Shown piece by piece: positions 1-64,000 of a stretch of DNA of 64,000 nucleotides. Location of the stretch: contig JADLHA010000015.1 of assembly GCA_020848995.1 (NCBI GenBank), forward strand, positions 9,229-73,228. The letters are read 5' to 3'. This DNA is from Saprospiraceae bacterium (GTDB lineage: Bacteria; Bacteroidota; Bacteroidia; Chitinophagales; Saprospiraceae). The notes under the pieces are model-generated. The model was not told the origin of the DNA. It saw only the letters and a list, made by a program, of their open reading frames with translations, and searched no databases. Numbering within the stretch: the first letter of the stretch is position 1; every line of letters begins with the position of its first letter. The translations under genes were made by a program, and so were the position numbers.

Positions 1-683
1 ATGAGGAAAAGACCATCCACCTGATCCTGGATGCCATAGCCGGAGTGGCCTTGCCACAAGGCCTTCACAGGGAGATCGTGCTGGTCAACGATTGCTCCAA
101 AGACCGGACGGAGGAGGTCCTGATGAACTATATGGCGGAGCACCCCTCCGACGGCCCTTTTCGATATCACCGGCACGAGGTCAACCGGGGAAAAGGGGCC
201 GCCCTGCATACGGGAATCGCCGCTGCCACCGGAGACCTGATCCTGATTCAGGATGCCGACCTCGAGTACGATCCTCGCGAATACCCCCTGTTGTTGGGTC
301 CGATGCTGGAAGGCAGGGCCGACGTGGTTTACGGGTCCCGCTTTATTGGGGGCAAACCCCATCGCATTCTGTTTTTCTGGCATTCCATCGGCAACAAGTT
401 CCTGACCTTTTTGTCGAATACCTGCACCAACCTCAACCTGACCGACATGGAGACCTGTTACAAACTGTTCCGCAGCGACGTTCTTCGCCCGCTTCGGCTA
501 AAGGAAAAGCGTTTTGGTTTCGAACCGGAAGTCACCGCCCGGATCGCCCGCATCCCGGGCCTGCGCATCTTCGAAGTTGGAATCTCGTATTACGGCCGAA
601 CCTATGCCGAAGGTAAGAAAATCAACTGGAAAGACGGCTTGAGGGCAATCTATTGCATATTCAAATACCGGCTGATGCGCTGA
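1..683 (+). CDS. Family 2 glycosyltransferase (dolichyl-phosphate mannose synthase-like), 5'-truncated by the window edge
   Basis: The frame is open from nt 3 ([14 protein letters not shown]...), so the listed start at 45 is internal. GT-A signatures VNDCSKDRT and QDADLEYDP (DxD) are present. Confidence 0.8.
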
Positions 684-733
684 CCCGGCCTCGGAACTTT
701 TGCGGCAAACCCTTGTTGTTGTTTATAAACTCA

Positions 734-1405
734 ATGACCATGACAACTACAAAATCACTGTTTTCTTCACTGGTGATTCTAACGACGTGCCTTTTTGGAA
801 GTGCGCAGGTGCGCGAACAAAAACTCAACATGAGTTTGGGCGTTCAGCCCGGCCTGTCGGTCAGCATTCCCGGCGCCAGCCAGAAAATCATTGAAAAAGT
901 ACTGAAAGATTACCTCAAACCCAGCGGGAAACTGAAAGAAAACAAGAAGGCCAAAGAATATTACATAGCCGGGGCGACCATTCGCTCCATCAATGCGGGC
1001 GCGCCACTCGACCTGTACGTCAGCACCGGCGAGCAAAGTGCCGTCATGCATTTCGACCTGAAAACTGCTTTCCTCAACTCCTCGGACCACCCAACGGCCT
1101 ACGAACAGGCATCTGCCTTTGTTCAGGAGTTTTCCTACGAAGTACAACGCGCCCAGACCAGGGAGATGCTGGAAGAGGAAGAAGAGAAACTCGAAAAACT
1201 CAACGACCGGCTGAACGACCTTGCTAAAGACAACAACAAGTTCCACAAGGAGATCGATAAAGCCCGTGAGACCATCCAGAAAAGGGAAAACGACCTGCTC
1301 AACAATGCAAAGGAACAGGAGATGACCAAAATCCAAATCGACAGCCAGACCAAAATGGTGGAGGAGGTTCAACAAAAGCTCAACGCCATCGGAAAAGCCA
1401 ACTGA
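734..1405 (+). CDS. Secreted coiled-coil protein of unknown function
   Basis: Lies in ORF 653-1405. ATG 734 gives the signal peptide MTMTTTKSLFSSLVILTTCLFGSAQV. The C-terminal ~90 aa are E/K/L/N-rich and heptad-like (EEEEEKLEKLNDRLNDLAKDNNKFHKEIDKARE...). Confidence 0.6.
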   Translation: MTMTTTKSLFSSLVILTTCLFGSAQVREQKLNMSLGVQPGLSVSIPGASQKIIEKVLKDYLKPSGKLKENKKAKEYYIAGATIRSINAGAPLDLYVSTGEQSAVMHFDLKTAFLNSSDHPTAYEQASAFVQEFSYEVQRAQTREMLEEEEEKLEKLNDRLNDLAKDNNKFHKEIDKARETIQKRENDLLNNAKEQEMTKIQIDSQTKMVEEVQQKLNAIGKAN

Positions 1406-1451
1406 CGACGTATTAAAAAAAATATTTATAAATATTTATACACATGTGTTG

Positions 1452-1481
1452 CCCCCGGAAGACCTCCGGGGTTCTTTTTTT
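1452..1481 (+). terminator. Rho-independent terminator downstream of 734-1405
   Basis: CCCCGGA-AGACC-TCCGGGG forms a 7-bp GC-rich stem and is followed directly by TTCTTTTTTT. Confidence 0.6.
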
Positions 1482-1637
1482 ACCCAAGGCGGTAGCCGCA
1501 GTTTGGCCGGCGAAATGATGAGCCCGGCGGCTTTCGGCGCACGCAAACTGCTGATGCTCAAATGCTCTTCCAAGATCTATTAATATATTATATTTTTTTA
1601 TAATATGTATATTCGCCCGGTGTTTGTCGCGTAGTAG

Positions 1638-1673
1638 TTTTCCACATCTTTTCCACATGCAAGCTGTGGACAG
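1638..1673. promoter_or_regulatory. Cluster of three DnaA-box-like 9-mers upstream of dnaB
   Basis: TTTTCCACA occurs at 1638-1646 and 1649-1657, 11 bp apart and one mismatch from TTATCCACA. An inverted TGTGGACAG lies at 1665-1673. AT-rich tracts flank the cluster. Confidence 0.35.
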
Positions 1674-1721
1674 TTGACGGGGAGCCTAACATATTGAACT
1701 TTTTCTTTATTTGATGAATTC

Positions 1722-1729
1722 TAATTTTG
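1722..1729 (+). promoter_or_regulatory. Candidate Bacteroidota -7 promoter box (TAnnTTTG) for dnaB
   Basis: TAATTTTG lies 35 nt upstream of ATG 1764. This six-specified-base motif is expected by chance a few times in the ~5 kb of non-coding DNA. Confidence 0.3.
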
Positions 1730-1763
1730 TGGTCGCTATTCACCACAAAAGGAAGATCCAACC

Positions 1764-3269
1764 ATGGCCGAATCATTGAGAGAAACATTGCGGGTGCGAC
1801 CGGGTGCATACCGGCAAAAGCCGCCGGAATCTGATTTGCTCGCCTATGAGCGGGTTCCACCACAGGCCATAGAATTGGAGGAAACCGTGTTGGGGGCCAT
1901 CATGATCGACAAAAACGCCATCAGCACCGTTCTCGACACCCTCAGGCCCGAGAGTTTTTACAAGCCTGCCCACCAAAAGATATACCTGGCGATGATCCGC
2001 CTGTTCGAGGCCAGCCAGCCCATCGACGTCCTGACGGTGAGGGAGAGCCTCAACAAAGAGCAGCAGCTCGAAGAAATCGGAGGATTGTCATTCCTCCTCG
2101 GCCTGGCCAACAAAGTGGCCTCCTCGGCCAATCTCGAATACCATGCGCGTATCGTAGCGCAAAAATTCGTTCAGCGCGAGTTGATCCGCATCTCTACCAA
2201 CATCATTCAGGATGCCTTTGAAGACTCCAAGGACGTTTTCGATTTGCTCGATGCAGCAGAACAGGGGCTTTACGACATTACCGACAAGTACCTGCGACGC
2301 GGTTACGAATCGGTCGGCTCCCTGATCCGATCGGCAAAGAATCGTTTGGAGACTATGATCCACGACGAATCGGGAGTTTCGGGTGTTGCCAGTGGGTTCC
2401 CGGATCTGGACAAATACACTTCCGGGTGGCAGCGTTCTAACCTCATCATCGTTGCTGCGCGTCCCGGCGTCGGCAAGACCTCTTTCACCCTGGCCCTGGG
2501 CCGCAACGCCGCCATGGATTACGGCACACCGGTGGCGCTATTTTCTCTGGAAATGAACAGTGGCGAACTGGCCAACCGCCTGTTGTCGATGGAGGCAGAG
2601 ATCGAAGGCGGCAAGCTGCGCAACGGCAAACTCGACGAGGATGACTGGGCCAAGCTCAATCATGCTATTCAAAAACTCGGCGATGCACCCATTTACATCG
2701 ACGACACCCCATCCCTCAATGTATTTGAATTGCGCGCAAAGTGTCGCCGCATGCACCAGCAATTTAAGATCGGGATGGTCGTCATCGACTACCTCCAGTT
2801 GATGACGGTGGGTGGAGGCGACAAAAAGAGCAGCCGGGAGCAGGAGATCTCAACGATATCACGTGCGCTCAAAAGCCTTGCCAAGGAGATCAACATACCC
2901 GTGATCGCCCTGTCGCAGCTCAACCGGGCAGCAGAGACCCAGACGCGTGAAAACCGGAAGCCCCAATTGTCCAACCTCCGGGAATCCGGCGCCATCGAAC
3001 AGGATGCCGACCTGGTATTGTTCATTTACCGTCCTGATTATTACGAACTCGAGAACAACTACGAACTGCCTAAGGGAACTACAGAACTCATCATTGCCAA
3101 GCACCGGAATGGACCAACCGGCAGCGTAAAACTTCGCTTCCTCGATTCGTACGCCAAATTTGTTCCACTGGATCAAACTTTTGATCCCTTTGGACACGTG
3201 GGGATGGCTCCCCCGAACGTCATCATCCGGCAATCAGCCATCAATGAAGAAGACACCACGCCGTTCTAA
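1764..3269 (+). CDS. dnaB: Replicative DNA helicase DnaB
   Basis: 501 aa. It has the DnaB N-terminal domain (PPQAIELEETVLGAIMID), Walker A ARPGVGKTSF, and the LSQLNR and RNGPTG motifs. Confidence 0.95.
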   Translation: MAESLRETLRVRPGAYRQKPPESDLLAYERVPPQAIELEETVLGAIMIDKNAISTVLDTLRPESFYKPAHQKIYLAMIRLFEASQPIDVLTVRESLNKEQQLEEIGGLSFLLGLANKVASSANLEYHARIVAQKFVQRELIRISTNIIQDAFEDSKDVFDLLDAAEQGLYDITDKYLRRGYESVGSLIRSAKNRLETMIHDESGVSGVASGFPDLDKYTSGWQRSNLIIVAARPGVGKTSFTLALGRNAAMDYGTPVALFSLEMNSGELANRLLSMEAEIEGGKLRNGKLDEDDWAKLNHAIQKLGDAPIYIDDTPSLNVFELRAKCRRMHQQFKIGMVVIDYLQLMTVGGGDKKSSREQEISTISRALKSLAKEINIPVIALSQLNRAAETQTRENRKPQLSNLRESGAIEQDADLVLFIYRPDYYELENNYELPKGTTELIIAKHRNGPTGSVKLRFLDSYAKFVPLDQTFDPFGHVGMAPPNVIIRQSAINEEDTTPF

Positions 3270-4017
3270 GTCGCCGGGGGCCGAAAAAGTTGATGCCCCG
3301 ACGACCTGGCGCCTGAACAAGTACATCGCCCACTCCGGAGTCTGTTCCCGCCGGGAGGCCGCCGATTTAGTGAAAGGCGGTCAGGTGCTCGTCAACGGAG
3401 TGCTCGAAACCAATCCGGCGCGCGAAATTCAAGCGGAAGACGTGGTAACCTGCCAGGGTAAGCGGGTAAAGCCGGCCGCTCAGCTCGTATATCTGCTGCT
3501 CAACAAGCCCAAAAATGTCATTACCACCCTTAGCGACGAAAAGGGCCGCAAAACAGTGTACGACCTCATCCGGGGCAAAGTTGCCGAACGCGTATATCCC
3601 GTCGGACGACTGGATCGAAACACCACGGGGCTGTTGCTGCTGACCAACGACGGTCAATTGGCTCAGCGCTTGTCGCATCCTTCCTTTCGCGTGCACAAAT
3701 TGTACCACGTCAAGCTCGACCGCGACCTCACGCGACGCGATTTTGAATCCATCCTGCAGGGAGTGGAACTCGAAGACGGCATTGCCGAAGTCGACGGCCT
3801 CGATTATGCAGCCCAAAAGCGCGATGAAGTGGGCATCGAGATCCATTCGGGCAAAAACCGCGTGTTGAGACGCCTTTTTGAAAAACTCGGTTACGAGGTG
3901 CTCCGCCTGGACCGCGTACTGTACGCCGGCCTAACGCGCAAAGGACTACCCCGTGGGCAGTTCCGCCATCTCACCCCACAAGAAGTCATCCGGCTCAAAC
4001 ATTTCAGACAGTTGTGA
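3244..4017 (+). CDS. RsuA/RluB-family rRNA pseudouridine synthase
   Basis: ATG 3244 (MKKTPRRSK...) lies within ORF 3160-4017. It has an S4 domain (RLNKYIAHSGVCSRREAADLV) and the catalytic GRLDRNTTGLLLLTNDG motif. It overlaps the dnaB 3' end by 26 nt. Confidence 0.85.
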   Translation: MKKTPRRSKSPGAEKVDAPTTWRLNKYIAHSGVCSRREAADLVKGGQVLVNGVLETNPAREIQAEDVVTCQGKRVKPAAQLVYLLLNKPKNVITTLSDEKGRKTVYDLIRGKVAERVYPVGRLDRNTTGLLLLTNDGQLAQRLSHPSFRVHKLYHVKLDRDLTRRDFESILQGVELEDGIAEVDGLDYAAQKRDEVGIEIHSGKNRVLRRLFEKLGYEVLRLDRVLYAGLTRKGLPRGQFRHLTPQEVIRLKHFRQL

Positions 4018-4399
4018 ACGGCCAACCCACGTGCAGCACTTGACAGGTAATTCCCGTCCAGGCGCCGTCCTTTCCTAAAGCCATTTTCTAAAAGGTACTT
4101 CTAAAAACCCCATTAGGATGCCAGAATGAATTTAGCCTAACAAAAGGCTGGTGACGCGTTCTGGTATTGCGGAATGGAAGCAAGTTTCCGGGGATCCCCG
4201 AATCAAGAAAAGTTTACATTGCAAATCATTCATTTACAATTAATTGCATTGTAATACCTCCATAATTTTGGAAGTCTCTTAGCCGCGGCCAACCGCAAGC
4301 ATTTTTAAAGAATTCTTCAAAATTGCATTTAGCTTCCCAAAGCTCCATCCTGGACGGCCTGCCGGTACAGATTCTGCCGCCCTTCTTAACCGCTGGTAT

Positions 4400-4918
4400 T
4401 CATTTGAGGAATACGTCAAATCTCACGACGAGGAAATGCTCTGAAACCACACCCGGAACGGCCCGGATCCTCATTTCGAGTTGCATAAAAAATTCCGGTT
4501 GGCGAACGATTTCACGAACGTCGGCCAGACCTGGAAGCAACAGCAGTTCAGCGGGAGCCTCCACGTTGTCGTACAGGTCGCCCACGAAAAGTTTTCCTCC
4601 GGGGTCTGCAGGATCGTAGATCCCGGCATGGGCTTCCGACACCAGCTCGTAGCTGATTTCGCGATCGAGCACCGGTGCTATCGACACAAGGGAGGGCCTC
4701 ACCAGGCGGATGTCTTCTTCTTTCAGCCCGTTGCTGTTGAGAAAGGATATCCACGAACTGGCAACCCGCTGTTCAAAAACATGGGTCAGCAGCGGATTGG
4801 CATTTGCAGGCAACTCAAATCGCATGCGGTATTCGAGTTCAAAATCGCCGCGCTCTTCGCTGGAGCAGGAAAGCGTCATCGCTGCAAAGGCGAATATCCA
4901 TGTCAGGGTTTTCACCAT
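4400..4918 (-). CDS. Predicted lipoprotein of unknown function
   Basis: ATG 4918 gives MVKTLTWIFAFAAMTLSCSSE, a lipobox-like LSC. I recognise no catalytic motif. Confidence 0.55.
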   Translation of the reverse strand: MVKTLTWIFAFAAMTLSCSSEERGDFELEYRMRFELPANANPLLTHVFEQRVASSWISFLNSNGLKEEDIRLVRPSLVSIAPVLDREISYELVSEAHAGIYDPADPGGKLFVGDLYDNVEAPAELLLLPGLADVREIVRQPEFFMQLEMRIRAVPGVVSEHFLVVRFDVFLK

Positions 4919-5073
4919 TCGCCAAAGGTAGGACATAGAAGAATTCCCAGGTCTTTCCAACTTCTGCCCCACTCACTTGTTGAATTCAGCGAAGGCTCTT
5001 GTCTTTTGGCGGTTTGTCCGGAATCTCCTATCATTGCGGCAATTTTCAAAAGGGCTTCTAAATCAACAACCAC

Positions 5074-7353
5074 ATGACCCATACTCCGTTCGACAAGGCG
5101 ATGCTCGACAGGCATTACTCCAGTTTTTCTGCCCGCGTGGCGGCAGCTCGAAAAGCCCTGGACAAGCAGCTCACCCTGACTGAGAAGATACTCTATACGC
5201 ACCTCCATCCGGATTCGGCCCTAAAATCCTACCTGCGGGGAAAAGACTATGTCTTTTTTTCACCCGATCGAGTGGCCATGCAGGATGCTACGGCCCAGAT
5301 GGCCCTTTTGCAGTTCACGACCTGCGGCAAAAAATCCACCGCTGTTCCGACCACGGTCCACTGCGACCACCTCATCCTGGCAGAAAAGGGTGCAGGTGAG
5401 GACTTGCGGAGTTCGCTCAAGGATAACGCGGAAGTGTTTGATTTTCTCAAATCCATTTCCAACAAATACGGCATAGGGTTCTGGAAGCCCGGAGCCGGCA
5501 TCATTCATCAGATCATCCTGGAGAATTACGCATTTCCTGGCGGCATGATGATCGGCACGGATTCACACACGCCCAATGCGGGTGGGCTAGGCATGCTCGC
5601 CATCGGAGTTGGCGGAGCAGATGCTGTTGACGTCATGGTTGGTATGCCCTGGGAACTCAAAATGCCCCGGCTCATCGGGGTGCATCTGAAGGGTAAGCTC
5701 AGCGGGTGGACTTCTGCCAAAGACGTCATCCTCAAGCTCGCGGGCTTGCTCACGGTAAAAGGCGGAACTGGGGCCATTGTCGAGTATTTTGGAGAAGGGG
5801 CACGGTCGCTTTCGTGTACCGGCAAGGGCACCATTTGCAATATGGGCGCAGAGATTGGAGCGACGACTTCGACGTTTGGCTACGACCCCTCGATGGGACG
5901 CTACCTCCGCCATACCGGCAGGGCGGTTGTTGCCGATTCATGCGATTCCATTGCCCCTGACCTCACCGGAGATTTTGAGTGCTATCAGGATCCGGAAAAG
6001 TACTTTGACCAGGTGGTAGAAATTGACCTGTCAAGCCTGGAACCACACATCAACGGTCCCTATACCCCGGATTTGGCATGGCCGATCTCCCAATTCGCAA
6101 AAGCGGTTCAGGAAAAGGGGTATCCGCGCAAACTTGAAGTCGGGCTCATCGGTTCGTGTACCAATTCTTCTTACGAAGACCTTTCCCGCGCCGCCTCACT
6201 TGCTCAACAGGCAGTAGATAAACACCTGCGTACCAAAGCTGAGTTCACCATCACCCCCGGATCCGAACAAATCCGTTATACTGTAGATCGCGACGGACTG
6301 CTGTCGCAGTTTGAAGCCATGGGAGGAGTTGTACTCGCCAACGCCTGTGGTCCCTGCATTGGTCAGTGGAAGCGGCACATTGACGATCCAAACCGCAAGA
6401 ATTCCATCATCACTTCGTTTAACCGCAACTTTTCAAAGCGCAACGACGGCCTGACGAGTACCCATGCTTTTGTCGCCTCCCCAGAAATCGTCACCGCCCT
6501 GGCCATTGCCGGTGACCTGTGTTTCAACCCACTCACGGATACGCTCACCAACGACCGGGGAGAGCAAGTGCGCCTGGATCCGCCTTCGGGAAGCGAGCTT
6601 CCCGTTATGGGCTTTGCCGTTGGAGATGCCGGCTATCAGGCCCCCGCACAGAATGGGAGTTCTGAGGAAGTGGTCATCCGGCCCGATAGCAGGAGGTTGC
6701 AATCGCTGAAGCCCTTTTCACCCATTACTTCTGCCGAATTGACCGGTATGCGCATCCTGATCAAGGCCAAAGGCAAGTGTACTACCGACCACATCTCCAT
6801 GGCAGGACCCTGGTTAGAATATCGCGGACACCTCGAGAACATTTCCAACAACAGTTTTATTGGAGCAATTAACGCCTTCAACGACCAGGCCAACAGAGTG
6901 CTCAATTATGTGTCAGGCGATTACCTCGCAGTACCCGATTCGGCGCGTTTGTATCAATCCAATGGGATCTCCACGGTGGTCTTTGGCGAGGAGAACTACG
7001 GCGAAGGGTCTTCGCGCGAGCACGCAGCCATGCAACCCCGCTTTCTCGGTGTCAAGGCCGTCATCGTCAAATCCTTTGCGCGCATTCACGAGACCAACCT
7101 CAAAAAGCAGGGCATGCTTGCACTGACGTTTGCCCAACTACCCGACTACGACAAAGTGCGTCAGGATGACCTGATCGATTTGCAGGGATTCGACGCAATG
7201 ATGCCGGGAGCACCGCTGTCGCTTTTGCTCCGGCATGCCGACGGTACCACGGATACCGTCGAACTGCTGCACACGTACAACGAACAGCAAATAGGATGGC
7301 TTCGGGAAGGTTCCGCCCTCAACAAAATTCGCAGGGAACTGCAAAACCACTGA
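5074..7353 (+). CDS. acnA: Aconitate hydratase (mitochondrial-type, ~750 aa)
   Basis: Aconitase Fe-S ligand motifs are present: [19 protein letters not shown] and [10 protein letters not shown]. The swivel domain is at the C-terminus. Confidence 0.93.
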
Positions 7354-7601
7354 TGCATCGCTGCCCGGCCTGAACCGGGTACACTTCGAGTTCGTCGACT
7401 CGTTTACCTCTGCGGCAACGCTCAACCCAAAGACCCCAGGGTCGCGGTTCCTCCAATCCTTCATCCATGGCAAAGGGTCCCTTCACGCGTGAACTGTGGT
7501 GTACTTTCGGGATCCGCATGATCTCGAACGGGAGATTTTTTAAATTCGCCATGTTAATTGCCACCTGCCCAGGCAGTATTGATCACATTAAACCCAAACA
7601 C

Positions 7602-7952
7602 ATGCTGAAAGAATTCAAGGAATTTGCAATGAGCGGCAACCTGATCGACATTGCAGTTGGTCTCGTCATGGCCGCTGCCTTTGGCACGCTGACTACCGCT
7701 TTTGTCGATGGTGTTTTTATGCCCCTGGTGGGCATGCTTTTCCAGGTTGGCGACCTGAACGACGCTCATTGGGTGCTCAGCGGGGAAGTGCTCGGGCCAA
7801 ACGGCGAAGTCGTCACACCTGCCACAGCCATACATTATGGAAAGTTCATTGCCGCTGCCATCAACTTTCTCATCATTGCCCTGGCCATGTTTATGGTAGT
7901 AAAGTCGATCAACCGGCTTAAAGGGGATAAAGGCGCTTCTGCGGCTTCCTGA
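7602..7952 (+). CDS. mscL: Large-conductance mechanosensitive channel
   Basis: ATG 7602 gives MLKEFKEFAMSGNLIDIAVGLVMAAAFG, the canonical MscL N-terminus and TM1. The product is 116 aa. Confidence 0.9.
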   Translation: MLKEFKEFAMSGNLIDIAVGLVMAAAFGTLTTAFVDGVFMPLVGMLFQVGDLNDAHWVLSGEVLGPNGEVVTPATAIHYGKFIAAAINFLIIALAMFMVVKSINRLKGDKGASAAS

Positions 7953-8099
7953 GGTTCGTCAGTACTTTCCTGCGTTCCGTATTTTTCTTCACGATAGTAT
8001 CCGGGAGGGAGTCCCCAGGCACCTGTCCTGAAGGCTTCTGAACCGCACAGGCCTTTTGTGCGTTGTCATTCCACTGCATTTCATGCAAAGATTCATGCC

Positions 8100-9182
8100 A
8101 TGGAGTTTTTTAAAGCAATTGTTACCGAAATTCACCGCGAGACGGCGGACGCAAGCCGGATATGTTTTGATGCTGAGCGTACTTACGGCAAAAATCCAGG
8201 ATTTAAACCCGGTCAACACATTACCCTGCGCGTCGTACTCGATGGAGTGGAGCGGAGGCGCAGCTATTCTCTGTGCTCGCTCCCCGGGGAAGCGAAGGCC
8301 TGCATTGCCGTAAAAGCTGTTCCAAACGGTCTGGTATCGAATTGGCTTCACAGGGCCATTCGCCCGGGAAGCACGTTTGAATGCAGTTTACCGGAGGGGC
8401 ATTTTACTTTACTGCCGGATCCGGAGCGCAGACACCACCATTACTTCATCGCCGCCGGCAGTGGCATCACACCGGTGTTGCCGATGATCTCCAGCCTGCT
8501 GGAATCAGAGCCCTGCTCTACCGTTTACCTGCTCTATGGCAACCGCAACGAAGAAAGCATTTTGTTTTACGAGCGGCTGCGCGAACTGGAAGGCCGTCAT
8601 GCCGGACAGTTTTTCTCAGAGTACACGCTCAGCCGTCCGTCGAAATCCTTACTGCCCTTTTTGCGAAGTGCGCGCAAAAAATGGCAGGGGTGGACCGGGA
8701 GGATCGGTGCCGAACTCCTGGATGCCTTTTTGCACAAATACCCGCCACCGGGCCAGACAAGTTCCTTTTACCTCTGCGGCCCAGGCCAGATGATCGAAGA
8801 CATCAAGTCAGGTCTGGACTCCCGCGGTTTCGAAGCCGGCAACATCCACGCCGAGTATTTTACCGCTCCGCCCAAACCCGACGTCCCTCTGTCCAGCCCT
8901 GCCGTGGAACACGTACACGTTACGGTACACCTCAGCGGAAAAAAACACGAGGTCGATCTTTCAGGCGATCAGAAAATCCTCGACGGGCTGCTTACTGCAG
9001 GCATCGACGCCCCCTATTCCTGTTGCAGCGGCGCATGTTCAACGTGCATGGCCAGGCTCATTTCAGGTCAGGTGCACATGGACACTGCGCTGGCCCTGGA
9101 GCAGGAAGATCTGGATGCTGGATACATCCTCACCTGTCAGTCCAGACCATTGACGCCACAAATCGAAATAGTATTTCCCTGA
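8100..9182 (+). CDS. Ferredoxin-NAD(P) reductase fused to a plant-type 2Fe-2S ferredoxin (PaaE/phthalate dioxygenase reductase-like)
   Basis: It has the FAD-binding RRSYSLCS (RxYS) motif, the NAD-binding AAGSGITPV motif and a C-terminal CCSGACSTCMARL cluster motif. Confidence 0.8.
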   Translation: MEFFKAIVTEIHRETADASRICFDAERTYGKNPGFKPGQHITLRVVLDGVERRRSYSLCSLPGEAKACIAVKAVPNGLVSNWLHRAIRPGSTFECSLPEGHFTLLPDPERRHHHYFIAAGSGITPVLPMISSLLESEPCSTVYLLYGNRNEESILFYERLRELEGRHAGQFFSEYTLSRPSKSLLPFLRSARKKWQGWTGRIGAELLDAFLHKYPPPGQTSSFYLCGPGQMIEDIKSGLDSRGFEAGNIHAEYFTAPPKPDVPLSSPAVEHVHVTVHLSGKKHEVDLSGDQKILDGLLTAGIDAPYSCCSGACSTCMARLISGQVHMDTALALEQEDLDAGYILTCQSRPLTPQIEIVFP

Positions 9183-9194
9183 GAAATCACCCAC

Positions 9195-10142
9195 TCACCG
9201 GATGATTTTCCAATTCCGGTATCCGAACAGTTGTTCGCCTCGCAGGAACTTCTGCTCAATCGCAGTCAGCATGCGATACTTGAATCTTTCATGCTTGAGG
9301 GCAGGGCGCGATGGCTTGTAATCCGGTTCGAATTTCAACGTGTCTCCCCAATCAAATTTTTGCATAAACCCCTCCATAACATGCGGATGGGTCCCCGAAA
9401 AGACAGGATAATCGCACATATTGCCGTAGTCGAAAGCCTCCGGATTGCTGGTGTGTCTGCGCTGAACTTCCTCCGGATTGTGGTAATATCCATCCATGAC
9501 GACGGATTTTCGTTTCATCATGGATGGGGGGCGCACCCATCCGTAGTGATAAACTTCGGCGGGGATCCTTCTAACCTTCAGGTGCCGGCTGTTTTTGAGC
9601 TCCCGGTAACTGATCCCGTCGAAAGCAGTAAACGCTCGAAATGATTGTGCATCAGCAAAAGACCGGATATCCGGGCGATTCCGGATGATGCGGATTTCCG
9701 AAGGGTACCAGGCATGAGAAACCACGCAGTGCCTGTAGTCTCCCCAGAAATGCCGGTAACGGAAGAGGAACCCCTCCGTCTGTTTGTCTTCGAGATATTG
9801 CGAACAAACGTTCGTAATTGTATTCAGGTACTGTTCATGAATGACTTCATCGGATTGCAGATACAGCAGCCAATGACCGCTACAGGCCTCTCTGGCAAGG
9901 TCCGTCTGCTGCGCATAGACCGTTCCTGCTGGAAACCGCAATGTGTCCCACTCCGTTTTCAGAATGGAGATCTTGGGTTCGCCCATTTCGAGCAACAACG
10001 CTTCCGTGACATCGTTGTCATCACCACGGCCCAGGGCCACGACAAACTCATCCACGATGGGCAAGACTGATTTTATGGATTCCCTGAATGGGTAGTACAG
10101 CCCCGCTGTATTCCGCATAAATGTAAAGCCGCTGATCTTCAT
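9195..10142 (-). CDS. Conserved GT-A (GT2)-like glycosyltransferase-family protein
   Basis: ATG 10142 gives MKISGFTFMRNTAGLYYPFRESIKSVLPIVDEFVVALG. I recall this N-terminal pattern from Bacteroidota proteins annotated as family 2 glycosyltransferases. An acidic SDE motif is present. Confidence 0.6.
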   Translation of the reverse strand: MKISGFTFMRNTAGLYYPFRESIKSVLPIVDEFVVALGRGDDNDVTEALLLEMGEPKISILKTEWDTLRFPAGTVYAQQTDLAREACSGHWLLYLQSDEVIHEQYLNTITNVCSQYLEDKQTEGFLFRYRHFWGDYRHCVVSHAWYPSEIRIIRNRPDIRSFADAQSFRAFTAFDGISYRELKNSRHLKVRRIPAEVYHYGWVRPPSMMKRKSVVMDGYYHNPEEVQRRHTSNPEAFDYGNMCDYPVFSGTHPHVMEGFMQKFDWGDTLKFEPDYKPSRPALKHERFKYRMLTAIEQKFLRGEQLFGYRNWKIIR

Positions 10143-10182
10143 CGTGATATGACTACGGAATTTCCCAAACCGGCGGATGCAG

Positions 10183-11505
10183 CTATCCCCGCAGAATCCA
10201 CTTCCCAATTTCTTTGATGCTCGCCTTTTTGCCGTACATCAGTATGCCAGTCCGGTAAATCCTGCCTGCCACCCATACCATAAAATAGCAAAAAGCAAAC
10301 AGCAGGATGACGGATACGACAATGCGCCACCAGGGCGGATCAAAGGCAAGCAATGCCGGCATGACCACGGGAGAAAAGAAGGGAAAGAACGAAGCGAAGA
10401 CGGCCAGTCCAGACTCCGGCAAGCGTATAGCCTGAAACATGACATAAATGGCGAGCAGTATAGGAATGGTGATGAATATGGTGAGTGATTGGGCGTCGTT
10501 GATGTCGTCGCCGGTAGCCGCACCGATGGCAGCAAACATGGATGCATAGAGCAGATAACCCCCAATGAAATAAATCACAAAAATGAAAGCGATTTTGATC
10601 CAATTCATCGATGCCACTTCCCGGATCATCACCAGCAGTTCCTCCTGGTCGACGGGCGATTGTTGTGCCATCGGTTGCGCGGCCTGTTGAACCTGCTGCA
10701 CGTCGATGCCGGCAATGGTCATCCCGAAAAAGTAGATCACCGGAATGAGCAGGAGCCAGATTAGCAACTGAGTGAGTCCAACCAGTCCGACGCCCAATAT
10801 TTTTCCCAACATGAGTTCGACGGGCCGGGCAGAAGAGATGATCACTTCCACGACGCGGTTCACCTTTTCATCTGCAACCGATCGCATCACCGATGCGCCG
10901 TACAGGAAGATGATAAAAAAGATGATATAGCCCATGGCGCCACCGATGGCCGTGGCGATCTTTCCGGCATAGGCAGAACGATCCTTTTCATTGGCAGAAA
11001 CTGGTTCCGGGTCTATGCTGATTCGCGTGTCAAGCTTATCGAGTCTTTCCTTTTCGAGGCCAAGTAACCCGATCTTGCGGTCGCGGATTTCCTGCTGAAG
11101 CAAACTTTCCAACCGGGATTCCAATTCGATGTCGACGGGCCTGTCCGAATAATAATAACTGGTGTAGTCTTGCACTTCGACTCCTGCAAAGCGGGGAAGC
11201 ACCCAAATGCCGCTGATCTCGTCACGAGCGTACCTTGCGCGGAGACTGTCCATGGATTCGGAACTCGGCGAAAATCGGAGTTTGCCCTGTTCTTCAGGAA
11301 GCCGTATGTCCATGCCACTTTCATCGACAACGGCAATGGAATAAATGGTTTCGCCCTGATAGTTGAAAATGATGCCGACCACGATAAAAAATACGAGAAA
11401 TCCCAGCGGTGTCAGCAGGGTGGTCAAAATAAACTTCCAGTTCTTAACCTTGATGAGGTACTCCCTCGCCACGATCAATCCAAGCTTATTCATCGTTGGA
11501 GGCAT
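10183..11505 (-). CDS. ABC-2 type transporter permease (NatB-like)
   Basis: 440 aa. An N-terminal TM helix is followed by a large periplasmic loop and a C-terminal multi-TM ABC-2 region. It overlaps the upstream ATPase gene by 20 nt. Confidence 0.8.
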   Translation of the reverse strand: MPPTMNKLGLIVAREYLIKVKNWKFILTTLLTPLGFLVFFIVVGIIFNYQGETIYSIAVVDESGMDIRLPEEQGKLRFSPSSESMDSLRARYARDEISGIWVLPRFAGVEVQDYTSYYYSDRPVDIELESRLESLLQQEIRDRKIGLLGLEKERLDKLDTRISIDPEPVSANEKDRSAYAGKIATAIGGAMGYIIFFIIFLYGASVMRSVADEKVNRVVEVIISSARPVELMLGKILGVGLVGLTQLLIWLLLIPVIYFFGMTIAGIDVQQVQQAAQPMAQQSPVDQEELLVMIREVASMNWIKIAFIFVIYFIGGYLLYASMFAAIGAATGDDINDAQSLTIFITIPILLAIYVMFQAIRLPESGLAVFASFFPFFSPVVMPALLAFDPPWWRIVVSVILLFAFCYFMVWVAGRIYRTGILMYGKKASIKEIGKWILRG

Positions 11506-12394
11506 TTACGGTTTTTATGAAAATGTCGCTGAAACCCGGTAGCAACTCCCGGAATGAACTGATCCCTGCTCCAGATTTCAACAAATACTCCAGCAACTGG
11601 TTGGTCGTTTGTCCATCGCGCAAACGAACGTTCGTATGCCTCGCTGTGACAGGAAGAAAATCAAATTCACCTTCCGGAGGTGGTGAAAAGTCAGTATCAA
11701 AGCGCAGCTCAAAAAGATGCTCCTTGTACCGGTTGCGCACATCCCCAACCTCCCCCTGCAAAACGACTTTTCCTCGGTTGATGAGCACGATGTAATCGCA
11801 CATCTCTTCAACCTGTTCCATCCGATGGGTTGAGAAAAGGATGCTGGCTCCTTCGGACTTGAGCTTCAGGATCTCTTCTTTGATCAGACTGGTATTGATC
11901 GGGTCCAGTCCGGAAAAAGGTTCATCGAGGATGATCAGCCGCGGTTGATGACAAACCGTCGCAATGAATTGCACTTTCTGCGACATGCCCTTGGAGAGCT
12001 CTTCTACCTTCTTGTTCCACCACGATTCGATCTCAAATTTCTTCATCCAGTAAACGACCCTCCGGTAGGCGTCTTCCTTATTCAGCCCCCGGAGTCGTGT
12101 CAGAAATACGAGCTGTTCGCCAACTTTCATTTTTTTATAAAGTCCTCGTTCCTCAGGCATATAGCCGATCGACGGATCGCGCAAACGGTAGATGTTCTCT
12201 CCGTTCAGTTCGATTTCTCCGGAATCGGCCTGGGTGATTCCGGTGATGATGCGGATAAGTGACGTCTTCCCCGCGCCGTTGGGTCCCAGCAGACCAATGA
12301 TGCAGGAGGGGGGCACGGAAAAACTCACCCCGTCGACGGCCTTGAGTTGACCGTATTCTTTAACGACATTCCGGAGATTGAGGACTGTTGACAT
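11486..12394 (-). CDS. ABC transporter ATP-binding protein (NatA-like)
   Basis: Starts at ATG 12394. It has Walker A GPNGAGKTS, the signature LSKGMSQKV and Walker B LIILDEPFSGLD. Confidence 0.9.
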   Translation of the reverse strand: MSTVLNLRNVVKEYGQLKAVDGVSFSVPPSCIIGLLGPNGAGKTSLIRIITGITQADSGEIELNGENIYRLRDPSIGYMPEERGLYKKMKVGEQLVFLTRLRGLNKEDAYRRVVYWMKKFEIESWWNKKVEELSKGMSQKVQFIATVCHQPRLIILDEPFSGLDPINTSLIKEEILKLKSEGASILFSTHRMEQVEEMCDYIVLINRGKVVLQGEVGDVRNRYKEHLFELRFDTDFSPPPEGEFDFLPVTARHTNVRLRDGQTTNQLLEYLLKSGAGISSFRELLPGFSDIFIKTVNASNDE

Positions 12395-12561
12395 AGATGT
12401 GCAATGCGATCGCAAAATAGCGAGATTTTGGTCTTTACATGGTCATGGGTCTGCCAATTTGGACCATTGGCTTCCAAATGTCGTCGAACGCCAATTTCCT
12501 TGCGATATAAATTCGATGTAAGCGGGAATGGGAATCCGCTTGCCTACGAGCGCCTCATGGC

Positions 12562-13401
12562 CTATTCCCTGGGATAAGAGATGGGGGGGCACCGCAACTT
12601 GCCAAAATAGCAAACGAGGTTCACGCCAAAATTCAAAAAGGCATCGCGTTCCCGGTGGTCGCCCCGCTGGCTGCCGGTGCGACCAATTGCAGGAAGGCCA
12701 TCGAGCTGAACAGACCGGTCGGCCAGTTCAACCGCCAGGTCGCCGCGGTTGGTCTGCAGTTCCAGGTAATCCGGGTAGTAGCCACTCACGTCATCCAGGT
12801 AATCGGTCGAGGTCAGGCGGTAACCGAGATCGAGGTTGAGGCTCCAGTTGCTGCTGATGTCGACTTTCAGTCCGCCACCGATGAGCCAGGCTCCCGCCAC
12901 TTCGTTGTACTCCTGGCCGGGAAGCTGTCCTTCGGTGCCCAGTTCGCGGAGCGACACCGATTCACCCAGGTAATGCGTCATCGGCTGGTAATAGAAGAAC
13001 GCGTAACCACCGTACATATAGGGCGTAATGAAGTCCTCGCGCGAGCCGTGGCGCAATGGAAAAAAGTTGAATTCGACGGCGGTAGCCAGCTCGAAAACAT
13101 TGGCAAAAAAACTCAGGTTCCTGCGCAGATCGAATGCATTGCGGGAACGGGCATCGTCTCCGGCAAGGCGGTGGTAATTCAACTGCATGCGAGCTGCAAC
13201 CCGGGAATCAAAGTTGTATCGCCCGGTGATCCCACCCGCCAAACCCGGTTGGTCAAAACGGTAAAGATTGTTGAGGTCGCCAAAATATTGGGAACTACCC
13301 ACCCAGGCTCCCAACTCGGGACCCCGCTGCGATAAGAGCTGCGGTAGGGAGATGAGGAGAAAACCGAGGATGACCACCAGCCGGTGCATGCGCAATTTCA
13401 T
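12562..13401 (-). CDS. Small outer-membrane beta-barrel protein (DUF6089-like)
   Basis: It has a signal peptide (MKLRMHRLVVILGFLLISLPQLLSQ), the ELGAWVGSSQYFGDLN motif and amphipathic strands throughout. Confidence 0.6.
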   Translation of the reverse strand: MKLRMHRLVVILGFLLISLPQLLSQRGPELGAWVGSSQYFGDLNNLYRFDQPGLAGGITGRYNFDSRVAARMQLNYHRLAGDDARSRNAFDLRRNLSFFANVFELATAVEFNFFPLRHGSREDFITPYMYGGYAFFYYQPMTHYLGESVSLRELGTEGQLPGQEYNEVAGAWLIGGGLKVDISSNWSLNLDLGYRLTSTDYLDDVSGYYPDYLELQTNRGDLAVELADRSVQLDGLPAIGRTGSQRGDHRERDAFLNFGVNLVCYFGKLRCPPISYPRE

Positions 13402-13469
13402 AGTACAATGAGGGAAAACGCAGGATCGGGAACGATATTATACGGCGAAGCGGTTTCTTTTAATAGAAA

Positions 13470-14486
13470 TCATTTCAATCCGACCGCGGCGGAGATCTCC
13501 AACATCCGGTCGATGCTCGCCCTCGCTTTGGCAATCACGTCTGAGGGGAGCATGATTTCCGGCTGCTCGTATTTCATGCAGAGATACAGCTTTTCCATCG
13601 TGTTGAGCTTCATGAACGGGCATTCGTTGCAGGCACAGGTGTTCTCCGGTGGTGCCGGGATGAATGCTTTGTCGGGACACTTCAATTGCATCTGGTGCAG
13701 GATCCCGCTCTCGGTGGCCACAATAAACTCAGCAGCAGGATCCCTCTGCACAAATTGAAGCAATCCACTCGTGGAGCCAATGAAATCGGCGATTTGTAAC
13801 ACGGGCTCTTCGCATTCCGGGTGAGCGATCAGTTTGGCATTCGGATACCGGACTTTCAGGGCCGTTATTTTCTCGATCGAGAATATTTCGTGTACGATGC
13901 AGGAACCATCCCACTTGACGAGCGCCCTGCCGGTCACCTTTTCGAGATAGGCCCCCAGGTTTTTATCCGGAGCGAAAACAATGCCCTTGTCAGGAGGAAT
14001 CGACCGGATGATGTGCGCAGCATTCGAAGAGGTGCAACAGATGTCTGTCATCGTCTTCAACGCCGCCGTACAATTTACGTAGCTGACCACGACGTGATCC
14101 GGGTATTTTTCCAAAAATTTCGCAAACACCGGTGCGGGACAGGAATCGGCGAGCGAACATCCCGCCTTGAGGTCAGGAACGACGACCTTCTTTTCAGGTG
14201 ACAGAATTTTTGCTGTTTCAGCCATAAAATGGACCCCCGCGAAAGCAATCATATCGGCCTTGGTTCTCGCCGCTTCCTGGGACAATTGCAAGCTGTCACC
14301 GACAAAATCGGCTACATCCTGAATTTCGGATTCCTGATAGTAGTGGGCCAGGACTACCGCGTTTTTCTGCCGTTTCAGGCGCTGAATTTCAGCCTCCAGG
14401 TCAAGGGTGGGATCAATGTCGATATCGAGATACCCCTTTTCGGCAAGCTGCGATAAGCCTGGAATGGCTTTAGATGATTGGGTCAT
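13470..14486 (-). CDS. nadA: Quinolinate synthase
   Basis: 338 aa with the typical NadA pattern ([27 protein letters not shown]). Its start overlaps the gpmI stop by 4 nt. Confidence 0.93.
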
Positions 14487-16018
14487 AGAACTTCCGTTTT
14501 GATCAGTAATGAATTCCCGGTCATTTCCACCGGAGCGGGAAGACCCAGCAATTCGAGCAGGGTGGGTGCAATATCCGCCAGTTTACCGCTTCTGACGGAG
14601 TTCTGCGCCTTATCGGGCGTAAGCAGAATGCAGGGAACGGGGTTTTTGGTGTGGGCGGTGTTGGGCGATCCGTCTTCGTTGATCATGTAATCGGCATTGC
14701 CGTGGTCAGCCAGTACGATGATGGCAAAATCTTTGGCGAGTGCGGCTGAAGTGATTTGTTCAAGGCATTGGTCGACGGTCTCGACAGCTGCAACGGCTGC
14801 CGCGAAAACGCCCGTATGACCCACCATGTCGGCGTTGGCAAAATTGAGGCAAACGAAATCCGGACAATCGGTTTCCATTTCTTCCAGGAGGGTCCGGGTA
14901 ACTTCGCGGGCGCTCATCTCTGGCTGAAGGTCGTAAGTGGCCACTTTGGGTGAGGGGATGAGCCTGCGGCGCTCCCCGGAGTAGGGTTTCTCCCGCCCGC
15001 CCGAAAAAAAGAAACTCACGTGTGGGTATTTTTCTGTCTCGGCAATGCGCAACTGGCTGAGCCCATACCGCGATAGACATTCTCCGAGGGTATTGCTGAG
15101 GTGCTGGCTGTCAAAAAGCACCTGGACATTGCGGAATTTTTCATCGTATCGCGTCATGGTCGCGTAAAAGAGCGGAAGTGCCCTGAGGTCTTCGGGTTTG
15201 GTAAACCCCTCTTGCGACAAGGCTTCTGTCAACTGCCGGAGTCGGTCGGTGCGAAAATTGAAACAGAGCAGACCATCTCCTGGGCGCACAAGTCCCTCTT
15301 CAGGATCTCCGATTTTACAGGCATCGATAAACTCGTCTGTAACGCCGCGGCCGTAGCTGTCCTGAATGGCGGCAGAGGCCGTTTTGAAGCGGTGCCCTGT
15401 TCCATGAAGGAGAAGGGAATAGGCAGCTCGGATGCGCTCCCACCGCTTGTCGCGGTCCATCGCGTAATAGCGTCCGATTAGGCTCGCAATGAGGGCAGTT
15501 CTCCCTACCAGAAATTTTTCCAGGGTTTCCAAATATGCTTTGCCGCTGTGAGGATCTGTGTCGCGGCCATCGGTGATGGCGTGTATGAAAATTTTGCGTA
15601 CCCCCAGCTGTTGAAGGCTTTCGACGAGCTGGAAGAGGTGTTCCAGCTGGCTGTGTACTCCCCCGTCGGAGACCAACCCCACGAGATGACAGGGGCGGTC
15701 CTTGTCAATGCAATGTGCCGCCAACGCCGCCAATCCGGGATTGTGGACCAGCTCACCCCTGGCAATCGCCCGGTCGATGAGGCTGAGATCCTGATGTACA
15801 ATGCGGCCCGCTCCGAGGTTGAGGTGCCCGACTTCTGAATTTCCCATTTGACCCGGGGGCAATCCAACCGCTTCGCCATGGGTGGTCAGCGTACTGGAGG
15901 GGTATTCCCTAAGCAGGCGGTCAAAATGGGGCGTATTGGCCTTGTGGATGGCATCTGCATCGGGGTATTGACCGATGCCCCAACCGTCGAGAACGATTAA
16001 CATAGCCCTGGAATACAT
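14483..16018 (-). CDS. gpmI: 2,3-bisphosphoglycerate-independent phosphoglycerate mutase
   Basis: 511 aa with [23 protein letters not shown] and ADHGNAD motifs. Confidence 0.95.
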
Positions 16019-16182
16019 GGTATGCTGAAAACAATCTTTTCGGGCGCAAAGTTGCCTTATTTTCTAAATCTGCCGGCCAAAAGAAATAAGCCTGTTCATC
16101 CGGGTCGAATTGCCACATTTAACATAACTTTAAGCCCACTATGAAACGCTTCGGTGCAAATGCCCGTATTCAATTTAAAGAC

Positions 16183-16566
16183 ATGCGCACATTCTTTGTT
16201 TTGTTGAGCATCCTGCTCCCAGTTTGTTCTGGGGCTCAAGCATTTCAGCCCTTTTTTGATCTGATGCGCAAGTCCGATCTGAAGGGGCTCGAAACCATGA
16301 TGGATCCAAAAATCCAATACTGCTTCAACGAACAGTTGGAAGTAGCCGATAAAGCCGTTGCGCTCAAAGCCCTGCGCGCATTTCTCGACCGGAATGCGCC
16401 CAAATCCCTTCAACCCGTTCACAAGGGCAATGCCAAAGGCGACGAGGCGGGCTTTGCCATCGCCACGATGGAAGCCCAGAATGGCAGGCGATTCAGGATC
16501 TATTTGTACGGGGAACCCATAGGCGGAAACATGCGCATCAAGGAATTGCGAATCGACCCCCTTTAG
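16183..16566 (+). CDS. Secreted DUF4783-like protein
   Basis: ATG 16183 gives the signal peptide MRTFFVLLSILLPVCSGAQA. The family assignment is from memory of small Bacteroidota proteins. Confidence 0.5.
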   Translation: MRTFFVLLSILLPVCSGAQAFQPFFDLMRKSDLKGLETMMDPKIQYCFNEQLEVADKAVALKALRAFLDRNAPKSLQPVHKGNAKGDEAGFAIATMEAQNGRRFRIYLYGEPIGGNMRIKELRIDPL

Positions 16567-16725
16567 CAGGGTTCGGCCGTACCGGTGATCACCTGAGATT
16601 GAACGATCTGCCCTTTTTCCCGCAACCATTTTTCAAGGTTCTTGTTTGGTACCGAAGTGGTGTGCAGGCCGCTATGATCGACAGCATCCTGACCAACACC
16701 TAATTCTAAAACCAAATCGCAGTAT

Positions 16726-17148
16726 ATGCAAATTACCAGAACCTCCTCCGCAGAATGGAAAGGGAGTGGAAAGACCGGAAACGGCACGTTGACGACACCA
16801 AGCGGTGCGCTGCGGGATACAGCTTATTCCTATCCGACGCGCTTTGAGGACAAACCGGGAACCAATCCCGAAGAACTCATAGGGGCTGCCCACGCCGGAT
16901 GTTTCTCGATGAAACTTGCTTTCGTTCTTCAGGCTGCAGGCATTGAAGCAGAACGCATTCACACCGAGGCAACGGTCGTATTGGAAAACGGAAGCATTCC
17001 ATCGATCCATTTGCGAACCCGCGTTTGGGCTTCTGGCCTCACGGCTTCCAAACTCGCTGAACTGGCCACGGACGCAAAAACAAACTGCCCCGTTTCAAAA
17101 CTCTTCAACGCCTCCATTTCGCTGGAGGCCACCTTAGAAATAGACTAA
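16726..17148 (+). CDS. osmC: OsmC-family peroxiredoxin
   Basis: 140 aa with two conserved Cys contexts, AHAGCFSMKL and TNCPVSK. Confidence 0.85.
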   Translation: MQITRTSSAEWKGSGKTGNGTLTTPSGALRDTAYSYPTRFEDKPGTNPEELIGAAHAGCFSMKLAFVLQAAGIEAERIHTEATVVLENGSIPSIHLRTRVWASGLTASKLAELATDAKTNCPVSKLFNASISLEATLEID

Positions 17149-17194
17149 ACCCAAAGTACCTTATTCACAACACGCATTCTGCCGGGAAAAAAAT

Positions 17195-17857
17195 ATGGAA
17201 ACCAAACCATTGGCCATCATACTGGGTGCTGGACCTGGAATCAGCCAGGGCGTGGCACGCAGATTTGGAAAAGAGGGATTTCACTTGGTCCTCGCTGCAC
17301 GCAGGCCGGATCAGCTCGAAGCGCTGTGTTCAGAACTTCGCGACCAGGGCATTCACTGCGAAAGTCGGGTTGTTGACCTCGTCGATGCAAATGCGGTAAA
17401 TCGCCTATTGGACAGTTATAATCGGGAGGGCAGGATTCCCGAGCTGGTTTTGTTCAATGCCTCGGCCATGCATGTCAGCGACGTGCTGGAAGAAGACTGG
17501 GAAGTGATCCGTGACTGTTTCGAAGTCTGCGTTGCCGGAGCTTTCCACGTTGCGCGGCGGTTGATGCCTGCCATGCTCTCGGCTAATCGCGGTAAGTTGT
17601 TTTTCACCGGAGGGGGAACAGCACTCCGTGGTGAGCCCATGATGGCATCGCTGAGCATCGGAAAAGCGGGTATGCGAAACCTGGTGCAGGCGCTGGTGCG
17701 CAGGGCGGAAGGCAGCAACGTTCACATTGCTCAGGTGACCGTACGCGGGAGAGTGCATCCTGAAGATCCGAAATTCAACCCCGACGCGATCGCAGAAGCC
17801 TACTGGGGGCTCTACCGTCAAGATCCCGGTGAGTATACCCACGAATTAATGTACTGA
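17195..17857 (+). CDS. Short-chain dehydrogenase/reductase family protein (atypical)
   Basis: It has the Rossmann motif ILGAGPGISQGVARRF. The catalytic region reads SIGKAG rather than the classic YxxxK. Confidence 0.75.
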   Translation: METKPLAIILGAGPGISQGVARRFGKEGFHLVLAARRPDQLEALCSELRDQGIHCESRVVDLVDANAVNRLLDSYNREGRIPELVLFNASAMHVSDVLEEDWEVIRDCFEVCVAGAFHVARRLMPAMLSANRGKLFFTGGGTALRGEPMMASLSIGKAGMRNLVQALVRRAEGSNVHIAQVTVRGRVHPEDPKFNPDAIAEAYWGLYRQDPGEYTHELMY

Positions 17858-17929
17858 ATTACTGATCCTTTGCCCGACTCCCCTGCTCAATCAGGATATT
17901 GCCAATGCACCAATCCGGTGCAATTATAT

Positions 17930-17989
17930 AACTAACGTACGTTAGTTAGTAATAACAAACGTTAGTTAATATTAACTTACGTTAGTTAA
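17930..17989. repeat. Iteron-like array: an 18-bp perfect palindrome plus three ACGTTAGTTA direct repeats at exact 20-bp spacing
   Basis: AACTAACGTACGTTAGTT lies at 17930-17947. ACGTTAGTTA lies at 17939-17948, 17959-17968 and 17979-17988, with AT-rich 10-bp spacers. The array sits between convergent gene ends. Confidence 0.75.
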
Positions 17990-18030
17990 ATTCATTTTTG
18001 CAAATACTTCATCTGGCGTGGTTCATCCCC

Positions 18031-20076
18031 CTACTTGACGCGGATCACTTCGCTGAATTCACTTTGCCATCCATCATCATTGATCACTTTGATGCGGTAA
18101 CGCATAGAATCTGCTAGCGTGTTGTACCTCTCGCGATACTCCGTTTTAGCCTTCAGCACTTTGTGGGTAATAAACGACTGGCCCTTTATCGAACGATAAA
18201 GCACGAAGGTCTGCTGCTGCTTGTTTGGATAGTTCCAATAAAGTGACACTTGCTTCCTGCTGGTATCTACTTCGACGACAACTTTGGAAACGGCTTTCAG
18301 GGTTTTATCGAGATAAGCCCTCATGGCCAGAACCGAGAGCCTGCCGGAACGTAGACCCGCATCGTCTTCAGCCTCCATGGTGTATTCATAGGTCTCCCCG
18401 GGTTTCAGGTCCTTATCCAGGTATTGGCCCGCAGGCAAGGTAGAAGGACAATCAAATACCGGTACAAAGGACTGCTCACCCCGCTTCCTGCGCAGCAGGA
18501 AGTTACGCCTGACATCGTGCGAAGAACTGTTATTCCATCTTATCAAATTGCCATTCTTGTCAGATACGGAGCTGGTAAAAACGGGAGCGCTCGGCGGCAC
18601 CAGATCCGGCTTTCTCAGGTGGAGCACCTTTGAATACTGCGAATAATTTGACCGGTGGTCAATCGCCACAAGTTTATAGTAAATGTCTTCGGTCAGCACA
18701 TTGAGCGGCAGGGTGTCGGTCCAAAAGGTATCCCGCAATGGCTCGCCTGTCCGGTTGATGTATGTTTGTTTGGGGTGATTGCTGGAATGAACGTAATACC
18801 CTTTTAGGTCGGGTTCGGGGCCGAGTTTCCACGACAGGGTCACCACGCCGTTGGTGTCGACAGACCCTGTAACGCCTTCGGGTGCCGAGGGTGGAATGCT
18901 GTCGATGATCGTGCCGTAATTGGGGAAGGTTACGTTGACGTTGTTTTCTGCGTCAAATACTCCTATCCAATAGTAATTGTTGATCATTTCATTGCAGGTC
19001 GAATCAATGTAACTCCTCGCTTGCTTGGGCAGAGGCCCACGGGTAATTTCGACAAATTCCTTTTGCTTTTCGTTCGATTTTGAAATGCGGAACCCCTCGA
19101 TATCCTGCTGAGCTACCCGCCAGCTGATCTTCATCAATCCATTGCCTAGGTACTCAAAACGCACATCGGTGGGAGGATCCGGAGGCGTGCGGTCGCGACC
19201 CTGAGCATGAATCACGTCCGAAATTGGGCCCCGGGTTCCAAAGGAAGTAAGTCCTTCGATCCGGTAAGCTGCAGGCTGGTAGTTTTCGGTCAGCGAGTCC
19301 CGGTAAATGAAGTAGTCGCTTTTTTTATATCCGGTGAAAGCAACCGGAGCACCATTTAACTTTTCCCACTTCTGATTCTTCTCATTCAGACGGTACACGT
19401 TGAACGCACTGTAAAACTGTTTGTAAATGTCGCGCTTCCACAATAGTTCTACTTTGCGCTCACCTTCGTTCACTGTGTCGACTAAGACCTTGGGATAGTC
19501 AGTGGGCTCAGCGGTCAAAGCAAAAACAGCTCCTGAAACCTTTTCGGTACGTGGGCTTACCCTGTACAAATAATGCTCGCCGGCAATGGCACTAGCATCT
19601 TCAAAACGCAGCGCAGAAAAAATTGCAGCGTCTCGACTGTACTCTGCTGCCAGTACACAGGCGGCGTAAAGGTTACTGAGTTCGGCACTTTTATCCTGCA
19701 AAGACTTTATGGAAAACTCTTTGGGCGTGAGTTTTCCGTGAATGGCCTGCCCAGCTACCATCAGAAAGGTATCCTTCGGGTTGGATTTCACCTTGCGCCG
19801 CCAGCTTTCCAGGGATTGCGGCCGAAGGCTGTCTGCAAGCGTTGTCCATTGGATCCCTTGTTCGGTTCCCTGCCGGAACACCGCGCGCTCAACCTTGTAG
19901 CCGTAGTAATTGCAAAGCCGCCAGGAACCCGGTGAGGAGTGCGCCCAGCGCAAAACCACCCCGTGCCCTTCGAGATAACTTCCCGAAAGTTGGATCGAAA
20001 AACGAACCGTATCCTCCTGGGCCTGGGCAGCTTGGACAATTGCCAGAATCATCATCAGGACTCTAAGTGCTTGCAT
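18031..20076 (-). CDS. Secreted multi-fibronectin-type-III domain protein
   Basis: It has a signal peptide (MQALRVLMMILAIVQAAQAQ). At least three FN3-like modules are introduced by Pro-rich linkers (TPPDPPTDVRFEY, IPPSAPEGVTGSV, VPPSAPVFTSSV). It is the last gene of the cluster. Confidence 0.75.
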   Translation of the reverse strand: MQALRVLMMILAIVQAAQAQEDTVRFSIQLSGSYLEGHGVVLRWAHSSPGSWRLCNYYGYKVERAVFRQGTEQGIQWTTLADSLRPQSLESWRRKVKSNPKDTFLMVAGQAIHGKLTPKEFSIKSLQDKSAELSNLYAACVLAAEYSRDAAIFSALRFEDASAIAGEHYLYRVSPRTEKVSGAVFALTAEPTDYPKVLVDTVNEGERKVELLWKRDIYKQFYSAFNVYRLNEKNQKWEKLNGAPVAFTGYKKSDYFIYRDSLTENYQPAAYRIEGLTSFGTRGPISDVIHAQGRDRTPPDPPTDVRFEYLGNGLMKISWRVAQQDIEGFRISKSNEKQKEFVEITRGPLPKQARSYIDSTCNEMINNYYWIGVFDAENNVNVTFPNYGTIIDSIPPSAPEGVTGSVDTNGVVTLSWKLGPEPDLKGYYVHSSNHPKQTYINRTGEPLRDTFWTDTLPLNVLTEDIYYKLVAIDHRSNYSQYSKVLHLRKPDLVPPSAPVFTSSVSDKNGNLIRWNNSSSHDVRRNFLLRRKRGEQSFVPVFDCPSTLPAGQYLDKDLKPGETYEYTMEAEDDAGLRSGRLSVLAMRAYLDKTLKAVSKVVVEVDTSRKQVSLYWNYPNKQQQTFVLYRSIKGQSFITHKVLKAKTEYRERYNTLADSMRYRIKVINDDGWQSEFSEVIRVK

Positions 20077-20089
20077 CGGGCATTGCAGT

Positions 20090-23000
20090 TTAGTTGTACA
20101 TAAAGGTTAAGGTAGCCTGGCTGCCATTCCGGTCCTGTCCATTTTGATCAGGATATAAATATTGTATTCCGATGACCTCTCTGCCCTTCGCAGCCCGCAT
20201 GTGATCGACCATCTGGACGCTCCGGCTTCTTCCAATGTGCTGATTAAAAAAAGATTGCTGACTGCTTGTCATCATATCATAGGTATTGATCCGGGAACTA
20301 CCTCCTGCAAAACTAACGGTTGTTTGTGCATGCGCAAAGTTGACCAGTGCCGTGCGGAGCTGCCGGTAATGTTCAACCCCCTGTATGTGGGGTTCGTAAT
20401 CAATCTGCGTGGTCCGGTTCGCGATTGCATTGCCCGGCAGTCCGGATGGGATTCGGAGCCTGTTCGCAAACAGGAGACTGTAATCCAGACCACTGACACC
20501 AGGTGAAGCAATGATCTCGGTAAACGCATCCTGCACTTCCCCGGAAGAAAGGGCTTGCAGATAATAGGATGCGGAATTGATCTTAACGCGGGAAGAATAG
20601 GGTTCCATCCCACTGATCCCCTCCAGTTCCGGGCAGCTGATCCGGTGCCCCGGATTGGATGACTGGTATTTTCTCAACAAGTCAGCGCGGTGAAGACCTG
20701 CACTCGCATATACATGCAGTATTTTGGGCATGGTGACCTCCATCAGGTAGCGGCTCACTGGGAAGAGGGTTGCCCTGCTGCGACCATCCAGGATGTCAGG
20801 TGGAGCTTGCAATACGAAGTCTACCCTTTTTGAGAATTCGATGGCATTTCTATTGGGCACCACCTTGAATGAGGAAACATCTACCCACTCAAAGCTCTCT
20901 GCCATCTCCTTCTTCACCCTGCCCAGGTCGTATCCTAAAAAATTGACGTTTTCATATCTCCAGTTGCTCTGTTCGCTTTCCATTTTCTCTCGCATGGTCA
21001 AAAACCGCGAAGTCCTGAAAAAATAAGAAAACAACTCAACTTCGTACCTCTGCACCTGTCCTGATGGCAATTGAATGCGCTTGTACTGGGTGGATCTCAC
21101 GGTGCTGTTGCCGATGGTGTGTGCAAAGTTGACAACTTGCAACGACCGGTCCGTGCGGGACGGATCGATGCGGGGTCTGGTGAGTTCGCGCGACGCCGCT
21201 TCTGAAATGTTGAGATCGCTTATGGGCTGGTCCTTCCTTATGATCTGGATGCAATATATTTTATCCCGCAACAGATGGGAAACATTAAAAATTACACCCT
21301 TTGCCTGAAGCATCACCCGCACGGGAACATTGGTCACCTGGCCATCCTCATCGGTGAAGCGCGCATAAAATGTTGTGCGCACGTTGCTGACATCCCCTTC
21401 CTTCAGACATCGGTTGTCGGTCTGTCGACAACGGATATAACCTTCGTTGTCTTGGGTCTCTCCTTTGAGAAAGTGTCTTTGGGAAATGTACGGATAGGTA
21501 AAGGACAGATTGTCATCAACAATCTTATCGGGTTCTTCTCCGGTGGTAAAATGGTGGATTTTTTCTTCGCGAAACACACTTCCCCGCACAAGAACGTCTC
21601 TGCCGTTTTCGCGCACGCGGGCTTCAACGCGAATGCTGTGTCTGGTTAACGACCGCAGCACAGCCAGCGGTACAAATGTATAAATGTGATTGGAGTCGGT
21701 CCAGCTTCCCGTACCGGTCAGATTGACACTGGTTCCTTCCCTGCGCAATTCAAAACTGTGCATATACGGTTGAAGTCTGCGGATCACCGGAGGGTCTACC
21801 GGGGACCCATACTCTTCGATTTCAAACGTCCTGTTCATTTCCATTGAAAAAGCAGCACTCACCTCCGTATAAACTGAAACGTCGTCGGCCCCGTCGGCCG
21901 GGCTGATGTCCTGAATGATCTGAATGCCGGAGAATGGGTTTCCCGTCACCACTTCACAAACGGTCCCTGCCTGGAGTACAAATTCGCAATCGCCTTGTGC
22001 CAAACCGTTGCAGACGTTGTAATAGAATCGTCCGCGGCCGGTAACCCACTCGGGCCTTGGCAGTCCGCCTCTGAGGATAATGGCCGCACAGGCTTGCAAA
22101 ATATTTACTTTGACCTCTTCAACAAAAAGGTTGATCTTAATTCCGAACGCACCTTCGATGCCTGCATAAAATTGACCGGTGGCGTACCAGCCGTCAATTC
22201 CCGGTTCCGTATCGGTTCCGGAACAGCGCCGGTCCATGTCCGGAGTTGCATGGGTCACATTGACATCAAAACCCATTACCGAAGTGAGGTTGAAGAAGAA
22301 GGGAAAGAATTCGATGTCACCGGTACTCATGACCATGGTCATGCCCATCGCAAAACCCACCCCCGATGGTGGTGCAGGCCGAGACCGGCCGGCCACCAAA
22401 TGATCGACGTCGCCATCGAGACTTTGCACGCGGTTCGGCGTTGCCTTGGCCCGCTCGAATATGCTAAGGAAGACAGAATCCGGCTCTGGCATGATGACGG
22501 GGATGCCGTGGCCGACCATCATATAATTGGTCACCCGGAGAAGTTCGATGGGTCCAATGGCCAATCTGACGCCACAGCGGTTGGTCGGGGTTCCCATATG
22601 GAAATACCATTCATCCTCTCCCGCGAAGAACTTTGCCCAAACAAGCGCATGCTCAGGTGTCCATCCCGTCGGCACGCTGTCCAATCTGCCAATGCCACCC
22701 AAGATCGGAGGATCCATGTCATATGGTACTTTGAGCTTCACAAAAAAGCATCCATCCAAAACCGTTGGTCCCCCTGGAGGCATGTTCAGGGTCATTCGCA
22801 CGTAGCCTGCAACGGGACTTCTGCCTTCCCTGCCAACCGTAGCGACGGAGATGCCATCCGACATCACGCGGAAAGATCCCCTGAAATCAAACATGGTGAG
22901 ACCGTGTGCGAAGCTGAATGTTGCGGTGAGGGTGACGTCGAGGTTGTAGGCCTTGCCCTGATCGTTTGACCCCAGCACCACCATAAATTTAAGGCCAAGG

Positions 23001-26000
23001 TCAGTGCCAAAATCAGGAACGTACCCATCTCTGGGAATTGCCCGGTTCGAACCTACAGCTGCTCCAGCTGTAGCCAGGACATCTCTTCCCTTTGGTAGAT
23101 TTCCCACCAAGTTCATGTGATGAAAGAATCCACCTCCGAGGCCATACAGGACGACCCCAGAAAACAAGGTGATGCCCGGGTTCAGAACGACCATTCCGTC
23201 TACTGAAAAATAGGAAAACCAGCTAGCAGTATTATAATTGGTCGCCCCAGGGAGTTTCCGGCATCCAAACTCAGCGTTGATATCAATACCCACCGTGATG
23301 CCGAGTTTGATCTCGAGCTGGATACCACCCTTTACCCCTTCGTCGATGGCGTCTTTGTAGAATTCGAGGTATCCGCTAAGCTTTAGATCAGACGCCTCAA
23401 CGCGCAAATCGATGCGCTCCAGATTAACGCCCGTTAAGTCAAAGCGCTGTGGTGAAGATAAGAGGTCCATGCTGATCAGGAGCGAGATCCTGGCTGACGC
23501 CGAAAAACCGCCCTCCCCCCCCGTAAGGGTAATCCTGGGTTTGATGGTAATGCGGTCATTTGAAATTCCAAAGCTGTCTAAGCCAATGGGGAATCCCGAC
23601 ATGGAGGATTCGCTTTCTCCTTCGGGCAGATACCAATCTGGATAGTTCAATTGCAGGAAATGAGAACCCCCACCTGATCTACCACCTGGTGAAGATCCGC
23701 CCAGACCCGTAAGAGAGTAATGAAATTCTCTCGTGTCGAAACCCGTCTCTGAATTGATTCTCAAATTCCTCACTTCGATGCCAGGCATGCTAAGGGTCGA
23801 TGGCATGCTTTGTCCCTCAGGCAGGTTGCTGTTGCCAATGCGCAAAACAGCGCTGAGGTTAGCCTCGATGTAATTGTGAGTGCCAAGCGATGCTTTGACA
23901 TAACTGTCGCTGCGGATAACGGCTTCTGCCATGGATATCGGTATACGGATGTTCTCAGCGGGACGGACGGAGATGACAAAATTGATGGAATCCTTTTGCT
24001 GGATACCCTCCGCATTTGTCCGTATGTTGAGTTCAGCCTGGTAGACCATATACTGGCTGGCTTCTGCAATGGGGATGCCCAGTTTGCCGTTAAAGCCCGC
24101 CCTCCGGAAATTATTCTGAATGATTTCAAGGTAAACGGTATCCAGAGAAGCAGCCCATCCGTTGAAGTTGCCATCTCCGTCCCAGCGCAGGATGTTTTCT
24201 GCGGCAGCCCGAAACGACAAACCTGTATGGTCTATAAAGATATTTCGGAATGCAAAGGTTAGCCGCCCACGATCCGGGCCTTGCAGGCGTTCCGGCGTGC
24301 GGACACTGACTTCCTCCATAAAAAATCCCTTCCAGGTATTGAAGACGTCTGGGCTGGCCAAGGCGGGGTGGGTGTATCCAGTGGGTAGGCAGGCCCGCAG
24401 GCGATCCGGATTTTCCAGATCGGAAAGATCGACCCAGCAGTTGTGTCCTGGCTGGAAGCCCCAGCCTTCCATGCCGGGAACCTGAAATGCGTCCATGTCC
24501 ATGCGAAGCATCAAGTGCCCGCCTCGCGTAATTCGACCGCCGAAGCGCGCCTCTACCTGACCTGAGGCCATGACTTCACCGGAAGCGTTTTCGGGCAGCA
24601 GCCATTCGCGCGTAAATCGAGCCGCACCAAAGAGGTTGAGCGCCCTGAATCCCTCGCAATCCCATTCTACAGAAGTCACCGTCGTGCGGTCGGGGTTTCC
24701 ATAAGCGCCCTTGATTCGAAATTCATTGTCATTCCCAAGAGGGAATACCTGGTCCTGCGGCAGATACAAGCGCACGTCGTTACCAAATCCATCGGGTGTA
24801 ATGCATACCTGCGCCCCGAGTGAAATAAACCCGTTGACAAACTCGAGGTTGGGAATGCGGATATTGACCACGAGGTCCATCGAAGCGGAGTCCTTCAACA
24901 CGCGCAGGTTCATCAGGCCTATTACAATCCGGGCACCTCCGATTTCCTTGTCGATGCCAATCGGGAGACTGACTTTGGAACCGGCGCTCAGCAGGCTGAG
25001 CAACTTTGAACCTGCCTCCAGCCCTGCTTCCATCGCATCGGCGGCCCCCTCATCCATGCCCAGCAGACGGCCCAGACCTGAAAGGTGTTCGGAAACCGGA
25101 AAAGCCTCCTCTATAACGGGCGTTAGCGTACCACCAATCATTTGCCGCGAAGCATTGATTTGAATACCGCTCAGCCTGAATTTAATTTTTACATTGTTTA
25201 AATAGCGGAGTTGCAAGTAACCAATACCTGTACCGGCAGACTCCAATGACTCCACTTCAACAGTAAATCCTGCAGCTGTAAAACTGCTTCCGGCAGAAAT
25301 GCTCCCTGAAGGTGTCGTTGAAGTGATTTCCGGAAACCTACAGGGAGAGGCACATGTACTCCGGCTCTCTTCCTCAGGAGTCTCTTCCCCGGACTCTGCC
25401 CGGATGTGGAATCGCCTGATCGGGCTGCTGTGGTAAAATTCGGAATTGCTAAAGTAAAACTCCTCTCGCTGCGAGTCTTCGGTAAGTGATTCGGGCACGT
25501 ATTGTGCCGGATCCAAGAGCCATAACACCCTCCAATAATAGTCTCCACTGTCAGACAGGACCTTTTCGCGATCGTTTACGACAAAAATTCCGGTCATCAG
25601 ATCCTCCACCGATGCAAAATTTCTTCCACCAATTCGAGCTGAAAATGCTCCGACAATGCTGTCCGCAACAAAACGCTCAGAGGTCGAAATCTGAAGTACC
25701 CATCGCTCATCGACTTCACCGTAATAACTGGCATCCTCGATGGTGCGACCGTGCATGCGCAACAGATAAAACACGTCGGGAAAAGAATTTGCGGGCAAAG
25801 CCCCGTTATCCCAACGAAATTCTACGGATCCGGGATCCACCGTAGCGCCATTAGCAGGGCTTACCAATCCGGGAATGGGCATTCCGGATACAAAATTGCT
25901 TTGCAGGACAAATGGATGAACGACTCCGTCATCCATCGTCATCCTCACATCAGCGGCTGCACGATTGGCCCTTGCTCTTTGAAACGCTGGCGTATTCCAG

Positions 26001-27244
26001 GTATCATTTAACATGAATCTTCTGGCCCGCTCCTCGCTGGCGTCACTGATTCCCTGGTTGATGAGGTATTGCAGCGGTCCGCCCGTGGTCCAGCGCAAAT
26101 CGTCGCTGCGGTTATACCGGTTTGTACCGGACGCAGGATCGACCAGGTTGACGGTGTACTCCAGCCTGCGGTACTCCGGACAATAAGGGTCGAATTCAAT
26201 CATCAAGGGCAGCATCGAAAACGGCAGGGTGTCGTTTTCAGAGGGAAAGTAAAAGGCGCACCTTGGAGCCGTGCAATCACCTATTGAAAATTCCTCGGAG
26301 ATGCAACCGGAATAATTTTCCACATCATCCGTCTCCGCTTCCTCTCCTTCCTCCGGTCGCGATAAATAATAAAACCGGACGATGTTGCTGTTACCCCGGT
26401 CGACAAACATCAAACGCCCATCCGGGTCAAATGCAGTCACAAAAGCAATGTACTCATGCCCCTCAGTCATCAAAAGGTCAATTCCCCCTCTCAAAACGGC
26501 CATAGCCTGTTGCGTTTCCTGCTGATAGGTTCCCGCAAGGTTGAGGTCGTAGACTTCATCGATGTAGAAGGCCAAATCGTTTTCAGTAGCATCGATCACA
26601 TTCAGCCGGTAGGTCATCCTGGAACGATCTGCCGGGGGCACTGCACTGATGTCGTGCATCCAGGCGATGGTGAAGATTTCGCTGACCACCTCTTCATCGG
26701 AAGGCATTACGATTTGCGGCCGTTCGATGAAACTCACCGTAAAATCGGCACATCCTGTTGAGGGATCTGAAATGAGGTTACCCGCTTCGTCGATCGCGGA
26801 AAAACAGATGGTATAATCGCCATCCGGTATGGCATGATGCAGATCGATGGCATTGAGTTGTTCATCTGTCAGGTTGTTGGTGTTTTCAAATCCACCCGTA
26901 GATGACCCGAGATCGCTCAATTGGTTTCCATTAAACATCCGCGTCTGGAAACCGGTGATCTCGAGCGGCTCCCCCAGGTATTGAATGTTAGCCTCTATGC
27001 CACTCGGGCCTGTGATCCGGGCCATAAATCTGAAGCGATATGTACTTCCCGTGGTATTTTGAATGGTAATGAAGACGTTTGACAAATCGTCAACGTAAAA
27101 GTCAAGGTCACTGGAATAGGGCGGGGTGATCACGGTATTGACGGTCAACTGAGCTGTGACCCGCTCCGTGCCGATAGATACCCAAAAAATCACCGGAAGC
27201 GTTGCTAAAATCAAACATCTGGTTTGCCATTGAAAATAATGCAT
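20090..27244 (-). CDS. Giant secreted protein (~2,384 aa) of unknown function
   Basis: The ORF is uninterrupted from 20090 to 27343. I prefer the internal ATG 27244 because it yields the signal peptide MHYFQWQTRCLILATLPVIFWVSIGTERVTAQ. The N-terminus reads as beta-sandwich-like modules. I see no catalytic motif and no T9SS CTD. Confidence 0.8.
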   Translation of the reverse strand: MHYFQWQTRCLILATLPVIFWVSIGTERVTAQLTVNTVITPPYSSDLDFYVDDLSNVFITIQNTTGSTYRFRFMARITGPSGIEANIQYLGEPLEITGFQTRMFNGNQLSDLGSSTGGFENTNNLTDEQLNAIDLHHAIPDGDYTICFSAIDEAGNLISDPSTGCADFTVSFIERPQIVMPSDEEVVSEIFTIAWMHDISAVPPADRSRMTYRLNVIDATENDLAFYIDEVYDLNLAGTYQQETQQAMAVLRGGIDLLMTEGHEYIAFVTAFDPDGRLMFVDRGNSNIVRFYYLSRPEEGEEAETDDVENYSGCISEEFSIGDCTAPRCAFYFPSENDTLPFSMLPLMIEFDPYCPEYRRLEYTVNLVDPASGTNRYNRSDDLRWTTGGPLQYLINQGISDASEERARRFMLNDTWNTPAFQRARANRAAADVRMTMDDGVVHPFVLQSNFVSGMPIPGLVSPANGATVDPGSVEFRWDNGALPANSFPDVFYLLRMHGRTIEDASYYGEVDERWVLQISTSERFVADSIVGAFSARIGGRNFASVEDLMTGIFVVNDREKVLSDSGDYYWRVLWLLDPAQYVPESLTEDSQREEFYFSNSEFYHSSPIRRFHIRAESGEETPEEESRSTCASPCRFPEITSTTPSGSISAGSSFTAAGFTVEVESLESAGTGIGYLQLRYLNNVKIKFRLSGIQINASRQMIGGTLTPVIEEAFPVSEHLSGLGRLLGMDEGAADAMEAGLEAGSKLLSLLSAGSKVSLPIGIDKEIGGARIVIGLMNLRVLKDSASMDLVVNIRIPNLEFVNGFISLGAQVCITPDGFGNDVRLYLPQDQVFPLGNDNEFRIKGAYGNPDRTTVTSVEWDCEGFRALNLFGAARFTREWLLPENASGEVMASGQVEARFGGRITRGGHLMLRMDMDAFQVPGMEGWGFQPGHNCWVDLSDLENPDRLRACLPTGYTHPALASPDVFNTWKGFFMEEVSVRTPERLQGPDRGRLTFAFRNIFIDHTGLSFRAAAENILRWDGDGNFNGWAASLDTVYLEIIQNNFRRAGFNGKLGIPIAEASQYMVYQAELNIRTNAEGIQQKDSINFVISVRPAENIRIPISMAEAVIRSDSYVKASLGTHNYIEANLSAVLRIGNSNLPEGQSMPSTLSMPGIEVRNLRINSETGFDTREFHYSLTGLGGSSPGGRSGGGSHFLQLNYPDWYLPEGESESSMSGFPIGLDSFGISNDRITIKPRITLTGGEGGFSASARISLLISMDLLSSPQRFDLTGVNLERIDLRVEASDLKLSGYLEFYKDAIDEGVKGGIQLEIKLGITVGIDINAEFGCRKLPGATNYNTASWFSYFSVDGMVVLNPGITLFSGVVLYGLGGGFFHHMNLVGNLPKGRDVLATAGAAVGSNRAIPRDGYVPDFGTDLGLKFMVVLGSNDQGKAYNLDVTLTATFSFAHGLTMFDFRGSFRVMSDGISVATVGREGRSPVAGYVRMTLNMPPGGPTVLDGCFFVKLKVPYDMDPPILGGIGRLDSVPTGWTPEHALVWAKFFAGEDEWYFHMGTPTNRCGVRLAIGPIELLRVTNYMMVGHGIPVIMPEPDSVFLSIFERAKATPNRVQSLDGDVDHLVAGRSRPAPPSGVGFAMGMTMVMSTGDIEFFPFFFNLTSVMGFDVNVTHATPDMDRRCSGTDTEPGIDGWYATGQFYAGIEGAFGIKINLFVEEVKVNILQACAAIILRGGLPRPEWVTGRGRFYYNVCNGLAQGDCEFVLQAGTVCEVVTGNPFSGIQIIQDISPADGADDVSVYTEVSAAFSMEMNRTFEIEEYGSPVDPPVIRRLQPYMHSFELRREGTSVNLTGTGSWTDSNHIYTFVPLAVLRSLTRHSIRVEARVRENGRDVLVRGSVFREEKIHHFTTGEEPDKIVDDNLSFTYPYISQRHFLKGETQDNEGYIRCRQTDNRCLKEGDVSNVRTTFYARFTDEDGQVTNVPVRVMLQAKGVIFNVSHLLRDKIYCIQIIRKDQPISDLNISEAASRELTRPRIDPSRTDRSLQVVNFAHTIGNSTVRSTQYKRIQLPSGQVQRYEVELFSYFFRTSRFLTMREKMESEQSNWRYENVNFLGYDLGRVKKEMAESFEWVDVSSFKVVPNRNAIEFSKRVDFVLQAPPDILDGRSRATLFPVSRYLMEVTMPKILHVYASAGLHRADLLRKYQSSNPGHRISCPELEGISGMEPYSSRVKINSASYYLQALSSGEVQDAFTEIIASPGVSGLDYSLLFANRLRIPSGLPGNAIANRTTQIDYEPHIQGVEHYRQLRTALVNFAHAQTTVSFAGGSSRINTYDMMTSSQQSFFNQHIGRSRSVQMVDHMRAAKGREVIGIQYLYPDQNGQDRNGSQATLTFMYN

Positions 27245-27323
27245 TATACATTTATAAATACGAACAAACGTTCGTTCTCTTTTACCTTTAATAGAACACA
27301 TTTCAGAGAATGCATCCCTTCGA

Positions 27324-29039
27324 TCATAGTGGATTGCTTCCATGCTGCCTGTTTTGAAAGAGGGAATAATTCAAATTGATAGATAATCGCAAGTCATTAA
27401 ATTTGGATGTCACCAAAGAAGACTTGTCGAGATAGGCCAGCGACGTGGTGACCGCAATTGCCGGTGTAATGGCAAACCCACAATTTAATGAAAAATTCAC
27501 GGTTTTTCCGTCATCGTGCTCGCCTGCTTTGAGAAGATAGTAGCCACCGGCTGCTCTGAATGATAATTTTGGCGCATCAAAATTTTTACTAAAACTCAGA
27601 TTTGCGCCGGATCGACGCTGCTCACCCTGTTCGAATTGCTCCGTTCCGGTGATCAGGCCCAACGTCATACTCGCTTTGAGTAAGCGCGCCTGTACATTAT
27701 AGTTCAGACCGTAGTGGATTACCTTTCCGGTTCCAAATGCAGAGGCAACAGGGCTAACGTCTTCGAGCTCGCTTTGCTGATAGGACAGTCCCAACTGATG
27801 AGGCCATCTGGTGTTTCCGAACTTTATCTGCGGGCTGAGTTGGATAACGGCTGTATTCCGCACCAGCCGGAATGTATCATTGAGCTGAGCAATTCCGGGC
27901 GACTGGTCCATTGTAAAATTGGAAAAGGAGCCCTGTAGAGCAAAGTTTTTGTGAGGAGCCAGCATTGCGTTGGCACTTAGAATCGTTTTTTTGGAAGTAT
28001 TCCTCCGGATGCTGTTCAGATTGCTGGTCTGCCATCCGGACACCGTATTCAATACCAGCTTGTTCTTCCAAACTCGGAGACCAATGCGGAGGGTGATGTC
28101 TTCCACATCATCCTGAATGTAATGCATCCCAAAACTACGGTAATTGGGATCGATGTGTTTGAACACGACTCCAACGTTGAAGAAGCGGTGGTTGTATTTC
28201 AAAGAAGCATCGTATGCCAGGTTGGCGCGAGTGGTGTTGTTGGTCGTCATAAAGGGATCGACGAAAATCTGAATATCCCGGCTTCGCTTATCCTGCAGGC
28301 TGTCCTCCCTGGCCAGTTGATTGTTCGTCAACGTTGAGAGATCTGCATTGACCTCAAACTGGAAGCCCTGCAAAAAAGCGAATTTTCCCCTTGCCCCCAG
28401 CACCAGATTTTCAGCAGGAGCAAAAATGGTTCGGTTGATCAATGTATCGGTATTTGCAATGTAATCATCCTTAGCCTTTAAAAAATGAAGGTCGATGTGT
28501 CTTCGCTCCTTACCAAAACCCAGATTGATGCCGTATATACTGCGGCGATAATCCTGGATAAGGTGGGAATAGAATGCCAGGGAATCCAGATGGTAATTAG
28601 GGGTCTTTACCGTTCCATACATTCCGGAAAAGCGGAATAAACCCGGGGTCATTTCCACCCCTGCGCCCAGAAATGTGATTCCGTTGAGCGAATAATTGCT
28701 GAATTGCATCACGCGATGGCCCAGATGGAGTTTGACCCAGCGATACGATGGACTCAGCCCGAACCTGACAAAAGGGTTGGAAAATCCCGCAGTAAAGCGA
28801 CCCGTTCGAAAGGTGAGGTGGATCGGTATCTGTATGGTAAAAAGCTCCAGATTTCCGCGGAAGCTGGCGAGATATCCCGAAGAATTCACTTCCGCTGTAT
28901 CCCTAGTCTGGTAGCTTCCGTTATACGAAAGACTCAGGTATGCACTTTTTTTGAACAGATTTCCTTTTCTAAAAGAGCTGATGTCCTGGGAGCCAACAAG
29001 ACACGGAAGAAGTACAAACAAGCATACTGTAAATCGCAT
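27324..29039 (-). CDS. Predicted outer-membrane beta-barrel protein (571 aa)
   Basis: It has a signal peptide (MRFTVCLFVLLPCLVGSQ). Amphipathic beta-strand periodicity runs the whole length, and an aromatic-terminated segment LSINLNYSLF lies near the C-terminus. I recognise no POTRA, plug or OmpA domain. Confidence 0.6.
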   Translation of the reverse strand: MRFTVCLFVLLPCLVGSQDISSFRKGNLFKKSAYLSLSYNGSYQTRDTAEVNSSGYLASFRGNLELFTIQIPIHLTFRTGRFTAGFSNPFVRFGLSPSYRWVKLHLGHRVMQFSNYSLNGITFLGAGVEMTPGLFRFSGMYGTVKTPNYHLDSLAFYSHLIQDYRRSIYGINLGFGKERRHIDLHFLKAKDDYIANTDTLINRTIFAPAENLVLGARGKFAFLQGFQFEVNADLSTLTNNQLAREDSLQDKRSRDIQIFVDPFMTTNNTTRANLAYDASLKYNHRFFNVGVVFKHIDPNYRSFGMHYIQDDVEDITLRIGLRVWKNKLVLNTVSGWQTSNLNSIRRNTSKKTILSANAMLAPHKNFALQGSFSNFTMDQSPGIAQLNDTFRLVRNTAVIQLSPQIKFGNTRWPHQLGLSYQQSELEDVSPVASAFGTGKVIHYGLNYNVQARLLKASMTLGLITGTEQFEQGEQRRSGANLSFSKNFDAPKLSFRAAGGYYLLKAGEHDDGKTVNFSLNCGFAITPAIAVTTSLAYLDKSSLVTSKFNDLRLSINLNYSLFQNRQHGSNPL

Positions 29040-29061
29040 ACCTTTCAGTGCTCAGTCGAAT

Positions 29062-30012
29062 CTATCTACTCCGTCTGGGTGGGGCCGGATCGGCAACTCC
29101 GAGATGGTCTCTGATAATACTTCTCAACCATATAGGGAATGGGTGTCCATACGGGTTGACTAACTTACCGGGTATTGCGGGGTCTGGCGTCCGGTTCTCC
29201 GCATCAAACCAAACGCCATCTGGTTCGTACTGGGCTCCGCCTCTGGAGCGCCAGTTTTTCCTGAAATGATAGGAGGCAATGCCCTGAGCAATCACCTCAC
29301 TTGGACCGCGGCTATCTCCTCTGTAATAATATACCGTTCTACCATCTCTGGTATAGCTTGAATTCAGGTAATCCTGGAATTGATCTCGGTATTCAGGAAG
29401 ATTTCCATAATGTTCCGCCAATTGAAATTCCCTGTCTACAAAATGTCCTATCTCGTGCAGTAGGGTAATGCGAACGTTCGTTCGTTCTTCCCGGTCGAAT
29501 GCCATCGGATGAAGGGTGATGACATCATAAAGGTCATTTCTCCTTACGCAACGCCTTGCACCCCCTCCTATACTGTGACCATCTCCGTCCTTGCTATCGC
29601 GCCTTCCCGGACGACTCGGAGCCAGCGCCCCCGTCAGGGGAACTGCAATCCGGAAATTCACCGGCAATGCTGGCAGGTAGTTTTCCGGCAGCACCGCCAT
29701 GACTTCACGGATCACGTCAAGTTGATCCGAGGTAATATTGTAAAAACGGAAAGTGCGCCCCCGGATATTTTCTTCAATGAGTTCACCCCAGATGGTAGAG
29801 ATGTTTTCCTGGCCGGCATTTTCTTCGATGCACAATACCCTGCGGGCATTCATGACGTAACAACATTGGCAACCTTCACTTTCGCAATTGGAGACCAGTC
29901 TCGCAACGCGCGTGGGGCGTTCCTGTCGGCGGGGCTCGGGGTCATCTTGCGCAAACAGCGTGGGCACGTTACAAAAGGTGTAGGCCACCAGGATCAGGAG
30001 TACCCCTTTCAT
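29062..30012 (-). CDS. Secreted HExxH zinc metallopeptidase-like protein
   Basis: It has a signal peptide (MKGVLLILVAYTFCNVPTLFAQ) and the zincin motif TLLHEIGHFVDREF. Its start codon overlaps the stop of the upstream collagen-like gene (ATGA). Confidence 0.7.
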   Translation of the reverse strand: MKGVLLILVAYTFCNVPTLFAQDDPEPRRQERPTRVARLVSNCESEGCQCCYVMNARRVLCIEENAGQENISTIWGELIEENIRGRTFRFYNITSDQLDVIREVMAVLPENYLPALPVNFRIAVPLTGALAPSRPGRRDSKDGDGHSIGGGARRCVRRNDLYDVITLHPMAFDREERTNVRITLLHEIGHFVDREFQLAEHYGNLPEYRDQFQDYLNSSYTRDGRTVYYYRGDSRGPSEVIAQGIASYHFRKNWRSRGGAQYEPDGVWFDAENRTPDPAIPGKLVNPYGHPFPIWLRSIIRDHLGVADPAPPRRSR

Positions 30013-31928
30013 GGTTTCCGGGATTCAAGTTCAGCAATGCGCCTTTCGAGTTTTTGGATCAACTCTTGTTGCTCCTGAATGGCTTTGACGAGGAAAGGCG
30101 TGATCTCCGAATAATTTACCGCATAGCTCTGCTGCACTGGAGAAGACCTCTCGCCACCTTCCCGTTTCGAAACGCTCACCTCTGGCTTTCGAACGACTTC
30201 GGGAAGGACGTTTTCGAGTTCCTGGGCAAGAAAGCCCGTATGCAGGTAGGTATCGCCCTCTTTCCAATGGTAGGACACAGGCTTCATCCGCATCACTTTA
30301 TCCAATGCAGACCCAAGGGGTTGGATGTTCTTTTTTAAACGGGCATCAGAGGTTTGGTTGAGTCCGTTTACGCTCCATATTTCAGACCACCGGTAATTGC
30401 TCGATCCCAGCCGGGTCATATTGTGGAAATTCGGACCGAATTCGGTGGTTGCATGGAAATAACCCACATGGCCAATGCCATTTACCGTAAAGGTCAGCGA
30501 GTTGTTGTTGCCTTTCATCCCGGCCCCGGTGGCACTAAACCGCAGTTCGTTTGTCAAAATGCGGAGTCCCTGGTATTCAATGCCTCCTGCAACAGGAGTC
30601 CAGGGATTGCTGTCCTTATCGGGTGCTGCTTCCCACTGCTGGTTATTAAATGGGAACCATTTCAAAACGTAGCCTTGGGTAGGGGCCTGCGCGCTCACCG
30701 GTTTGCCCTGCAATTGGATGGCGTTCCAGAGTGCGCTGGTATTTTGGGCACTGATCACATTGGAAGCAATCGCAATTCCAGTACCCGCCGTGTAGGTCCC
30801 GGGAGGGCCGGGAGGGCCTTGAGCTCCCTGAGGCCCAATGGGGCCCGTGGCGCCCTGTGGACCCGTAGCACCCTGGGGACCTGTGGCACCCTGTGGACCC
30901 GTGGCGCCCTGTGGGCCAGCCGTCCCTTGTGGTCCCTCAGGCCCTTGGATCCCTGCCGGGCCAGTTGGCCCCTCCTGTCCCTGTGGACCCTGAGCGCCCG
31001 TTTCTCCCTGGGGGCCCTGGATTCCCTGTGGTCCCTGAGGGCCGGCGGGACCTTGAATTTGCCCGATTGCCGTCCAATCGGTCCCATTCCAGACATGACC
31101 AGTACCGGTATCTTCCGCAATGAACATATCCCCAACATTGCCTCCGTAATTCGCATCAAGGCTGTCCACACTGGGTACGGTTCCAATGATCATGACGCCG
31201 GAACCATCCTCACCGGGTTCCCCTTGAGGCCCTTGAAGGCCTTGAGGGCCGGCAATGCCTTGTTCTCCCTGAATGCCTTGTTCTCCCTGTATCCCCTGTG
31301 GGCCGGCGGGTCCCTGTGCACCCTCATTGCCGGCGGGTCCCGGGTCGCCTTTGGGACCTTGAGGTCCTGCCGGACCAGTCTCCCCCTGCGGACCAGGGAT
31401 TCCCTGTGGGCCGGGGTCTCCTTTGATTCCCTGCTCGCCCTGCAAACCTTGTATCCCCTGAGGTCCCTGCATGCCCACTGCTCCCGCTGGCCCGGTCTCT
31501 CCCTGGATCCCCTGCGGACCCGGCTCCCCCTTATCCCCATTTTCTCCCTTAGGACCGGTAAATGCTGCGCTGTTCACCAAAGACTGGCCGAGGTCCTGGT
31601 AGTTGCCATTTGGCCCGTCGGCACATTGTACACTGAGGTATCTGGGGCCTGCATTCCAGTCAATGGCGCCGATGTCGCCTTGCTCCACCACCCCGCTTCC
31701 AACAAGAACCGATAAAAACCCATAGGCATCCGTTACAGGTTCCTGCCGCTCCCGGTATAACACATCATTTGCCAACCGGTCGGTACTGATAATAAATTTC
31801 AGGTAAACGATCTGGTTTGCCAGAGCTTTACCCGTACCATCGCGCACGATCGACTGGTAATTAAAACCCTGACCGTAAAGTCCTGCATTGCACAGCAGCA
31901 CAATTAGAGCAAAGGCTATTTTTCTCAT
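30009..31928 (-). CDS. Collagen-like triple-helix repeat protein with a C-terminal tail-fibre / peptidase S74 intramolecular chaperone domain
   Basis: ATG 31928 gives the signal peptide MRKIAFALIVLLCNAGLYGQ. There are two G-X-Y runs, 40 triplets at nt 31197-31556 and 28 triplets at nt 30801-31052. The C-terminus carries SDARLKKNIQPLGSALDKVMRMKPVSYHWK...YSEITPFLVKAIQEQQELIQKLERRIAELE. Confidence 0.85.
   Translation of the reverse strand: MRKIAFALIVLLCNAGLYGQGFNYQSIVRDGTGKALANQIVYLKFIISTDRLANDVLYRERQEPVTDAYGFLSVLVGSGVVEQGDIGAIDWNAGPRYLSVQCADGPNGNYQDLGQSLVNSAAFTGPKGENGDKGEPGPQGIQGETGPAGAVGMQGPQGIQGLQGEQGIKGDPGPQGIPGPQGETGPAGPQGPKGDPGPAGNEGAQGPAGPQGIQGEQGIQGEQGIAGPQGLQGPQGEPGEDGSGVMIIGTVPSVDSLDANYGGNVGDMFIAEDTGTGHVWNGTDWTAIGQIQGPAGPQGPQGIQGPQGETGAQGPQGQEGPTGPAGIQGPEGPQGTAGPQGATGPQGATGPQGATGPQGATGPIGPQGAQGPPGPPGTYTAGTGIAIASNVISAQNTSALWNAIQLQGKPVSAQAPTQGYVLKWFPFNNQQWEAAPDKDSNPWTPVAGGIEYQGLRILTNELRFSATGAGMKGNNNSLTFTVNGIGHVGYFHATTEFGPNFHNMTRLGSSNYRWSEIWSVNGLNQTSDARLKKNIQPLGSALDKVMRMKPVSYHWKEGDTYLHTGFLAQELENVLPEVVRKPEVSVSKREGGERSSPVQQSYAVNYSEITPFLVKAIQEQQELIQKLERRIAELESRKP
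30844..30917. repeat. 18-bp tandem repeat x4 encoding (GPQGAT)4 inside the collagen-like gene
   Basis: The units are cccgtggcgccctgtgga, cccgtagcaccctgggga, cctgtggcaccctgtgga and cccgtggcgccctgtggg. A second 18-bp doublet (aatgccttgttctccctg x2) lies at 31253-31288. Confidence 0.8.
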
Positions 31929-31939
31929 TGTAGAAATGA

Positions 31940-32422
31940 TTATGGGTTGACGATTACTTTGGAAAAGAGTTCCCGGCCAGAGCGGCTCAGCAAACGAACC
32001 ACGTAACACCCTGGAGGCAAGGCGGATGTTTCAAAACTGGTAGCTCCCGGTTGTATACGAGGCGCTTTACCGTAAAGATCGTTGAGTACAATGATGTACT
32101 CCCGGATGCCTCCCACTGAAAAGTACAGGCGTTCAGAAGCCGGATTGGGAAAAACTTCAAAAAAAATTGCTTCGGATTCGCCTTCAACGGCAGTAATGAC
32201 GGGGTCAGGCGTAAATGGAGATTCAAACCGGAGACCATTGCAATGACCATAAGCAGGAACCAGGATCCCGGTATTGCTTTGGAAAGTCAATTTACCGCAT
32301 TGTCCTACAAAGTAAGATGTAGACTGAAACCCTGTCAACCTGCACTGCGCTTGCAAAGGAGTCGTCGTAACTAATAACAGCCATGCCAGGATCGGAATGG
32401 GCATTTTGCACATCTCTCTCAT
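31940..32422 (-). CDS. Small T9SS cargo protein (signal peptide, ~60-aa Cys-containing domain, type A C-terminal sorting domain)
   Basis: The CTD reads FFEVFPNPASERLYFSV...CYVVRLLSRSGRELFSKVIVNP. The signal peptide is MPIPILAWLLLVTTTPLQAQ. The start is ambiguous among ATG 32422, 32413 and 32404. Confidence 0.7.
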   Translation of the reverse strand: MREMCKMPIPILAWLLLVTTTPLQAQCRLTGFQSTSYFVGQCGKLTFQSNTGILVPAYGHCNGLRFESPFTPDPVITAVEGESEAIFFEVFPNPASERLYFSVGGIREYIIVLNDLYGKAPRIQPGATSFETSALPPGCYVVRLLSRSGRELFSKVIVNP

Positions 32423-32427
32423 ATGCA

Positions 32428-32435
32428 CAAAAATA
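32428..32435 (-). promoter_or_regulatory. Candidate -7 box (TATTTTTG) ahead of the structural genes
   Basis: It matches TAnnTTTG on the minus strand. It lies downstream of the kinase-stop hairpin and just upstream of the possible starts 32413 and 32404. Confidence 0.25.
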
Positions 32436-32469
32436 CCTTTGACTGTCTTGCTATAAAAAATCAGCACAC

Positions 32470-32506
32470 CACATGATGATGCATCCAATTGTCACATCAT
32501 CATGTG
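32470..32506 (-). promoter_or_regulatory. 12-bp perfect inverted repeat (hairpin) straddling the histidine-kinase stop codon
   Basis: CACATGATGATG (32470-32481) pairs with CATCATCATGTG (32495-32506) across a 13-nt loop that contains the TGA stop. On the minus strand a T6 run follows 9 nt after the stem. Confidence 0.5.
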
Positions 32507-35500
32507 AATTTTGCCTTTTGGATAGAGTGAAGCTGTCTTCGGAGATGAATATTCGATATGAACACTTGTCCCACGCTCATCTGTTTGGATGGAGAGTACC
32601 GCTCCCAAAGCCTTTGCCCGGCTCTTCATGTTCTTTAACCCGTTTCCATGATGCACAATTGCCGGGTCAAAGCCAACCCCGTCGTCGCGAATGTCCGCTA
32701 TGATCTTCCTGTCAACCAGCCTCAGGCTCAATACGACGTTTCGCGCCATCGCGTATTTTGAAATGTTGTTGATGGCTTCTTTGAAAATGAGATAAAAATG
32801 GCGTTTTGCCTCGGGGCTAAGCCGGATGGATTCGGGGATTGGTTCAATCATAAATTTCAGCGCTATCCCGCTCTCTTCAAGCGTTTCGATGGCAAACTCT
32901 TGTATCTTGGTGATTACCTCATTCAAATGGTCGTACTTCGGATTGATGCTCCAAATGATTTCAGACATACTCTGCATGACCTCTCCCAATTTACCGGCAA
33001 TCTTCGAATACACGGGACTTCCGCTCTTGATTGCCTCGAGCTCAGCAAGCATCCTCAATTGTGAAAGATTGCTTCCCATGTCGTCGTGCAGGTCCCTTGC
33101 GATGCCAAAACGGATTTTCTCCAGCTTGATTCTCTGTCCTACACGGTATCTAAATAACGCCAACACGGCTGCAAACACCAGAAAGAAAACCAGCACATAA
33201 AAACCATTTGTATTCCAAAAAGGGGGATGTATGACAAAGTTCAATTTATACATGTTCCTTGCTTGGAGTCCCCTCCAGTTGAAGGCCCTAACCATCAGTA
33301 TGTATTCTCCCGGGCCCAAGCCCTGAAAGACCATCCTGTTCCCTGATAAGGTAGTCCACCCGGGATCAGAAAAGCCCCTCGGGGCTTTGTCAAAAGCGTA
33401 TTGGTAAACGATGTCCTCGGCATTGGTATAATTGCACAAGGTAAAGCTGATCTCTAAAGCATTTTGGTGATAGGCCAGTTCCAACTGCTCATGGCTTCTG
33501 GGCAATCGCTGCAAGGAAAGGTTTCGGACTTCGATGCCGGATAACTTGATGGAATCCAGTTTTCGGAATTGCTCTGCAAGAAAATCCATTTCGATCAGTC
33601 CCCCAATTTGTTCAACCAGCAGCGAGGTTTCATCCCGTGATTTGCACAGGAATGGTCCCGGCAACTGGCTGATGGTAGTATTGTAATAAGCATATTTGCA
33701 CAAGAACCCATTATTCAGGTCCAGGCGATTGATGCCCGCATCTCCGCTGAACCATACGATGGAGTCACTCTCCGCTTCAACATAATAAGCGCATCCCACT
33801 GCCTTACCACCGTTCTCATTGTAATAATGCACGGATGGAGGATAAAAACTCATATCGAAAAGGGCGCCTCCGGATGTAGAACTGACAAAAAAGCGATGAT
33901 CGTTCAATCTGGCAATATCATTCATATTCCGCATCCAAAGCAGGTCAGGATGCGATCGTTCATCGAATGCTACCGCCTCACCGTCAGCAAGATTGTACCA
34001 GACCAAAACCGATCTTCCATTCTCCTGCTTTCTGGTTAGAAATGCCATAGCGGAATCCGAAAGGAATTCAAGACTTCCGGTGAATCTGCTAAGGTTACCA
34101 TTCTCCAGAAAATCATGCAATCGCTTGTCGGGAACGGCTTTCCCCAATTGCTCATCGAAAAAAAACGGACCGTTGAAGGTGGAAAACCATACTTTACCTG
34201 AAGGAGTTTCCGATATATGGTACACCTCACCGGTCGAATCCTTGCCTAGTGCATTGGTTACACGGATCGTCCCGCTCTCCCCGGGGCAATAATACTGCAA
34301 ACCGCTCTTGGTTGAAGTCAACCAAAACCTTCCCCTTGTGTCGAGGTGTATGTTGTGAATGCCCTCATCCGCCTTAACCATTTGGCGCAATGGCTTCGCC
34401 AGGGATATGCATTGGTTTTTCCGAAAATCATAGAGCAGTACCTCCAGATAAGGGTAAAACAAGTATGCCCTTCGCTCATTCGCGTCATCAGGATTTAGCC
34501 AACAAATATTGCGCAAACGCGAATTCCGGTAAACATCAGGAATATTCAGTACAAGGTGTCTGAAGCTTTGTTTGTTGATATCCAGTTTGTGGAGACCCTT
34601 ATACGTTCCTATCCATAATATGCCGTCTTTATCCGGCAAAAAACAGAATCCGGATCCCGGCACATCACTCGCTGTAGCATTTCCTGTCGCTGCATGCAAG
34701 GAAAAAGTTTCCCGTCGCATATTAAAACGCATGATCCCGGAGGTCGTTGCCAGCCAGAGGTCATTACCCGCTTCGTCAAATGGTGAAGGACATATTGACA
34801 GAATCCCTTGCTGCCTGGATTTGTCGTTGCTCCATAGGTATTGTTGTTGATGACCGTCACTGACTCGAAATCGGGTAAGCCCAACGACCCAATTGCCCAC
34901 CCATAGAACGCTGTCAGCCTGCAAATAAGAACAAAAAAACCCAGAACTCGATGCGATCGAAGTATCCCTCCCGATGAGCCGGTACACTTTGTACGTATGT
35001 CGAAATGGATCGTATACATAAATGCCGTATGTTCCGACGAGCAAAAAGGTTCCGTCTTTCAAAATCTCGATCGACATAAAGTTTTGGTGTGGAAGATCGA
35101 GGGGGAAATAAAGCAATTTTTCAGATCCTCCTTTACAGGAATAGAGACCCGTCTTTGTTACCACCCAAAGTATGTCAGCCTGTCCATCGTATTTAAAATG
35201 GTAATAGGATCTCCTCTGTTCTCCGTCGCAAAATTCCGGAGTAACCAGCTTTTGCGTCCCCGGATAATACACATAGAGTTGTCCGTCGATGTTCATCCAA
35301 ATCCTGTCGCGGGCATCGACCAGAAGGTGGGATACGTAGTTTCCCGGGATGTGCGCAGAATCCTTTACCCCAAAGCGGATGGTACTGAAGCGATGGGCAT
35401 CCCATTTAATCAATCCCGATTCTGTACCGAGCCAGAGAAATCCATCGGAGGTTTTTCCCAGACTCATCACCTGTGAAGCAGTAAGGCCTTCCTTGGGCCC

Positions 35501-35617
35501 GAAATGATCGAAATACATGGAACCTGCCTCCTGAGCCTGGAGTGATGGAGTAACGGGCAAGGAAACCCACCATAACACATTAATAGCGAACGCGCTCAAC
35601 AAGGAGCTCAGACTCAT
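32492..35617 (-). CDS. Sensor histidine kinase with periplasmic two-component-regulator beta-propeller repeats and a Y_Y_Y domain, HisKA_3 and HATPase_c
   Basis: ATG 35617 gives the signal/TM segment MSLSSLLSAFAINVLWWVSLPV. It has a Y_Y_Y-like segment (YQYAF...GEYILMVRAFN), a TM helix (FYVLVFFLVFAAVLALF), the H-box ARDLHDDMGSNLSQL, and DDGVGFD / GNGLKNMKSRA. Confidence 0.85.
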   Translation of the reverse strand: MSLSSLLSAFAINVLWWVSLPVTPSLQAQEAGSMYFDHFGPKEGLTASQVMSLGKTSDGFLWLGTESGLIKWDAHRFSTIRFGVKDSAHIPGNYVSHLLVDARDRIWMNIDGQLYVYYPGTQKLVTPEFCDGEQRRSYYHFKYDGQADILWVVTKTGLYSCKGGSEKLLYFPLDLPHQNFMSIEILKDGTFLLVGTYGIYVYDPFRHTYKVYRLIGRDTSIASSSGFFCSYLQADSVLWVGNWVVGLTRFRVSDGHQQQYLWSNDKSRQQGILSICPSPFDEAGNDLWLATTSGIMRFNMRRETFSLHAATGNATASDVPGSGFCFLPDKDGILWIGTYKGLHKLDINKQSFRHLVLNIPDVYRNSRLRNICWLNPDDANERRAYLFYPYLEVLLYDFRKNQCISLAKPLRQMVKADEGIHNIHLDTRGRFWLTSTKSGLQYYCPGESGTIRVTNALGKDSTGEVYHISETPSGKVWFSTFNGPFFFDEQLGKAVPDKRLHDFLENGNLSRFTGSLEFLSDSAMAFLTRKQENGRSVLVWYNLADGEAVAFDERSHPDLLWMRNMNDIARLNDHRFFVSSTSGGALFDMSFYPPSVHYYNENGGKAVGCAYYVEAESDSIVWFSGDAGINRLDLNNGFLCKYAYYNTTISQLPGPFLCKSRDETSLLVEQIGGLIEMDFLAEQFRKLDSIKLSGIEVRNLSLQRLPRSHEQLELAYHQNALEISFTLCNYTNAEDIVYQYAFDKAPRGFSDPGWTTLSGNRMVFQGLGPGEYILMVRAFNWRGLQARNMYKLNFVIHPPFWNTNGFYVLVFFLVFAAVLALFRYRVGQRIKLEKIRFGIARDLHDDMGSNLSQLRMLAELEAIKSGSPVYSKIAGKLGEVMQSMSEIIWSINPKYDHLNEVITKIQEFAIETLEESGIALKFMIEPIPESIRLSPEAKRHFYLIFKEAINNISKYAMARNVVLSLRLVDRKIIADIRDDGVGFDPAIVHHGNGLKNMKSRAKALGAVLSIQTDERGTSVHIEYSSPKTASLYPKGKIHMMM

Positions 35618-35977
35618 TTGCCAATCTATTGAATCCAGGTTCACCGAAGGTGCATGCGATTTCGAATCAGGCAAAGGTACAACTGCGAATTGCCTTCGAA
35701 CACGGGAAAGGCCATTCCCGTCAATTTCAGTAGCCATTTCCGCATTTTGTGACAACGCTCCTTGACCCCGTACGACCGTACCCAACGCGAGCTCATAACA
35801 TCAACCATTGCCCAGGTCTCTTTACGGTCAGAGCAGCATTGGGAAAGCACGCGCAATTTAGATTCTGAAGGTCATCTTCCACATGGCCAGCTTAAAACCA
35901 GCCAATGCAACAACAGGATTGGTATGACCACATATGCCAACGCGTTCGCTATCCAATCTCCCACAAGCGCCGAAGCG

Positions 35978-36634
35978 TCAAAATTTCCCCTCAGGACCTG
36001 GATGCCCTTTACTCTCAATGAATACTTTATGAACAGCCTCGGTAACGGAATGCACATGCAACTTTTCGTATATGCGCTTGACATAACTCCGGATGGTATC
36101 GATGCTCAGACACATCTCATCGGCTGCCATTTTATAGCTCAGTCCACGTGACAGGCACTTCAGCACATCCAGTTCGCGGTCGCTGAGGTTGAAGGACGGC
36201 CTTTCTGCAGGTTTTTCGGCCACAGACAGTTCGAGTACTTTTCGGGCGATGGCCGGGCTCATAGGGGCTCCGCCATCCTTTACTTCTCGAATGCTGCCCA
36301 CCAGATGCCCCAGACTGCTTTTTTTCAACAGATAACCGGTGGCACCTGCCTTTAAAGCCTCGAAAATCCTGTTGTCGTCATCAAATACCGTATTGATGAT
36401 GACTTCGACCTTCGGGAAAGCAGCTTTCACTTCTGCCGTACCTGCGATGCCAGACTTTCCGGGCATGTCAATGTCCATAAGAATTACATCAGGCTGAAAG
36501 GCTCTGGTGTTTTCAATCACATCCATGCAGTTGCCGAATTCGCCGGCCATTTCCAAATCCAGCGTACTTTTAATTACCGACACGAGAACTTCCCGCAGTC
36601 CGACGTTGTCTTCGTAAATGGCTACCTTGATCAC
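35978..36634 (-). CDS. NarL/LuxR-family response regulator
   Basis: The start codon is GTG. The receiver domain has VILMDIDMPGKSG. The C-terminal LuxR HTH reads LSDRELDVLKCLSRGLSYKMAADEMCLSIDTIRSYVKRIYEKL. Confidence 0.9.
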   Translation of the reverse strand: MIKVAIYEDNVGLREVLVSVIKSTLDLEMAGEFGNCMDVIENTRAFQPDVILMDIDMPGKSGIAGTAEVKAAFPKVEVIINTVFDDDNRIFEALKAGATGYLLKKSSLGHLVGSIREVKDGGAPMSPAIARKVLELSVAEKPAERPSFNLSDRELDVLKCLSRGLSYKMAADEMCLSIDTIRSYVKRIYEKLHVHSVTEAVHKVFIESKGHPGPEGKF

Positions 36635-36679
36635 TTACCGTTGTTCTGTAGAATTAAACAACACGAGCATTTGAAATTA

Positions 36680-36687
36680 CAAAGTTA
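36680..36687 (-). promoter_or_regulatory. Candidate -7 box (TAACTTTG) for the response-regulator gene
   Basis: It matches TAnnTTTG 46 nt upstream of GTG 36634. A TTTG lies 16 nt further upstream at 36704-36707 and is a possible -33 element. Confidence 0.3.
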
Positions 36688-36861
36688 TAGGATCCTCTCA
36701 TCCCAAACGCGGCCATACACCACATATTCATGTGAAATCCTTAACTGTGAGGGGAGCAGCTTCTGATGTTTGGCCAAAGTAAAAAAGCAAAGGCTTGGGC
36801 AGACGACACCTTTGGCCAGCGTATATCGTAACTACCGTCAGTTTTGGTAGTTATTAAAACG

Positions 36862-36891
36862 AACCGCGCTCCGTGTAGACGGAGCGCGGTT
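36862..36891 (-). terminator. Rho-independent terminator of the M16 peptidase gene
   Basis: AACCGCGCTCCG-TGTAGA-CGGAGCGCGGTT forms a 12-bp GC-rich stem. On the minus strand it is followed by CGTTTTAATAA. Confidence 0.6.
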
Positions 36892-36930
36892 GAATAAACG
36901 TTCGTTAGTTTTTTGCAGTTGAGATACCAG

Positions 36931-39720
36931 TTAGGGCTTTTTGAGTTTATTGGCAAAATCACCTCCCTTGAAAAAACTCATGCGGGCAGGATCAATGTGT
37001 TTGCGCATGGCCGCATGGATCTGCTCTGGGGTAAGGCTAGCGATCTTATTCTCCATGTCGTCAAAAAACCGGAAGGTACGGTTCATCGGCAACATCCGGT
37101 TTAATGCAGATGCAAGTGAATTGTCCTGAGACCGGTTAACTTTTCGGGATTGTAGGAACCCGTTTCTCGCATCGTCCACTTCCTGGGGAGTATATCCTTC
37201 TTTAAGTACGCGATCGATTTCCTCACGGAAAGCCGCCTCGAGCCGGTCCCTGTTTTCAGGAGCAAAAATGGCATACCCTAAAAATCCTCCGTTGCGATCT
37301 TCTTCATCTGCAAAAAATTGCGACCCAACACCGTAGCTAATGCCCTCCTTCTGGCGGATGCGGGTGGCCAGACGGCTGTTGAGAAATCCCCCACCGAGTA
37401 TGTAATTTCCCAGCAGTAGCGCCGGATAATCCGGGTCGTCGTCGCGCAATGGAAGGTTCAATCCGGCAAGAAACATGGCATTGGCCTTATCGGGAGTTTC
37501 TATGTTGATGTTAACCGGAGCAACTTCTGCGTATTTTTCCGGAACGCGCGCATAGGGCACTTCACTTTCCCAACCGCCGAGTTCTGCAGCCATCTGATTT
37601 TTAACCGCTGCCTCGTCGAAGTCTCCTACGACGGCAAAGCTTGCGTTGCCAGCGCCATAATATTTCCGGTGAAATGCACGGCAATCCTCGAGTTTCACGG
37701 TTTTCACCGCTTCGAGCTCTTCTTCGATGCTGTTGTTGTAACGGATATCCCCTTTCGGATAGGGATTGAGGTGGCGGGCAAAGGCATTTTGCACAAGGGC
37801 AGTCGGATCCGATTGTTGCTCTTCAATGCCCGCGAGTTCTTCATTGCGCAGCTCTTCAAAATCCTTTTCGCTGAAGGCCGGCTTGCGGAGAATTTCGTTG
37901 ACCAGGCTGAGAACGGCTGGCAGGTTTTCCCGCGTGGTCTGAATTCCGGCCGTCACCGTACCACCACTTCCAAAAATGCGAACCTGTGCTTTTAATTTGT
38001 CGAAGGCGTCTTTGATTTCCTGCCTCGATTTGGTTTCTGTTCCTCGCTCGAGCATATTCGCTACAAAGGAACTGATCGTTGCCTTTCCATTCAGGTTCTG
38101 CTCGTTGCCAAAACGCAGGGTCAAAGTAGCTTGAACGAGGTTGCCCTTGGTCGCCTTTGGAAGACAGGCATAGCGCAGCCCCCCGGTCTCACCACGATGG
38201 GTCCTGGCTTCAATGTTGGCGCAGGAAGGATCGAAATCCTCTCCCTGGGCAACGATGGCATCGCCCTTGTAATCCTTGACCAGGGCTGCCACGTCGGGAG
38301 CCGCAGGGACTTCAGCCCGGTTTGGTTTCTCTTCCGGGAAGAATAGGCCCGTGGTGCGGTTGGATGGTTTAAAGTAACTCAACGCAACCCGCTGTACATC
38401 CTCAGGGGTGACTTTGCGAATGTTGTCGCGGTAAATGAACGCCAGTCTCCAGTCGCCCATGCCAATGTACTCGCTGATCGCTCGACCAACGGACTCCGTG
38501 TTGCGGATGAACAACTCGAAGTTCTTGATCTGTTTGTTCTTTGCCCGATCGACTTCTTCGACCGTCGGCGGCGAGGTGCTCACTGCGTCGAGGGTTTGCA
38601 ACATGGTGTCCAGGGCAGCCCGTGCATCGCTTTCCTTGCGCACCTGCGCACCAAAATAGGCAAAACCAGGTTCTTTGAGTGTTGCGCACCAGCCAAACTG
38701 GTTCGAGGCCTTTTTGGATTCAACCAGGGCCTTGTACAAACGCCCCGAAGGCTCCTGCGTCATGATGTCGACCAGAATATCGACTGCAGCCGCATCCGGA
38801 TGCGAACCGGGAGGGATGTGGTACAGGCAACCGATGGCCTGCACGTCGCCCACCCTGCGGAGGCTGACCTGGCGCTCACCATCCTGAACGGGCTCAGCCG
38901 TATAAGTGGGGTAAAGCATGCGATCGGGTCGCGGAATCCTGGAGAAATATTCGTTCACCATCCAAAGAGTCTTATCCGGATCGATCTTTCCGGCGACCAT
39001 GAGCACCGCATTGTCGGGCTGGTAGTATTTTCGGTAAAAGGCCTGAAGGCGCTCAATGGGCACATTTTCGATGTCGGCACGGGCACCAATGGTCGATTTG
39101 CCATAGTTGTGCCAGAGGTATGCCGTAGACAAGATGCGCTCCATGAGTATGCTGGTGGGATCGTTCTCCCCCATTTCAAACTCGTTGCGTACCACGGTCA
39201 TCTCACTGTCCAGGTCCTTTTTTGCTATAAAGGAGTTGACCATGCGGTCTGCTTCGAGGTCCAGCGCCCAGCGCAGGTTCTCTTCGGTTGCGGCAAAAGT
39301 CTCGAAGTAGTTCGTCCGGTCGTACCAGGTCGTGCCATTGGGACGTGCGCCGTGCTTGGTGAGCTCATTCGGAATGTCCGGGTGGCGAGGGGTCCCTTTA
39401 AATACCATGTGTTCGAGCAAATGGGCCATACCGGTTTCGCCGTAGCCTTCATGGCGAGAACCAACCTTGTAAGTAATGTTAACCGTGACCGTTTGCTTGG
39501 AAGGATCCGGAAATAAAAGGACCTGCAAGCCATTGTCCAGAAAATATTCGGTAATGCCTTCCACCGAAGCCCCTTTGCGGACGCCCTGGGGCAAGGTCTT
39601 GTAATCAACCGCCCGTTCGGCGGTAACAGCCACTTTAGCCTTCGCGGTCTTTTTCTGAGCATTTGCTCCGGCGGGCATCATCAGACAGGCCACAAGGAGC
39701 CATACGTACCAATTGCGCAT
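36931..39720 (-). CDS. M16-family (pitrilysin/insulinase-like) zinc peptidase, fused double-domain
   Basis: 929 aa with a signal peptide. It has the inverted zincin motif GMAHLLEHMVFKGT (HxxEH), and the second half is M16C-like. Confidence 0.9.
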   Translation of the reverse strand: MRNWYVWLLVACLMMPAGANAQKKTAKAKVAVTAERAVDYKTLPQGVRKGASVEGITEYFLDNGLQVLLFPDPSKQTVTVNITYKVGSRHEGYGETGMAHLLEHMVFKGTPRHPDIPNELTKHGARPNGTTWYDRTNYFETFAATEENLRWALDLEADRMVNSFIAKKDLDSEMTVVRNEFEMGENDPTSILMERILSTAYLWHNYGKSTIGARADIENVPIERLQAFYRKYYQPDNAVLMVAGKIDPDKTLWMVNEYFSRIPRPDRMLYPTYTAEPVQDGERQVSLRRVGDVQAIGCLYHIPPGSHPDAAAVDILVDIMTQEPSGRLYKALVESKKASNQFGWCATLKEPGFAYFGAQVRKESDARAALDTMLQTLDAVSTSPPTVEEVDRAKNKQIKNFELFIRNTESVGRAISEYIGMGDWRLAFIYRDNIRKVTPEDVQRVALSYFKPSNRTTGLFFPEEKPNRAEVPAAPDVAALVKDYKGDAIVAQGEDFDPSCANIEARTHRGETGGLRYACLPKATKGNLVQATLTLRFGNEQNLNGKATISSFVANMLERGTETKSRQEIKDAFDKLKAQVRIFGSGGTVTAGIQTTRENLPAVLSLVNEILRKPAFSEKDFEELRNEELAGIEEQQSDPTALVQNAFARHLNPYPKGDIRYNNSIEEELEAVKTVKLEDCRAFHRKYYGAGNASFAVVGDFDEAAVKNQMAAELGGWESEVPYARVPEKYAEVAPVNINIETPDKANAMFLAGLNLPLRDDDPDYPALLLGNYILGGGFLNSRLATRIRQKEGISYGVGSQFFADEEDRNGGFLGYAIFAPENRDRLEAAFREEIDRVLKEGYTPQEVDDARNGFLQSRKVNRSQDNSLASALNRMLPMNRTFRFFDDMENKIASLTPEQIHAAMRKHIDPARMSFFKGGDFANKLKKP

Positions 39721-39926
39721 AAATATTTATTTTAATCGTTGAAAATGAAGTGTTCGATTCAGATATATCGCAGCCAAAGGTAAAATATTTCCTACGAAAT
39801 CCTTCGTAATTAAAAATTGATCCCCTTCCCCTAAATTACAATGCTTGCCTGCGGATTGACGCACCTACAGGGGATCGTAGGTACTCCGAATAACCACTCA
39901 CGGGCATTAAAGGTTTGGAACGGCCT

Positions 39927-40793
39927 TTACTTTCCTGACCGCCTTCTGCGAGGGAGAACGATGGAAGGGGGCAGTTCGTTGCCCGAGGCTTCCAGCCCCA
40001 GCCCAAAAAGGGCAAAATCGTAACGAACGGGATCCAACGGATCGAGCCTTCGACAGGTTTCGCTGAGTTCGAGCACGGCCTTCCAGTCGTTTTGTTTCCG
40101 GCGAAACATGCCGAGCTCCCGTGCAGATCGCTCTACATGTACATCGAGCGGCATCAGCAGGTGCGCCGGTTCGATGGATCTCCAGATGCCAAAATCCACG
40201 CCCGCATCATCCCTGCGAACCATCCATCGCAAGTACATCAGCAAGCGCTTGCAGCGGGACCCCGAAGCGGGCGACGATAAGTGCTTGAGGGTGTGGCTGG
40301 CGCGGGGAACGCGTCGCTCAAAATCTGCACGCAGGCGAACCAATCCCTGCGCGATGTCCTGCTGACTCCCAGCCTGAACGCAGGACGATGCCACGGTTTC
40401 CTGAAACAGGAATTCGAGTGAATCGCGCTCGCCGTAATAGCTTTTGAAATAATCCAGGAAACAAAGTGCGTCCTCTGCATTGAAAGTGCGGTGCACAAAG
40501 CGCGAGAACGGCTTGCGGTCCGATTCCGCGTGGTTGCAGACAAACTGCCAGGGTTCAAAGTCCATCCATTCCATCAACTGCAGGGCTTTGTCGCAAATGG
40601 TTTTGCGTCTGCCCCACGACAGCACGGCGGTCCACAAGCCGGCAATTTCGATGTCCTGCTTACGGGTAAACCGGTGAGGAATGGAGATGGGATCATCCTG
40701 AATAAACTCCGGCCGGTTGAACCGGAGCACCAAAGGCTCCAGGAGCTGGCGCAGTTCATCGACCTCCTGCTTCCTATGCGCTCTAAGCTCCAT
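39927..40793 (-). CDS. TIGR02757 (DUF2400) family protein
   Basis: 288 aa. The pattern DPISIPHRF...DIEIAGLWTAVLSWGRR matches my memory of this family. Confidence 0.7.
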   Translation of the reverse strand: MELRAHRKQEVDELRQLLEPLVLRFNRPEFIQDDPISIPHRFTRKQDIEIAGLWTAVLSWGRRKTICDKALQLMEWMDFEPWQFVCNHAESDRKPFSRFVHRTFNAEDALCFLDYFKSYYGERDSLEFLFQETVASSCVQAGSQQDIAQGLVRLRADFERRVPRASHTLKHLSSPASGSRCKRLLMYLRWMVRRDDAGVDFGIWRSIEPAHLLMPLDVHVERSARELGMFRRKQNDWKAVLELSETCRRLDPLDPVRYDFALFGLGLEASGNELPPSIVLPRRRRSGK

Positions 40794-40814
40794 GGTTACA
40801 CTGAAAGAAGACCC

Positions 40815-43800
40815 TTACCGGGAAACCGAAAAGAGGGCATGCCACCCCTCAGCATGCTCCCCGCTGAGTTCGATCCGGTACAATCCTCCGGCAAGCCCCT
40901 GCAACGGGATCTCCAGCGAATTGGTCCCCGGTTTGCTAATGCCATTCAACAACAGACGCCCCTGCAGGTCGCGCACGGACCAACGGGAAAATGCTTCCCT
41001 TTCCCATAAAACTAACAAACGTTCGTAAGCAGGATTGGGAAACAACCTAACCACGGCTACGTCGTGTGGATCGCCGGTGGCGGTAAGTTGAGGGACCGTA
41101 CAGACTGCCGATGCCTTGCATCCTTTGCTGTCGTCGATCCAGAGCGTATATTGCCCGGGTACCAAGCCAGTGATCTCGGGGGTTCGCTCTCCATTGCTCC
41201 ACAGGTACAGGAAGGGATGGGTCCCACCGAAAACCGAGCCTTTGGCACGACCGTCGTTACCTGTGCTCCCGGCAACATCAATCTGCACAAACAGCAAATC
41301 GGGACTGCCTACTTCAACTTCTACAATAGACTTACATCCGTTAGCATCTGTTAAAAATGCCGTGTAGCGCCCTGCCCCAACCCCCAAAAGGTCCTTGTTC
41401 GTGGCACCACTGGACCACACCACACCGATCGGTGATCTGCCGGAAACAAAGTCCAGATAAACGCGACCGTTCAGGTCACCAAAGCAATCGACGTCGAAGA
41501 TGAGCGAAACGACACCCGGTGCTTCGAGGTTCTCAAGGTCGACCTGTGCATCTGCACTGCATCCGGACGAATCGATGGCCCGGAGGGAATAAGCTCCGGA
41601 GGGCAGGCTGTCGATGGTCTGGCCTTCCCGGCCTCCCGTCCATAAAAACTGAAAATCCCGACCGCTGCCACCTGAGGCTTGTGCATGCAGCGTTCCGCCT
41701 CGTTCGGGACATGCAGGAGTGGAAGTGGCCTGAATGTGGATCTCCGGATTGACTTTCAGGGAAACTTCGTGCAGGCTGTCGCAGCCATTCGCTGCGGTGA
41801 AATGAAACCGCTCGACGGCATCCGAATAATAGCTCTTTCCCGCAAAGCTGTCGGCGTAACACAGGAAGCGGGACTCGGTAGTCCGGAACGCGGGCAAAAC
41901 TTCGAGTTCGGTAGTCAGCAGGCTATCGCATCCATTGGATGCTTCGAGGGTATCGCGATAAACCCCCGAAGTGGAATATGCTTTTCCACCCACCCGTAAA
42001 GTGTCTCCCTGGCAAATGCGCCGTTGCTGGCTGAAGAGCTTGTCGTACACATACAGGTTTACCTCGTGCCGGGAGTGCTGTGAACCCCGCCAGACTTCTA
42101 CCCAGAGTGGGCCAGGCTGGCTGACGCTCAGCGTTTTAGTGGTGTCGCCTGTTGACCACAGGTAGCGCGCGCGGCGGATTCCTGAGTCAAAGGTTCGCGA
42201 CTGCCCGCCACATAGCGGCAGGTCACATTGAGCTACCGAGTCGGCAAAGCGCCAGTGAACAGCAATGCTGAAGTCTACCATGGCATCGACGCCGGCGTCG
42301 AATTTGTTGTCGTTGGTGATAAAATACCAGGTTCCTGCAGGATCGAAATTGCCGAGAATGCGGGTATAGGTCTTTATGCCGTCGAATCCCGCCGGTTCAA
42401 CGGAATTAGGGGTGTGTTTGGGATTGGCAATGCCCGTGGAGGGAGGTCCGGTGTAAGTCGTTATTACATCGCGCGTCCAGGATTTGCCATTTGGCCGCAC
42501 GGTCATGTGCAGGGCCACATGTACGTCGCGGGCCCAGGCCGGAACGGATGCATACAGGCTCTGGGGTACCACCAGGCTGTCCCGGTTCGTCCCCTGGTCT
42601 GCCATCATGGTAAGCCCCACCGAGGCAGAATCCCGCAAACCGGGAATCACTGGACAACCCAAGTTCACTAAAAAATCGCCCAACAGTATGGTGTCCGGTA
42701 TAGAATATTCCGTGCATCGGTCTGAAACTGCGGCCCGGTAAATGCCCGATTGAGCAATGGCCAATAGGGTGTCATGGGCTGCCGGGAGGAGGTAGTCGTA
42801 ATGGTACCAGTCGTATTGGAATTGGCTGCCAACGGGTCGAACGCGCAATTCGGTTCCGTCGCCTTCGAAATGCGGCGCTGGCTCGGTGGTCCAGGTCTCC
42901 GGAAGAAAGGCTGGAAGAACACATGACTTGGTCTGTACTTTATAGCGCAACAACGCCGCCGGTTCGGCTCCAAAGCCCTTGCTGAAATTTATTCCGTACG
43001 AGGTGAGGTGGCAATAACTCATGATCGTGCCCCCTCCTGTGGGGGTGGGCCCTGGCGTGCATCCGCCTTCAGTCGCCCTGCAGTTGTCGAGCGCCTCATT
43101 CCGGAAAGGCCCCCAGGCGCAGGCGTGGGTATGGGGCGCTCCAAAGTTATGTCCCAACTCGTGGGCCATGACTTCCACACTCCAGCTGTAGGCGGGCAAC
43201 TGGTTGAAGGAATTGTATATGTAAGCAAAGGAATGGGGTCCTCCAGCACCATTCGTGGAATAGCAGAGCGTTCCGAGGAAAGCCACTCCTCCTGGCTCAG
43301 CAGGTTTAAAGGTGGTCACCAGTTGAGCCAGGTTGCCGGTAAAGTTGTCCTGCCTGTACGCGCTGTAGTGGTAAAGTATACTGGACAGGTCGGTGTGGAG
43401 AAATGGGTCTTTGGTCGTCCACACCATGATGTCGGAGATCTCTATGCCGATGCCGTCGTTGTCATAAAGGGCTTTGACCACATTGAACAGAGAGCTGACA
43501 AAGTTTTTGACCTGAACGGCACTTTTGTTGCGATCCAGAAAGAGTTGGTAATCGCATTCGAGGAAGATCCGTACGGTTTTGCATCGATCCGGATAGACGG
43601 TGTCCGGTGCAGCGAGGACCGAAGGCGGTTCATCAACGGTAGCACACGCGAACAAAGGCCGGACGGCCTGGTCTTTTTCCGCATAGAGCATGTGGGCGGA
43701 GCCATCGCCTTCCGCGATGGTTTTTCCAAGTACGAAATTGCCCGACTCCGGGATGGAGATCACGCCTGCAAGCTCGCCTTCGAAAGCAGAAATTGCGGCA

Positions 43801-44240
43801 AACGAATGGGGGTATTCGGCAACCACCCCGCGGTAATAACGCCCCTCCCCGGATGAGATGGCCGACTGCGAGCCATCTGATTGCATGAGTCTGGATTCCG
43901 GTCCAAAGAGTTCATGGCGCACGAGCATCAGCGTAAAATGGCGATTCCCGGGGGCATCGAGCGAAAGGGAGACCCTTTCGGGGCCTTCAGCCAGGAGCCC
44001 TGACACCACCCCGTCCAGAAGGTCAAAATGGAAAACGCCCTCTTTGTGCATGTCCGCGGAATTGACTCCGGCAGAAAGAGGTAGCAGACAGACTACTGGG
44101 GAATATTGCTTGCCTCGAGCCAGATTGTCACGGTATTCCTTCCACAACGGACGTTCTTGAGCGTACGCAGCTGTCAGCGAGACCCATGCAAGCCATAGGC
44201 AACATATTGGAGACCTTCTCATAGACCACTCAGCAGGCAT
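40815..44240 (-). CDS. Reprolysin-like (M12B) zinc metalloprotease, T9SS cargo with SprB repeats
   Basis: It has the zinc motif HELGHNFGAPHTH, NGCDSL-containing modules and about three SprB-type repeats (...GAYSLRAIDSSGC, ...GRYTAFLTDANGC, ...GQYTLWIDDSKGC). The T9SS CTD reads VRLFPNPAYERLLVLW...LYRIELSG. Confidence 0.85.
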   Translation of the reverse strand: MPAEWSMRRSPICCLWLAWVSLTAAYAQERPLWKEYRDNLARGKQYSPVVCLLPLSAGVNSADMHKEGVFHFDLLDGVVSGLLAEGPERVSLSLDAPGNRHFTLMLVRHELFGPESRLMQSDGSQSAISSGEGRYYRGVVAEYPHSFAAISAFEGELAGVISIPESGNFVLGKTIAEGDGSAHMLYAEKDQAVRPLFACATVDEPPSVLAAPDTVYPDRCKTVRIFLECDYQLFLDRNKSAVQVKNFVSSLFNVVKALYDNDGIGIEISDIMVWTTKDPFLHTDLSSILYHYSAYRQDNFTGNLAQLVTTFKPAEPGGVAFLGTLCYSTNGAGGPHSFAYIYNSFNQLPAYSWSVEVMAHELGHNFGAPHTHACAWGPFRNEALDNCRATEGGCTPGPTPTGGGTIMSYCHLTSYGINFSKGFGAEPAALLRYKVQTKSCVLPAFLPETWTTEPAPHFEGDGTELRVRPVGSQFQYDWYHYDYLLPAAHDTLLAIAQSGIYRAAVSDRCTEYSIPDTILLGDFLVNLGCPVIPGLRDSASVGLTMMADQGTNRDSLVVPQSLYASVPAWARDVHVALHMTVRPNGKSWTRDVITTYTGPPSTGIANPKHTPNSVEPAGFDGIKTYTRILGNFDPAGTWYFITNDNKFDAGVDAMVDFSIAVHWRFADSVAQCDLPLCGGQSRTFDSGIRRARYLWSTGDTTKTLSVSQPGPLWVEVWRGSQHSRHEVNLYVYDKLFSQQRRICQGDTLRVGGKAYSTSGVYRDTLEASNGCDSLLTTELEVLPAFRTTESRFLCYADSFAGKSYYSDAVERFHFTAANGCDSLHEVSLKVNPEIHIQATSTPACPERGGTLHAQASGGSGRDFQFLWTGGREGQTIDSLPSGAYSLRAIDSSGCSADAQVDLENLEAPGVVSLIFDVDCFGDLNGRVYLDFVSGRSPIGVVWSSGATNKDLLGVGAGRYTAFLTDANGCKSIVEVEVGSPDLLFVQIDVAGSTGNDGRAKGSVFGGTHPFLYLWSNGERTPEITGLVPGQYTLWIDDSKGCKASAVCTVPQLTATGDPHDVAVVRLFPNPAYERLLVLWEREAFSRWSVRDLQGRLLLNGISKPGTNSLEIPLQGLAGGLYRIELSGEHAEGWHALFSVSR

Positions 44241-44460
44241 TTGATTTCCCGCTAAGGGTAAAGATCGGAAAACAAGAGCAAGCGCTTCGAGCTCCCACCC
44301 ACATTTTATCCAGAACCATTTTCAATTATTTACACTACTAAAATTAATAATATATATAAATTAGCATGAGAATAGGCTAAAAAAGCAGGGGTAAACCCTG
44401 AAAATTAAATAAATCATGAAAAAAATTAATTTTAATTTACATATTAATAAAAAACATATA

Positions 44461-44468
44461 TAATTTTG
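44461..44468 (+). promoter_or_regulatory. Candidate -7 box (TAATTTTG) for the 65-aa ORF
   Basis: It matches TAnnTTTG 20 nt upstream of ATG 44488, at the edge of a very AT-rich block. Confidence 0.3.
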
Positions 44469-44487
44469 TCAACTAAAACCCTCGACT

Positions 44488-44685
44488 ATGCAAGGTTGGA
44501 GAAAAGTGCTTTCCCTGGCGGATGCCTACAAGGCCGAGCTCAAGAAAGTGCTCTTGCTAAGAAACGGCATTGAGGCGATTGTGGAGAGCAAGGCACGAAT
44601 GAACCGGCAGGCGGCAGATCTCTACGTACGCGAAGGCCAGTACGAGATCGCGAGCATATTGCTATTTGAGAACGAAGAGGACTAA
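44488..44685 (+). CDS. Small hypothetical protein (65 aa)
   Basis: It is the only ORF in this gap. Its composition is normal while the upstream flank is extremely AT-rich, and a plausible -7 box sits upstream. I recognise no family. Confidence 0.35.
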   Translation: MQGWRKVLSLADAYKAELKKVLLLRNGIEAIVESKARMNRQAADLYVREGQYEIASILLFENEED

Positions 44686-44906
44686 GTCCCGCTCAGAAGT
44701 CCAGTTGAAAATTCTTCTGGTAGATATAAACCAGGAGCAGGCAGAACAGAAATAAGAACAAAAGGAAAAATACGAAGCACCTTCCCTTGCTGCCTTTGCT
44801 CAATTCATTGATTTCCATGAGGCTCGATTGTGGCCACAAAGTAAAGTCAATTTTGCCGATTCGGCAAAACTTGGGGCCGGATAAAATTGGGTAGCCCCCT
44901 GACCGA

Positions 44907-46700
44907 TCAGATGGCCTTGCATTTTGACTTGAGCCACTTGCGATCTGCGGCATCCAGATGGGGGGACAGTCGCCGGTAAACTTCCTTGTGGTAGGCATTG
45001 AGCCATTTCACTGCGGGCCGGTTCATCATCGGCAGGTGTAGCAGGTTGGTTTCGATGGGAAACAGGGTCACGGTGTCGAAGCGCAGAAAGGAAGTTCCCT
45101 TTGCCGACTTGTGCGGAATGCTGAGCACCAGGTTTTCAATGCGGATGCCATGGGACCCCTCTTCGTAATAACCGGGTTCGTTGGAAGTGAGCATGCCCGC
45201 TGTAAACGGGGTTTGCCCCCTTTGATTCCACGCCGTTACGAATCCCTGAGGGGGCTCATGTACGTTCATAAAATACCCCACGCCGTGCCCCGTTCCGTGA
45301 CCGTAGTTCAGGCCCATCTGCCATAGGGAATGCCGCGCCAGCACATCGAGCTGAATGCCTTTGGTGCCTTCGGGAAATACCGCATCCGCCAGGGCTATGT
45401 GCCCCAGAAGCACTGCTGTGTATTGCTTTCGGATCCTTTCGGGTTGGGGGCTGAGGGCAATCGTCCGGGTGATGTCGGTCGTGCCATCAAGGTATTGTCC
45501 ACCGGAATCGACGAGCAGAATGCCCCGGGAGGCGATCCGGGCTGCGGTCCCCGCTTCGGGCTTGTAGTGAATGATGGCCCCGTTGGAACGGTATCCGACG
45601 ATGGCATCAAAACTTTCGCCGACGTAGTGGGGCTGTTGTGCGCGAAACTGGGCGATCTGCATCGCAAAATCGTACTCCGTTACCGGCTTCTTCTTTTTGA
45701 GTTGCTTTTCAAGCCAGGTGAACGCACGCACCAGCGCCACGCCATCCTTGACCATAACCCCGCGCAGGTGCTGTTGCTCTGTAGTACTTTTGACGGCCTT
45801 CATGAGCATGACCGGGCTCGGCAATTCGATGGCAGACCCGGCTGGAAGCCGAAGGGCCAGTCGGGCGTTGAACGTCCCCGGGTCGATCAGCATGCGCTTG
45901 CGGGGATCGAGCCCCGTAATCAGGTCGTCGATTTCATGGTAAGCCTTGCAGATGATGCCATCTGACTCCAGTACTGCCGCCAGTTTTGCCGGAACTTTAT
46001 CAGAATGGACGAACAGTTCCGCGCGATCGGCAAAAACCGCCAGGTAAGCCACAAATACGGGATTGCAGCGCACGTCATTGCCACGCAGGTTGAGCAGGTA
46101 GGCAATCTCGTCGAGTGCCGACAACAGCATGCCGTCCGCTCCGGATTTGCGCAACAGCTCCCGCAGTTTGCGCAGTTTTTGGCCGCGACCCGTACCTGCA
46201 AATTTCCTGGGGTGTTCGTAAACCGGCGCACCGCCGAGGGGAGGGCGCTCTTCCCAAATCTCTGAAATCAGGTCGCCCGCATCCTTCAATGCGATCTGTC
46301 GTTCTTTAAATGCCTTTTCAAACATCCGTACCTGCGATAGGGAAAATGCAGCAAAGTCGCAGCCAACCACCTGACCAGGCTTCAACTGTCCGCAAAGCCA
46401 ATCGACGTACTCCGCCTGCGTTTGCACCAACAACTTATGAAGCTCAACGCCCGTGCCGGCCAGCTCTTGCCCAGCCTGCAAAAAATACCGCGCATCTGTC
46501 CATAAACCGGCATGCCGGGACGTAACTATGGCGGTTCCGGCCGATCCCGTGAAACCGGATATCCACTTGCGGTAGGCCCAATGTTCCGGTACGTACTCGC
46601 TCTGGTGAGGATCCGCCGACGGAATGATGCAGGCATCGATTTTGCGCATGGCCATCAGGGCCCGAAGGGCGGTTACCCGCGCTGGTACATTCTTCATCAT
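44907..46700 (-). CDS. pepP: Xaa-Pro aminopeptidase (M24B, long APP1-like form)
   Basis: 597 aa. It has pita-bread metal-ligand motifs (DSGGQY, DITRT, HGTGHGVG, NEPGYY, IRIEN) and tandem creatinase-like N-terminal domains. Confidence 0.88.
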   Translation of the reverse strand: MMKNVPARVTALRALMAMRKIDACIIPSADPHQSEYVPEHWAYRKWISGFTGSAGTAIVTSRHAGLWTDARYFLQAGQELAGTGVELHKLLVQTQAEYVDWLCGQLKPGQVVGCDFAAFSLSQVRMFEKAFKERQIALKDAGDLISEIWEERPPLGGAPVYEHPRKFAGTGRGQKLRKLRELLRKSGADGMLLSALDEIAYLLNLRGNDVRCNPVFVAYLAVFADRAELFVHSDKVPAKLAAVLESDGIICKAYHEIDDLITGLDPRKRMLIDPGTFNARLALRLPAGSAIELPSPVMLMKAVKSTTEQQHLRGVMVKDGVALVRAFTWLEKQLKKKKPVTEYDFAMQIAQFRAQQPHYVGESFDAIVGYRSNGAIIHYKPEAGTAARIASRGILLVDSGGQYLDGTTDITRTIALSPQPERIRKQYTAVLLGHIALADAVFPEGTKGIQLDVLARHSLWQMGLNYGHGTGHGVGYFMNVHEPPQGFVTAWNQRGQTPFTAGMLTSNEPGYYEEGSHGIRIENLVLSIPHKSAKGTSFLRFDTVTLFPIETNLLHLPMMNRPAVKWLNAYHKEVYRRLSPHLDAADRKWLKSKCKAI

Positions 46701-46853
46701 CCTATATATTAAAATAAATTATAATATGTTTATAATTTAGCTACATTTGCCTTGCAATGTTACGAAGAAATGGATACGGCCGGCCCCGCCAACAGCCAGC
46801 TGGGTCCCATTTCGAACTTGTGACCCGGTCCCGTTGTTTTTTAGTAACGAAGT

Positions 46854-48410
46854 ATGATCAAACAGCAACTCAGTCAGAGCCTACTCCAAAAACTCTCCCC
46901 GCAGCAAATCCAGTTGATGAAGTTGCTGCAAATTCCCACTTCCGTACTGGACCAGAGGATCCAGGAAGAACTGGAGTCAAACCCTGCGCTCGAGGAAGGC
47001 AGTGACCAGGACGATTACCGCGAGGCGGGTGCGGATGAAACGGAAAGCGGACTGTCTGATGAATACCGTCAGGAAGACGGCGATGATTTTCGTCAGGATA
47101 GCCAGGACGACCTGCTCAACAGCGACCACTTTGAGGATTACCTCAACAATTACATGGATGACGACACGGCCTCCTATCGCTACAAGACCGGAGATTACGG
47201 TCTGGCAGAGGAGGAAGCACGCACCGTTCCGATTGCCGTGGAAAACACCTTTCACGACCACCTGCGCAAACAAATTGGCCTGTTGAAACTCCGCGACGAA
47301 GAACAATACAAGATTGCGCTGCAGATCATTGGGAGCATAGACGACGACGGTTACCTCAGGCGGGAGCCCTCTGCCATCATCGACGATCTTCTGTTCTCTC
47401 AAAACATCGTTGCCAGCGAGCGGGAAATACTCGAATTGCTCGGCAAGATCCAGTCTTTCGATCCGCCCGGTATCGGTGCGCGTTCGCTGCAGGAATGCCT
47501 GCTGATCCAGATCCGCGCCAAAATGAAGCAGACCAGCAACCGCGCCCAGCAAAAGGTCTTGCGGCTCACGGAGTTCATCCTCGAAAAAAACTTCGAGGAA
47601 TTTACCAAAAAGCACTACGCCAAATTGCAGCGCGTGCTCAACCTGACGGAGGCCCAGTTGAAGGTGGCGATTGACGAGATCCTCAAGCTCAACCCCAAGC
47701 CTTCATCGGGGTACGTTGATTCCCAGCAGGCCCCCATGGCCACGGGGCAGGTCATCGTACCTGATTTCATCATCCTCAACCGCGACGGCGAGCTGGAGCT
47801 TTCGCTCAACAGCCGCAACGCTCCCGACCTGCGCATCAACGAGCATTACCTCGAGATGCTGCGACACTACAAAGACAACAAAAAGGCAGGCCTCAATTCA
47901 AAAAAAGAAAAGGAAGCCATACTCTTCATCAAGCACAAGATCGAAGGAGCCAAGTGGTTTATCGACGCCATCAAGCAACGGCAGGACACCTTATTCCGCA
48001 CCATGCATGCCATCATGGAACACCAGCGCGAGTATTTTCTTACGGGTGACCAAAAAAAGATCAGGCCCATGATCCTGAAGGACATCGCAAAGGAAACACA
48101 ACTCGACATTTCCACCGTTTCGCGCGTGGCAAACAGCAAATTCGTTCAGACGGAATACGGCACCAAACGGCTCAAAGAATTTTTCTCTGAGTCCATGCAA
48201 AATGAAGAAGGCGACGAGGTCTCAACCCTCGAAGTGAAAAAGATCCTTTCTGACCTCGTTCAGAATGAAAACAAGGGCAAGCCGCTCAGCGACGAAAAGC
48301 TCAAATCACTGCTGCTCAAACGAGGGTACAACATCGCCCGCCGCACCATCGCCAAATACCGCGAGCAGCTCAACATCCCGGTAGCAAGGCTTCGCAAGGA
48401 ACTCGTTTGA
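46854..48410 (+). CDS. rpoN: RNA polymerase sigma-54 factor
   Basis: It has the region I sequence LSQSLLQKLSPQQIQLMKLLQ, an acidic region II and a C-terminal RpoN box ARRTIAKYRE. Confidence 0.95.
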   Translation: MIKQQLSQSLLQKLSPQQIQLMKLLQIPTSVLDQRIQEELESNPALEEGSDQDDYREAGADETESGLSDEYRQEDGDDFRQDSQDDLLNSDHFEDYLNNYMDDDTASYRYKTGDYGLAEEEARTVPIAVENTFHDHLRKQIGLLKLRDEEQYKIALQIIGSIDDDGYLRREPSAIIDDLLFSQNIVASEREILELLGKIQSFDPPGIGARSLQECLLIQIRAKMKQTSNRAQQKVLRLTEFILEKNFEEFTKKHYAKLQRVLNLTEAQLKVAIDEILKLNPKPSSGYVDSQQAPMATGQVIVPDFIILNRDGELELSLNSRNAPDLRINEHYLEMLRHYKDNKKAGLNSKKEKEAILFIKHKIEGAKWFIDAIKQRQDTLFRTMHAIMEHQREYFLTGDQKKIRPMILKDIAKETQLDISTVSRVANSKFVQTEYGTKRLKEFFSESMQNEEGDEVSTLEVKKILSDLVQNENKGKPLSDEKLKSLLLKRGYNIARRTIAKYREQLNIPVARLRKELV

Positions 48411-48752
48411 GCAATCCGGTACCCTCTTGCTGCACATAGGCGTATTCGTACGTGTGATGCTGGTTGCCTCAATAAACCTCCTCAAAGGACCCAGTTGTTT
48501 TTAGAAAGGATGATTTTGTTGCTGCGCTCACCATTCAACAGGAGTTGCCGGCTCCCAATCCTAGCGGTCTTTCTTTTCCAAAGGCAGCTTGTTGAATTGC
48601 GCGCACCGGAACTTCACATCCCATGGGAGCGACTTGCGCCGGTGATTTATTTTCTAAAAAATGGTGTTGTCCAAATTGGCTCACCCTCACTCCTGCATTT
48701 TCCAGTTCGGGATGGGCTGAGCGACCATTAACTTTGAGCCCTCGACCGCCGC

Positions 48753-50873
48753 ATGCGCTATACACCAGACCAGACCCGGGAATTCAATCGATTGACCGGC
48801 CACTTCCTCGAAGCGGCAGTCGTCCAAAACCATCGCGCAACGGAGGAACTGCGGAACGTGATTCGCTTTCACGAATGGCGGTATTACGTACTCGACGATC
48901 CCCTCATCAGCGATTTCGACTACGACCGGCTTTATAAACTGCTGGAACGCACAGAGGCTGCATATCCAGAATGGGCTTCAGAGGAATCTCCCACGCGGCG
49001 GGTTTCCAGCGACCTGACCGAATCCTTTGCAACCGTGGACCACCTGAGCCCCATGCTGTCTTTGGAAAATTCGTATGACCTCGCTGATCTGGAGGCCTTT
49101 GACCTGCGGGTTCGAAAGCTTTGTGGCCTGGCTGCGAACGAAGCGCTTGACTACTTTGCCGAGCCAAAGTTCGACGGTGGAAGCATTGCGGTCATCTACG
49201 AGAACGACTGTCTGGTGCGGGCTGCCACCCGCGGAGATGGAGCCCGCGGTGAAGAAATCACAGCCAACGCCAGAACCATCCGGTCTCTGCCGCTGCGGGC
49301 GGCCTTTTCTTCTTTGGGAATTTTTCGCGTCGAACTCCGGGGCGAAGCTGTCCTGAGCAAGCAGCGCTTTCATGCCATCAACCTCCAGCGGGAAACCGAT
49401 GGGCTGCCCTTGTTTGCCAATCCGCGCAACGCAGCAACGGGCGTGCTGCGGGCCAAAGATCCCTCCGAAACGGCCGCGCGCAATCTGGACGCATTCATCT
49501 TCCAGGTATCACACGCCGAAGCGCAAAATGGCCACACCCAACTCGACGCATTCCCCACCCAGGCCTCCTGGATGGAGCAACTCGACGCACTGGGGTTTAA
49601 AGTGGCCCTCGCCGACCGGAAAGTCTGTAAGTCCATTAAAGCGGTCGAAGATTTTGTAGGACAATGGACAAGCCGCAGGGATGCCTACTTCTACGACATC
49701 GACGGCGTCGTCGTCAAAGTAAACGACCTTTCGATGCAACAGCGCTGCGGCTCGACGGCACATCATCCCCGTTGGGCGGTAGCCCACAAATTCCAGGCCC
49801 GTCAGTCGAGCTCAACGTTGCTGGGTGTCGAGTTCCAGATTGGAAAAATCGGGAGCATCACCCCGGTAGCCAAAATCGCCCCGGTTCAACTTGCCGGGGT
49901 CACTGTCAGTTCCGTGTCGTTGCACAACGAGGATTTTATCGCGCAACGCGACATTCGCATCGGCGACCAGGTGCTGGTAGAACGGGCCGGCGATGTGATT
50001 CCCTATATTGTAAAGGCTTTTCCCGAATTGCGCAAAGGCGACGAAAAACCCATCGCATTTCCCTCCCATTGCCCGGCATGCAACACCCCTTTAGTTCGTG
50101 AGGAGGACGAGGCGGCATGGCGCTGTCCCAACGACCGTTGCGAAGGGAAACGCCTCCAATGTATGATCCACCATGCTTCCAAAGATGCCATGGACATCGA
50201 CGGACTCGGGAAGAGCCTCATCGAGCGCTTTTACGACCTGGGCTGGCTGGCGGATCTTTCTGACCTCTATTCCCTGGACTATGAAGCCATTGCCGCACTG
50301 GAAGGCATGGGAAAGAAATCCGCGGAAAATTTGCGCAGGTCCATCGAAAAAGCGAAAGACAATCCGCTTTACCGGCTGCTTCACGGTTTGTGCATTCACC
50401 ACATTGGAAAAAAGATCGCCCAGCGCATAGCGGCACAGGTTGAATACTTGCCCGATCTGGCGCAATGGGATGCTGAACGCTTCATGGCGATCGACGACGT
50501 TGGACCCGTAGCAGCAGGCAATCTCGTCCGCTTTTTCGCAAACCCCCACAACCAACAGATGCTCCGGCGCATGGAGGAGCTGGGGGTCAATCTGAGGGCA
50601 AAGGATGATGACCATCCTCAGGCTTCCGGGAGCGGGGGCATTTTCCACGGAAAGACCATCCTCTTTACGGGAACGCTGGAGCGAATGGGGCGCGACGAAG
50701 CTGAGCGGTTGGCCGAAAAGCTGGGGGCAAGGGTGCTGTCTGCAGTTTCGTCGAAACTCGACCTGCTCGTCGTTGGTCGCGACGCCGGTTCCAAACTTGC
50801 TAAAGCACAGAAACTGGGCACCGTGGAAATCCTCGATGAACAGGCCTTTTTCGACCGGGCAGGCAGCCAATGA
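48753..50873 (+). CDS. ligA: NAD-dependent DNA ligase
   Basis: 706 aa. It has the adenylation motif EPKFDGGSI (KxDG), a Zn finger (CPACNTPLVREEDEAAWRCPNDRC), HhH repeats and a C-terminal BRCT domain. Confidence 0.97.
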   Translation: MRYTPDQTREFNRLTGHFLEAAVVQNHRATEELRNVIRFHEWRYYVLDDPLISDFDYDRLYKLLERTEAAYPEWASEESPTRRVSSDLTESFATVDHLSPMLSLENSYDLADLEAFDLRVRKLCGLAANEALDYFAEPKFDGGSIAVIYENDCLVRAATRGDGARGEEITANARTIRSLPLRAAFSSLGIFRVELRGEAVLSKQRFHAINLQRETDGLPLFANPRNAATGVLRAKDPSETAARNLDAFIFQVSHAEAQNGHTQLDAFPTQASWMEQLDALGFKVALADRKVCKSIKAVEDFVGQWTSRRDAYFYDIDGVVVKVNDLSMQQRCGSTAHHPRWAVAHKFQARQSSSTLLGVEFQIGKIGSITPVAKIAPVQLAGVTVSSVSLHNEDFIAQRDIRIGDQVLVERAGDVIPYIVKAFPELRKGDEKPIAFPSHCPACNTPLVREEDEAAWRCPNDRCEGKRLQCMIHHASKDAMDIDGLGKSLIERFYDLGWLADLSDLYSLDYEAIAALEGMGKKSAENLRRSIEKAKDNPLYRLLHGLCIHHIGKKIAQRIAAQVEYLPDLAQWDAERFMAIDDVGPVAAGNLVRFFANPHNQQMLRRMEELGVNLRAKDDDHPQASGSGGIFHGKTILFTGTLERMGRDEAERLAEKLGARVLSAVSSKLDLLVVGRDAGSKLAKAQKLGTVEILDEQAFFDRAGSQ

Positions 50874-50959
50874 ATTCGTAGCTTTTTTTCCAGGATCGAC
50901 GAACGTTTCGCAGGCTGCAACGTTATATTCAGATGTACTTTTTAAGTAGAAGGTAATTT

Positions 50960-53900
50960 ATGAACAGAATTGTATCGACTCTTTTCAGCGCGGTTTTCCT
51001 CCTGGGAAGCCTCTCTGCGCAAATGAACCCCTGGACACCCCTTGGCCCCGGGTCCTATTCCCCTCTGAATGAGGGCTGGTCGCGGGTGTCCGGTATGCAA
51101 TACTACCGTCTGGACCGGGAAGCCTTTCGCGAAATGTTGATGCGGCATGCCCAAAACAGCAATGCCCAGCCTTTTGCCGTCGATTTTCCCCTTCCCAACG
51201 GGCTGTTTCGCACATTTTACCTCAGCGAGTCACCCGTCATGGAGGAAGAACTCGCCAAAAAATTTCCGGAAATCAAGACGTTTAGCGGTTTCGACGGCGA
51301 CGGATACCTCCGCATGTCGATTTCCCCTTATAGTTTCCAGGCCTTCCTGCTCACTCCGGAAGGTGACGTGGTCATCGAGGCTCCCAACCGAAACCAGCAA
51401 GGTGTGTACGCCTCTTTTTACGGAGCTTCGGTTGGGTTGAACGACCCAATCCACCTCCAGTGCGGTACGCACGAACTCGAAGACCTGGTACCCAACAGGA
51501 ATGCCGGAAACCAAATCAAGATCCAGTCGCGCGGCAGTGGTGGAGAGCCCGTAGATCTTCGCACCTACCGCTTGGCACTTGCCTGCACCGGCGAATGGGG
51601 ATCCTCCCCGTCGCTGGGTGGCGGCACCGTGGCCTCAGCACTCGACAAAATGGTTGCGTCGATGAGTTACATCAACGCCGTTTACGAAAAAGAGGCTGCC
51701 ATACACCTGAACCTCGTCGCCAATAACGATAAGATCATTTTCCTCGATCCCCAGACAGACCCATATGGCAGTCCGACATCGGGAGGAAATACCCTTGGAC
51801 AGAACACCGACGTCATCACCGGTACCCTTGGACGCGCTGCCTACGATATCGGACACGTTTTTACCATTGAATGCTCCGACGTCGGGGGTGTGGCCTTTCT
51901 AGCCTCCGTTTGTAACGGCAATAAGGGCGGGGGCGTCACCTGCTGGTACAGAACCGACATCGCTTACGTTACGCAGCGCATTGCCTGCCACGAAATGGGG
52001 CACCAGTTCAGCGCTTCCCACACCTTTTCCAATTGCAACGGAAATGAATCCGGAACGAGTTACGAACCCGGAAGCGGCACGAGCATCATGTCTTACAGCG
52101 GACTCTGCGGCTCAGGGCTCAACGTTGAATCGGGCGCACTGCCCCACCCCAACTATTTCCATACCAACTCTGTTGAACGCATCTACAACTATACCCGTAC
52201 CGGCGACGGTTCCCGGTGTGGCATGTCAACACCTACGGCCAACCGGTTCCCGGAAGCGGAGATCCTGATTCCCTCCGGCTTGCGCATTCCCATCCGGACG
52301 CCTTTTGTGCTGCGCGGCAGGGGTACCGACGATCCCGGTGAAACCCTTACTTACAACTGGGAGCAATACGACAATGGGGGCTACGGTCCCATCCTCGGAG
52401 AGCCCAAGCTCGACGAGGAGGGCCCCCTGTTCAAATCTCTGTTCCCTGGCAACGACCCCAACCGCGTGGTGCCCGTGTGGAACACCATCCTCACCAAGGG
52501 CAATTTTGAACGCACAGAGGTCCTGCCCACCGTAAGCCGAAAGGTTACCTTCCGTTTCAATGTTCGCGACAACTTCCCCGGATCCGGAGGGGTGACTACC
52601 AAACAAACGCATTTTTGGTCTGTAGCATCGGCAGGTCCTTTCCGGGTGAGCTACCCCAACAGCGGAACGACCGATACCCTCTATTCCGGAGCCTGCAACC
52701 TCGTCCGCTGGGACGTAGCCAACACCGACGGAGACTCTGTAAACTGCAGGAAGGTAAACATTTACCTCATGCCCAACCGCACCAATCCGAACATCCGCAT
52801 TCCCCTGTTGATGGATACCGAAAACGACGGAAGTGCGTTTGTGGAGATTCCCGATTCCCTTACCGGAATGATTCGCGCCCGCATTTTGGTCGAAGCGGCT
52901 GACAACATCTTCTTTGATCTCTCTGACGGCGACATCCGGATTTTATCCGGAGCGGCAAGCAGGTCGGGAAATCTCGGTGTTTCTCCTGCTCGATTTACTT
53001 TTTGCATTCCCAACTCACGGAGCGTTGATATTCGCGCATGTTCCTTTGCCAATGCCCAGGGTAAACTGCAGTTGTTGGTTGGCGATGGCCTCCCTACCGG
53101 AGCCATTGCCCGTTTTGAAGAGGAATACATCGACGCAACGGGTAGTACCCGGCTGTTGTTAGACTTTAGCCAGGTCAAGGAAACGGGGATTTTCCAATTC
53201 GAGGTGCTCGGCGTTGCAGAGAATGGAGACACCTTGCGCGAACTCATCGAGATGGACCTCGTGAACGTCGATTTTTCAGACTTGCGCACCGTCTATCCCG
53301 CCAACGGATTGTCCGGATTGCCACAGTCCCTGGAATTTCGCTGGACGCCGGCGCAGCACGCGCTGAGTTACCGGCTCGAAATTGCCACTTCCCCAGCCTT
53401 TGGCGCCTCGGTCATCTTTGCTGTCGATGGCATCGTTGGAACCAGCTATACCCCCAATTATTTCCTTTCAGAGAGCAGTTTGTATTATTGGAGGGTCGTT
53501 CCCGTAAATCGTTGCGGGCCCGGGTCTCCGACTTCCCCTTCTCCGTTCCAGACGGTCAATAAAAAGTGTGAGCAGACCGATTATCCCGGCAACGTGCTGG
53601 TTCGAAGTGCCAATAAAACGGGGTATATGGTAGTTCCCATCCGCGGCTCCGGTGTGATCAGCGATATCAACCTCAACGACCTGTACGCCAATGCCGTTGG
53701 CGTGAACAGCATCACCCTGACGCTGGTGAGCCCACAGGGAACCCGGGTCAAAGTGTTCGATCGCAACTGCGGTGTGACGGATCTGTTCGACTGTGCGTTC
53801 GACGACGAAGGTCTATACACCGTAGTAAATGGCTGCCCGCCTTCCCACAAAAAGCTCATCAAACCGCTGGAGCCGTTGTCGCGCTTCAACGGAGAGAACA

Positions 53901-54607
53901 AGGAAGGCGATTGGACCCTTGAGGTGACCACAGATCGCTTTCTCAGCGGGCAGGCCAATTTTTACGGATTTGCTTTGGACATCTGTTCAGACATTCAGGT
54001 CAACAATCCCTTCCTGCTGAAGAACCTCGTGCTGACCATGGATCAGGGACAGACCCGGAGCATTGGCCGCGATCTGCTGGAAGTGCAGGATTCCGATAAT
54101 ACGGCTGCCGAACTTCGCTACACCGTGGTGGCCATTCCGCAACACGGCGACTTGTTGGTCGATGGTGTGCGTGCCGATTACGGGACGCATTTCACCCAAA
54201 AAGACATCGACGACGGCAAGTTGTCTTACCAGCACACGGGTTCTCCGATGGAGACCGACGGTTTCCACTTTGTTGTGGAAGACGGCACCGGTGGCTGGCT
54301 TGGCGCAGAATTTTTCCGCATTCAGATCGGCCCGGTGGGCACGCGCGACGAAGAACGCGACCCCGGAATGTTGCTCTATCCAAACCCGGCTCGGGACCAG
54401 TTGCAGTTTGCATTTTCAGAATTGACCGGAGCGGATGCCCTGCTTCGCATAACGGATCTGCAGGGTCGCGTTTGGATGATGGTTCCGGTGGGGCTGCAAA
54501 GGGCCGGGCTGGTCAGCCTGCAGCCTTTGCCAGACGGCCTCTACCTCGTGGAGTTTCGCTCCGGCCGTCAATACCAAACGGCCAAATTGGTTGTCAACCG
54601 AGATTGA
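50960..54607 (+). CDS. Reprolysin-like zinc metalloprotease with a proprotein-convertase P-domain and cadherin-like module, T9SS cargo
   Basis: It has a signal peptide and the zinc motif HEMGHQFSASH. The P-domain-like segment reads GVISDINLNDLYANAVGVNSITLTLVSPQGTRVKVFD. The T9SS CTD reads LLYPNPARDQLQFAF...LYLVEFRSG. Confidence 0.85.
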   Translation: MNRIVSTLFSAVFLLGSLSAQMNPWTPLGPGSYSPLNEGWSRVSGMQYYRLDREAFREMLMRHAQNSNAQPFAVDFPLPNGLFRTFYLSESPVMEEELAKKFPEIKTFSGFDGDGYLRMSISPYSFQAFLLTPEGDVVIEAPNRNQQGVYASFYGASVGLNDPIHLQCGTHELEDLVPNRNAGNQIKIQSRGSGGEPVDLRTYRLALACTGEWGSSPSLGGGTVASALDKMVASMSYINAVYEKEAAIHLNLVANNDKIIFLDPQTDPYGSPTSGGNTLGQNTDVITGTLGRAAYDIGHVFTIECSDVGGVAFLASVCNGNKGGGVTCWYRTDIAYVTQRIACHEMGHQFSASHTFSNCNGNESGTSYEPGSGTSIMSYSGLCGSGLNVESGALPHPNYFHTNSVERIYNYTRTGDGSRCGMSTPTANRFPEAEILIPSGLRIPIRTPFVLRGRGTDDPGETLTYNWEQYDNGGYGPILGEPKLDEEGPLFKSLFPGNDPNRVVPVWNTILTKGNFERTEVLPTVSRKVTFRFNVRDNFPGSGGVTTKQTHFWSVASAGPFRVSYPNSGTTDTLYSGACNLVRWDVANTDGDSVNCRKVNIYLMPNRTNPNIRIPLLMDTENDGSAFVEIPDSLTGMIRARILVEAADNIFFDLSDGDIRILSGAASRSGNLGVSPARFTFCIPNSRSVDIRACSFANAQGKLQLLVGDGLPTGAIARFEEEYIDATGSTRLLLDFSQVKETGIFQFEVLGVAENGDTLRELIEMDLVNVDFSDLRTVYPANGLSGLPQSLEFRWTPAQHALSYRLEIATSPAFGASVIFAVDGIVGTSYTPNYFLSESSLYYWRVVPVNRCGPGSPTSPSPFQTVNKKCEQTDYPGNVLVRSANKTGYMVVPIRGSGVISDINLNDLYANAVGVNSITLTLVSPQGTRVKVFDRNCGVTDLFDCAFDDEGLYTVVNGCPPSHKKLIKPLEPLSRFNGENKEGDWTLEVTTDRFLSGQANFYGFALDICSDIQVNNPFLLKNLVLTMDQGQTRSIGRDLLEVQDSDNTAAELRYTVVAIPQHGDLLVDGVRADYGTHFTQKDIDDGKLSYQHTGSPMETDGFHFVVEDGTGGWLGAEFFRIQIGPVGTRDEERDPGMLLYPNPARDQLQFAFSELTGADALLRITDLQGRVWMMVPVGLQRAGLVSLQPLPDGLYLVEFRSGRQYQTAKLVVNRD

Positions 54608-54667
54608 CCGGCAAACCTTGTCGTCGTATTGGAATTTAGCTCCTTAGCTCAATTCCATTCAGACTAT

Positions 54668-54697
54668 AAACGTTCGTTAGCAAACTAACGAACGTTT
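54668..54697 (+). terminator. Perfect 13-bp inverted repeat (AAACGTTCGTTAG-CAAA-CTAACGAACGTTT), a possible terminator or operator
   Basis: It lies 61 nt downstream of the 50960-54607 stop and is followed by GTATTTAT. It is built from the recurrent motif described in the findings. Confidence 0.45.
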
Positions 54698-54913
54698 GTA
54701 TTTATAGCCGGAATTCGGAAAGGCCGCATAACATTTGGCTATCACATGCACTAAGCTTTGCTTGTATTCTGGCGATTTCAGGGCCGGGAAGCATTTCCGT
54801 TTGTGATCCTGAAGACACAGCTTCCTGAAAGGCCACTATTTTGAAACGAAAGGGAATTATTTGGTAAGAAAAATTGTTGCTTGATTAGAAAGCGCAATTA
54901 AATTCTCTAAAAT

Positions 54914-57223
54914 ATGCAATACAATTTCAAGTGGACCGCAGGGTTCCTAATAGTGGTTTTATTTTCTCTGGTTACCTGTGACGAAGACGGACCCGGGCCC
55001 GAACCCGATTCCGGAAAAATCCAAACGGAGCAAACCGTTCCGGTGGGAGAATACAGCATCGGCAGCCAGGGCGGCTCGGTCATCGTCGATGCCCCCGGAA
55101 CTCCAGTCGGGGGATTGGAGATCGAAGTTCCATCAGGAGCCTATTCTTCGTCGCGCACTTTTAAAATTGCTTATGCCCCGATCACTTCCCATGAATTTGG
55201 CGAATTGTTCCAGCCTGTCAGTCCGCTCATCGAGATATCCAATGGCGGCGGACTGGCCGACCAGATGATGCGCCTAAGGGTTCCGGTTGAACAAATCACC
55301 GGCGACCAGCTTATGGGCTTCTACTACGATCGCAAGACCGGGGTGTTGGAGGGCATACCCATTGTCGCCACCGGCGACGGCTACATCGACCTCGCCGTGC
55401 GGCATTTTTCGTGGGTGGTCGTAACCGAATTCCAAAAAGAGGCGCTCATTGGTGGCGGTGGATTCGATACCGGATTCAACCCGAGCCGGAACGGGTGGAG
55501 TTTTACCAATTACGGAACTTTTCCGGAGGCCGGGGGGATCTGTGCCGGGATGAGCATTGCGGCTGCGCACTATTTCAAAAATTTCAGCTCTTCGGTTGAC
55601 CTGTACACCAATTTCGACAACAACCAGGAACTGTGGTTCCGCACAGAAGATATCTGGGAAGACGACGCCAAGGGCTTGCAGTTTGCCACCGCCATTCACC
55701 GGGTGTACGGCTCCTTTTGGCAAAGCAATAACGCCAGCATACTCTCCATGATCAATGCCCCGGAAGAAGACCGGTTTTGGAACATCATTTTCAATTTGCT
55801 CATCCTGAATCAGCCGCAGTTGCTTTACGTTCAGGACAGCCGATCGGATACTTCCCATTGCATTGCAGCCTTTGCCTACACGATCGACGAGCAAATGGCA
55901 AAGATTCGCGTTTACGATCCTAACTACCCCGCTTCTGAGGGAACCATTGAGTTTGACATGGTGCAAAAGAAATTCAAACCCTATACCACTGCAGCCAATG
56001 CGGTGGCCCTGGAGCAGGGCAGCGTCTTTCATTGCGACATCATTGCCTATCAGGCCTTCTCCGCGGTGATGACGGCCGATGAAATGGCTTTTCTTTGGAA
56101 AAAGGTGCAGAACAATACCATTGGCGAGGCCCTTTTTCCCTCATACAAAGTTTACGCACAACCAAAAGACCCGGGATATTCTAAGGTCGAGCTCAAATCC
56201 ATCGGTAAAAACGGCTACGTCAATTCGATCCCCTTTGATGTTTTTGATTTTGTGGTCGAAGGTCTTGATGCATCCTTTTCGCTATCGGCGGAAGGCATGA
56301 GTTACTTGCCAGGGTTTGGGCTCGAGCGCATACGCCCGATGACGACCATGGAAATGAACCTTCCTGATACGTTATTTGGATATTACCTGAAAGGAATTCC
56401 TCCGGGAGCAAAAGACCCCAGCTGGATCGGGTTCCACTGGTTCCGGATCCGCAAACAGCAAATCTGGATTGAGCCTGCGGATACCACCGTAGCCCTCCAG
56501 GCCGAAGTTTCCTTCATCGCACGCAACAACGGATCGGCACCAAAGCATGCTCGCTATTCCTGGGATTTTGGCGATGGCCATGACGCAACATCAAGCGACA
56601 CGACCATCGCGTACAAGTTTCCAAAAGAAGGGGAGTACACCGTTACCCTGAAGGTCACGGACCTCGACCGCAATGTGGAAGTTGCCGAAGCCCAAACCAC
56701 CATTGCCGTGACGCGCTGGCCCAAAATGGCCATTACCATTCGAGGTATGGATGCGCAACCTCCGAGCACCCTCAAAGCATCCGACGGATCGGATATTCCC
56801 TCCATTGGGTGGTCCAACAAATGGGTTGCAACCGCTCCGGCCATCCGTTGGAATGAACAGCAATTCGAAACGGAATTTACTTACAACCTCTATCCGGGAA
56901 CCTATACTTGCAGGATCAGTGGGAACGTTTCGGCGGACTTTAAAAAAGTGGAACACGTCAGCGCCATTTATTCGGGAACTGCTTTCGGAGGAGACTGGCT
57001 GTACTATGCCGCCATCGTTCTGCGGGATTTCCCACTTGAAGTTTACGTGCCTGGAGAGATCACCGGCAAAATTCTCACGGGTCCGGATGCACAATCCAAA
57101 GTAGCCCAACTCAGTTGGAAACAGGTGTACGATGCACAAGCCAATCCGAAAGAGATCACCCTGCAATCGGTCGACTGGAGCAGTCCACAAACTGAACTCA
57201 GCATCTTCTTTTACAACGAATGA
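54914..57223 (+). CDS. Predicted lipoprotein with a PKD domain and a possible papain-like (C39-like) Cys/His region
   Basis: It has a lipobox (FSLVTC) and the PKD signature YSWDFGDGHDATSSDTTIAYKFPKEGEYTVTLKVTD. Candidate catalytic contexts are GGICAGMSIAAAHYF and DTSHCIAAFAY...IRVYDPNYP. Confidence 0.7.
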   Translation: MQYNFKWTAGFLIVVLFSLVTCDEDGPGPEPDSGKIQTEQTVPVGEYSIGSQGGSVIVDAPGTPVGGLEIEVPSGAYSSSRTFKIAYAPITSHEFGELFQPVSPLIEISNGGGLADQMMRLRVPVEQITGDQLMGFYYDRKTGVLEGIPIVATGDGYIDLAVRHFSWVVVTEFQKEALIGGGGFDTGFNPSRNGWSFTNYGTFPEAGGICAGMSIAAAHYFKNFSSSVDLYTNFDNNQELWFRTEDIWEDDAKGLQFATAIHRVYGSFWQSNNASILSMINAPEEDRFWNIIFNLLILNQPQLLYVQDSRSDTSHCIAAFAYTIDEQMAKIRVYDPNYPASEGTIEFDMVQKKFKPYTTAANAVALEQGSVFHCDIIAYQAFSAVMTADEMAFLWKKVQNNTIGEALFPSYKVYAQPKDPGYSKVELKSIGKNGYVNSIPFDVFDFVVEGLDASFSLSAEGMSYLPGFGLERIRPMTTMEMNLPDTLFGYYLKGIPPGAKDPSWIGFHWFRIRKQQIWIEPADTTVALQAEVSFIARNNGSAPKHARYSWDFGDGHDATSSDTTIAYKFPKEGEYTVTLKVTDLDRNVEVAEAQTTIAVTRWPKMAITIRGMDAQPPSTLKASDGSDIPSIGWSNKWVATAPAIRWNEQQFETEFTYNLYPGTYTCRISGNVSADFKKVEHVSAIYSGTAFGGDWLYYAAIVLRDFPLEVYVPGEITGKILTGPDAQSKVAQLSWKQVYDAQANPKEITLQSVDWSSPQTELSIFFYNE

Positions 57224-57318
57224 GAAGAAATATGGAGCAAGGAGAATGGGTGATGAACAATTTTCCATTCTCCATGATCCATTGTACTTTCGTTTTTGGA
57301 ATGCATCAACGATGATCG

Positions 57319-58128
57319 ATGGGGTCTTATCCACTTGAAAAATTTGTCGCCGTGGCGGAGGGTGCTGCCCGGGAGGCGGGACAATTTATCCGGGCCGAGT
57401 TGGGGCGGGTTCGTGCAGAGCAGGTGCTCGAAAAAGAAAAGAACAGTCTGGTTAGTTACGTCGACATTGAAACGGAGAGGATGCTCGCCGATGCACTCAG
57501 GCCTTTGTTGCCGGGTGCGGGATTCCTGACGGAAGAGAGCACACAGGCCTTGCATTCTGATTCCGATTATTGTTGGATCATCGACCCGCTGGATGGTACG
57601 ACCAATTTCCTCAAAGGCATACCTGTTTTTTCCGTGAGCATCGCGCTGGCATTCCGGATGGAACCCATCATGGGGGTGGTGTATGACGTCATGCAGGAGG
57701 AGGCCTTTACGGCCTGGCAGGATGGTGGCGCCCACCTCAACGGCCGTCGCATTTCGGTCAGCGACGTCGGCCAACTGGACGACGCCATTGTCGCCACCGG
57801 CTTCCCCTACAAGGCCGGATACCGGCCGCAACTTTCGGAGATCTTTACAGAAGTCCTTCACCATTCACGGGGAATCCGCAGGTTGGGATCGGCGGCCCTT
57901 GACCTGGCCTATACAGCTGCCGGCCGTTTTGACGCTTACTACGAGACCAGGCTCAACGCCTGGGACATTGCAGCCGGGATCCTGATTGTTCGTGAGGCCG
58001 GAGGCAGGGCCAGCAATTTCCGCAATGCCAGTGGGGGCATCCTCAGGGCACATCACGTGATGGCTTCCAACGGGCTTGTTCATGACGAATTGCTCCAGCT
58101 CGTGTCGAAGGCGCCCCTCGATGATTGA
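57319..58128 (+). CDS. suhB: Inositol monophosphatase family protein
   Basis: It has the motifs IDPLDGTTNF and WDIAAG. The product is 269 aa. Confidence 0.85.
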   Translation: MGSYPLEKFVAVAEGAAREAGQFIRAELGRVRAEQVLEKEKNSLVSYVDIETERMLADALRPLLPGAGFLTEESTQALHSDSDYCWIIDPLDGTTNFLKGIPVFSVSIALAFRMEPIMGVVYDVMQEEAFTAWQDGGAHLNGRRISVSDVGQLDDAIVATGFPYKAGYRPQLSEIFTEVLHHSRGIRRLGSAALDLAYTAAGRFDAYYETRLNAWDIAAGILIVREAGGRASNFRNASGGILRAHHVMASNGLVHDELLQLVSKAPLDD

Positions 58129-58205
58129 CGCCCGTTGGTCGAAGCTTTCCTGCATTCGGTAAAAAAGCCGGCTCCTGTAATGTGACTGCCCTAATTTTGG
58201 GGTCT

Positions 58206-59444
58206 ATGCGGTTTGAAGAAATCCTGCGTATGGCCTGGGGCAATGTGCGCTCCAACCTGCTGAGATCGAGCCTGACCCTGGTGATCATCGCCCTGGGCAT
58301 TACCGCTCTGGTAGGGATCCTGACGTCCATCGACGGGATGATCTACAGCATGAGCCAGAATTTCTCAAGCCTCGGTGCGAACAGCTTTTCCATTGACCGC
58401 AAGTCGACGGAATTCCGCCGCAACCGCAGAAACCAGGCTTACAAAGAATCTCCTCCCATCAGCTACCAGGAAGCTGCGCTCTTCAAAGAGCGGCTTGCGG
58501 AGACCGGCTTTGTGAGCCTTTCCCTTCCCGCCAGCGGCAACAGCATCGTTCAGTACGCCCATCTCAAGACCAACCCGACGACCCGGGTGCGCGGCATCGA
58601 CGAAAATTACTTTCGCGTCACCGGGTACGAGTTGCTCAACGGCCGCAACTTCTCTTCTCAGGAACTCGAATCCGGAATGCCGCGAGCCATTCTCGGTGCC
58701 GAACTCGTCGAGCGGTTGTTTGACGGTCAGCCCGAAAAAGCGCCCAATAAGCAAATACTCATTGGGGGTCAGCGCTACCTAGTTGTGGCCACGTGTAAGT
58801 CCAGAGGCGCTTCCATGAACGAAGGAGCAGACCGGAGGGTCTTCATCCCGCTCAACAATGCCAAGCGCAAATTCGGCCACGCGCAATCGAACTACTCCAT
58901 CGATGTCGGTGTGGAAGATGCCTTGCAGATGGAGCGGGCCATTGAGCAATCCACGGGCATTTTCCGGGTGATCCGCAGACTTGGCCCTTCGGAAGAGAAC
59001 GATTTCGAGATCTCCAAAAGCGACGGCATTGTAGAATTTCTGAGGGAGAATACCGTAAAACTGCGTGCTGCCGCCATTGCCATCGGGCTGATGACCCTGC
59101 TCGGAGCTTCCATCGGATTAATGAACATCATGCTCGTCTCGGTCACGGAACGAACCCGCGAAATAGGCATTGCCAAAGCCCTTGGCGCCACGCGCCGCAG
59201 CATCGTAACACAATTCCTGGCAGAGGCCATACTGATCTGTCAGGCTGGGGGGGTCGTCGGCGTTTTGCTCGGCATCCCCGTCGGCAACATCGTCACCCTG
59301 GCCATAGGCAGTGAATTCCTCATTCCATGGGCATGGATAGTGCTGGGACTGGTTGTCTGCATGATCGTCGGCGTGCTGTCGGGCCTGTACCCTGCACTAA
59401 AAGCAGCGCACCTCGATCCTGTAGAAAGCCTGCGTTACGAGTGA
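58206..59444 (+). CDS. FtsX/MacB-type ABC transporter permease
   Basis: ATG 58206 gives MRFEEILRMAWGNVRSNLLRSSLTLVIIALG. It has a MacB-like periplasmic domain and a C-terminal FtsX region (EIGIAKALGATRRSIVTQFL). No adjacent ATPase gene is present. Confidence 0.85.
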   Translation: MRFEEILRMAWGNVRSNLLRSSLTLVIIALGITALVGILTSIDGMIYSMSQNFSSLGANSFSIDRKSTEFRRNRRNQAYKESPPISYQEAALFKERLAETGFVSLSLPASGNSIVQYAHLKTNPTTRVRGIDENYFRVTGYELLNGRNFSSQELESGMPRAILGAELVERLFDGQPEKAPNKQILIGGQRYLVVATCKSRGASMNEGADRRVFIPLNNAKRKFGHAQSNYSIDVGVEDALQMERAIEQSTGIFRVIRRLGPSEENDFEISKSDGIVEFLRENTVKLRAAAIAIGLMTLLGASIGLMNIMLVSVTERTREIGIAKALGATRRSIVTQFLAEAILICQAGGVVGVLLGIPVGNIVTLAIGSEFLIPWAWIVLGLVVCMIVGVLSGLYPALKAAHLDPVESLRYE

Positions 59445-59767
59445 GCTACCGAAGCGCTTGACCCCAGCAAGACACCGTCTCCTCTGCTCCAAAGCCAATT
59501 TGCATACCCTTCCCCACTCTATGAACGAACGCTCGTTCGTCGTAGGTTCCAACCCCTTCGGGAAGCATGGAATTTACACCAGCCGGGAACATGCCGTTGA
59601 ACGGATCCCGTATGAGTATCCAAATGCATGCCTGGCTGCGGAGTACCGAAGCCAATGCAGAAGCAACCGGGTCTGCAGCATCGGCCCATTGACCATGGTT
59701 TCCCGGCCACAATGATTATCTTTGCCATTTACCCGTCCGGACACCCCGGGCCAATTGTAAAATCTCC

Positions 59768-61906
59768 ATGATGATCCACAGTTTTTATTTCGCATTTTTT
59801 GGGGGCGCAGTGCTTTGCTGCTGCCTGAACTCCTGTACCTCTCCGGCCGTGACCCCTTCACCGGGTGTGAAGGCCTTATTGGAACCCTGGCCCGGGCCAC
59901 ATGGTGGTGTCCCTCCCTTTGAGGTGGTGCGCGTTGACGATTTTCTTCCAGCAGTCGAGGAAGCCATTGCCTCCAAGCGCACTGAAATCGATCAGATTGC
60001 CGGACAGGCGGATCCTCCAACTTTTGAAAATACCCTGGAAGCTCTTGAAAAGGCAGGCGCTGCCTTGCGACGCGTACAGGCGGTCTATTACGTCTGGACG
60101 AGCAACATGGCTTCTCCGGCCATGGATTCGGTGCAGGCGGTGATCGAGCCGAGGCTGGCTGCTTTTCAGGATTCCGTCATTCAGAACAGCGCCTTGTTTC
60201 AACGCATCGAGCGCGTTTATTTGGAAAAGGATCAGTTGCAGTTGAATCCCGAACAGCAGCGTTTGCTTTGGAGGTATTACACCAACTTTACGCTGGCCGG
60301 GGCGCGCCTGAGCGAGGAAGCTAAGGCAAAAGTTGCGGCCATCAACCAGCAGCTCGCGTCGCTGTTCACCCAATTCAGTCAACACCTTCTGGCCGACGAG
60401 CGCGACAAATACGTGGTGGTCTCCGATGTAAAAGATCTCGATGGTCTGCCGGAGAATTTTGTGCAGGCTGCCGCGGAAGCAGCGGTGGCCAAAGGGAAGG
60501 CAGGTAGCTGGGTCATTTCCAATACCCGTTCTGCCGTCGAACCATTTTTATCGTATTGCCGCAACCGCAATTTACGCGAGCAGGTCTGGAGGATGTTTGT
60601 AAGCCGCGGCGACAACGGAGATGCGAATGACAACAACAAAGTCATTCCTCAAATTTTGAAATTGCGGGCAGAACGTGCACAATTGCTTGGTTTCCCTACA
60701 CACGCTCACCTCAAGCTTGCTGACAAGATGGCGAAGACTCCGGAGAAGGCCCTGGCGCTGCTGGAATCTGTTTGGCCATTCGCTGTTTCCCGCGTCGGCG
60801 AGGAAGTTGCAGACATGCAGGCATATGCTGACCGGCAGGGAGACGGAATCGAGATTGAGGCTTGGGATTACCGCTACTACCAAGAGAAAGTGCGCAAACA
60901 GAAATACGACCTCGACGAGACCGAGATCAAAGATTACCTCCAGCTCGACAAGCTTCGCGAAGGGATGTTTTATGTTGCCGGGGAATTGTTTGGCCTGGAA
61001 TTTAAGCTGGCTTCCGGAATACCGGTCTTCCATCCGGATGTAAGCGTGTACGAAGTCAGCCGCAAGGGAAGCGGAGAGTTTGCCGGGTTGTGGTATTTTG
61101 ATCCCTATGCACGGGAGGGCAAGCGATCCGGGGCCTGGATGACGGCCTACCGCGAACAGGAAACGCTTAGTGGTGCAGTGCCCACCTTGGTTTCGAACAA
61201 TTGCAATTTTTTGAAGGGCAAACCGGGTGAGCCTGTGCTGGTTTCGTGGGATGATGCCGTCACGCTTTTCCATGAATTTGGTCACGCGCTGCACGGTCTG
61301 TGTTCAAACGTTCGCTATCCTAGTCTATCCGGAACCAGCGTTGCCACGGACTACGTCGAGTTTCCATCGCAGGTACTGGAGCGGTGGTTGTCGACCCCTG
61401 AAGTATTGAAGCGCTATGCACTGCACCACCAGACCGGGGAGTCCATGCCTGCCTCGCTGTTGGAGAAGATCCGCAAGGCAGCTACGTTCAACCAGGGGTT
61501 TGCGACACTGGAGTACCTGGCCAGTGCGGTGATTGATATGAAGCTCCACCTCGCCGGAGCCGCCGACATTGACCCGGCGCGTTTCGAAAAAGAGGTGCTC
61601 GGTGCGCTTGGAATGCCCAAACAGATTGTCATGCGGCACCGCACGCCTCAATTCGGTCATTTGTTTTCCGATGACCAGTATTCTGCAGGTTATTACAGCT
61701 ACCTGTGGTCTGATGTGCTCAGCTCAGATGCCTGGGAAGCTTTTATAGAGGGGGGCGGCGCCTATGACAAACAGACCGGAAAGCGTCTTCACGATTACGT
61801 GTTCAGCGTGGGGGGAACCATTGAGGAATCAGAAGCTTACCGCGCATTTCGCAAAAAAGATCCGGACCAACAGGCGCTGATGCGCGAACGGGGCTTTGTG
61901 CATTGA
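59768..61906 (+). CDS. dcp: M3-family metallopeptidase (peptidyl-dipeptidase Dcp-like)
   Basis: It has a lipoprotein-like signal sequence and the zinc motif LFHEFGHALHGL with a downstream EFPSQ. The product is 712 aa. Confidence 0.85.
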   Translation: MMIHSFYFAFFGGAVLCCCLNSCTSPAVTPSPGVKALLEPWPGPHGGVPPFEVVRVDDFLPAVEEAIASKRTEIDQIAGQADPPTFENTLEALEKAGAALRRVQAVYYVWTSNMASPAMDSVQAVIEPRLAAFQDSVIQNSALFQRIERVYLEKDQLQLNPEQQRLLWRYYTNFTLAGARLSEEAKAKVAAINQQLASLFTQFSQHLLADERDKYVVVSDVKDLDGLPENFVQAAAEAAVAKGKAGSWVISNTRSAVEPFLSYCRNRNLREQVWRMFVSRGDNGDANDNNKVIPQILKLRAERAQLLGFPTHAHLKLADKMAKTPEKALALLESVWPFAVSRVGEEVADMQAYADRQGDGIEIEAWDYRYYQEKVRKQKYDLDETEIKDYLQLDKLREGMFYVAGELFGLEFKLASGIPVFHPDVSVYEVSRKGSGEFAGLWYFDPYAREGKRSGAWMTAYREQETLSGAVPTLVSNNCNFLKGKPGEPVLVSWDDAVTLFHEFGHALHGLCSNVRYPSLSGTSVATDYVEFPSQVLERWLSTPEVLKRYALHHQTGESMPASLLEKIRKAATFNQGFATLEYLASAVIDMKLHLAGAADIDPARFEKEVLGALGMPKQIVMRHRTPQFGHLFSDDQYSAGYYSYLWSDVLSSDAWEAFIEGGGAYDKQTGKRLHDYVFSVGGTIEESEAYRAFRKKDPDQQALMRERGFVH

Positions 61907-61973
61907 TTGCCAATTGCCCACTACTTCGGTTTGAGTCAGCCGGGATACCGGCCTGAATTATCCAAGCAGCTCT

Positions 61974-63002
61974 TCATTTCCAGAATGCTGCGAGGCGCTG
62001 AGCCGCGTTGTTTCGAACGTTCATGTAAAAAATATTGAAGTCTCCCCGGTGGTAGTTGGCGAAGGGATACCAAAAACTACCCTTAAAACGCGGTTTGTCG
62101 GTCCATAAAATTCCTCGATAGATCTGTGCCCCACTCATTCCTGGGACGGGCTTGCGATCCAGCCCACTGAGTACCGAACCCAGATTCTGCTCTTTGCCTA
62201 CGTATTCCGGTCCCGTTGACCAACTGAGCGGGTTGGTGATGATCATTTGCTCTTCTTCGTCGAGAAAATCCGGTTTATGCCCTTTGCGGTAGGTTCTCCA
62301 GCTGCAAATGCACGCAGTTTGTTGGGGAGTGCGGCAGGGTTGCAGCTCGTTAAATCGCCGTTCTGGAATGGGATAGCCTACGGCGTATGCGACGACGAGT
62401 CTCTTCCGGAGATCTGAGGCCCCATCAAAATAGTCGGCGAGCAGGCGCATCAGATGGTAGGCCCCCTGGCTATGCCCGGCAAGAATGATCGGGCGATTGC
62501 GGTTTTCGCTTTCCAAAAAATATTCGAATGCGGCCGCTACGTCTTCGTATGCCAGATCCAGTGCCTTTTGTGCCGAGGCGGTGTCATCGGTAAAAAAGGT
62601 TTCGAGATGTGCCTGGCGGTAGCGGGGGGCGTAAACTCTGCCAACCCCGTTGAAGAGGGTAGCCTGGTATAGGATGGAGCTCTCGTCCGTTTTGCGATTG
62701 ATGTATGCATCTTCGATTTCTGCATTCCACCTGCCGTTACCGCGGCGCCTGACCAATGTGGTTGGGTGCAAGAAGAACACGTCGGCCTGGGAAACTGCCT
62801 GCATGTCTTTAAGTCCGGCAGGGGTACTGTCGGCAAGGTCGCGGGTGTGGGGCCAGGCAGCCCAGTTGCTGAGTTGTGCATAATCCGGCTTAACCGGCCT
62901 GGAATAGTGTTCAAAAGCCTCCTTGGGCCTGGTAGCCGCACAGGCCATGAGCAGGGGAAGCAGGAATAAGTAAAACTTTTGGCAGGATTTCATGGTTATC
63001 AT
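61974..63002 (-). CDS. DUF3089-like alpha/beta hydrolase
   Basis: It has a signal peptide and the nucleophile elbow LAGHSQGAY (GxSxG). Confidence 0.65.
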   Translation of the reverse strand: MITMKSCQKFYLFLLPLLMACAATRPKEAFEHYSRPVKPDYAQLSNWAAWPHTRDLADSTPAGLKDMQAVSQADVFFLHPTTLVRRRGNGRWNAEIEDAYINRKTDESSILYQATLFNGVGRVYAPRYRQAHLETFFTDDTASAQKALDLAYEDVAAAFEYFLESENRNRPIILAGHSQGAYHLMRLLADYFDGASDLRKRLVVAYAVGYPIPERRFNELQPCRTPQQTACICSWRTYRKGHKPDFLDEEEQMIITNPLSWSTGPEYVGKEQNLGSVLSGLDRKPVPGMSGAQIYRGILWTDKPRFKGSFWYPFANYHRGDFNIFYMNVRNNAAQRLAAFWK

Positions 63003-63075
63003 CTTCTAAGGTATATACGCCGGCAGGATGCCGATTGTTTTGTACCCAGCTTTTCAAAATCCTGCTTATACCAAA

Positions 63076-64000
63076 ATGGACCCGGCAAAATCCGATATTC
63101 TGGCCCTTTCCCGCGACGACCGGGCCAAATTGCTGTTGGGTATTGGCTGGGAGCCCTACCGGGTTCGTCAGCTTGAAGAGTGGCTTTGGAAGCACGGAGT
63201 TCGCCATTTTGCGGATATGCGTACCCTGCCCGCTGCACTGCGCACCCAATTGCAGGAGCGATTTTGCCTTCCCGGACTAACCTGCGCACTCTGCCAACAA
63301 AGCGTTGATGGCACCTCAAAATTTAAATTTTTAATGCACGATGGCCTTCCTGTTGAATCGGTGCTGATCCCCTCTAAAGAATCAGATCGTTATACGCTGT
63401 GCGTTTCTTCCCAATCGGGATGCAGCCTTTCCTGTGCATTTTGTGCTACCGGCACGATGGGGCTGTTGAGAAATCTGACGGCCTCTGAAATATATGACCA
63501 GTACCTGTACACCAACCGATTTTGCGATCAACAGCACGGCCTTCGCATCGGCAACATCGTTTACATGGGGATGGGCGAGCCCCTGTTGAATTACAAAAAC
63601 GTTTTGGGCAGCATTGACTTGCTGACATCGCCCTCCGGAGCCAGCCTGTCGCCAAAAAGGATCACCGTCTCGACTGCGGGCATCGCCAAGATGATCGAGC
63701 GACTCGCGGATGACGGTGTCCGCGTCAACCTGGCTTTGTCTCTGCATGCTGCAGATGATGAAAAGCGAAGTCGGCTGATGCCGATCAACGAGAGCAACCG
63801 GTTGTCAACGCTCCTCGGTGCACTTAAGTACTTTTATCAAAAAACAGGCAACCGGATCAGTTACGAATACATTGCATTTCAGGGCTTCAACGACAGTGAC
63901 CTGGATGCGAGAAAATTGGTTCGGCTGTGTTCGCATTTTCCCGTTAGGGTAAACATCATCGAATACAACCCCGTAGCCGGAATGAGCTTTGTGAAGTCAG
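63076..64000 (+). CDS. rlmN: 23S rRNA (adenine2503-C2)-methyltransferase, 3'-truncated by the window edge
   Basis: The frame is open from ATG 63076 to the window end, so it is absent from the ORF track. It translates as MDPAKSDILALSRDDRAKLLLGIGWEPYRVRQLEEWLW. It has the radical-SAM CSLSCAFCATG motif, GMGEPL and a trailing IEYNP. Confidence 0.93.
   Translation, partial: MDPAKSDILALSRDDRAKLLLGIGWEPYRVRQLEEWLWKHGVRHFADMRTLPAALRTQLQERFCLPGLTCALCQQSVDGTSKFKFLMHDGLPVESVLIPSKESDRYTLCVSSQSGCSLSCAFCATGTMGLLRNLTASEIYDQYLYTNRFCDQQHGLRIGNIVYMGMGEPLLNYKNVLGSIDLLTSPSGASLSPKRITVSTAGIAKMIERLADDGVRVNLALSLHAADDEKRSRLMPINESNRLSTLLGALKYFYQKTGNRISYEYIAFQGFNDSDLDARKLVRLCSHFPVRVNIIEYNPVAGMSFVKS

Follow-up and report, generated by a model that had tools for sequence, protein, structure and literature searches.

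A barrel-giant-FN3 gene triad conserved in Bacteroidota and sister phyla, with a Saprospiraceae-type accessory cassette

The 64,000-nucleotide stretch of Saprospiraceae DNA analyzed here (the window) contains eight open reading frames (ORFs) on the minus strand between positions 18031 and 36634. What do their products build, and do the genes belong to one system? The sequence-only reading of this locus had treated all eight as a single system, under a dedicated two-component system, and had proposed an inducible surface fibre, adhesin or export apparatus, which is a plausible guess. We found three layers: a universal core triad encoding an outer-membrane barrel, a giant secreted protein and a fibronectin-type-III (FN3) protein; a Saprospiraceae-type accessory cassette; and regulators that vary between loci. 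The unity of the eight genes was not borne out, the universal part being the triad only, whose most likely product is an adhesive structure at the cell surface.

Recomputation from the sequence returned all eight ORFs at the coordinates first assigned to them, and the junctions downstream of the kinase gene were again 69 nt, 11 nt, an ATGA overlap, 22 nt, 79 nt, and 13 nt. The internal starts that had been preferred are reasonable, namely M34 (27244) for the giant, M28 (31928) for the fibre, and M23 (32422) for the small CTD protein. The upstream boundary of the cluster is a strong terminator-like hairpin (36862..36891, minus strand; 13 bp with 9 G-C pairs and a T-run), which closes the upstream M16 peptidase gene. 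Signal peptides had been claimed for the structural products; when these were assessed by eye, a hydrophobic segment followed by Q was present at the start of all six (6/6). In each of the three triad proteins, a Sec signal peptide is followed by Q, in agreement with the Q-rule described for signal peptidase I substrates of Bacteroidetes (PMC5837995).

Across species-representative genomes, the giant core matched 389 places, spread over Bacteroidota, Ignavibacteriota, Chlorobiota, and Rhodothermota. A synteny scan of species-representative loci (78, from at least four phyla) placed the barrel gene directly upstream of the giant gene in 58 of 71 loci (median gap, -4 nt), and the FN3 gene directly downstream of it in 60 of 67 (median gap, +2 nt). 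Loci whose giants share as little as 22-29% identity retain this order. All but one of the loci examined were MAGs. Among called genes, the barrel stop and the giant start overlap by 17-26 nt, consistent with translational coupling and fixed stoichiometry, and in two cases (P0151 and L027) giant and FN3 protein form a single fused polypeptide. The barrel-giant-FN3 triad is an unnamed three-gene module conserved in Bacteroidota and sister phyla; its predicted synteny proved strong and extends across phyla. The genes also form the expected syntenic unit, and many contigs carry the six structural genes in one conserved order. An arrangement found again, with its gene order intact, in dozens of unrelated contigs lies far outside what chance would produce. 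Several MAGs carry two triad copies and the distribution is patchy, both of which are typical of accessory surface systems. Neighbours of the triad are enriched in surface and T9SS proteins (SprB-repeat giants, TIG-NHL, GEVED-CTD and DUF5122-CTD proteins, and fibres). Most triads, in Bacteroidales, Flavobacteriales, Cytophagales, and Ignavibacteriota, have no fibre gene nearby.

The barrel gene (27324..29039, minus strand) had been called a beta-barrel gene, and the AlphaFold2 model (pLDDT 81.9, pTM 0.70) agrees, showing 26 strands with no plug, no periplasmic or POTRA domains, and no soluble domain. Foldseek returned 297 barrel matches in the PDB at E<=1e-3. These are large barrels in general, at approximately 10% identity (FimD/PapC, TMq 0.46; MtrB, TMq 0.51; and SlpA). 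The nearest structures, FimD/PapC and MtrB, are protein-conducting or protein-filled barrels; TonB-dependent receptors are low-ranking, generic matches. The sequence family comprises 58 matches, all hypothetical, most of which terminate in F, and the window member has a 10-residue extension past ...YSLF. The model, the PDB matches, and the C-terminal F of the family place the product in the outer-membrane beta-barrel fold class. The barrel matched no family in Pfam, NCBIfam, PHROG, PADLOC, or the PDB, and a Pfam family was found in none of 42 barrel members (0/42).

The giant (2,384 aa; 20090..27244, minus strand) is a secreted all-beta protein. Except for a sub-threshold Big_5, it had no match in Pfam, NCBIfam, PHROG, PADLOC, or the PDB: no Pfam or NCBIfam family was reached at E<=0.01, and PDB searches with the single sequence and with a 16-sequence profile gave 0 matches at E<=1 and at E<=10. 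Starting at M34, it has a 32-residue signal peptide that ends at an invariant Q32, as in its homologues, and that appears to be cleaved (V-T-A|Q); therefore, the mature protein would have no inner-membrane anchor. Residues 33-619 (25388..27148, minus strand) contain repeated Ig-like modules with a PPYP... motif and a conserved Cys pair, C147 and C165 being nearly invariant. The copy number of this module varies between relatives, as HMM coverage over 148 representatives falls and repeats there, and residues 42-181 align to the N-terminus of an Ignavibacteriaceae partner protein. Coverage over the same representatives defines a universal core at residues ~620-2120 (20885..25387, minus strand). 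This core of ~1,500 residues, which matched 2,710 representative clusters (50% identity) at E<=1e-3, has long amphipathic beta strands (strand amphipathicity, 1.91 versus -0.79), the motifs GLGGGF[YF]HHM and DGWYATGQFYAG, and a Big_5-like Ig domain at residues 1777-1879. The AlphaFold2 model of residues 740-1935 is all-beta and of low confidence (pLDDT 58.9, pTM 0.43); in Foldseek, this low-confidence model showed a local likeness to the ApoB100 beta-belt and to LptD (TM about 0.1, probability up to 0.93). The C-terminal region (residues 2121-2384; 20093..20884, minus strand) is clade-specific, with coverage in <25% of representatives. Some relatives have long C-terminal extensions here, for example LamG at 4181-4347 in P0075 and LRR_5/DUF285 (BspA-type) at 2876-4411 in P0077.

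The third triad gene (18031..20076, minus strand) encodes a tandem FN3 repeat protein of 681 aa (Pfam fn3, 28.9 bits). Its family profile matched titin FN3 arrays in the PDB at 1.4e-28. The protein is conserved along its full length, which is constant across phyla (~690-720 aa). Its signal peptide is followed by Q, and it has no lipobox and no CTD. Both the giant and the FN3 protein lack a recognizable signal for crossing the outer membrane, and both lack a T9SS CTD.

The other three structural products are the small T9SS-CTD protein, the fibre (collagen/S74), and the HExxH protein. Their genes were found only in Saprospiraceae-type loci and constitute a clade-restricted accessory cassette, which some genomes carry on the downstream side of the triad or without the zincin gene. 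The CTD protein (31940..32422, minus strand), a candidate T9SS cargo, consists of a signal peptide, Q, a four-cysteine mini-domain of ~60 residues, and a putative type-A C-terminal sorting domain. In the window, the latter is sub-threshold in both models (Por_Secre_tail, 22.1 bits with a cut-off of 27; TIGR04183, 21.8 bits with a cut-off of 23), whereas the orthologues in loci L002 and L003 have strong precomputed Por_Secre_tail matches. The family alignment retains the Cys pattern and the CTD motifs, including the FPNP...KIIK tail. Among the earlier domain calls, those for the regulator, the kinase, collagen/S74, fn3, and HExxH held in the window itself, and the sorting domain call is strong in these orthologues. 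Where scanned loci have both genes, the CTD gene is directly upstream of the fibre gene.

The fibre (30009..31928, minus strand) is a trimeric collagen-like protein (Pfam Collagen, 108.7 bits) composed of a signal peptide, a conserved N-terminal domain, two collagen runs separated by a small globular insert, a distal domain, and a C-terminal S74 chaperone. The Peptidase_S74 match (68.6 bits; cut-off, 22) and the sequence S527-D-A-R-L-K532 (SDxxxK), read from the numbering of a 21-orthologue conservation profile, identify an intramolecular-chaperone fibre; the significance of SDxxxK in S74 chaperones is taken from previous work (PMC10769870). Autoproteolysis at the S74 domain is predicted. PHROG matches are to tail-fibre families, down to 2.7e-62, and residues 14-82 weakly match Bdello_MAT_N (E 5.7e-4). 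The fibre gene is chromosomal, not phage-borne. According to the 21-orthologue profile, the protein is conserved over its full length, with 55-66% identity to the window fibre in the distal domain. The next gene (29062..30012, minus strand) encodes a secreted zincin-type protein with the motif HEIGH. In an alignment of 10 orthologues, HExGHF is invariant, and E239 (the candidate third ligand) and Q243 are conserved. No named family accommodates it: searches of Pfam, NCBIfam, PHROG, PADLOC, and the PDB matched no family, no PDB match was significant, and the motif-level matches were sub-threshold (Zincin_1, E 0.14; SprT-like, E 0.028). The protein is a candidate metallopeptidase.

The cluster begins with a NarL-class two-component system. 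The response regulator (35978..36634, minus strand) has a receiver (Response_reg, 70.3 bits) and a GerE helix-turn-helix (51.6 bits); its best NCBIfam matches are to UvrY/NarL families, under equivalog cut-offs. The sensor histidine kinase ORF (32492..35785, minus strand) encodes a periplasmic Reg_prop/Y_Y_Y sensor of ~780 residues flanked by two hydrophobic segments, followed by HisKA_3 and HATPase_c. Reg_prop reaches 60.8 bits and the other domains are weaker, with HisKA_3 and HATPase_c under the Pfam cut-offs; UhpB/NarX/NarQ transmitter models align across residues 873-1085. Judging from the hydrophobic segment and a -7 motif at 35672-35679, translation probably starts near 35617 (M57). That this two-component system is dedicated to the structural genes did not hold up as a conserved trait, since the regulator type varies by locus: some related loci pair a LytTR regulator and a LytS-type kinase, others an ECF sigma factor and a TPR-CHAT protein, and yet others have none within 10 kb. 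The kinases of the window and of L002 show distant similarity (E 2e-4). Regulation by an adjacent sensor is favoured by Reg_prop-class kinases within 10 kb of the triad in 24 loci; the differing regulator types and distantly related kinases speak against it, and the link is weak.

A single transcription unit had also been inferred. The tight co-directional cluster is real, but Bacteroidetes -7-type motifs in three intergenic gaps suggest three units rather than one. The motif TAACTTTG (36680..36687, minus strand) lies 46 nt upstream of the regulator start and TACCTTTG (35672..35679, minus strand) upstream of the probable kinase start, both being consensus matches alone. Inside the 69-nt kinase/CTD gap, TATTTTTG (32428..32435, minus strand) is a candidate promoter for the six structural genes. 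By our estimate, ~0.1 motifs are expected in these gaps (~730 nt) and 3 were observed; over the whole window, the motif count is not above chance.

That the cluster matches no nameable system stands after comparison with named ones, and no profile or structural search placed its products among SprA/Sov, TamA/TamB, Tc toxins, or SusC/D, any of which would have undone that claim. The giant resembles SprA in length only (~2,400 aa): it matched neither SprA_N nor the SprA model and had no match in the PDB, which contains SprA structures. SusC/SusD had no Pfam matches in the cluster or the 42 barrels, and TcA, TcB (VRP1/SpvB), and TcC (RHS) had none in Pfam or NCBIfam. Like TamA-TamB, the triad has a barrel gene followed by an overlapping gene for a very large all-beta protein. 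Unlike it, the cluster lacks POTRA, Omp85, DUF490, and AsmA matches, the barrel has no periplasmic domain, and the giant has a cleavable signal peptide, not a signal anchor; hhalign probabilities were 0.3% for the giant alignment against Escherichia coli TamB and 0.4% for the barrel alignment against TamA, and there was no Pfam match. Two-partner secretion (TpsB-TpsA) similarly pairs one barrel with one giant secreted protein in adjacent genes, but the triad adds an obligatory FN3 partner, the barrel has no POTRA, and the giant shows neither beta-helix repeats nor a TPS or haemagglutination-activity domain.

Chaperone-usher systems provide the barrel's top Foldseek matches (FimD/PapC, E 2.6e-9), and the barrel's partners, like pilins, abound in Ig-like and FN3 folds. 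This barrel has 26 strands as against the 24 of ushers, and it lacks a plug and N- or C-terminal usher domains. The Usher Pfam family was found in 0/42 barrels, TMq was <=0.46 at approximately 10% identity, and the cluster has no genes for a PapD-like chaperone or small pilins. SprB and Aureispira GhpA-GhpB/C, from the same phylum (GhpA from the same family), also combine a giant Ig-rich surface protein with an adjacent outer-membrane barrel, and SprB-repeat giants are frequent triad neighbours. In contrast to PorP/SprF-PorE-anchored adhesins, the giant and the FN3 protein have no T9SS CTD, the barrel is 26-stranded, and an OmpA-like PorE partner is missing; no CTD model matched giant or FN3 protein, and PorP_SprF matched 0/42 barrels at E<=0.1, so type-B cargo with a PorP/SprF anchor was rejected. 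The fibre shares with Bdellovibrio MAT fibres and phage S74 tail fibres a signal peptide, a conserved N-domain, a trimeric shaft, and a C-terminal S74 domain with SDxxxK. However, its shaft is collagen-like rather than beta-helical, its distal domain is conserved rather than mosaic, and it scored 19.7 bits against the MAT family model (NF053851, an N-terminal domain of ~130 aa; cut-off, 60), making the architecture analogous only. The surface anchor of MAT fibres is unknown (PMC10769870). LptD-LptE and MtrB-MtrA(-MtrC) resemble the triad in having a 26-strand barrel encoded beside partners and apparently made in step with them, and the TM-score of the barrel model is highest against MtrB (0.51). 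The cluster differs in having no sequence relationship, OstA/LptD domain, haem motifs, or lipoprotein partner; its barrel is paired with a beta protein of 2,384 residues and with an FN3 array. LptD/LptE was rejected, as no OstA or LptD family was matched in Pfam, NCBIfam, or the 42 barrels, the sole likeness being strand number and the low-TM match of the giant model.

Our best reading, to which we give a little less than an even chance, is a 1:1:1 surface complex in which an occupied barrel displays the giant. In our view, a plugless barrel needs a partner to fill its lumen. We infer that barrel, giant, and FN3 protein would be produced in a constant ratio and that one of the latter two would fill the barrel, as in LptD-LptE or MtrB-MtrA; occupancy would close an otherwise very wide pore and tether the giant at the cell surface. 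There, the conserved beta-rich core may serve as a scaffold, the variable N-terminal Ig-like repeats and C-terminal end as the adhesive or ligand-binding part, and the constant-length FN3 chain as a stalk or connector. The Saprospiraceae lineage of the window adds three genes to the module: one for the collagen-like trimeric fibre, which would mature through S74 autoproteolysis; one for the tiny cysteine-knot protein, which would be T9SS-delivered and surface-anchored and may serve the fibre as a dock; and one for the secreted zincin, which may act in processing or release. Expression of the structural operon is probably turned on by the adjacent envelope-sensing two-component system. The LamG and BspA-type LRR/DUF285 arrays that follow the core in relatives argue for a surface role, as do the surface and T9SS proteins encoded nearby; the MAT-like layout of the fibre also favours this reading, the giant-FN3 fusions count as physical linkage, and, with respect to export, the conserved Cys pairs of the giant favour the same reading. 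Against it are the lack of a CTD or outer-membrane export signal in giant and FN3 protein, the poor core model, and the conserved distal domain of the fibre, which is unlike typical variable adhesin tips. The amphipathic core strands and their modelled likeness to LptD and ApoB100 may suit a membrane-embedded or lipid-binding sheet equally well as a scaffold.

If the triad were instead a translocon, with giant and FN3 protein as fixed components, that took Sec-exported, CTD-less neighbours such as the S74 fibre over the outer membrane, it would represent a new secretion route. The fibre has a signal peptide and no T9SS CTD, no export route is known for such fibres, and the CTD-fibre gene pair accompanies the triad in differing arrangements, upstream or downstream. 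The lumen of a 26-strand barrel can accommodate folded domains, and the ushers among the best structural matches pass folded Ig-like subunits. Nevertheless, we consider a dedicated export machine unlikely: fibre genes are absent near most triads, most candidate cargos in the neighbourhood bear their own T9SS CTDs, the cluster encodes neither an energy source nor a periplasmic chaperone, and the giant's variable LamG or LRR ends resemble a displayed product, not a machine part. Distinctly improbable is a conduit for lipid or another hydrophobic molecule, in which the giant's amphipathic sheet would be a groove or belt passing lipid to or from the barrel, in the manner of TamB/AsmA-type bridges or the LptD jellyroll. 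The long, strongly amphipathic strands, the ApoB100 and LptD matches heading the core model's Foldseek results, and the strand number (the LptD barrel also has 26) speak for it. Those matches have very low TM-scores on a low-confidence model, however, hhalign to TamB or TamA stayed below 1% probability, and AsmA, TamB, and OstA (LptD) families were unmatched in Pfam/NCBIfam. The signal peptide appears to be cleaved, which would leave no inner-membrane anchor, and a housekeeping lipid transporter would be expected neither to carry LamG/LRR appendages nor to be distributed patchily and sometimes in several copies.

Less probable still is a structural anchor comparable to Deinococcus SlpA, holding a surface layer, sheath, or filament-to-filament contact rather than a foreign target. 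SlpA/SDBC barrels are among the matches of both the barrel and the giant core models, conservation extends throughout both the fibre and the FN3 protein, and many carriers are described as filamentous or particle-attached Saprospiraceae; yet these structural matches are generic, no S-layer-like protein is encoded, and the variable ligand-binding ends and nearby condition-sensing regulators better suit an inducible adhesin. We give hardly any weight to the notion that the eight genes are mere neighbours without a common function, which the locus-dependent two-component system and the window-wide motif count would allow. The recurrence of the six structural genes in order refutes it for that set within the Saprospiraceae clade, and for the triad it is refuted by recurrence across phyla with overlapping reading frames and fusions.

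All eight minus-strand ORFs described in the sequence-only reading were found exactly at the coordinates it listed. They encode a regulator (35978-36634), a kinase (32492-35785), a protein with a T9SS C-terminal sorting domain (CTD; 31940-32422; here named ctd), a fibre (30009-31928), a zincin (29062-30012), a barrel (27324-29039), a giant of 2,384 aa (20090-27244), and an FN3 protein (18031-20076). Recomputation with the same starts reproduced the junctions of 69 and 11 nt, the ATGA overlap, and the junctions of 22, 79, and 13 nt. The internal start chosen for the giant (M34, at 27244) agrees with its homologues, all of which have a leader of ~30 residues ending in an invariant Gln (Q32). The domain calls were upheld for the regulator (Response_reg and GerE), the kinase (Reg_prop and Y_Y_Y in a periplasmic part of ~780 residues, and a HisKA_3/HATPase_c transmitter), and the fibre (Collagen and Peptidase_S74). 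The HExxH motif called in the zincin was invariant in ten orthologues, and the fn3 call in the last gene was borne out by its family profile, which matched titin FN3 arrays at 1.4e-28. The sorting domain proposed for ctd scored below threshold in the window itself (22 bits); the orthologues gave strong scores, and the motifs are kept in the family alignment.

The upstream boundary of the cluster is a strong terminator hairpin (36891-36862), which closes the preceding M16 peptidase gene. This hairpin was the sole exception in a scan for sigma-70 promoters and terminators, in which counts were otherwise at chance level. On the coding strand, -7 motifs of the Bacteroidetes type (TAnnTTTG) were present in three intergenic gaps, one per gap (36680-87, 35672-79, and 32428-35). 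By our own estimate, ~0.1 would be expected in these ~730 nt; the whole-window count was not above chance. At the sequence level, this suggests that regulator, kinase, and a structural operon of six genes each have a putative promoter of their own. Around the cluster lie ordinary chromosomal genes (DnaB, aconitase, iPGM, RpoN, LigA, and several secreted peptidases), and sequence composition of the window gave no island sign. A mobile or phage island was rejected because of this unremarkable composition and the housekeeping neighbors. A barrel protein 100% identical to that of the window is on record from a Saprospiraceae MAG.

Gene order around the giant was conserved far beyond the window. 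In contigs with giant homologues at 60%, 51%, 29%, and 22-23% identity, the barrel gene was immediately 5' of the giant gene in every case, and a gene for an FN3 protein of ~700 residues was 3' of it in all except one contig, which is cut at its end. A word-indexed protein search with the giant gave 16-20 matches, as if the family were tiny and restricted to Saprospiraceae. This view was wrong and was overturned by an exhaustive HMM search with the giant core (residues ~620-2120), which retrieved, from clusters formed at 50% identity, 2,710 representatives at E<=1e-3, of which 1,911 also reached E<=1e-30. When one genome per species was scanned, 389 stretches matched the core, and the best 78 were taken as loci. 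These 78 are all from MAGs and were grouped by the submitters' labels: Saprospiraceae (30), Bacteroidales (12), unspecified Bacteroidota (10), Flavobacteriales (9), Ignavibacteriota/Kapaibacterium (8), Cytophagales (4), Lewinellaceae (2), Chitinophagales (1), Chlorobiota (1), and Rhodothermus (1). Across the entire study, every locus but one is from a MAG.

HMMs of our own for the six structural proteins were then run on the ORFs of all loci. The barrel gene was directly 5' of the giant gene in 58 of the 71 loci with enough flank. Among the exceptions, L039, L074, and L080 have a fragmented giant with the barrel still upstream, and L056 and L076 have a permuted gene order. The FN3 gene was directly 3' of the giant gene in 60/67 loci. 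Median gaps were -4 nt between barrel and giant and +2 nt between giant and FN3 gene. The three genes, hereafter the triad, are co-inherited and co-oriented, and they mostly overlap or lie a few bases apart. In the homologous protein P0151, giant and FN3 protein are one polypeptide, in gene order. Independently, locus L027 encodes a single giant-FN3 polypeptide with gene order kept, in which the match begins at FN3 model position 52. These fusions speak for joint action of the two proteins within a single compartment.

Several loci depart from the simple arrangement. Three MAGs contain two triad loci each (L020/L022, L037/L039, and L046/L055), indicating that the module can be multi-copy within one genome. 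The only example seen in a cultured organism, L008 (9941-19543) of Spirosoma sp. HMF3257 (GCA_003259005.1), has an intact barrel gene followed by six ORFs of 281-733 aa and a SprB-repeat giant. Five of the six (406, 436, 316, 440, and 281 aa) match pieces of the giant core and FN3 protein, and this copy represents either a pseudogene left by fragmentation or a split version. On the contig of L006 and L007 (2-11714), a partial giant-like ORF of >1,060 aa precedes an 899-aa FN3 protein and a second giant of 1,893 aa; no barrel is encoded within this contig. A short-giant subgroup (~1,465-1,493 aa, essentially core only) was found in Bacteroidales MAGs. In L060, L069, and L072 of this subgroup, the giant gene is followed by an FN3 gene and then by that of a ~2,300-aa SprB-repeat protein; L062 and L063, in which no FN3 gene was detected, have the SprB-repeat protein directly after the giant. 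In L004 (14503-19532), the locus of a 3,259-aa giant, five co-directional genes for proteins of 155-441 aa without Pfam match lie 3' of the FN3 gene, followed by a Gp49 (HigB-like) gene.

The comparison shows that the triad is the universal unit, that the fibre cassette is a lineage-specific add-on, and that the regulators are interchangeable. The set of ctd, fibre, and zincin was found only in the Saprospiraceae subclade of the window. In the closer relatives L002 and L003, these genes are also upstream of the triad; in L047, L050, L053, and L061, ctd and fibre are placed 3' of the FN3 gene, and L049 and L083 have no zincin. These positions mark the triad as the unit and the fibre set as an addition, and indicate that ctd followed by fibre acts as a pair. 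The regulatory genes were not the same from locus to locus. L002 has a LytTR regulator, transcribed divergently, and a Reg_prop/LytS-type kinase; L003 has an ECF sigma factor and a TPR-CHAT protein; and L005 has a Reg_prop kinase and a LytTR regulator as a downstream pair. The window kinase is only distantly related to that of L002 (E 2e-4). Neighbors of triad loci were enriched in surface and T9SS proteins, including SprB-repeat giants (10 loci), TIG-NHL proteins (8), fibres (29), and GEVED-CTD and DUF5122-CTD proteins, and also in Reg_prop-class sensor kinases (24 loci).

The barrel was modeled confidently with AlphaFold2 from 42 family members (pLDDT 81.9, pTM 0.70). The model has 26 strands and consists of strands alone, with no plug, POTRA domain, or periplasmic domain. 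Foldseek against the PDB returned large barrels generally, all at ~10% identity, led by FimD/PapC ushers (E 2.6e-9, TMq 0.46), MtrB (TMq 0.51), and SlpA. Pfam gave no match for any family member, and this holds for the PorP_SprF, Omp85, Usher, and TonB-dependent receptor models too. The C-terminal residue is Phe in most members.

By HMM coverage across 148 representatives, the giant falls into three regions: a universal one (about residues 620-2120), N-terminal Ig-like modules of variable copy number, and a clade-specific C-terminus. In long relatives, the C-terminal side is lengthened by LamG lectin-like domains or BspA-type LRR/DUF285 arrays. The core model, built from 12 sequences, is all-beta, with many of its strands 14-21 residues long, and is of low confidence (pLDDT 58.9, pTM 0.43). 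Foldseek with this low-confidence model returned the ApoB100 beta-belt, LptD, and other barrels at TM-scores near 0.1, which indicates no more than a meandering antiparallel sheet. The strands are strongly amphipathic, which by itself does not tell a membrane barrel from a lipid groove or a sandwich. Invariant residues are mainly Gly, aromatics, and Pro, pointing to a structural more than a catalytic role. In P0082 (5,511 aa) and P0188 (3,698 aa), the core profile matched in 5-6 separate stretches; these cores may be internally duplicated or rearranged. The FN3 protein consists of a signal peptide and a chain of FN3 domains, without lipobox or CTD, and its length is constant across phyla. In all three triad proteins, the signal peptide is followed by Gln, in agreement with the Q-rule for substrates of signal peptidase I in Bacteroidetes (PMC5837995).

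Among the cassette products, ctd has a four-cysteine domain of ~60 residues and, after it, a type-A sorting domain; on what is known of the T9SS, it would presumably become attached covalently to the cell surface. The zincin fell into no named family in profile and alignment searches and had no significant sequence or profile match in the PDB. A likeness to the N-terminal head-binding domain of P22-type tailspikes (profile positions 81-115, E 0.2-1) was marginal and was set aside as probable chance. In the fibre, the signal peptide and a conserved N-terminal domain are followed by two collagen runs, variable in length and separated by a small insert, and then by a conserved distal domain and the S74 chaperone with its SDxxxK dyad (S527...K532). 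It resembles phage tail fibres and is alike in layout to the chromosomal MAT fibres of Bdellovibrio, with a match to the NCBIfam MAT N-domain far under the cut-off. According to the authors of that work, no surface partner is yet known for the MAT N-terminal domain (PMC10769870).

When all products were compared with Pfam, NCBIfam, PHROGs, and PADLOC, the giant, barrel, and zincin had no match. In PHROGs and PADLOC, the fibre alone was phage-like, and the other parts matched no defense-system or phage family. Sequence and profile searches of the PDB with giant and barrel gave no significant match. The triad was not placed in SprA/Sov, TamA/TamB, Tc toxins, or SusCD, which the sequence-only reading had named beforehand as refuting, and did not show the defining features of chaperone-usher systems, two-partner secretion, T9SS type-B cargo with PorP/SprF, or LptDE. 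Homology to TamA/TamB was rejected, as hhalign found no relationship. The Aureispira grappling hook was rejected as the same system, since GhpA is a T9SS substrate with other partners (PorP/PorE; GhpA-GhpB/C). A literature search, a weak negative with incomplete coverage, revealed no system of such composition. The claim of an unnamed system thus survived the tests that had been proposed for it, with the unit redrawn around the triad. Nearest in working are plug-and-barrel complexes and barrel-tethered giant adhesins, whose protein families are unrelated. We regard the triad as a variation on an established principle, the pairing of an outer-membrane (OM) barrel with a surface protein, built here from nameless families.

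As an overall explanation, we tentatively favor a barrel-tethered surface display complex based on the triad, with an added fibre set and two-component control. We infer interaction, surface exposure, and regulation of the triad. All three products leave the cytoplasm by Sec, the barrel is predicted to be very wide without a plug of its own, and the ends of the giant are variable, with ligand-binding modules in some relatives. Together with co-inheritance, the fusions, the neighbors, and the two-copy MAGs, this led us to propose that barrel, giant, and FN3 protein form a 1:1:1 OM complex. The barrel would be filled by part of either the giant or the FN3 chain, as LptD is by LptE and MtrB by MtrA, which would shut the pore and hold the giant at the surface. 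The giant core would be the surface scaffold, and its variable ends would bind targets. In the lineage of the window, the fibre may be an extra adhesive element, the T9SS-anchored ctd mini-protein its dock, and the zincin an enzyme for processing or release. Control of the structural genes probably lies with the two-component system. That the eight genes are mere neighbors is very improbable: for the triad and the six-gene set this is excluded, and it could hold for the two-component system alone, given the distance between its kinase and that of L002.

Other functions were also weighed. It is conceivable, though less likely than not, that the triad is an unrecognized T9SS-independent export-and-display pathway of the FCB superphylum, effectively a new type of secretion system. 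Sec-exported proteins rich in Ig/FN3 domains and lacking a CTD, including S74 fibres in some lineages, would pass through the plug-less 26-strand barrel and then be retained by it. A dedicated translocon carrying CTD-less neighbors such as the fibre seems unlikely: the OM route of Sec-exported S74 fibres is unknown, which leaves room for such a role, but most triads have no fibre nearby and most neighboring candidate cargos carry T9SS CTDs. The amphipathic sheet of the giant core and the local Foldseek likeness of its model would suit a conduit for lipids or hydrophobic molecules of the TamB/LptD kind. We regard such a conduit as improbable, however, because hhalign detected no relation to TamB or TamA, the leader of the giant appears to be cleaved, and neither the patchy, multi-copy distribution nor the lectin/LRR appendages fit. 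A structural envelope anchor of the SlpA kind appears a little less probable still.

The giant family is large, spanning at least 2,700 50%-identity clusters and 389 matching stretches across species-representative genomes, and it has no name, Pfam or NCBIfam model, or solved relative. The metagenomes with carriers are from activated sludge, fresh water, soil, and the sea, with activated sludge the origin of the Saprospiraceae/Opimibacter MAGs. For the carrier groups, the ability to attach to particles, filaments, or prey is a central trait. If the barrel-tethered display complex is real, it would be a third route for giant surface proteins in Bacteroidota, besides T9SS attachment to A-LPS and the T9SS with PorP/PorE. 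If the translocon is real, it would be a new secretion route and would bear on what Sec-exported S74 fibres bind at the cell surface, a question raised by PMC10769870; by our own extension beyond that study, it could also explain how these fibres cross the OM. Under either reading, the 26-strand barrel family and the beta core of ~1,500 residues are good targets for structure determination.

The window is also rich in peptidase genes (36931-39720, 40815-44240, 44907-46700, 50960-54607, and 59768-61906), comprising M16, two M12B reprolysin-like (one with Cadherin_3 and a T9SS CTD), M24, and M3 peptidases. This density is consistent with the protein-degrading lifestyle of Saprospiraceae. In addition, the motif AACTAACGW occurs six times in the window versus 0.34 expected, and all six copies are in 3' intergenic regions. 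Four copies with 20-nt spacing lie just 3' of the FN3 stop codon (17930-17987) and include the perfect palindrome AACTAACGTACGTTAGTT. Of the other two, the copy at 36902-36910 adjoins the strong terminator of the M16 peptidase gene, and that at 54683-54691 follows the M12B-CTD gene. These repeats could be a small intergenic repeat element or a putative binding site.

Follow-up and report, generated by a model that had tools for sequence, protein, structure and literature searches.

A giant Saprospiraceae protein of the TANFOR class with an all-β core, encoded between a predicted outer-membrane β-barrel and a multi-Fn3 protein

TANFOR-containing proteins, the closest described relatives of the protein reported here, have been proposed as polymorphic toxins of the Bacteroidetes whose export route is unknown (Jana, Salomon and Bosis, 2020; PMC7073777). 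In that study, whose data comprise 339 TANFOR proteins, the class is marked by Sec signals and Fn3-enriched neighbourhoods, more than 95% of the TANFOR-encoding genomes possess a T9SS, and export by the T9SS is only speculated on. Its supplementary table places a domain-less protein of 562-576 aa upstream and a protein of 670-711 aa downstream, as at the locus described here. A TANFOR protein of T. forsythia appears in a table of proteins identified in EV/OMV fractions (PMC10682907). Searches of the literature library available returned no later paper on TANFOR export and, for the giant family itself, papers on the T9SS and on gliding, none of them about the family.

Large proteins paired with a β-barrel are also known from other systems, and several of their features recur at the present locus. 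Two-partner secretion (type Vb; FhaC/FHA, CdiB/CdiA) shares with it a ~570-aa barrel gene beside the gene of a giant Sec-dependent exoprotein, one cognate barrel per passenger, and a conserved N-terminal module followed by variable functional ends. SprB with SprF (sprCDBF operon), representing the T9SS adhesins with PorP/SprF-type barrels, belongs to the same phylum and likewise has the gene of a giant surface protein beside those of a dedicated outer-membrane barrel and accessory proteins. TamA-TamB and LptD-LptE resemble the locus in that a barrel is paired with a large β-rich partner, and for LptD there is in addition a weak 3Di-level resemblance to the giant.

The window analysed here, the whole stretch of 64 kb, contains the giant gene as one unbroken ORF on the minus strand with its stop at 20090, so that the single 7.2-kb ORF recognised in an earlier sequence-only reading is borne out. 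What appears to be new is the conserved trio to which it belongs, consisting in gene order of a putative ~570-aa outer-membrane β-barrel, the giant and a ~700-aa multi-Fn3 protein:

27324-29039, minus strand: cognate predicted outer-membrane β-barrel, 571 aa, with signal peptide; the family consensus ends in Y-x-x-x-F
20090-27343, minus strand: giant gene; its longest ORF opens with the ATG at 27343 and encodes 2,417 aa
18031-20076, minus strand: cognate multi-Fn3 protein, 681 aa, with signal peptide (Pfam fn3, E=1.4e-6); its gene begins 13 nt past the giant's stop

The 7.2-kb gene is real and encodes an exported protein of 261 kDa. The ORF is intact and full-length in more than 12 relatives at 48-93% identity, many of them Saprospiraceae MAGs; by sequence comparison the gene is under constraint, and no characterised family matched the protein confidently over its full length. 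The start codon given earlier (27244, yielding 2,384 aa) is probably 99 nt too far downstream, and 27343 is preferred because the ATG at 27244 reads ACG in a 90%-identical relative (L001), while the ATG at 27343 is kept there and gives a 20-nt overlap with the stop end of the barrel gene, which other relatives show too. With either start the mature protein is the same, with 2,353 aa, 261 kDa and a pI of 5.0; all residue numbers below are counted from 27244. A scan for σ70 promoters and terminators gave results at chance level, and the consensus may not fit the host lineage. The N-terminus is a Sec-type signal peptide with the h-region CLILATLPVIFWVSIG followed by VTA/Q, and Q32 is invariant in the alignment of the 16 sequences first found (A1). 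The protein can be divided as follows:

27152-27244, minus strand: signal peptide, residues 1-31, from the sequence, with a predicted SPase I cut at VTA/Q
26345-27148, minus strand: N-module, residues 33-300; the first half (~33-175) is a divergent, TIGR02542-like TANFOR domain, the second half is Fn3-like
25403-26344, minus strand: variable region, residues 301-614, holding a P-x-N-G...FRW...YYWRV module and missing in several family members
23675-25402, minus strand: core N-half, residues 615-1190, from AF2 model 1 and conservation
23657-23707, minus strand: Gly/Ser-rich linker joining the core halves, residues 1180-1196, pLDDT <50 in both models
21920-23656, minus strand: core C-half, residues 1197-1775, from AF2 model 2, pLDDT mostly 85-93
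20765-21919, minus strand: C-terminal β domains, residues 1776-2160, from AF2 model 2, Ig-like (Big_5/CopC-like) at 1777-1879
20093-20764, minus strand: C-terminal α/β domain, residues 2161-2384, from sequence comparison and model 2, with no family match

The sequence-only reading had described the last ~1,700 aa as rich in Gly, Ser and aromatic residues; for Gly, this is right for residues 651-1790, the only Gly-rich part (12.2% G), and wrong for 1791-2384 (5.7% G). The peptides it quoted lie at residues 459, 1306 and 1363. The net charge of the giant is -80, the conserved cysteines are C631/C635, C863, C1674 and C1763, and the residues invariant in the family alignments are nearly all Gly, Pro or aromatic. 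Depletion of Lys was dropped as a family trait, being lineage-specific. The signal peptide, cysteines, charge, Gly/Pro/aromatic invariants, all-β structure and binding modules of relatives together mark the giant as an extracytoplasmic, structural protein. A motif scan detected no HExxH, Walker A, LPXTG, YD or RGD motif in it, there are no DNA tandem repeats in the gene, and self-BLAST gave no internal protein repeats; for HExxH, Walker, LPXTG and tandem repeats this agrees with what had been noticed from the letters alone. That the protein has no recognisable motif holds for catalytic, anchoring and sorting motifs, none of which was found, and fails for the divergent N-terminal TANFOR domain, which had been overlooked. 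Searches of Pfam, NCBIfam, PHROGs and PADLOC returned nothing besides a weak Big_5, and PDB sequences gave zero matches at E<=10 with the single sequence and with three profiles.

Two relationships suggested earlier for the N-terminal part did not hold. The likeness of one module to the metalloprotease at 50960-54607 comes to 11/18 residues and lacks significance (E=0.034 when the two sequences are compared), and homology was dropped; the supposed repetition of modules within the first ~650 aa amounts to motif-level similarity in profile-profile comparison, and internal repeats in the N-terminal 615 aa were likewise dropped (hhalign best E=2.8e-4 over 24 residues, four segments compared).

The core N-half opens with a CxxxC (C631, C635) and a small β "junction" domain (~630-710), which is found apart from the core, together with TANFOR, in other proteins; the remainder of this half is all-β with short strands. 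In AF2 model 2 the core C-half consists of about 25 long antiparallel β-strands of 10-21 residues. It carries the most conserved motifs of the family, YGLGGGF.HHM and NGWYA.GQ.YAG, and patterns of this half served in the genome scan for relatives. The giant is all-β in both AlphaFold models of the core, whose overall pLDDT (core and C-terminal parts) is 65 and 77. Foldseek, run with both models on the PDB and with model 2 also on BFVD, gave TM <=0.28 for everything beyond one Ig domain, so that the structure prediction proposed at the outset, carried out for the core and the C-terminal domains, leaves the core apparently without a real structural neighbour in either collection. Outer-membrane barrels head the match lists of both models, at very low TM, which could mean that the giant is itself membrane-embedded. 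The Ig-like domain matches CopC (TMt 0.74), and its Big_5 match at residues 1777-1879 is sub-threshold and recurs in 4 of 10 members. The α/β domain (2161-2384) is the least conserved part in close relatives and is absent from many distant ones.

The giant is tied to the TANFOR-containing proteins of Jana et al. (2020) because residues ~33-175 form a divergent TANFOR domain, and on this evidence it is a divergent member of that class of large Sec-exported proteins. The curated model TIGR02542 (cut-off 67 bits) detects three repeats at 111.8 bits in the full-length homologue P0184 of Chryseolinea serpens, and finds nothing in the giant, either in residues 1-700 at E<=1 or in the full protein at E<=0.01. 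Positions 3-141 of the N-module family HMM nevertheless align to the three TANFOR repeats of P0184 with iE from 1e-16 to 1e-61, and in blastp residues 36-164 of the giant match residues 185-309 of P0184 (E=1e-7). Homologues of the giant carry the TANFOR annotation in their source records, and one of them, WP_073141964.1, appears in the TANFOR protein list of PMC7073777. Further traits shared with the class are the large size, the Sec signal peptide with a TANFOR-type domain right after it, the Fn3 protein directly downstream, a T9SS-CTD protein in the operon, and the lack of an assigned secretion system. The giant differs from the class in escaping TIGR02542, in having neither a C-terminal toxin domain nor an immunity gene, and in consisting mostly of a conserved core of ~1,500 aa; neither this core nor the barrel is mentioned in the Introduction and two Results sections of PMC7073777. 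The core family also reaches beyond Bacteroidota, to Ignavibacteriota, Chlorobiota and Rhodothermota.

The giant had been treated as singular, and a word-indexed homologue search, which gave just 16-20 proteins (the same 20 again with a diverse alignment of 24 sequences), made its family seem tiny. It belongs instead to a family of thousands of clusters: the core profile (residues 615-1790) matches 3,716 protein clusters at E<=1e-3 and 1,917 at E<=1e-30, and core relatives occur in at least 358 species representatives from the four FCB phyla just named. The locus indicates that a very large part of the TANFOR class is built around this undescribed all-β core. The family is accessory, multi-copy and patchily distributed. 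Its longer members bear LRR, DUF285 or LamG binding modules, others are core-only giants of 1.46-1.5 kaa (L073, L082, L083), and in two loci of a short type (L080, L088) the core protein has no TANFOR and a separate protein with TANFOR and junction domains is encoded just downstream. A fragmented giant copy lies near a deaminase-domain gene on a Bergeyella plasmid.

The sequence-only reading had noticed a barrel encoded immediately upstream and had linked the giant to it. The 571-aa protein does look like an outer-membrane β-barrel, with a signal peptide, about 26-30 alternating amphipathic segments along the chain, no hydrophobic helix, and a C-terminal aromatic β-signal in its family (consensus ...Y-x-x-x-F at the C-termini of 52 relatives; YSLF plus a 10-residue tail in the window copy). 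Six of these 52 relatives match OMP_b-brl (best E=1.8e-4), with further weak matches to DUF2490, DUF481 and OMP_b-brl_3; profile searches of the PDB gave no match for the barrel. The linkage proved near-universal across relatives: of the 72 loci whose flank is long enough, 59 have a barrel directly upstream and 64 have one at some position in the locus, and where the downstream DNA suffices, 69 of 70 loci carry an Fn3 homologue. Genomes with two giants hold two full trios (L029/L078; L077/L084). Judged by gene content, the barrel follows the all-β core and not the TANFOR domain, because the core-only giants keep a barrel beside them while a TANFOR-only protein has none on its 12.4-kb contig. 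The overlap of the barrel and giant genes suggests translational coupling, and this overlap together with co-occurrence of barrel and core over four phyla is what one would expect of a partner dedicated to export or anchoring; from the synteny we infer that the giant may pass through the barrel. A supposed homology between the giant and the Fn3 protein was rejected, since a single fused ORF, in L033, had linked the two in clustering.

The known systems differ from this trio in several respects. Two-partner secretion has a TPS domain, POTRA and a ShlB-type barrel signature, for which (Haemagg_act, POTRA, ShlB) Pfam gave no match in the giant or in the 571-aa protein, and no POTRA/Omp85 feature or other such match was found in the 52 barrel relatives at E<=1; the giant is not a β-helix, its barrel correlates with the central core rather than with the N-terminal domain, and an Fn3 protein is the third conserved component. 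Unlike the SprB/SprF-type adhesins, the giant has no T9SS CTD of type A (PF18962/TIGR04183) or type B (TIGR04131) at E<=0.01, nor have 10 relatives at E<=1; the absence of a CTD in Pfam and NCBIfam alike agrees with what had been read from the sequence. The 571-aa barrel does not match the PorP/SprF family. PorP/SprF proteins are about half its size. SprA/Sov gave no Pfam match to the giant, no PDB match even with profiles at E<=10, and no place among the top 50 Foldseek matches of either model. RHS/YD and Tc toxins were likewise absent, with no YD..G motif and no match in Pfam or NCBIfam, and the HMM searches that had been proposed for these families, SprA and TamB/AsmA/DUF490 were thus all negative. 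TamA-TamB and LptD-LptE are set apart by the lack of any sequence-family match (no DUF490 or AsmA in Pfam), by the cleavable signal peptide with its conserved A-Q site at the giant's N-terminus, by the accessory, multi-copy nature of the family and by TM <=0.2.

Upstream of the barrel gene, the trio is accompanied in the window by further genes:

29062-30012, minus strand: accessory secreted protein of 316 aa with a HEIGH motif; HExxH in 19/19 homologues
30009-31928, minus strand: accessory collagen-like trimeric fibre with signal peptide and a C-terminal Peptidase_S74 intramolecular chaperone domain
31940-32488, minus strand: small accessory protein that ends in a weakly matching T9SS sorting domain (Por_Secre_tail at E=2.5e-4, which falls short of the gathering score)
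32492-36634, minus strand: two-component system; histidine kinase of the Reg_prop kind at 32492-35785, response regulator of the LuxR type at 35978-36634

The HEIGH-motif protein is confined to Saprospiraceae-type cassettes. The fibre is present in 29 loci, a similar kinase/regulator pair adjoins the cassette in 29 loci, and the adjacent two-component system likely regulates it. The small protein probably starts at an internal ATG near 32404-32422, and its relatives in L003 and L008 have clean Por_Secre_tail matches. On the other side, beyond the Fn3 gene, lies a convergent SDR gene.

The reading that we favour, at a probability of roughly 0.45, is that the giant is a scaffold or adhesin displayed on the cell surface with the help of its barrel and independently of a CTD. 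It would represent a sub-type that joins a TANFOR module, at the N-terminus, to an all-β core of ~1,500 residues. The precursor would cross the inner membrane by Sec and be cut by signal peptidase I before Gln32, as its sequence predicts, and the core would then engage the cognate barrel in the periplasm or at the outer membrane, a physical interaction to which synteny and gene overlap point. Barrel and giant would probably be made in fixed proportion, because the barrel gene overlaps the giant's start codon. The barrel may serve as conduit, as anchor or as both, placing the giant on the surface without a T9SS C-terminal signal, and the Fn3 protein may accompany it in stoichiometric amount, as a chaperone or stalk in the periplasm or as a second subunit on the surface. 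Once displayed, the giant would act as structural scaffold or adhesin with its payload on the variable ends, which would be Ig/Fn3 here, LRR or LamG in the relatives that are longer, and toxins elsewhere among TANFOR proteins. Within the present Saprospiraceae operon its partner is probably the collagen-like fibre encoded alongside, with the adjacent two-component system in control. A broader version, more doubtful and put forward only tentatively, is that the trio is a hitherto unrecognised system of the FCB superphylum, dedicated to carrying TANFOR-class giants across the outer membrane or anchoring them there for display, independently of the T9SS C-terminal signal; in split loci such a system would also export separately encoded TANFOR effectors. 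The giant may also depend on the T9SS in some unconventional way, since more than 95% of TANFOR-encoding genomes have one (PMC7073777).

Other explanations account for parts of the evidence. It is unlikely, though suggested by the presence of TANFOR-annotated homologues in the list of Jana et al. (2020; PMC7073777), that the giant is a polymorphic toxin in their sense, with the TANFOR N-terminus delivering the α/β domain 2161-2384 as an unrecognised toxin to competitors or prey. The C-terminal ~230 aa do vary more than the rest among close relatives (33-46% identity vs 55-80% elsewhere), attachment to other cells is common among Saprospiraceae, and the fragmented Bergeyella copy has its deaminase-domain neighbour. 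This domain can, however, be aligned across orders, for example with Bacteroidales locus L036, and is therefore not subject to cassette-like replacement; Pfam and NCBIfam contain no toxin family matching the giant, no catalytic-looking invariant residues are seen in the family alignments, and downstream there is no small immunity-type ORF but the conserved Fn3 gene, followed by the convergent SDR gene. We give just as little credence to a core that is embedded in the outer membrane or spans the envelope as an analogue of SprA, and that together with the barrel and the Fn3 protein exports other proteins, namely TANFOR proteins encoded separately elsewhere and, at this locus, the CTD-less collagen fibre. 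Such a conduit would fit the long (17-21 residues), Gly/aromatic-rich antiparallel strands of the core C-half, the top Foldseek matches of both models (LptD, SlpA, OccD2, LamB, ushers), the short-type loci L080 and L088, where the core protein precedes a separate TANFOR protein like a machine before its substrate, and the signal peptides of the fibre and the HExxH protein, neither of which has a CTD. It is opposed by structural matches that all remain at TM <=0.28, with no closed barrel recognised even at pLDDT ~88, by several strands that are hydrophobic on both faces, by the lack of a universal C-terminal β-signal (many members end after the middle C-terminal domain), and by the strongly acidic giant and the adhesin-type modules of its relatives.

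Transfer of lipid or other hydrophobic cargo by a periplasm-bridging protein of the TamB/AsmA or LptD kind, paired with the barrel as TamB is with TamA, is very improbable: the barrel does precede the giant in gene order, the architecture is an all-β meander, and the low-score Foldseek matches include LptD, ApoB100 and vitellogenin, but the differences from these systems given above weigh against it, as do a cleavable signal peptide in place of an N-terminal membrane anchor and the Ig, LRR or LamG modules fused in relatives. The chance that the gene is an artefact of assembly or fusion, a pseudogene or a tail gene from a prophage is close to nil. The neighbouring fibre strongly resembles phage tail fibres, and the ORF is split in a few relatives (L028, L034, L039, L071, L087), but several split copies are from MAGs with "tig..." names that suggest long reads, where splits may be frameshift errors. 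The same full-length ORF occurs in independent assemblies, and the genes on its flanks have housekeeping roles and vary from lineage to lineage; no PHROG matched, and a phage origin was dropped after tblastn of 50,697 phage records gave zero matches.

In the favoured reading, surface display with the help of the barrel, the arrangement of the trio hints at a means, so far undescribed, by which giant proteins are put on the cell surface. The locus makes the question of TANFOR export concrete, namely whether the barrel, rather than the T9SS, puts the giants on the surface. If the trio does form the proposed system, it would explain how TANFOR proteins are exported, a point that Jana et al. (2020) left open, and with a barrel route a major bacterial group would have a new means of exporting its giant proteins or anchoring them; if that route is false, the core still ranks among the larger protein families that lack annotation. 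The trio occurs in cultured strains such as Chryseolinea serpens DSM 24574, Neolewinella agarilytica DSM 24740 and Marinigracilibium pacificum.

The giant gene is, as the sequence-only reading had proposed, a single long open reading frame (ORF). It lies on the minus strand and ends at 20090, but the start chosen in that reading, at 27244, is probably not the one used. That start gives a protein of 2,384 aa beginning MHYFQW, and the longest ORF, from the ATG at 27343, gives 2,417 aa. Because the position of the 27244 ATG reads ACG in a 90%-identical relative (locus L001), in which the upstream ATG is conserved, and because an ORF begun at 27343 shares 20 nt with the end of the upstream gene, stop codon included, an overlap of a kind also seen in relatives (17-26 nt), 27343 is favoured as the likely start. 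The protein sequence encoded by the 99-nt stretch between the candidate starts shows little conservation, but compensating indels preserve the frame in L001. An inverted repeat at 27260-27275 (ACGAAC AAAC GTTCGT; 6-bp stem, 4-nt loop) lies 16-31 nt upstream of the 27244 ATG. Whichever start is used, the mature protein is predicted to begin at Gln32 (numbered, like all residues here, from 27244) and to comprise 2,353 aa (261 kDa, pI 5.0). Family HMMs and conservation profiles partition it as follows:

Residues 1-31: signal peptide
Residues 33-300: N-module
Residues 301-614: dispensable variable region
Residues 615-1190: N-terminal half of the core, beginning with a CxxxC motif and a small "junction" β-domain
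Residues 1180-1196: Gly/Ser linker
Residues 1197-1775: C-terminal half of the core
Residues 1776-2160: β domains, an Ig-like domain among them
Residues 2161-2384: α/β domain, less conserved and missing from many members

The motifs originally reported as absent are indeed absent: a motif scan found no HExxH, Walker A, LPXTG or YD motif, neither tandem nor internal repeats were found, and Pfam and NCBIfam gave no T9SS C-terminal domain (CTD) and no other family except a sub-threshold Big_5 Ig-like match (residues 1777-1879). No relative was found by sequence search of the PDB. Other impressions fared less well, as the Gly richness ascribed to the C-terminal part holds for residues 651-1790 (12.2% G) but not for the final 600 residues, the supposed repeated N-terminal modules are four segments not recognisably repeats of one another, and the resemblance to the metalloprotease at 50960-54607 (11/18 residues, E=0.034) is not significant. 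Apart from a few Cys, nearly every invariant residue of the family is Gly, Pro or aromatic, which points to a structural rather than a catalytic role. AlphaFold2 models of residues 615-1790 (13 sequences; pLDDT 65, pTM 0.39) and 1197-2384 (25 diverse sequences; pLDDT 77, mostly 85-93 in the C-terminal half of the core) predict an almost wholly antiparallel β core, with about 25 strands of 10-21 residues in its C-terminal half.

A word-indexed protein search with the giant returned only 16-20 relatives, and a diverse alignment as input brought no wider reach. This count is misleading, since an exhaustive profile search with core residues 615-1790 retrieved 3,716 clusters with a cut-off of E<=1e-3 and 1,917 with one of E<=1e-30 (clustering at 50% identity). 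When a single genome of each species was scanned, relatives occurred in 358 species, including Bacteroidota (among them Saprospiraceae, Lewinellaceae, Chitinophagales, Flavobacteriales, Bacteroidales and Cytophagales) and, outside that phylum, Ignavibacteriota, Kapabacteria/Chlorobiota and Rhodothermus; cultured carriers include Chryseolinea serpens DSM 24574, Neolewinella agarilytica DSM 24740 and Marinigracilibium pacificum. Among genome matches, the nearest is a Saprospiraceae MAG (L026; 93% identity across the core). Longer relatives bear LRR, DUF285 or LamG binding modules in place of a toxin domain. A tblastn search of phage records found nothing, and plasmid and chromid records gave only two weak matches. 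The Bergeyella porcorum plasmid pQD2021 (L093; NZ_CP136427.1, 3081-22277) holds fragmented copies of the core gene, all annotated as hypothetical proteins, and two Fn3-protein genes, followed by a gene for a deaminase-domain protein.

Homologues of two proteins flank the giant in all the lineages that were examined:

27324-29039, minus strand: 571-aa protein, upstream of the giant gene
18031-20076, minus strand: 681-aa protein, downstream of the giant gene

Among loci with at least 2 kb of upstream DNA, the 571-aa homologue is immediately upstream in 59 of 72 and within the locus in 64 of 72; the 681-aa homologue occurs in 69 of the 70 loci with sufficient downstream DNA, and genomes with two giants hold two complete sets. 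The sequences of the 571-aa family suggest an outer-membrane β-barrel, with a signal peptide, about 26-30 amphipathic segments, no hydrophobic helix and a consensus C-terminus ...Y-x-x-x-F. Weak generic-barrel matches recur (OMP_b-brl in 6 of 52 members; also DUF2490, DUF481 and OMP_b-brl_3), and no specific transporter family was matched. The 681-aa protein, with a signal peptide, a single Pfam fn3 match (residues 300-343) and an Ig-like PHROG match (552-680), is read as a putative chain of Fn3/Ig-like domains. The barrel accompanies the core and not the N-module, since core-only giants of 1.46-1.5 kaa retain it (L073, L082, L083) and a protein with the N-module but without the core has none on its 12.4-kb contig. 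In a Lewinellaceae MAG (L033, 4977-10418), a single ORF of 1,814 aa encodes both the C-terminal part of the giant and the Fn3 protein. If genuine, this fusion would favour a 1:1 complex; alternatively, the assembly is wrong at the stop codon.

The C. serpens homologue is annotated at source as a "TANFOR domain-containing protein", and TIGR02542 (NCBIfam) matches it in three repeats with 111.8 bits (cut-off 67). The same model weakly matches the first domain of two further relatives and does not detect the giant studied here even at E<=1. The first ~140 positions of the family N-module HMM align to each C. serpens repeat, and residues 36-164 of the giant align with one of them (pairwise blastp, E=1e-7); residues ~33-175 are therefore a divergent TANFOR domain. 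The window contains no second TANFOR or core gene. At "short-type" loci, where the TANFOR module is missing from the giant, a second large protein that combines a TANFOR N-module with a ~90-aa junction domain is encoded nearby, either directly after the Fn3 gene (L080, 16325-21928; L088, 16124-19936), a layout like a machine followed by its substrate, or ~6.5 kb upstream of the core gene (L084, 1950-3329). TANFOR-containing proteins were defined by Jana, Salomon & Bosis (2020; PMC7073777), who counted 339 of them (in 5.8% of RefSeq Bacteroidetes genomes), ~87% with Sec signal peptides, in neighbourhoods enriched for Fn3, PKD, SprB and T9SS-CTD domains; the export route was considered unknown, with T9SS offered as speculation only. 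The Introduction and two Results sections of that paper do not discuss the barrel or the core. Rows of its Supplemental Data 1, including that of the C. serpens homologue, list upstream a protein of 562-576 aa with a signal peptide but no domain, and downstream one of 670-711 aa, and the trio is thus visible there (PMC7073777). Later work on TANFOR export did not turn up in a whole-word search of the literature. A T. forsythia TANFOR protein is tabulated among those identified in EV/OMV fractions (PMC10682907).

Our preferred reading, to which we assign a probability of roughly 0.45, is that the giant is a TANFOR-class structural scaffold or adhesin which its own barrel would bring to the outer membrane or hold there, without a T9SS C-terminal signal, the Fn3 protein being an obligatory accessory. 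We infer that the three proteins interact physically, that the giant passes through or is anchored in the barrel, and that it is exposed at the surface. An unrecognised C-terminal toxin is unlikely, as the C-terminal domain can be aligned across orders and is not cassette-swapped, the next gene, 13 nt downstream, encodes the conserved Fn3 protein and not an immunity protein, and neither Pfam nor NCBIfam detects a toxin domain. It is just as improbable that the core is itself a membrane conduit for other proteins, and a TamB-like lipid bridge is considerably less probable still. Foldseek searches of the PDB and BFVD with the giant models gave nothing above TM 0.28 except for one Ig domain, which matches CopC (TMt 0.74); the low-scoring matches, mainly outer-membrane barrels (LptD, SlpA, OccD2, LamB, ushers) and lipid-binding β-sheets (ApoB100), probably reflect the likeness of long β-meanders and not a fold assignment. 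That the giant is an artefact is hardly credible: a fusion artefact or pseudogene, either of which would have undermined the original proposal, is rejected, as hardly any locus has an interrupted ORF. Among the few loci where it is split are some in MAGs with contig names ("tig...") that point to long-read assembly, and the splits may be frameshift errors.

TANFOR giants as a kind have already been described, bioinformatically only. What appears to be undescribed is chiefly the module of cognate barrel and Fn3 protein, but also the sub-type that has the core and lacks a toxin, and how large the core family is and how many phyla it spans. That the trio represents a genuinely new system for export or anchoring is possible, though we regard it as less likely than not.

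In the Saprospiraceae-type cassette, three additional minus-strand genes lie upstream of the trio, preceded directly by a pair of regulatory genes:

32492-36634, minus strand: Reg_prop (β-propeller sensor) histidine kinase and LuxR-type response regulator
31940-32488, minus strand: small protein with a weak T9SS CTD
30009-31928, minus strand: collagen-like (collagen triple helix) fibre with a signal peptide and a C-terminal Peptidase_S74 intramolecular chaperone domain
29062-30012, minus strand: 316-aa secreted protein with a HEIGH motif

In 29 loci the cassette is accompanied by a comparable pair of kinase and regulator, which in some of them is of the LytTR or AraC type. The fibre, present in 29 related loci and without a T9SS CTD, has strong PHROG matches to phage tail fibres, and the model for the N-terminal domain of "mosaic adhesive trimer" (MAT) fibres of Bdellovibrio gives a weak match to its residues 41-109 (NF053851, E=6e-4). 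The 316-aa protein matched no family and is confined to Saprospiraceae-type cassettes; HExxH is conserved in 19 of 19 homologues, and the protein is a candidate metallopeptidase of small size. Intergenic gaps range from about -20 to +79 nt, varying with the start codons chosen. All six cassette products (18031-32488) have Gln right after the predicted signal peptidase I site (VTA/Q, AQA/Q, VGS/Q, LFA/Q, LYG/Q and LQA/Q, the slash marking the cut), which fits the Bacteroidetes "Q-rule" of pyroglutamate N-termini. The 316-aa protein has little Lys (K 1.3%) and much Arg (R 11.7%). The giant has a single lysine in residues 1-650 (K 1.8% and R 6.9% overall), a bias common to its close Saprospiraceae relatives and the T9SS metalloproteases of the window but not to distant family members.
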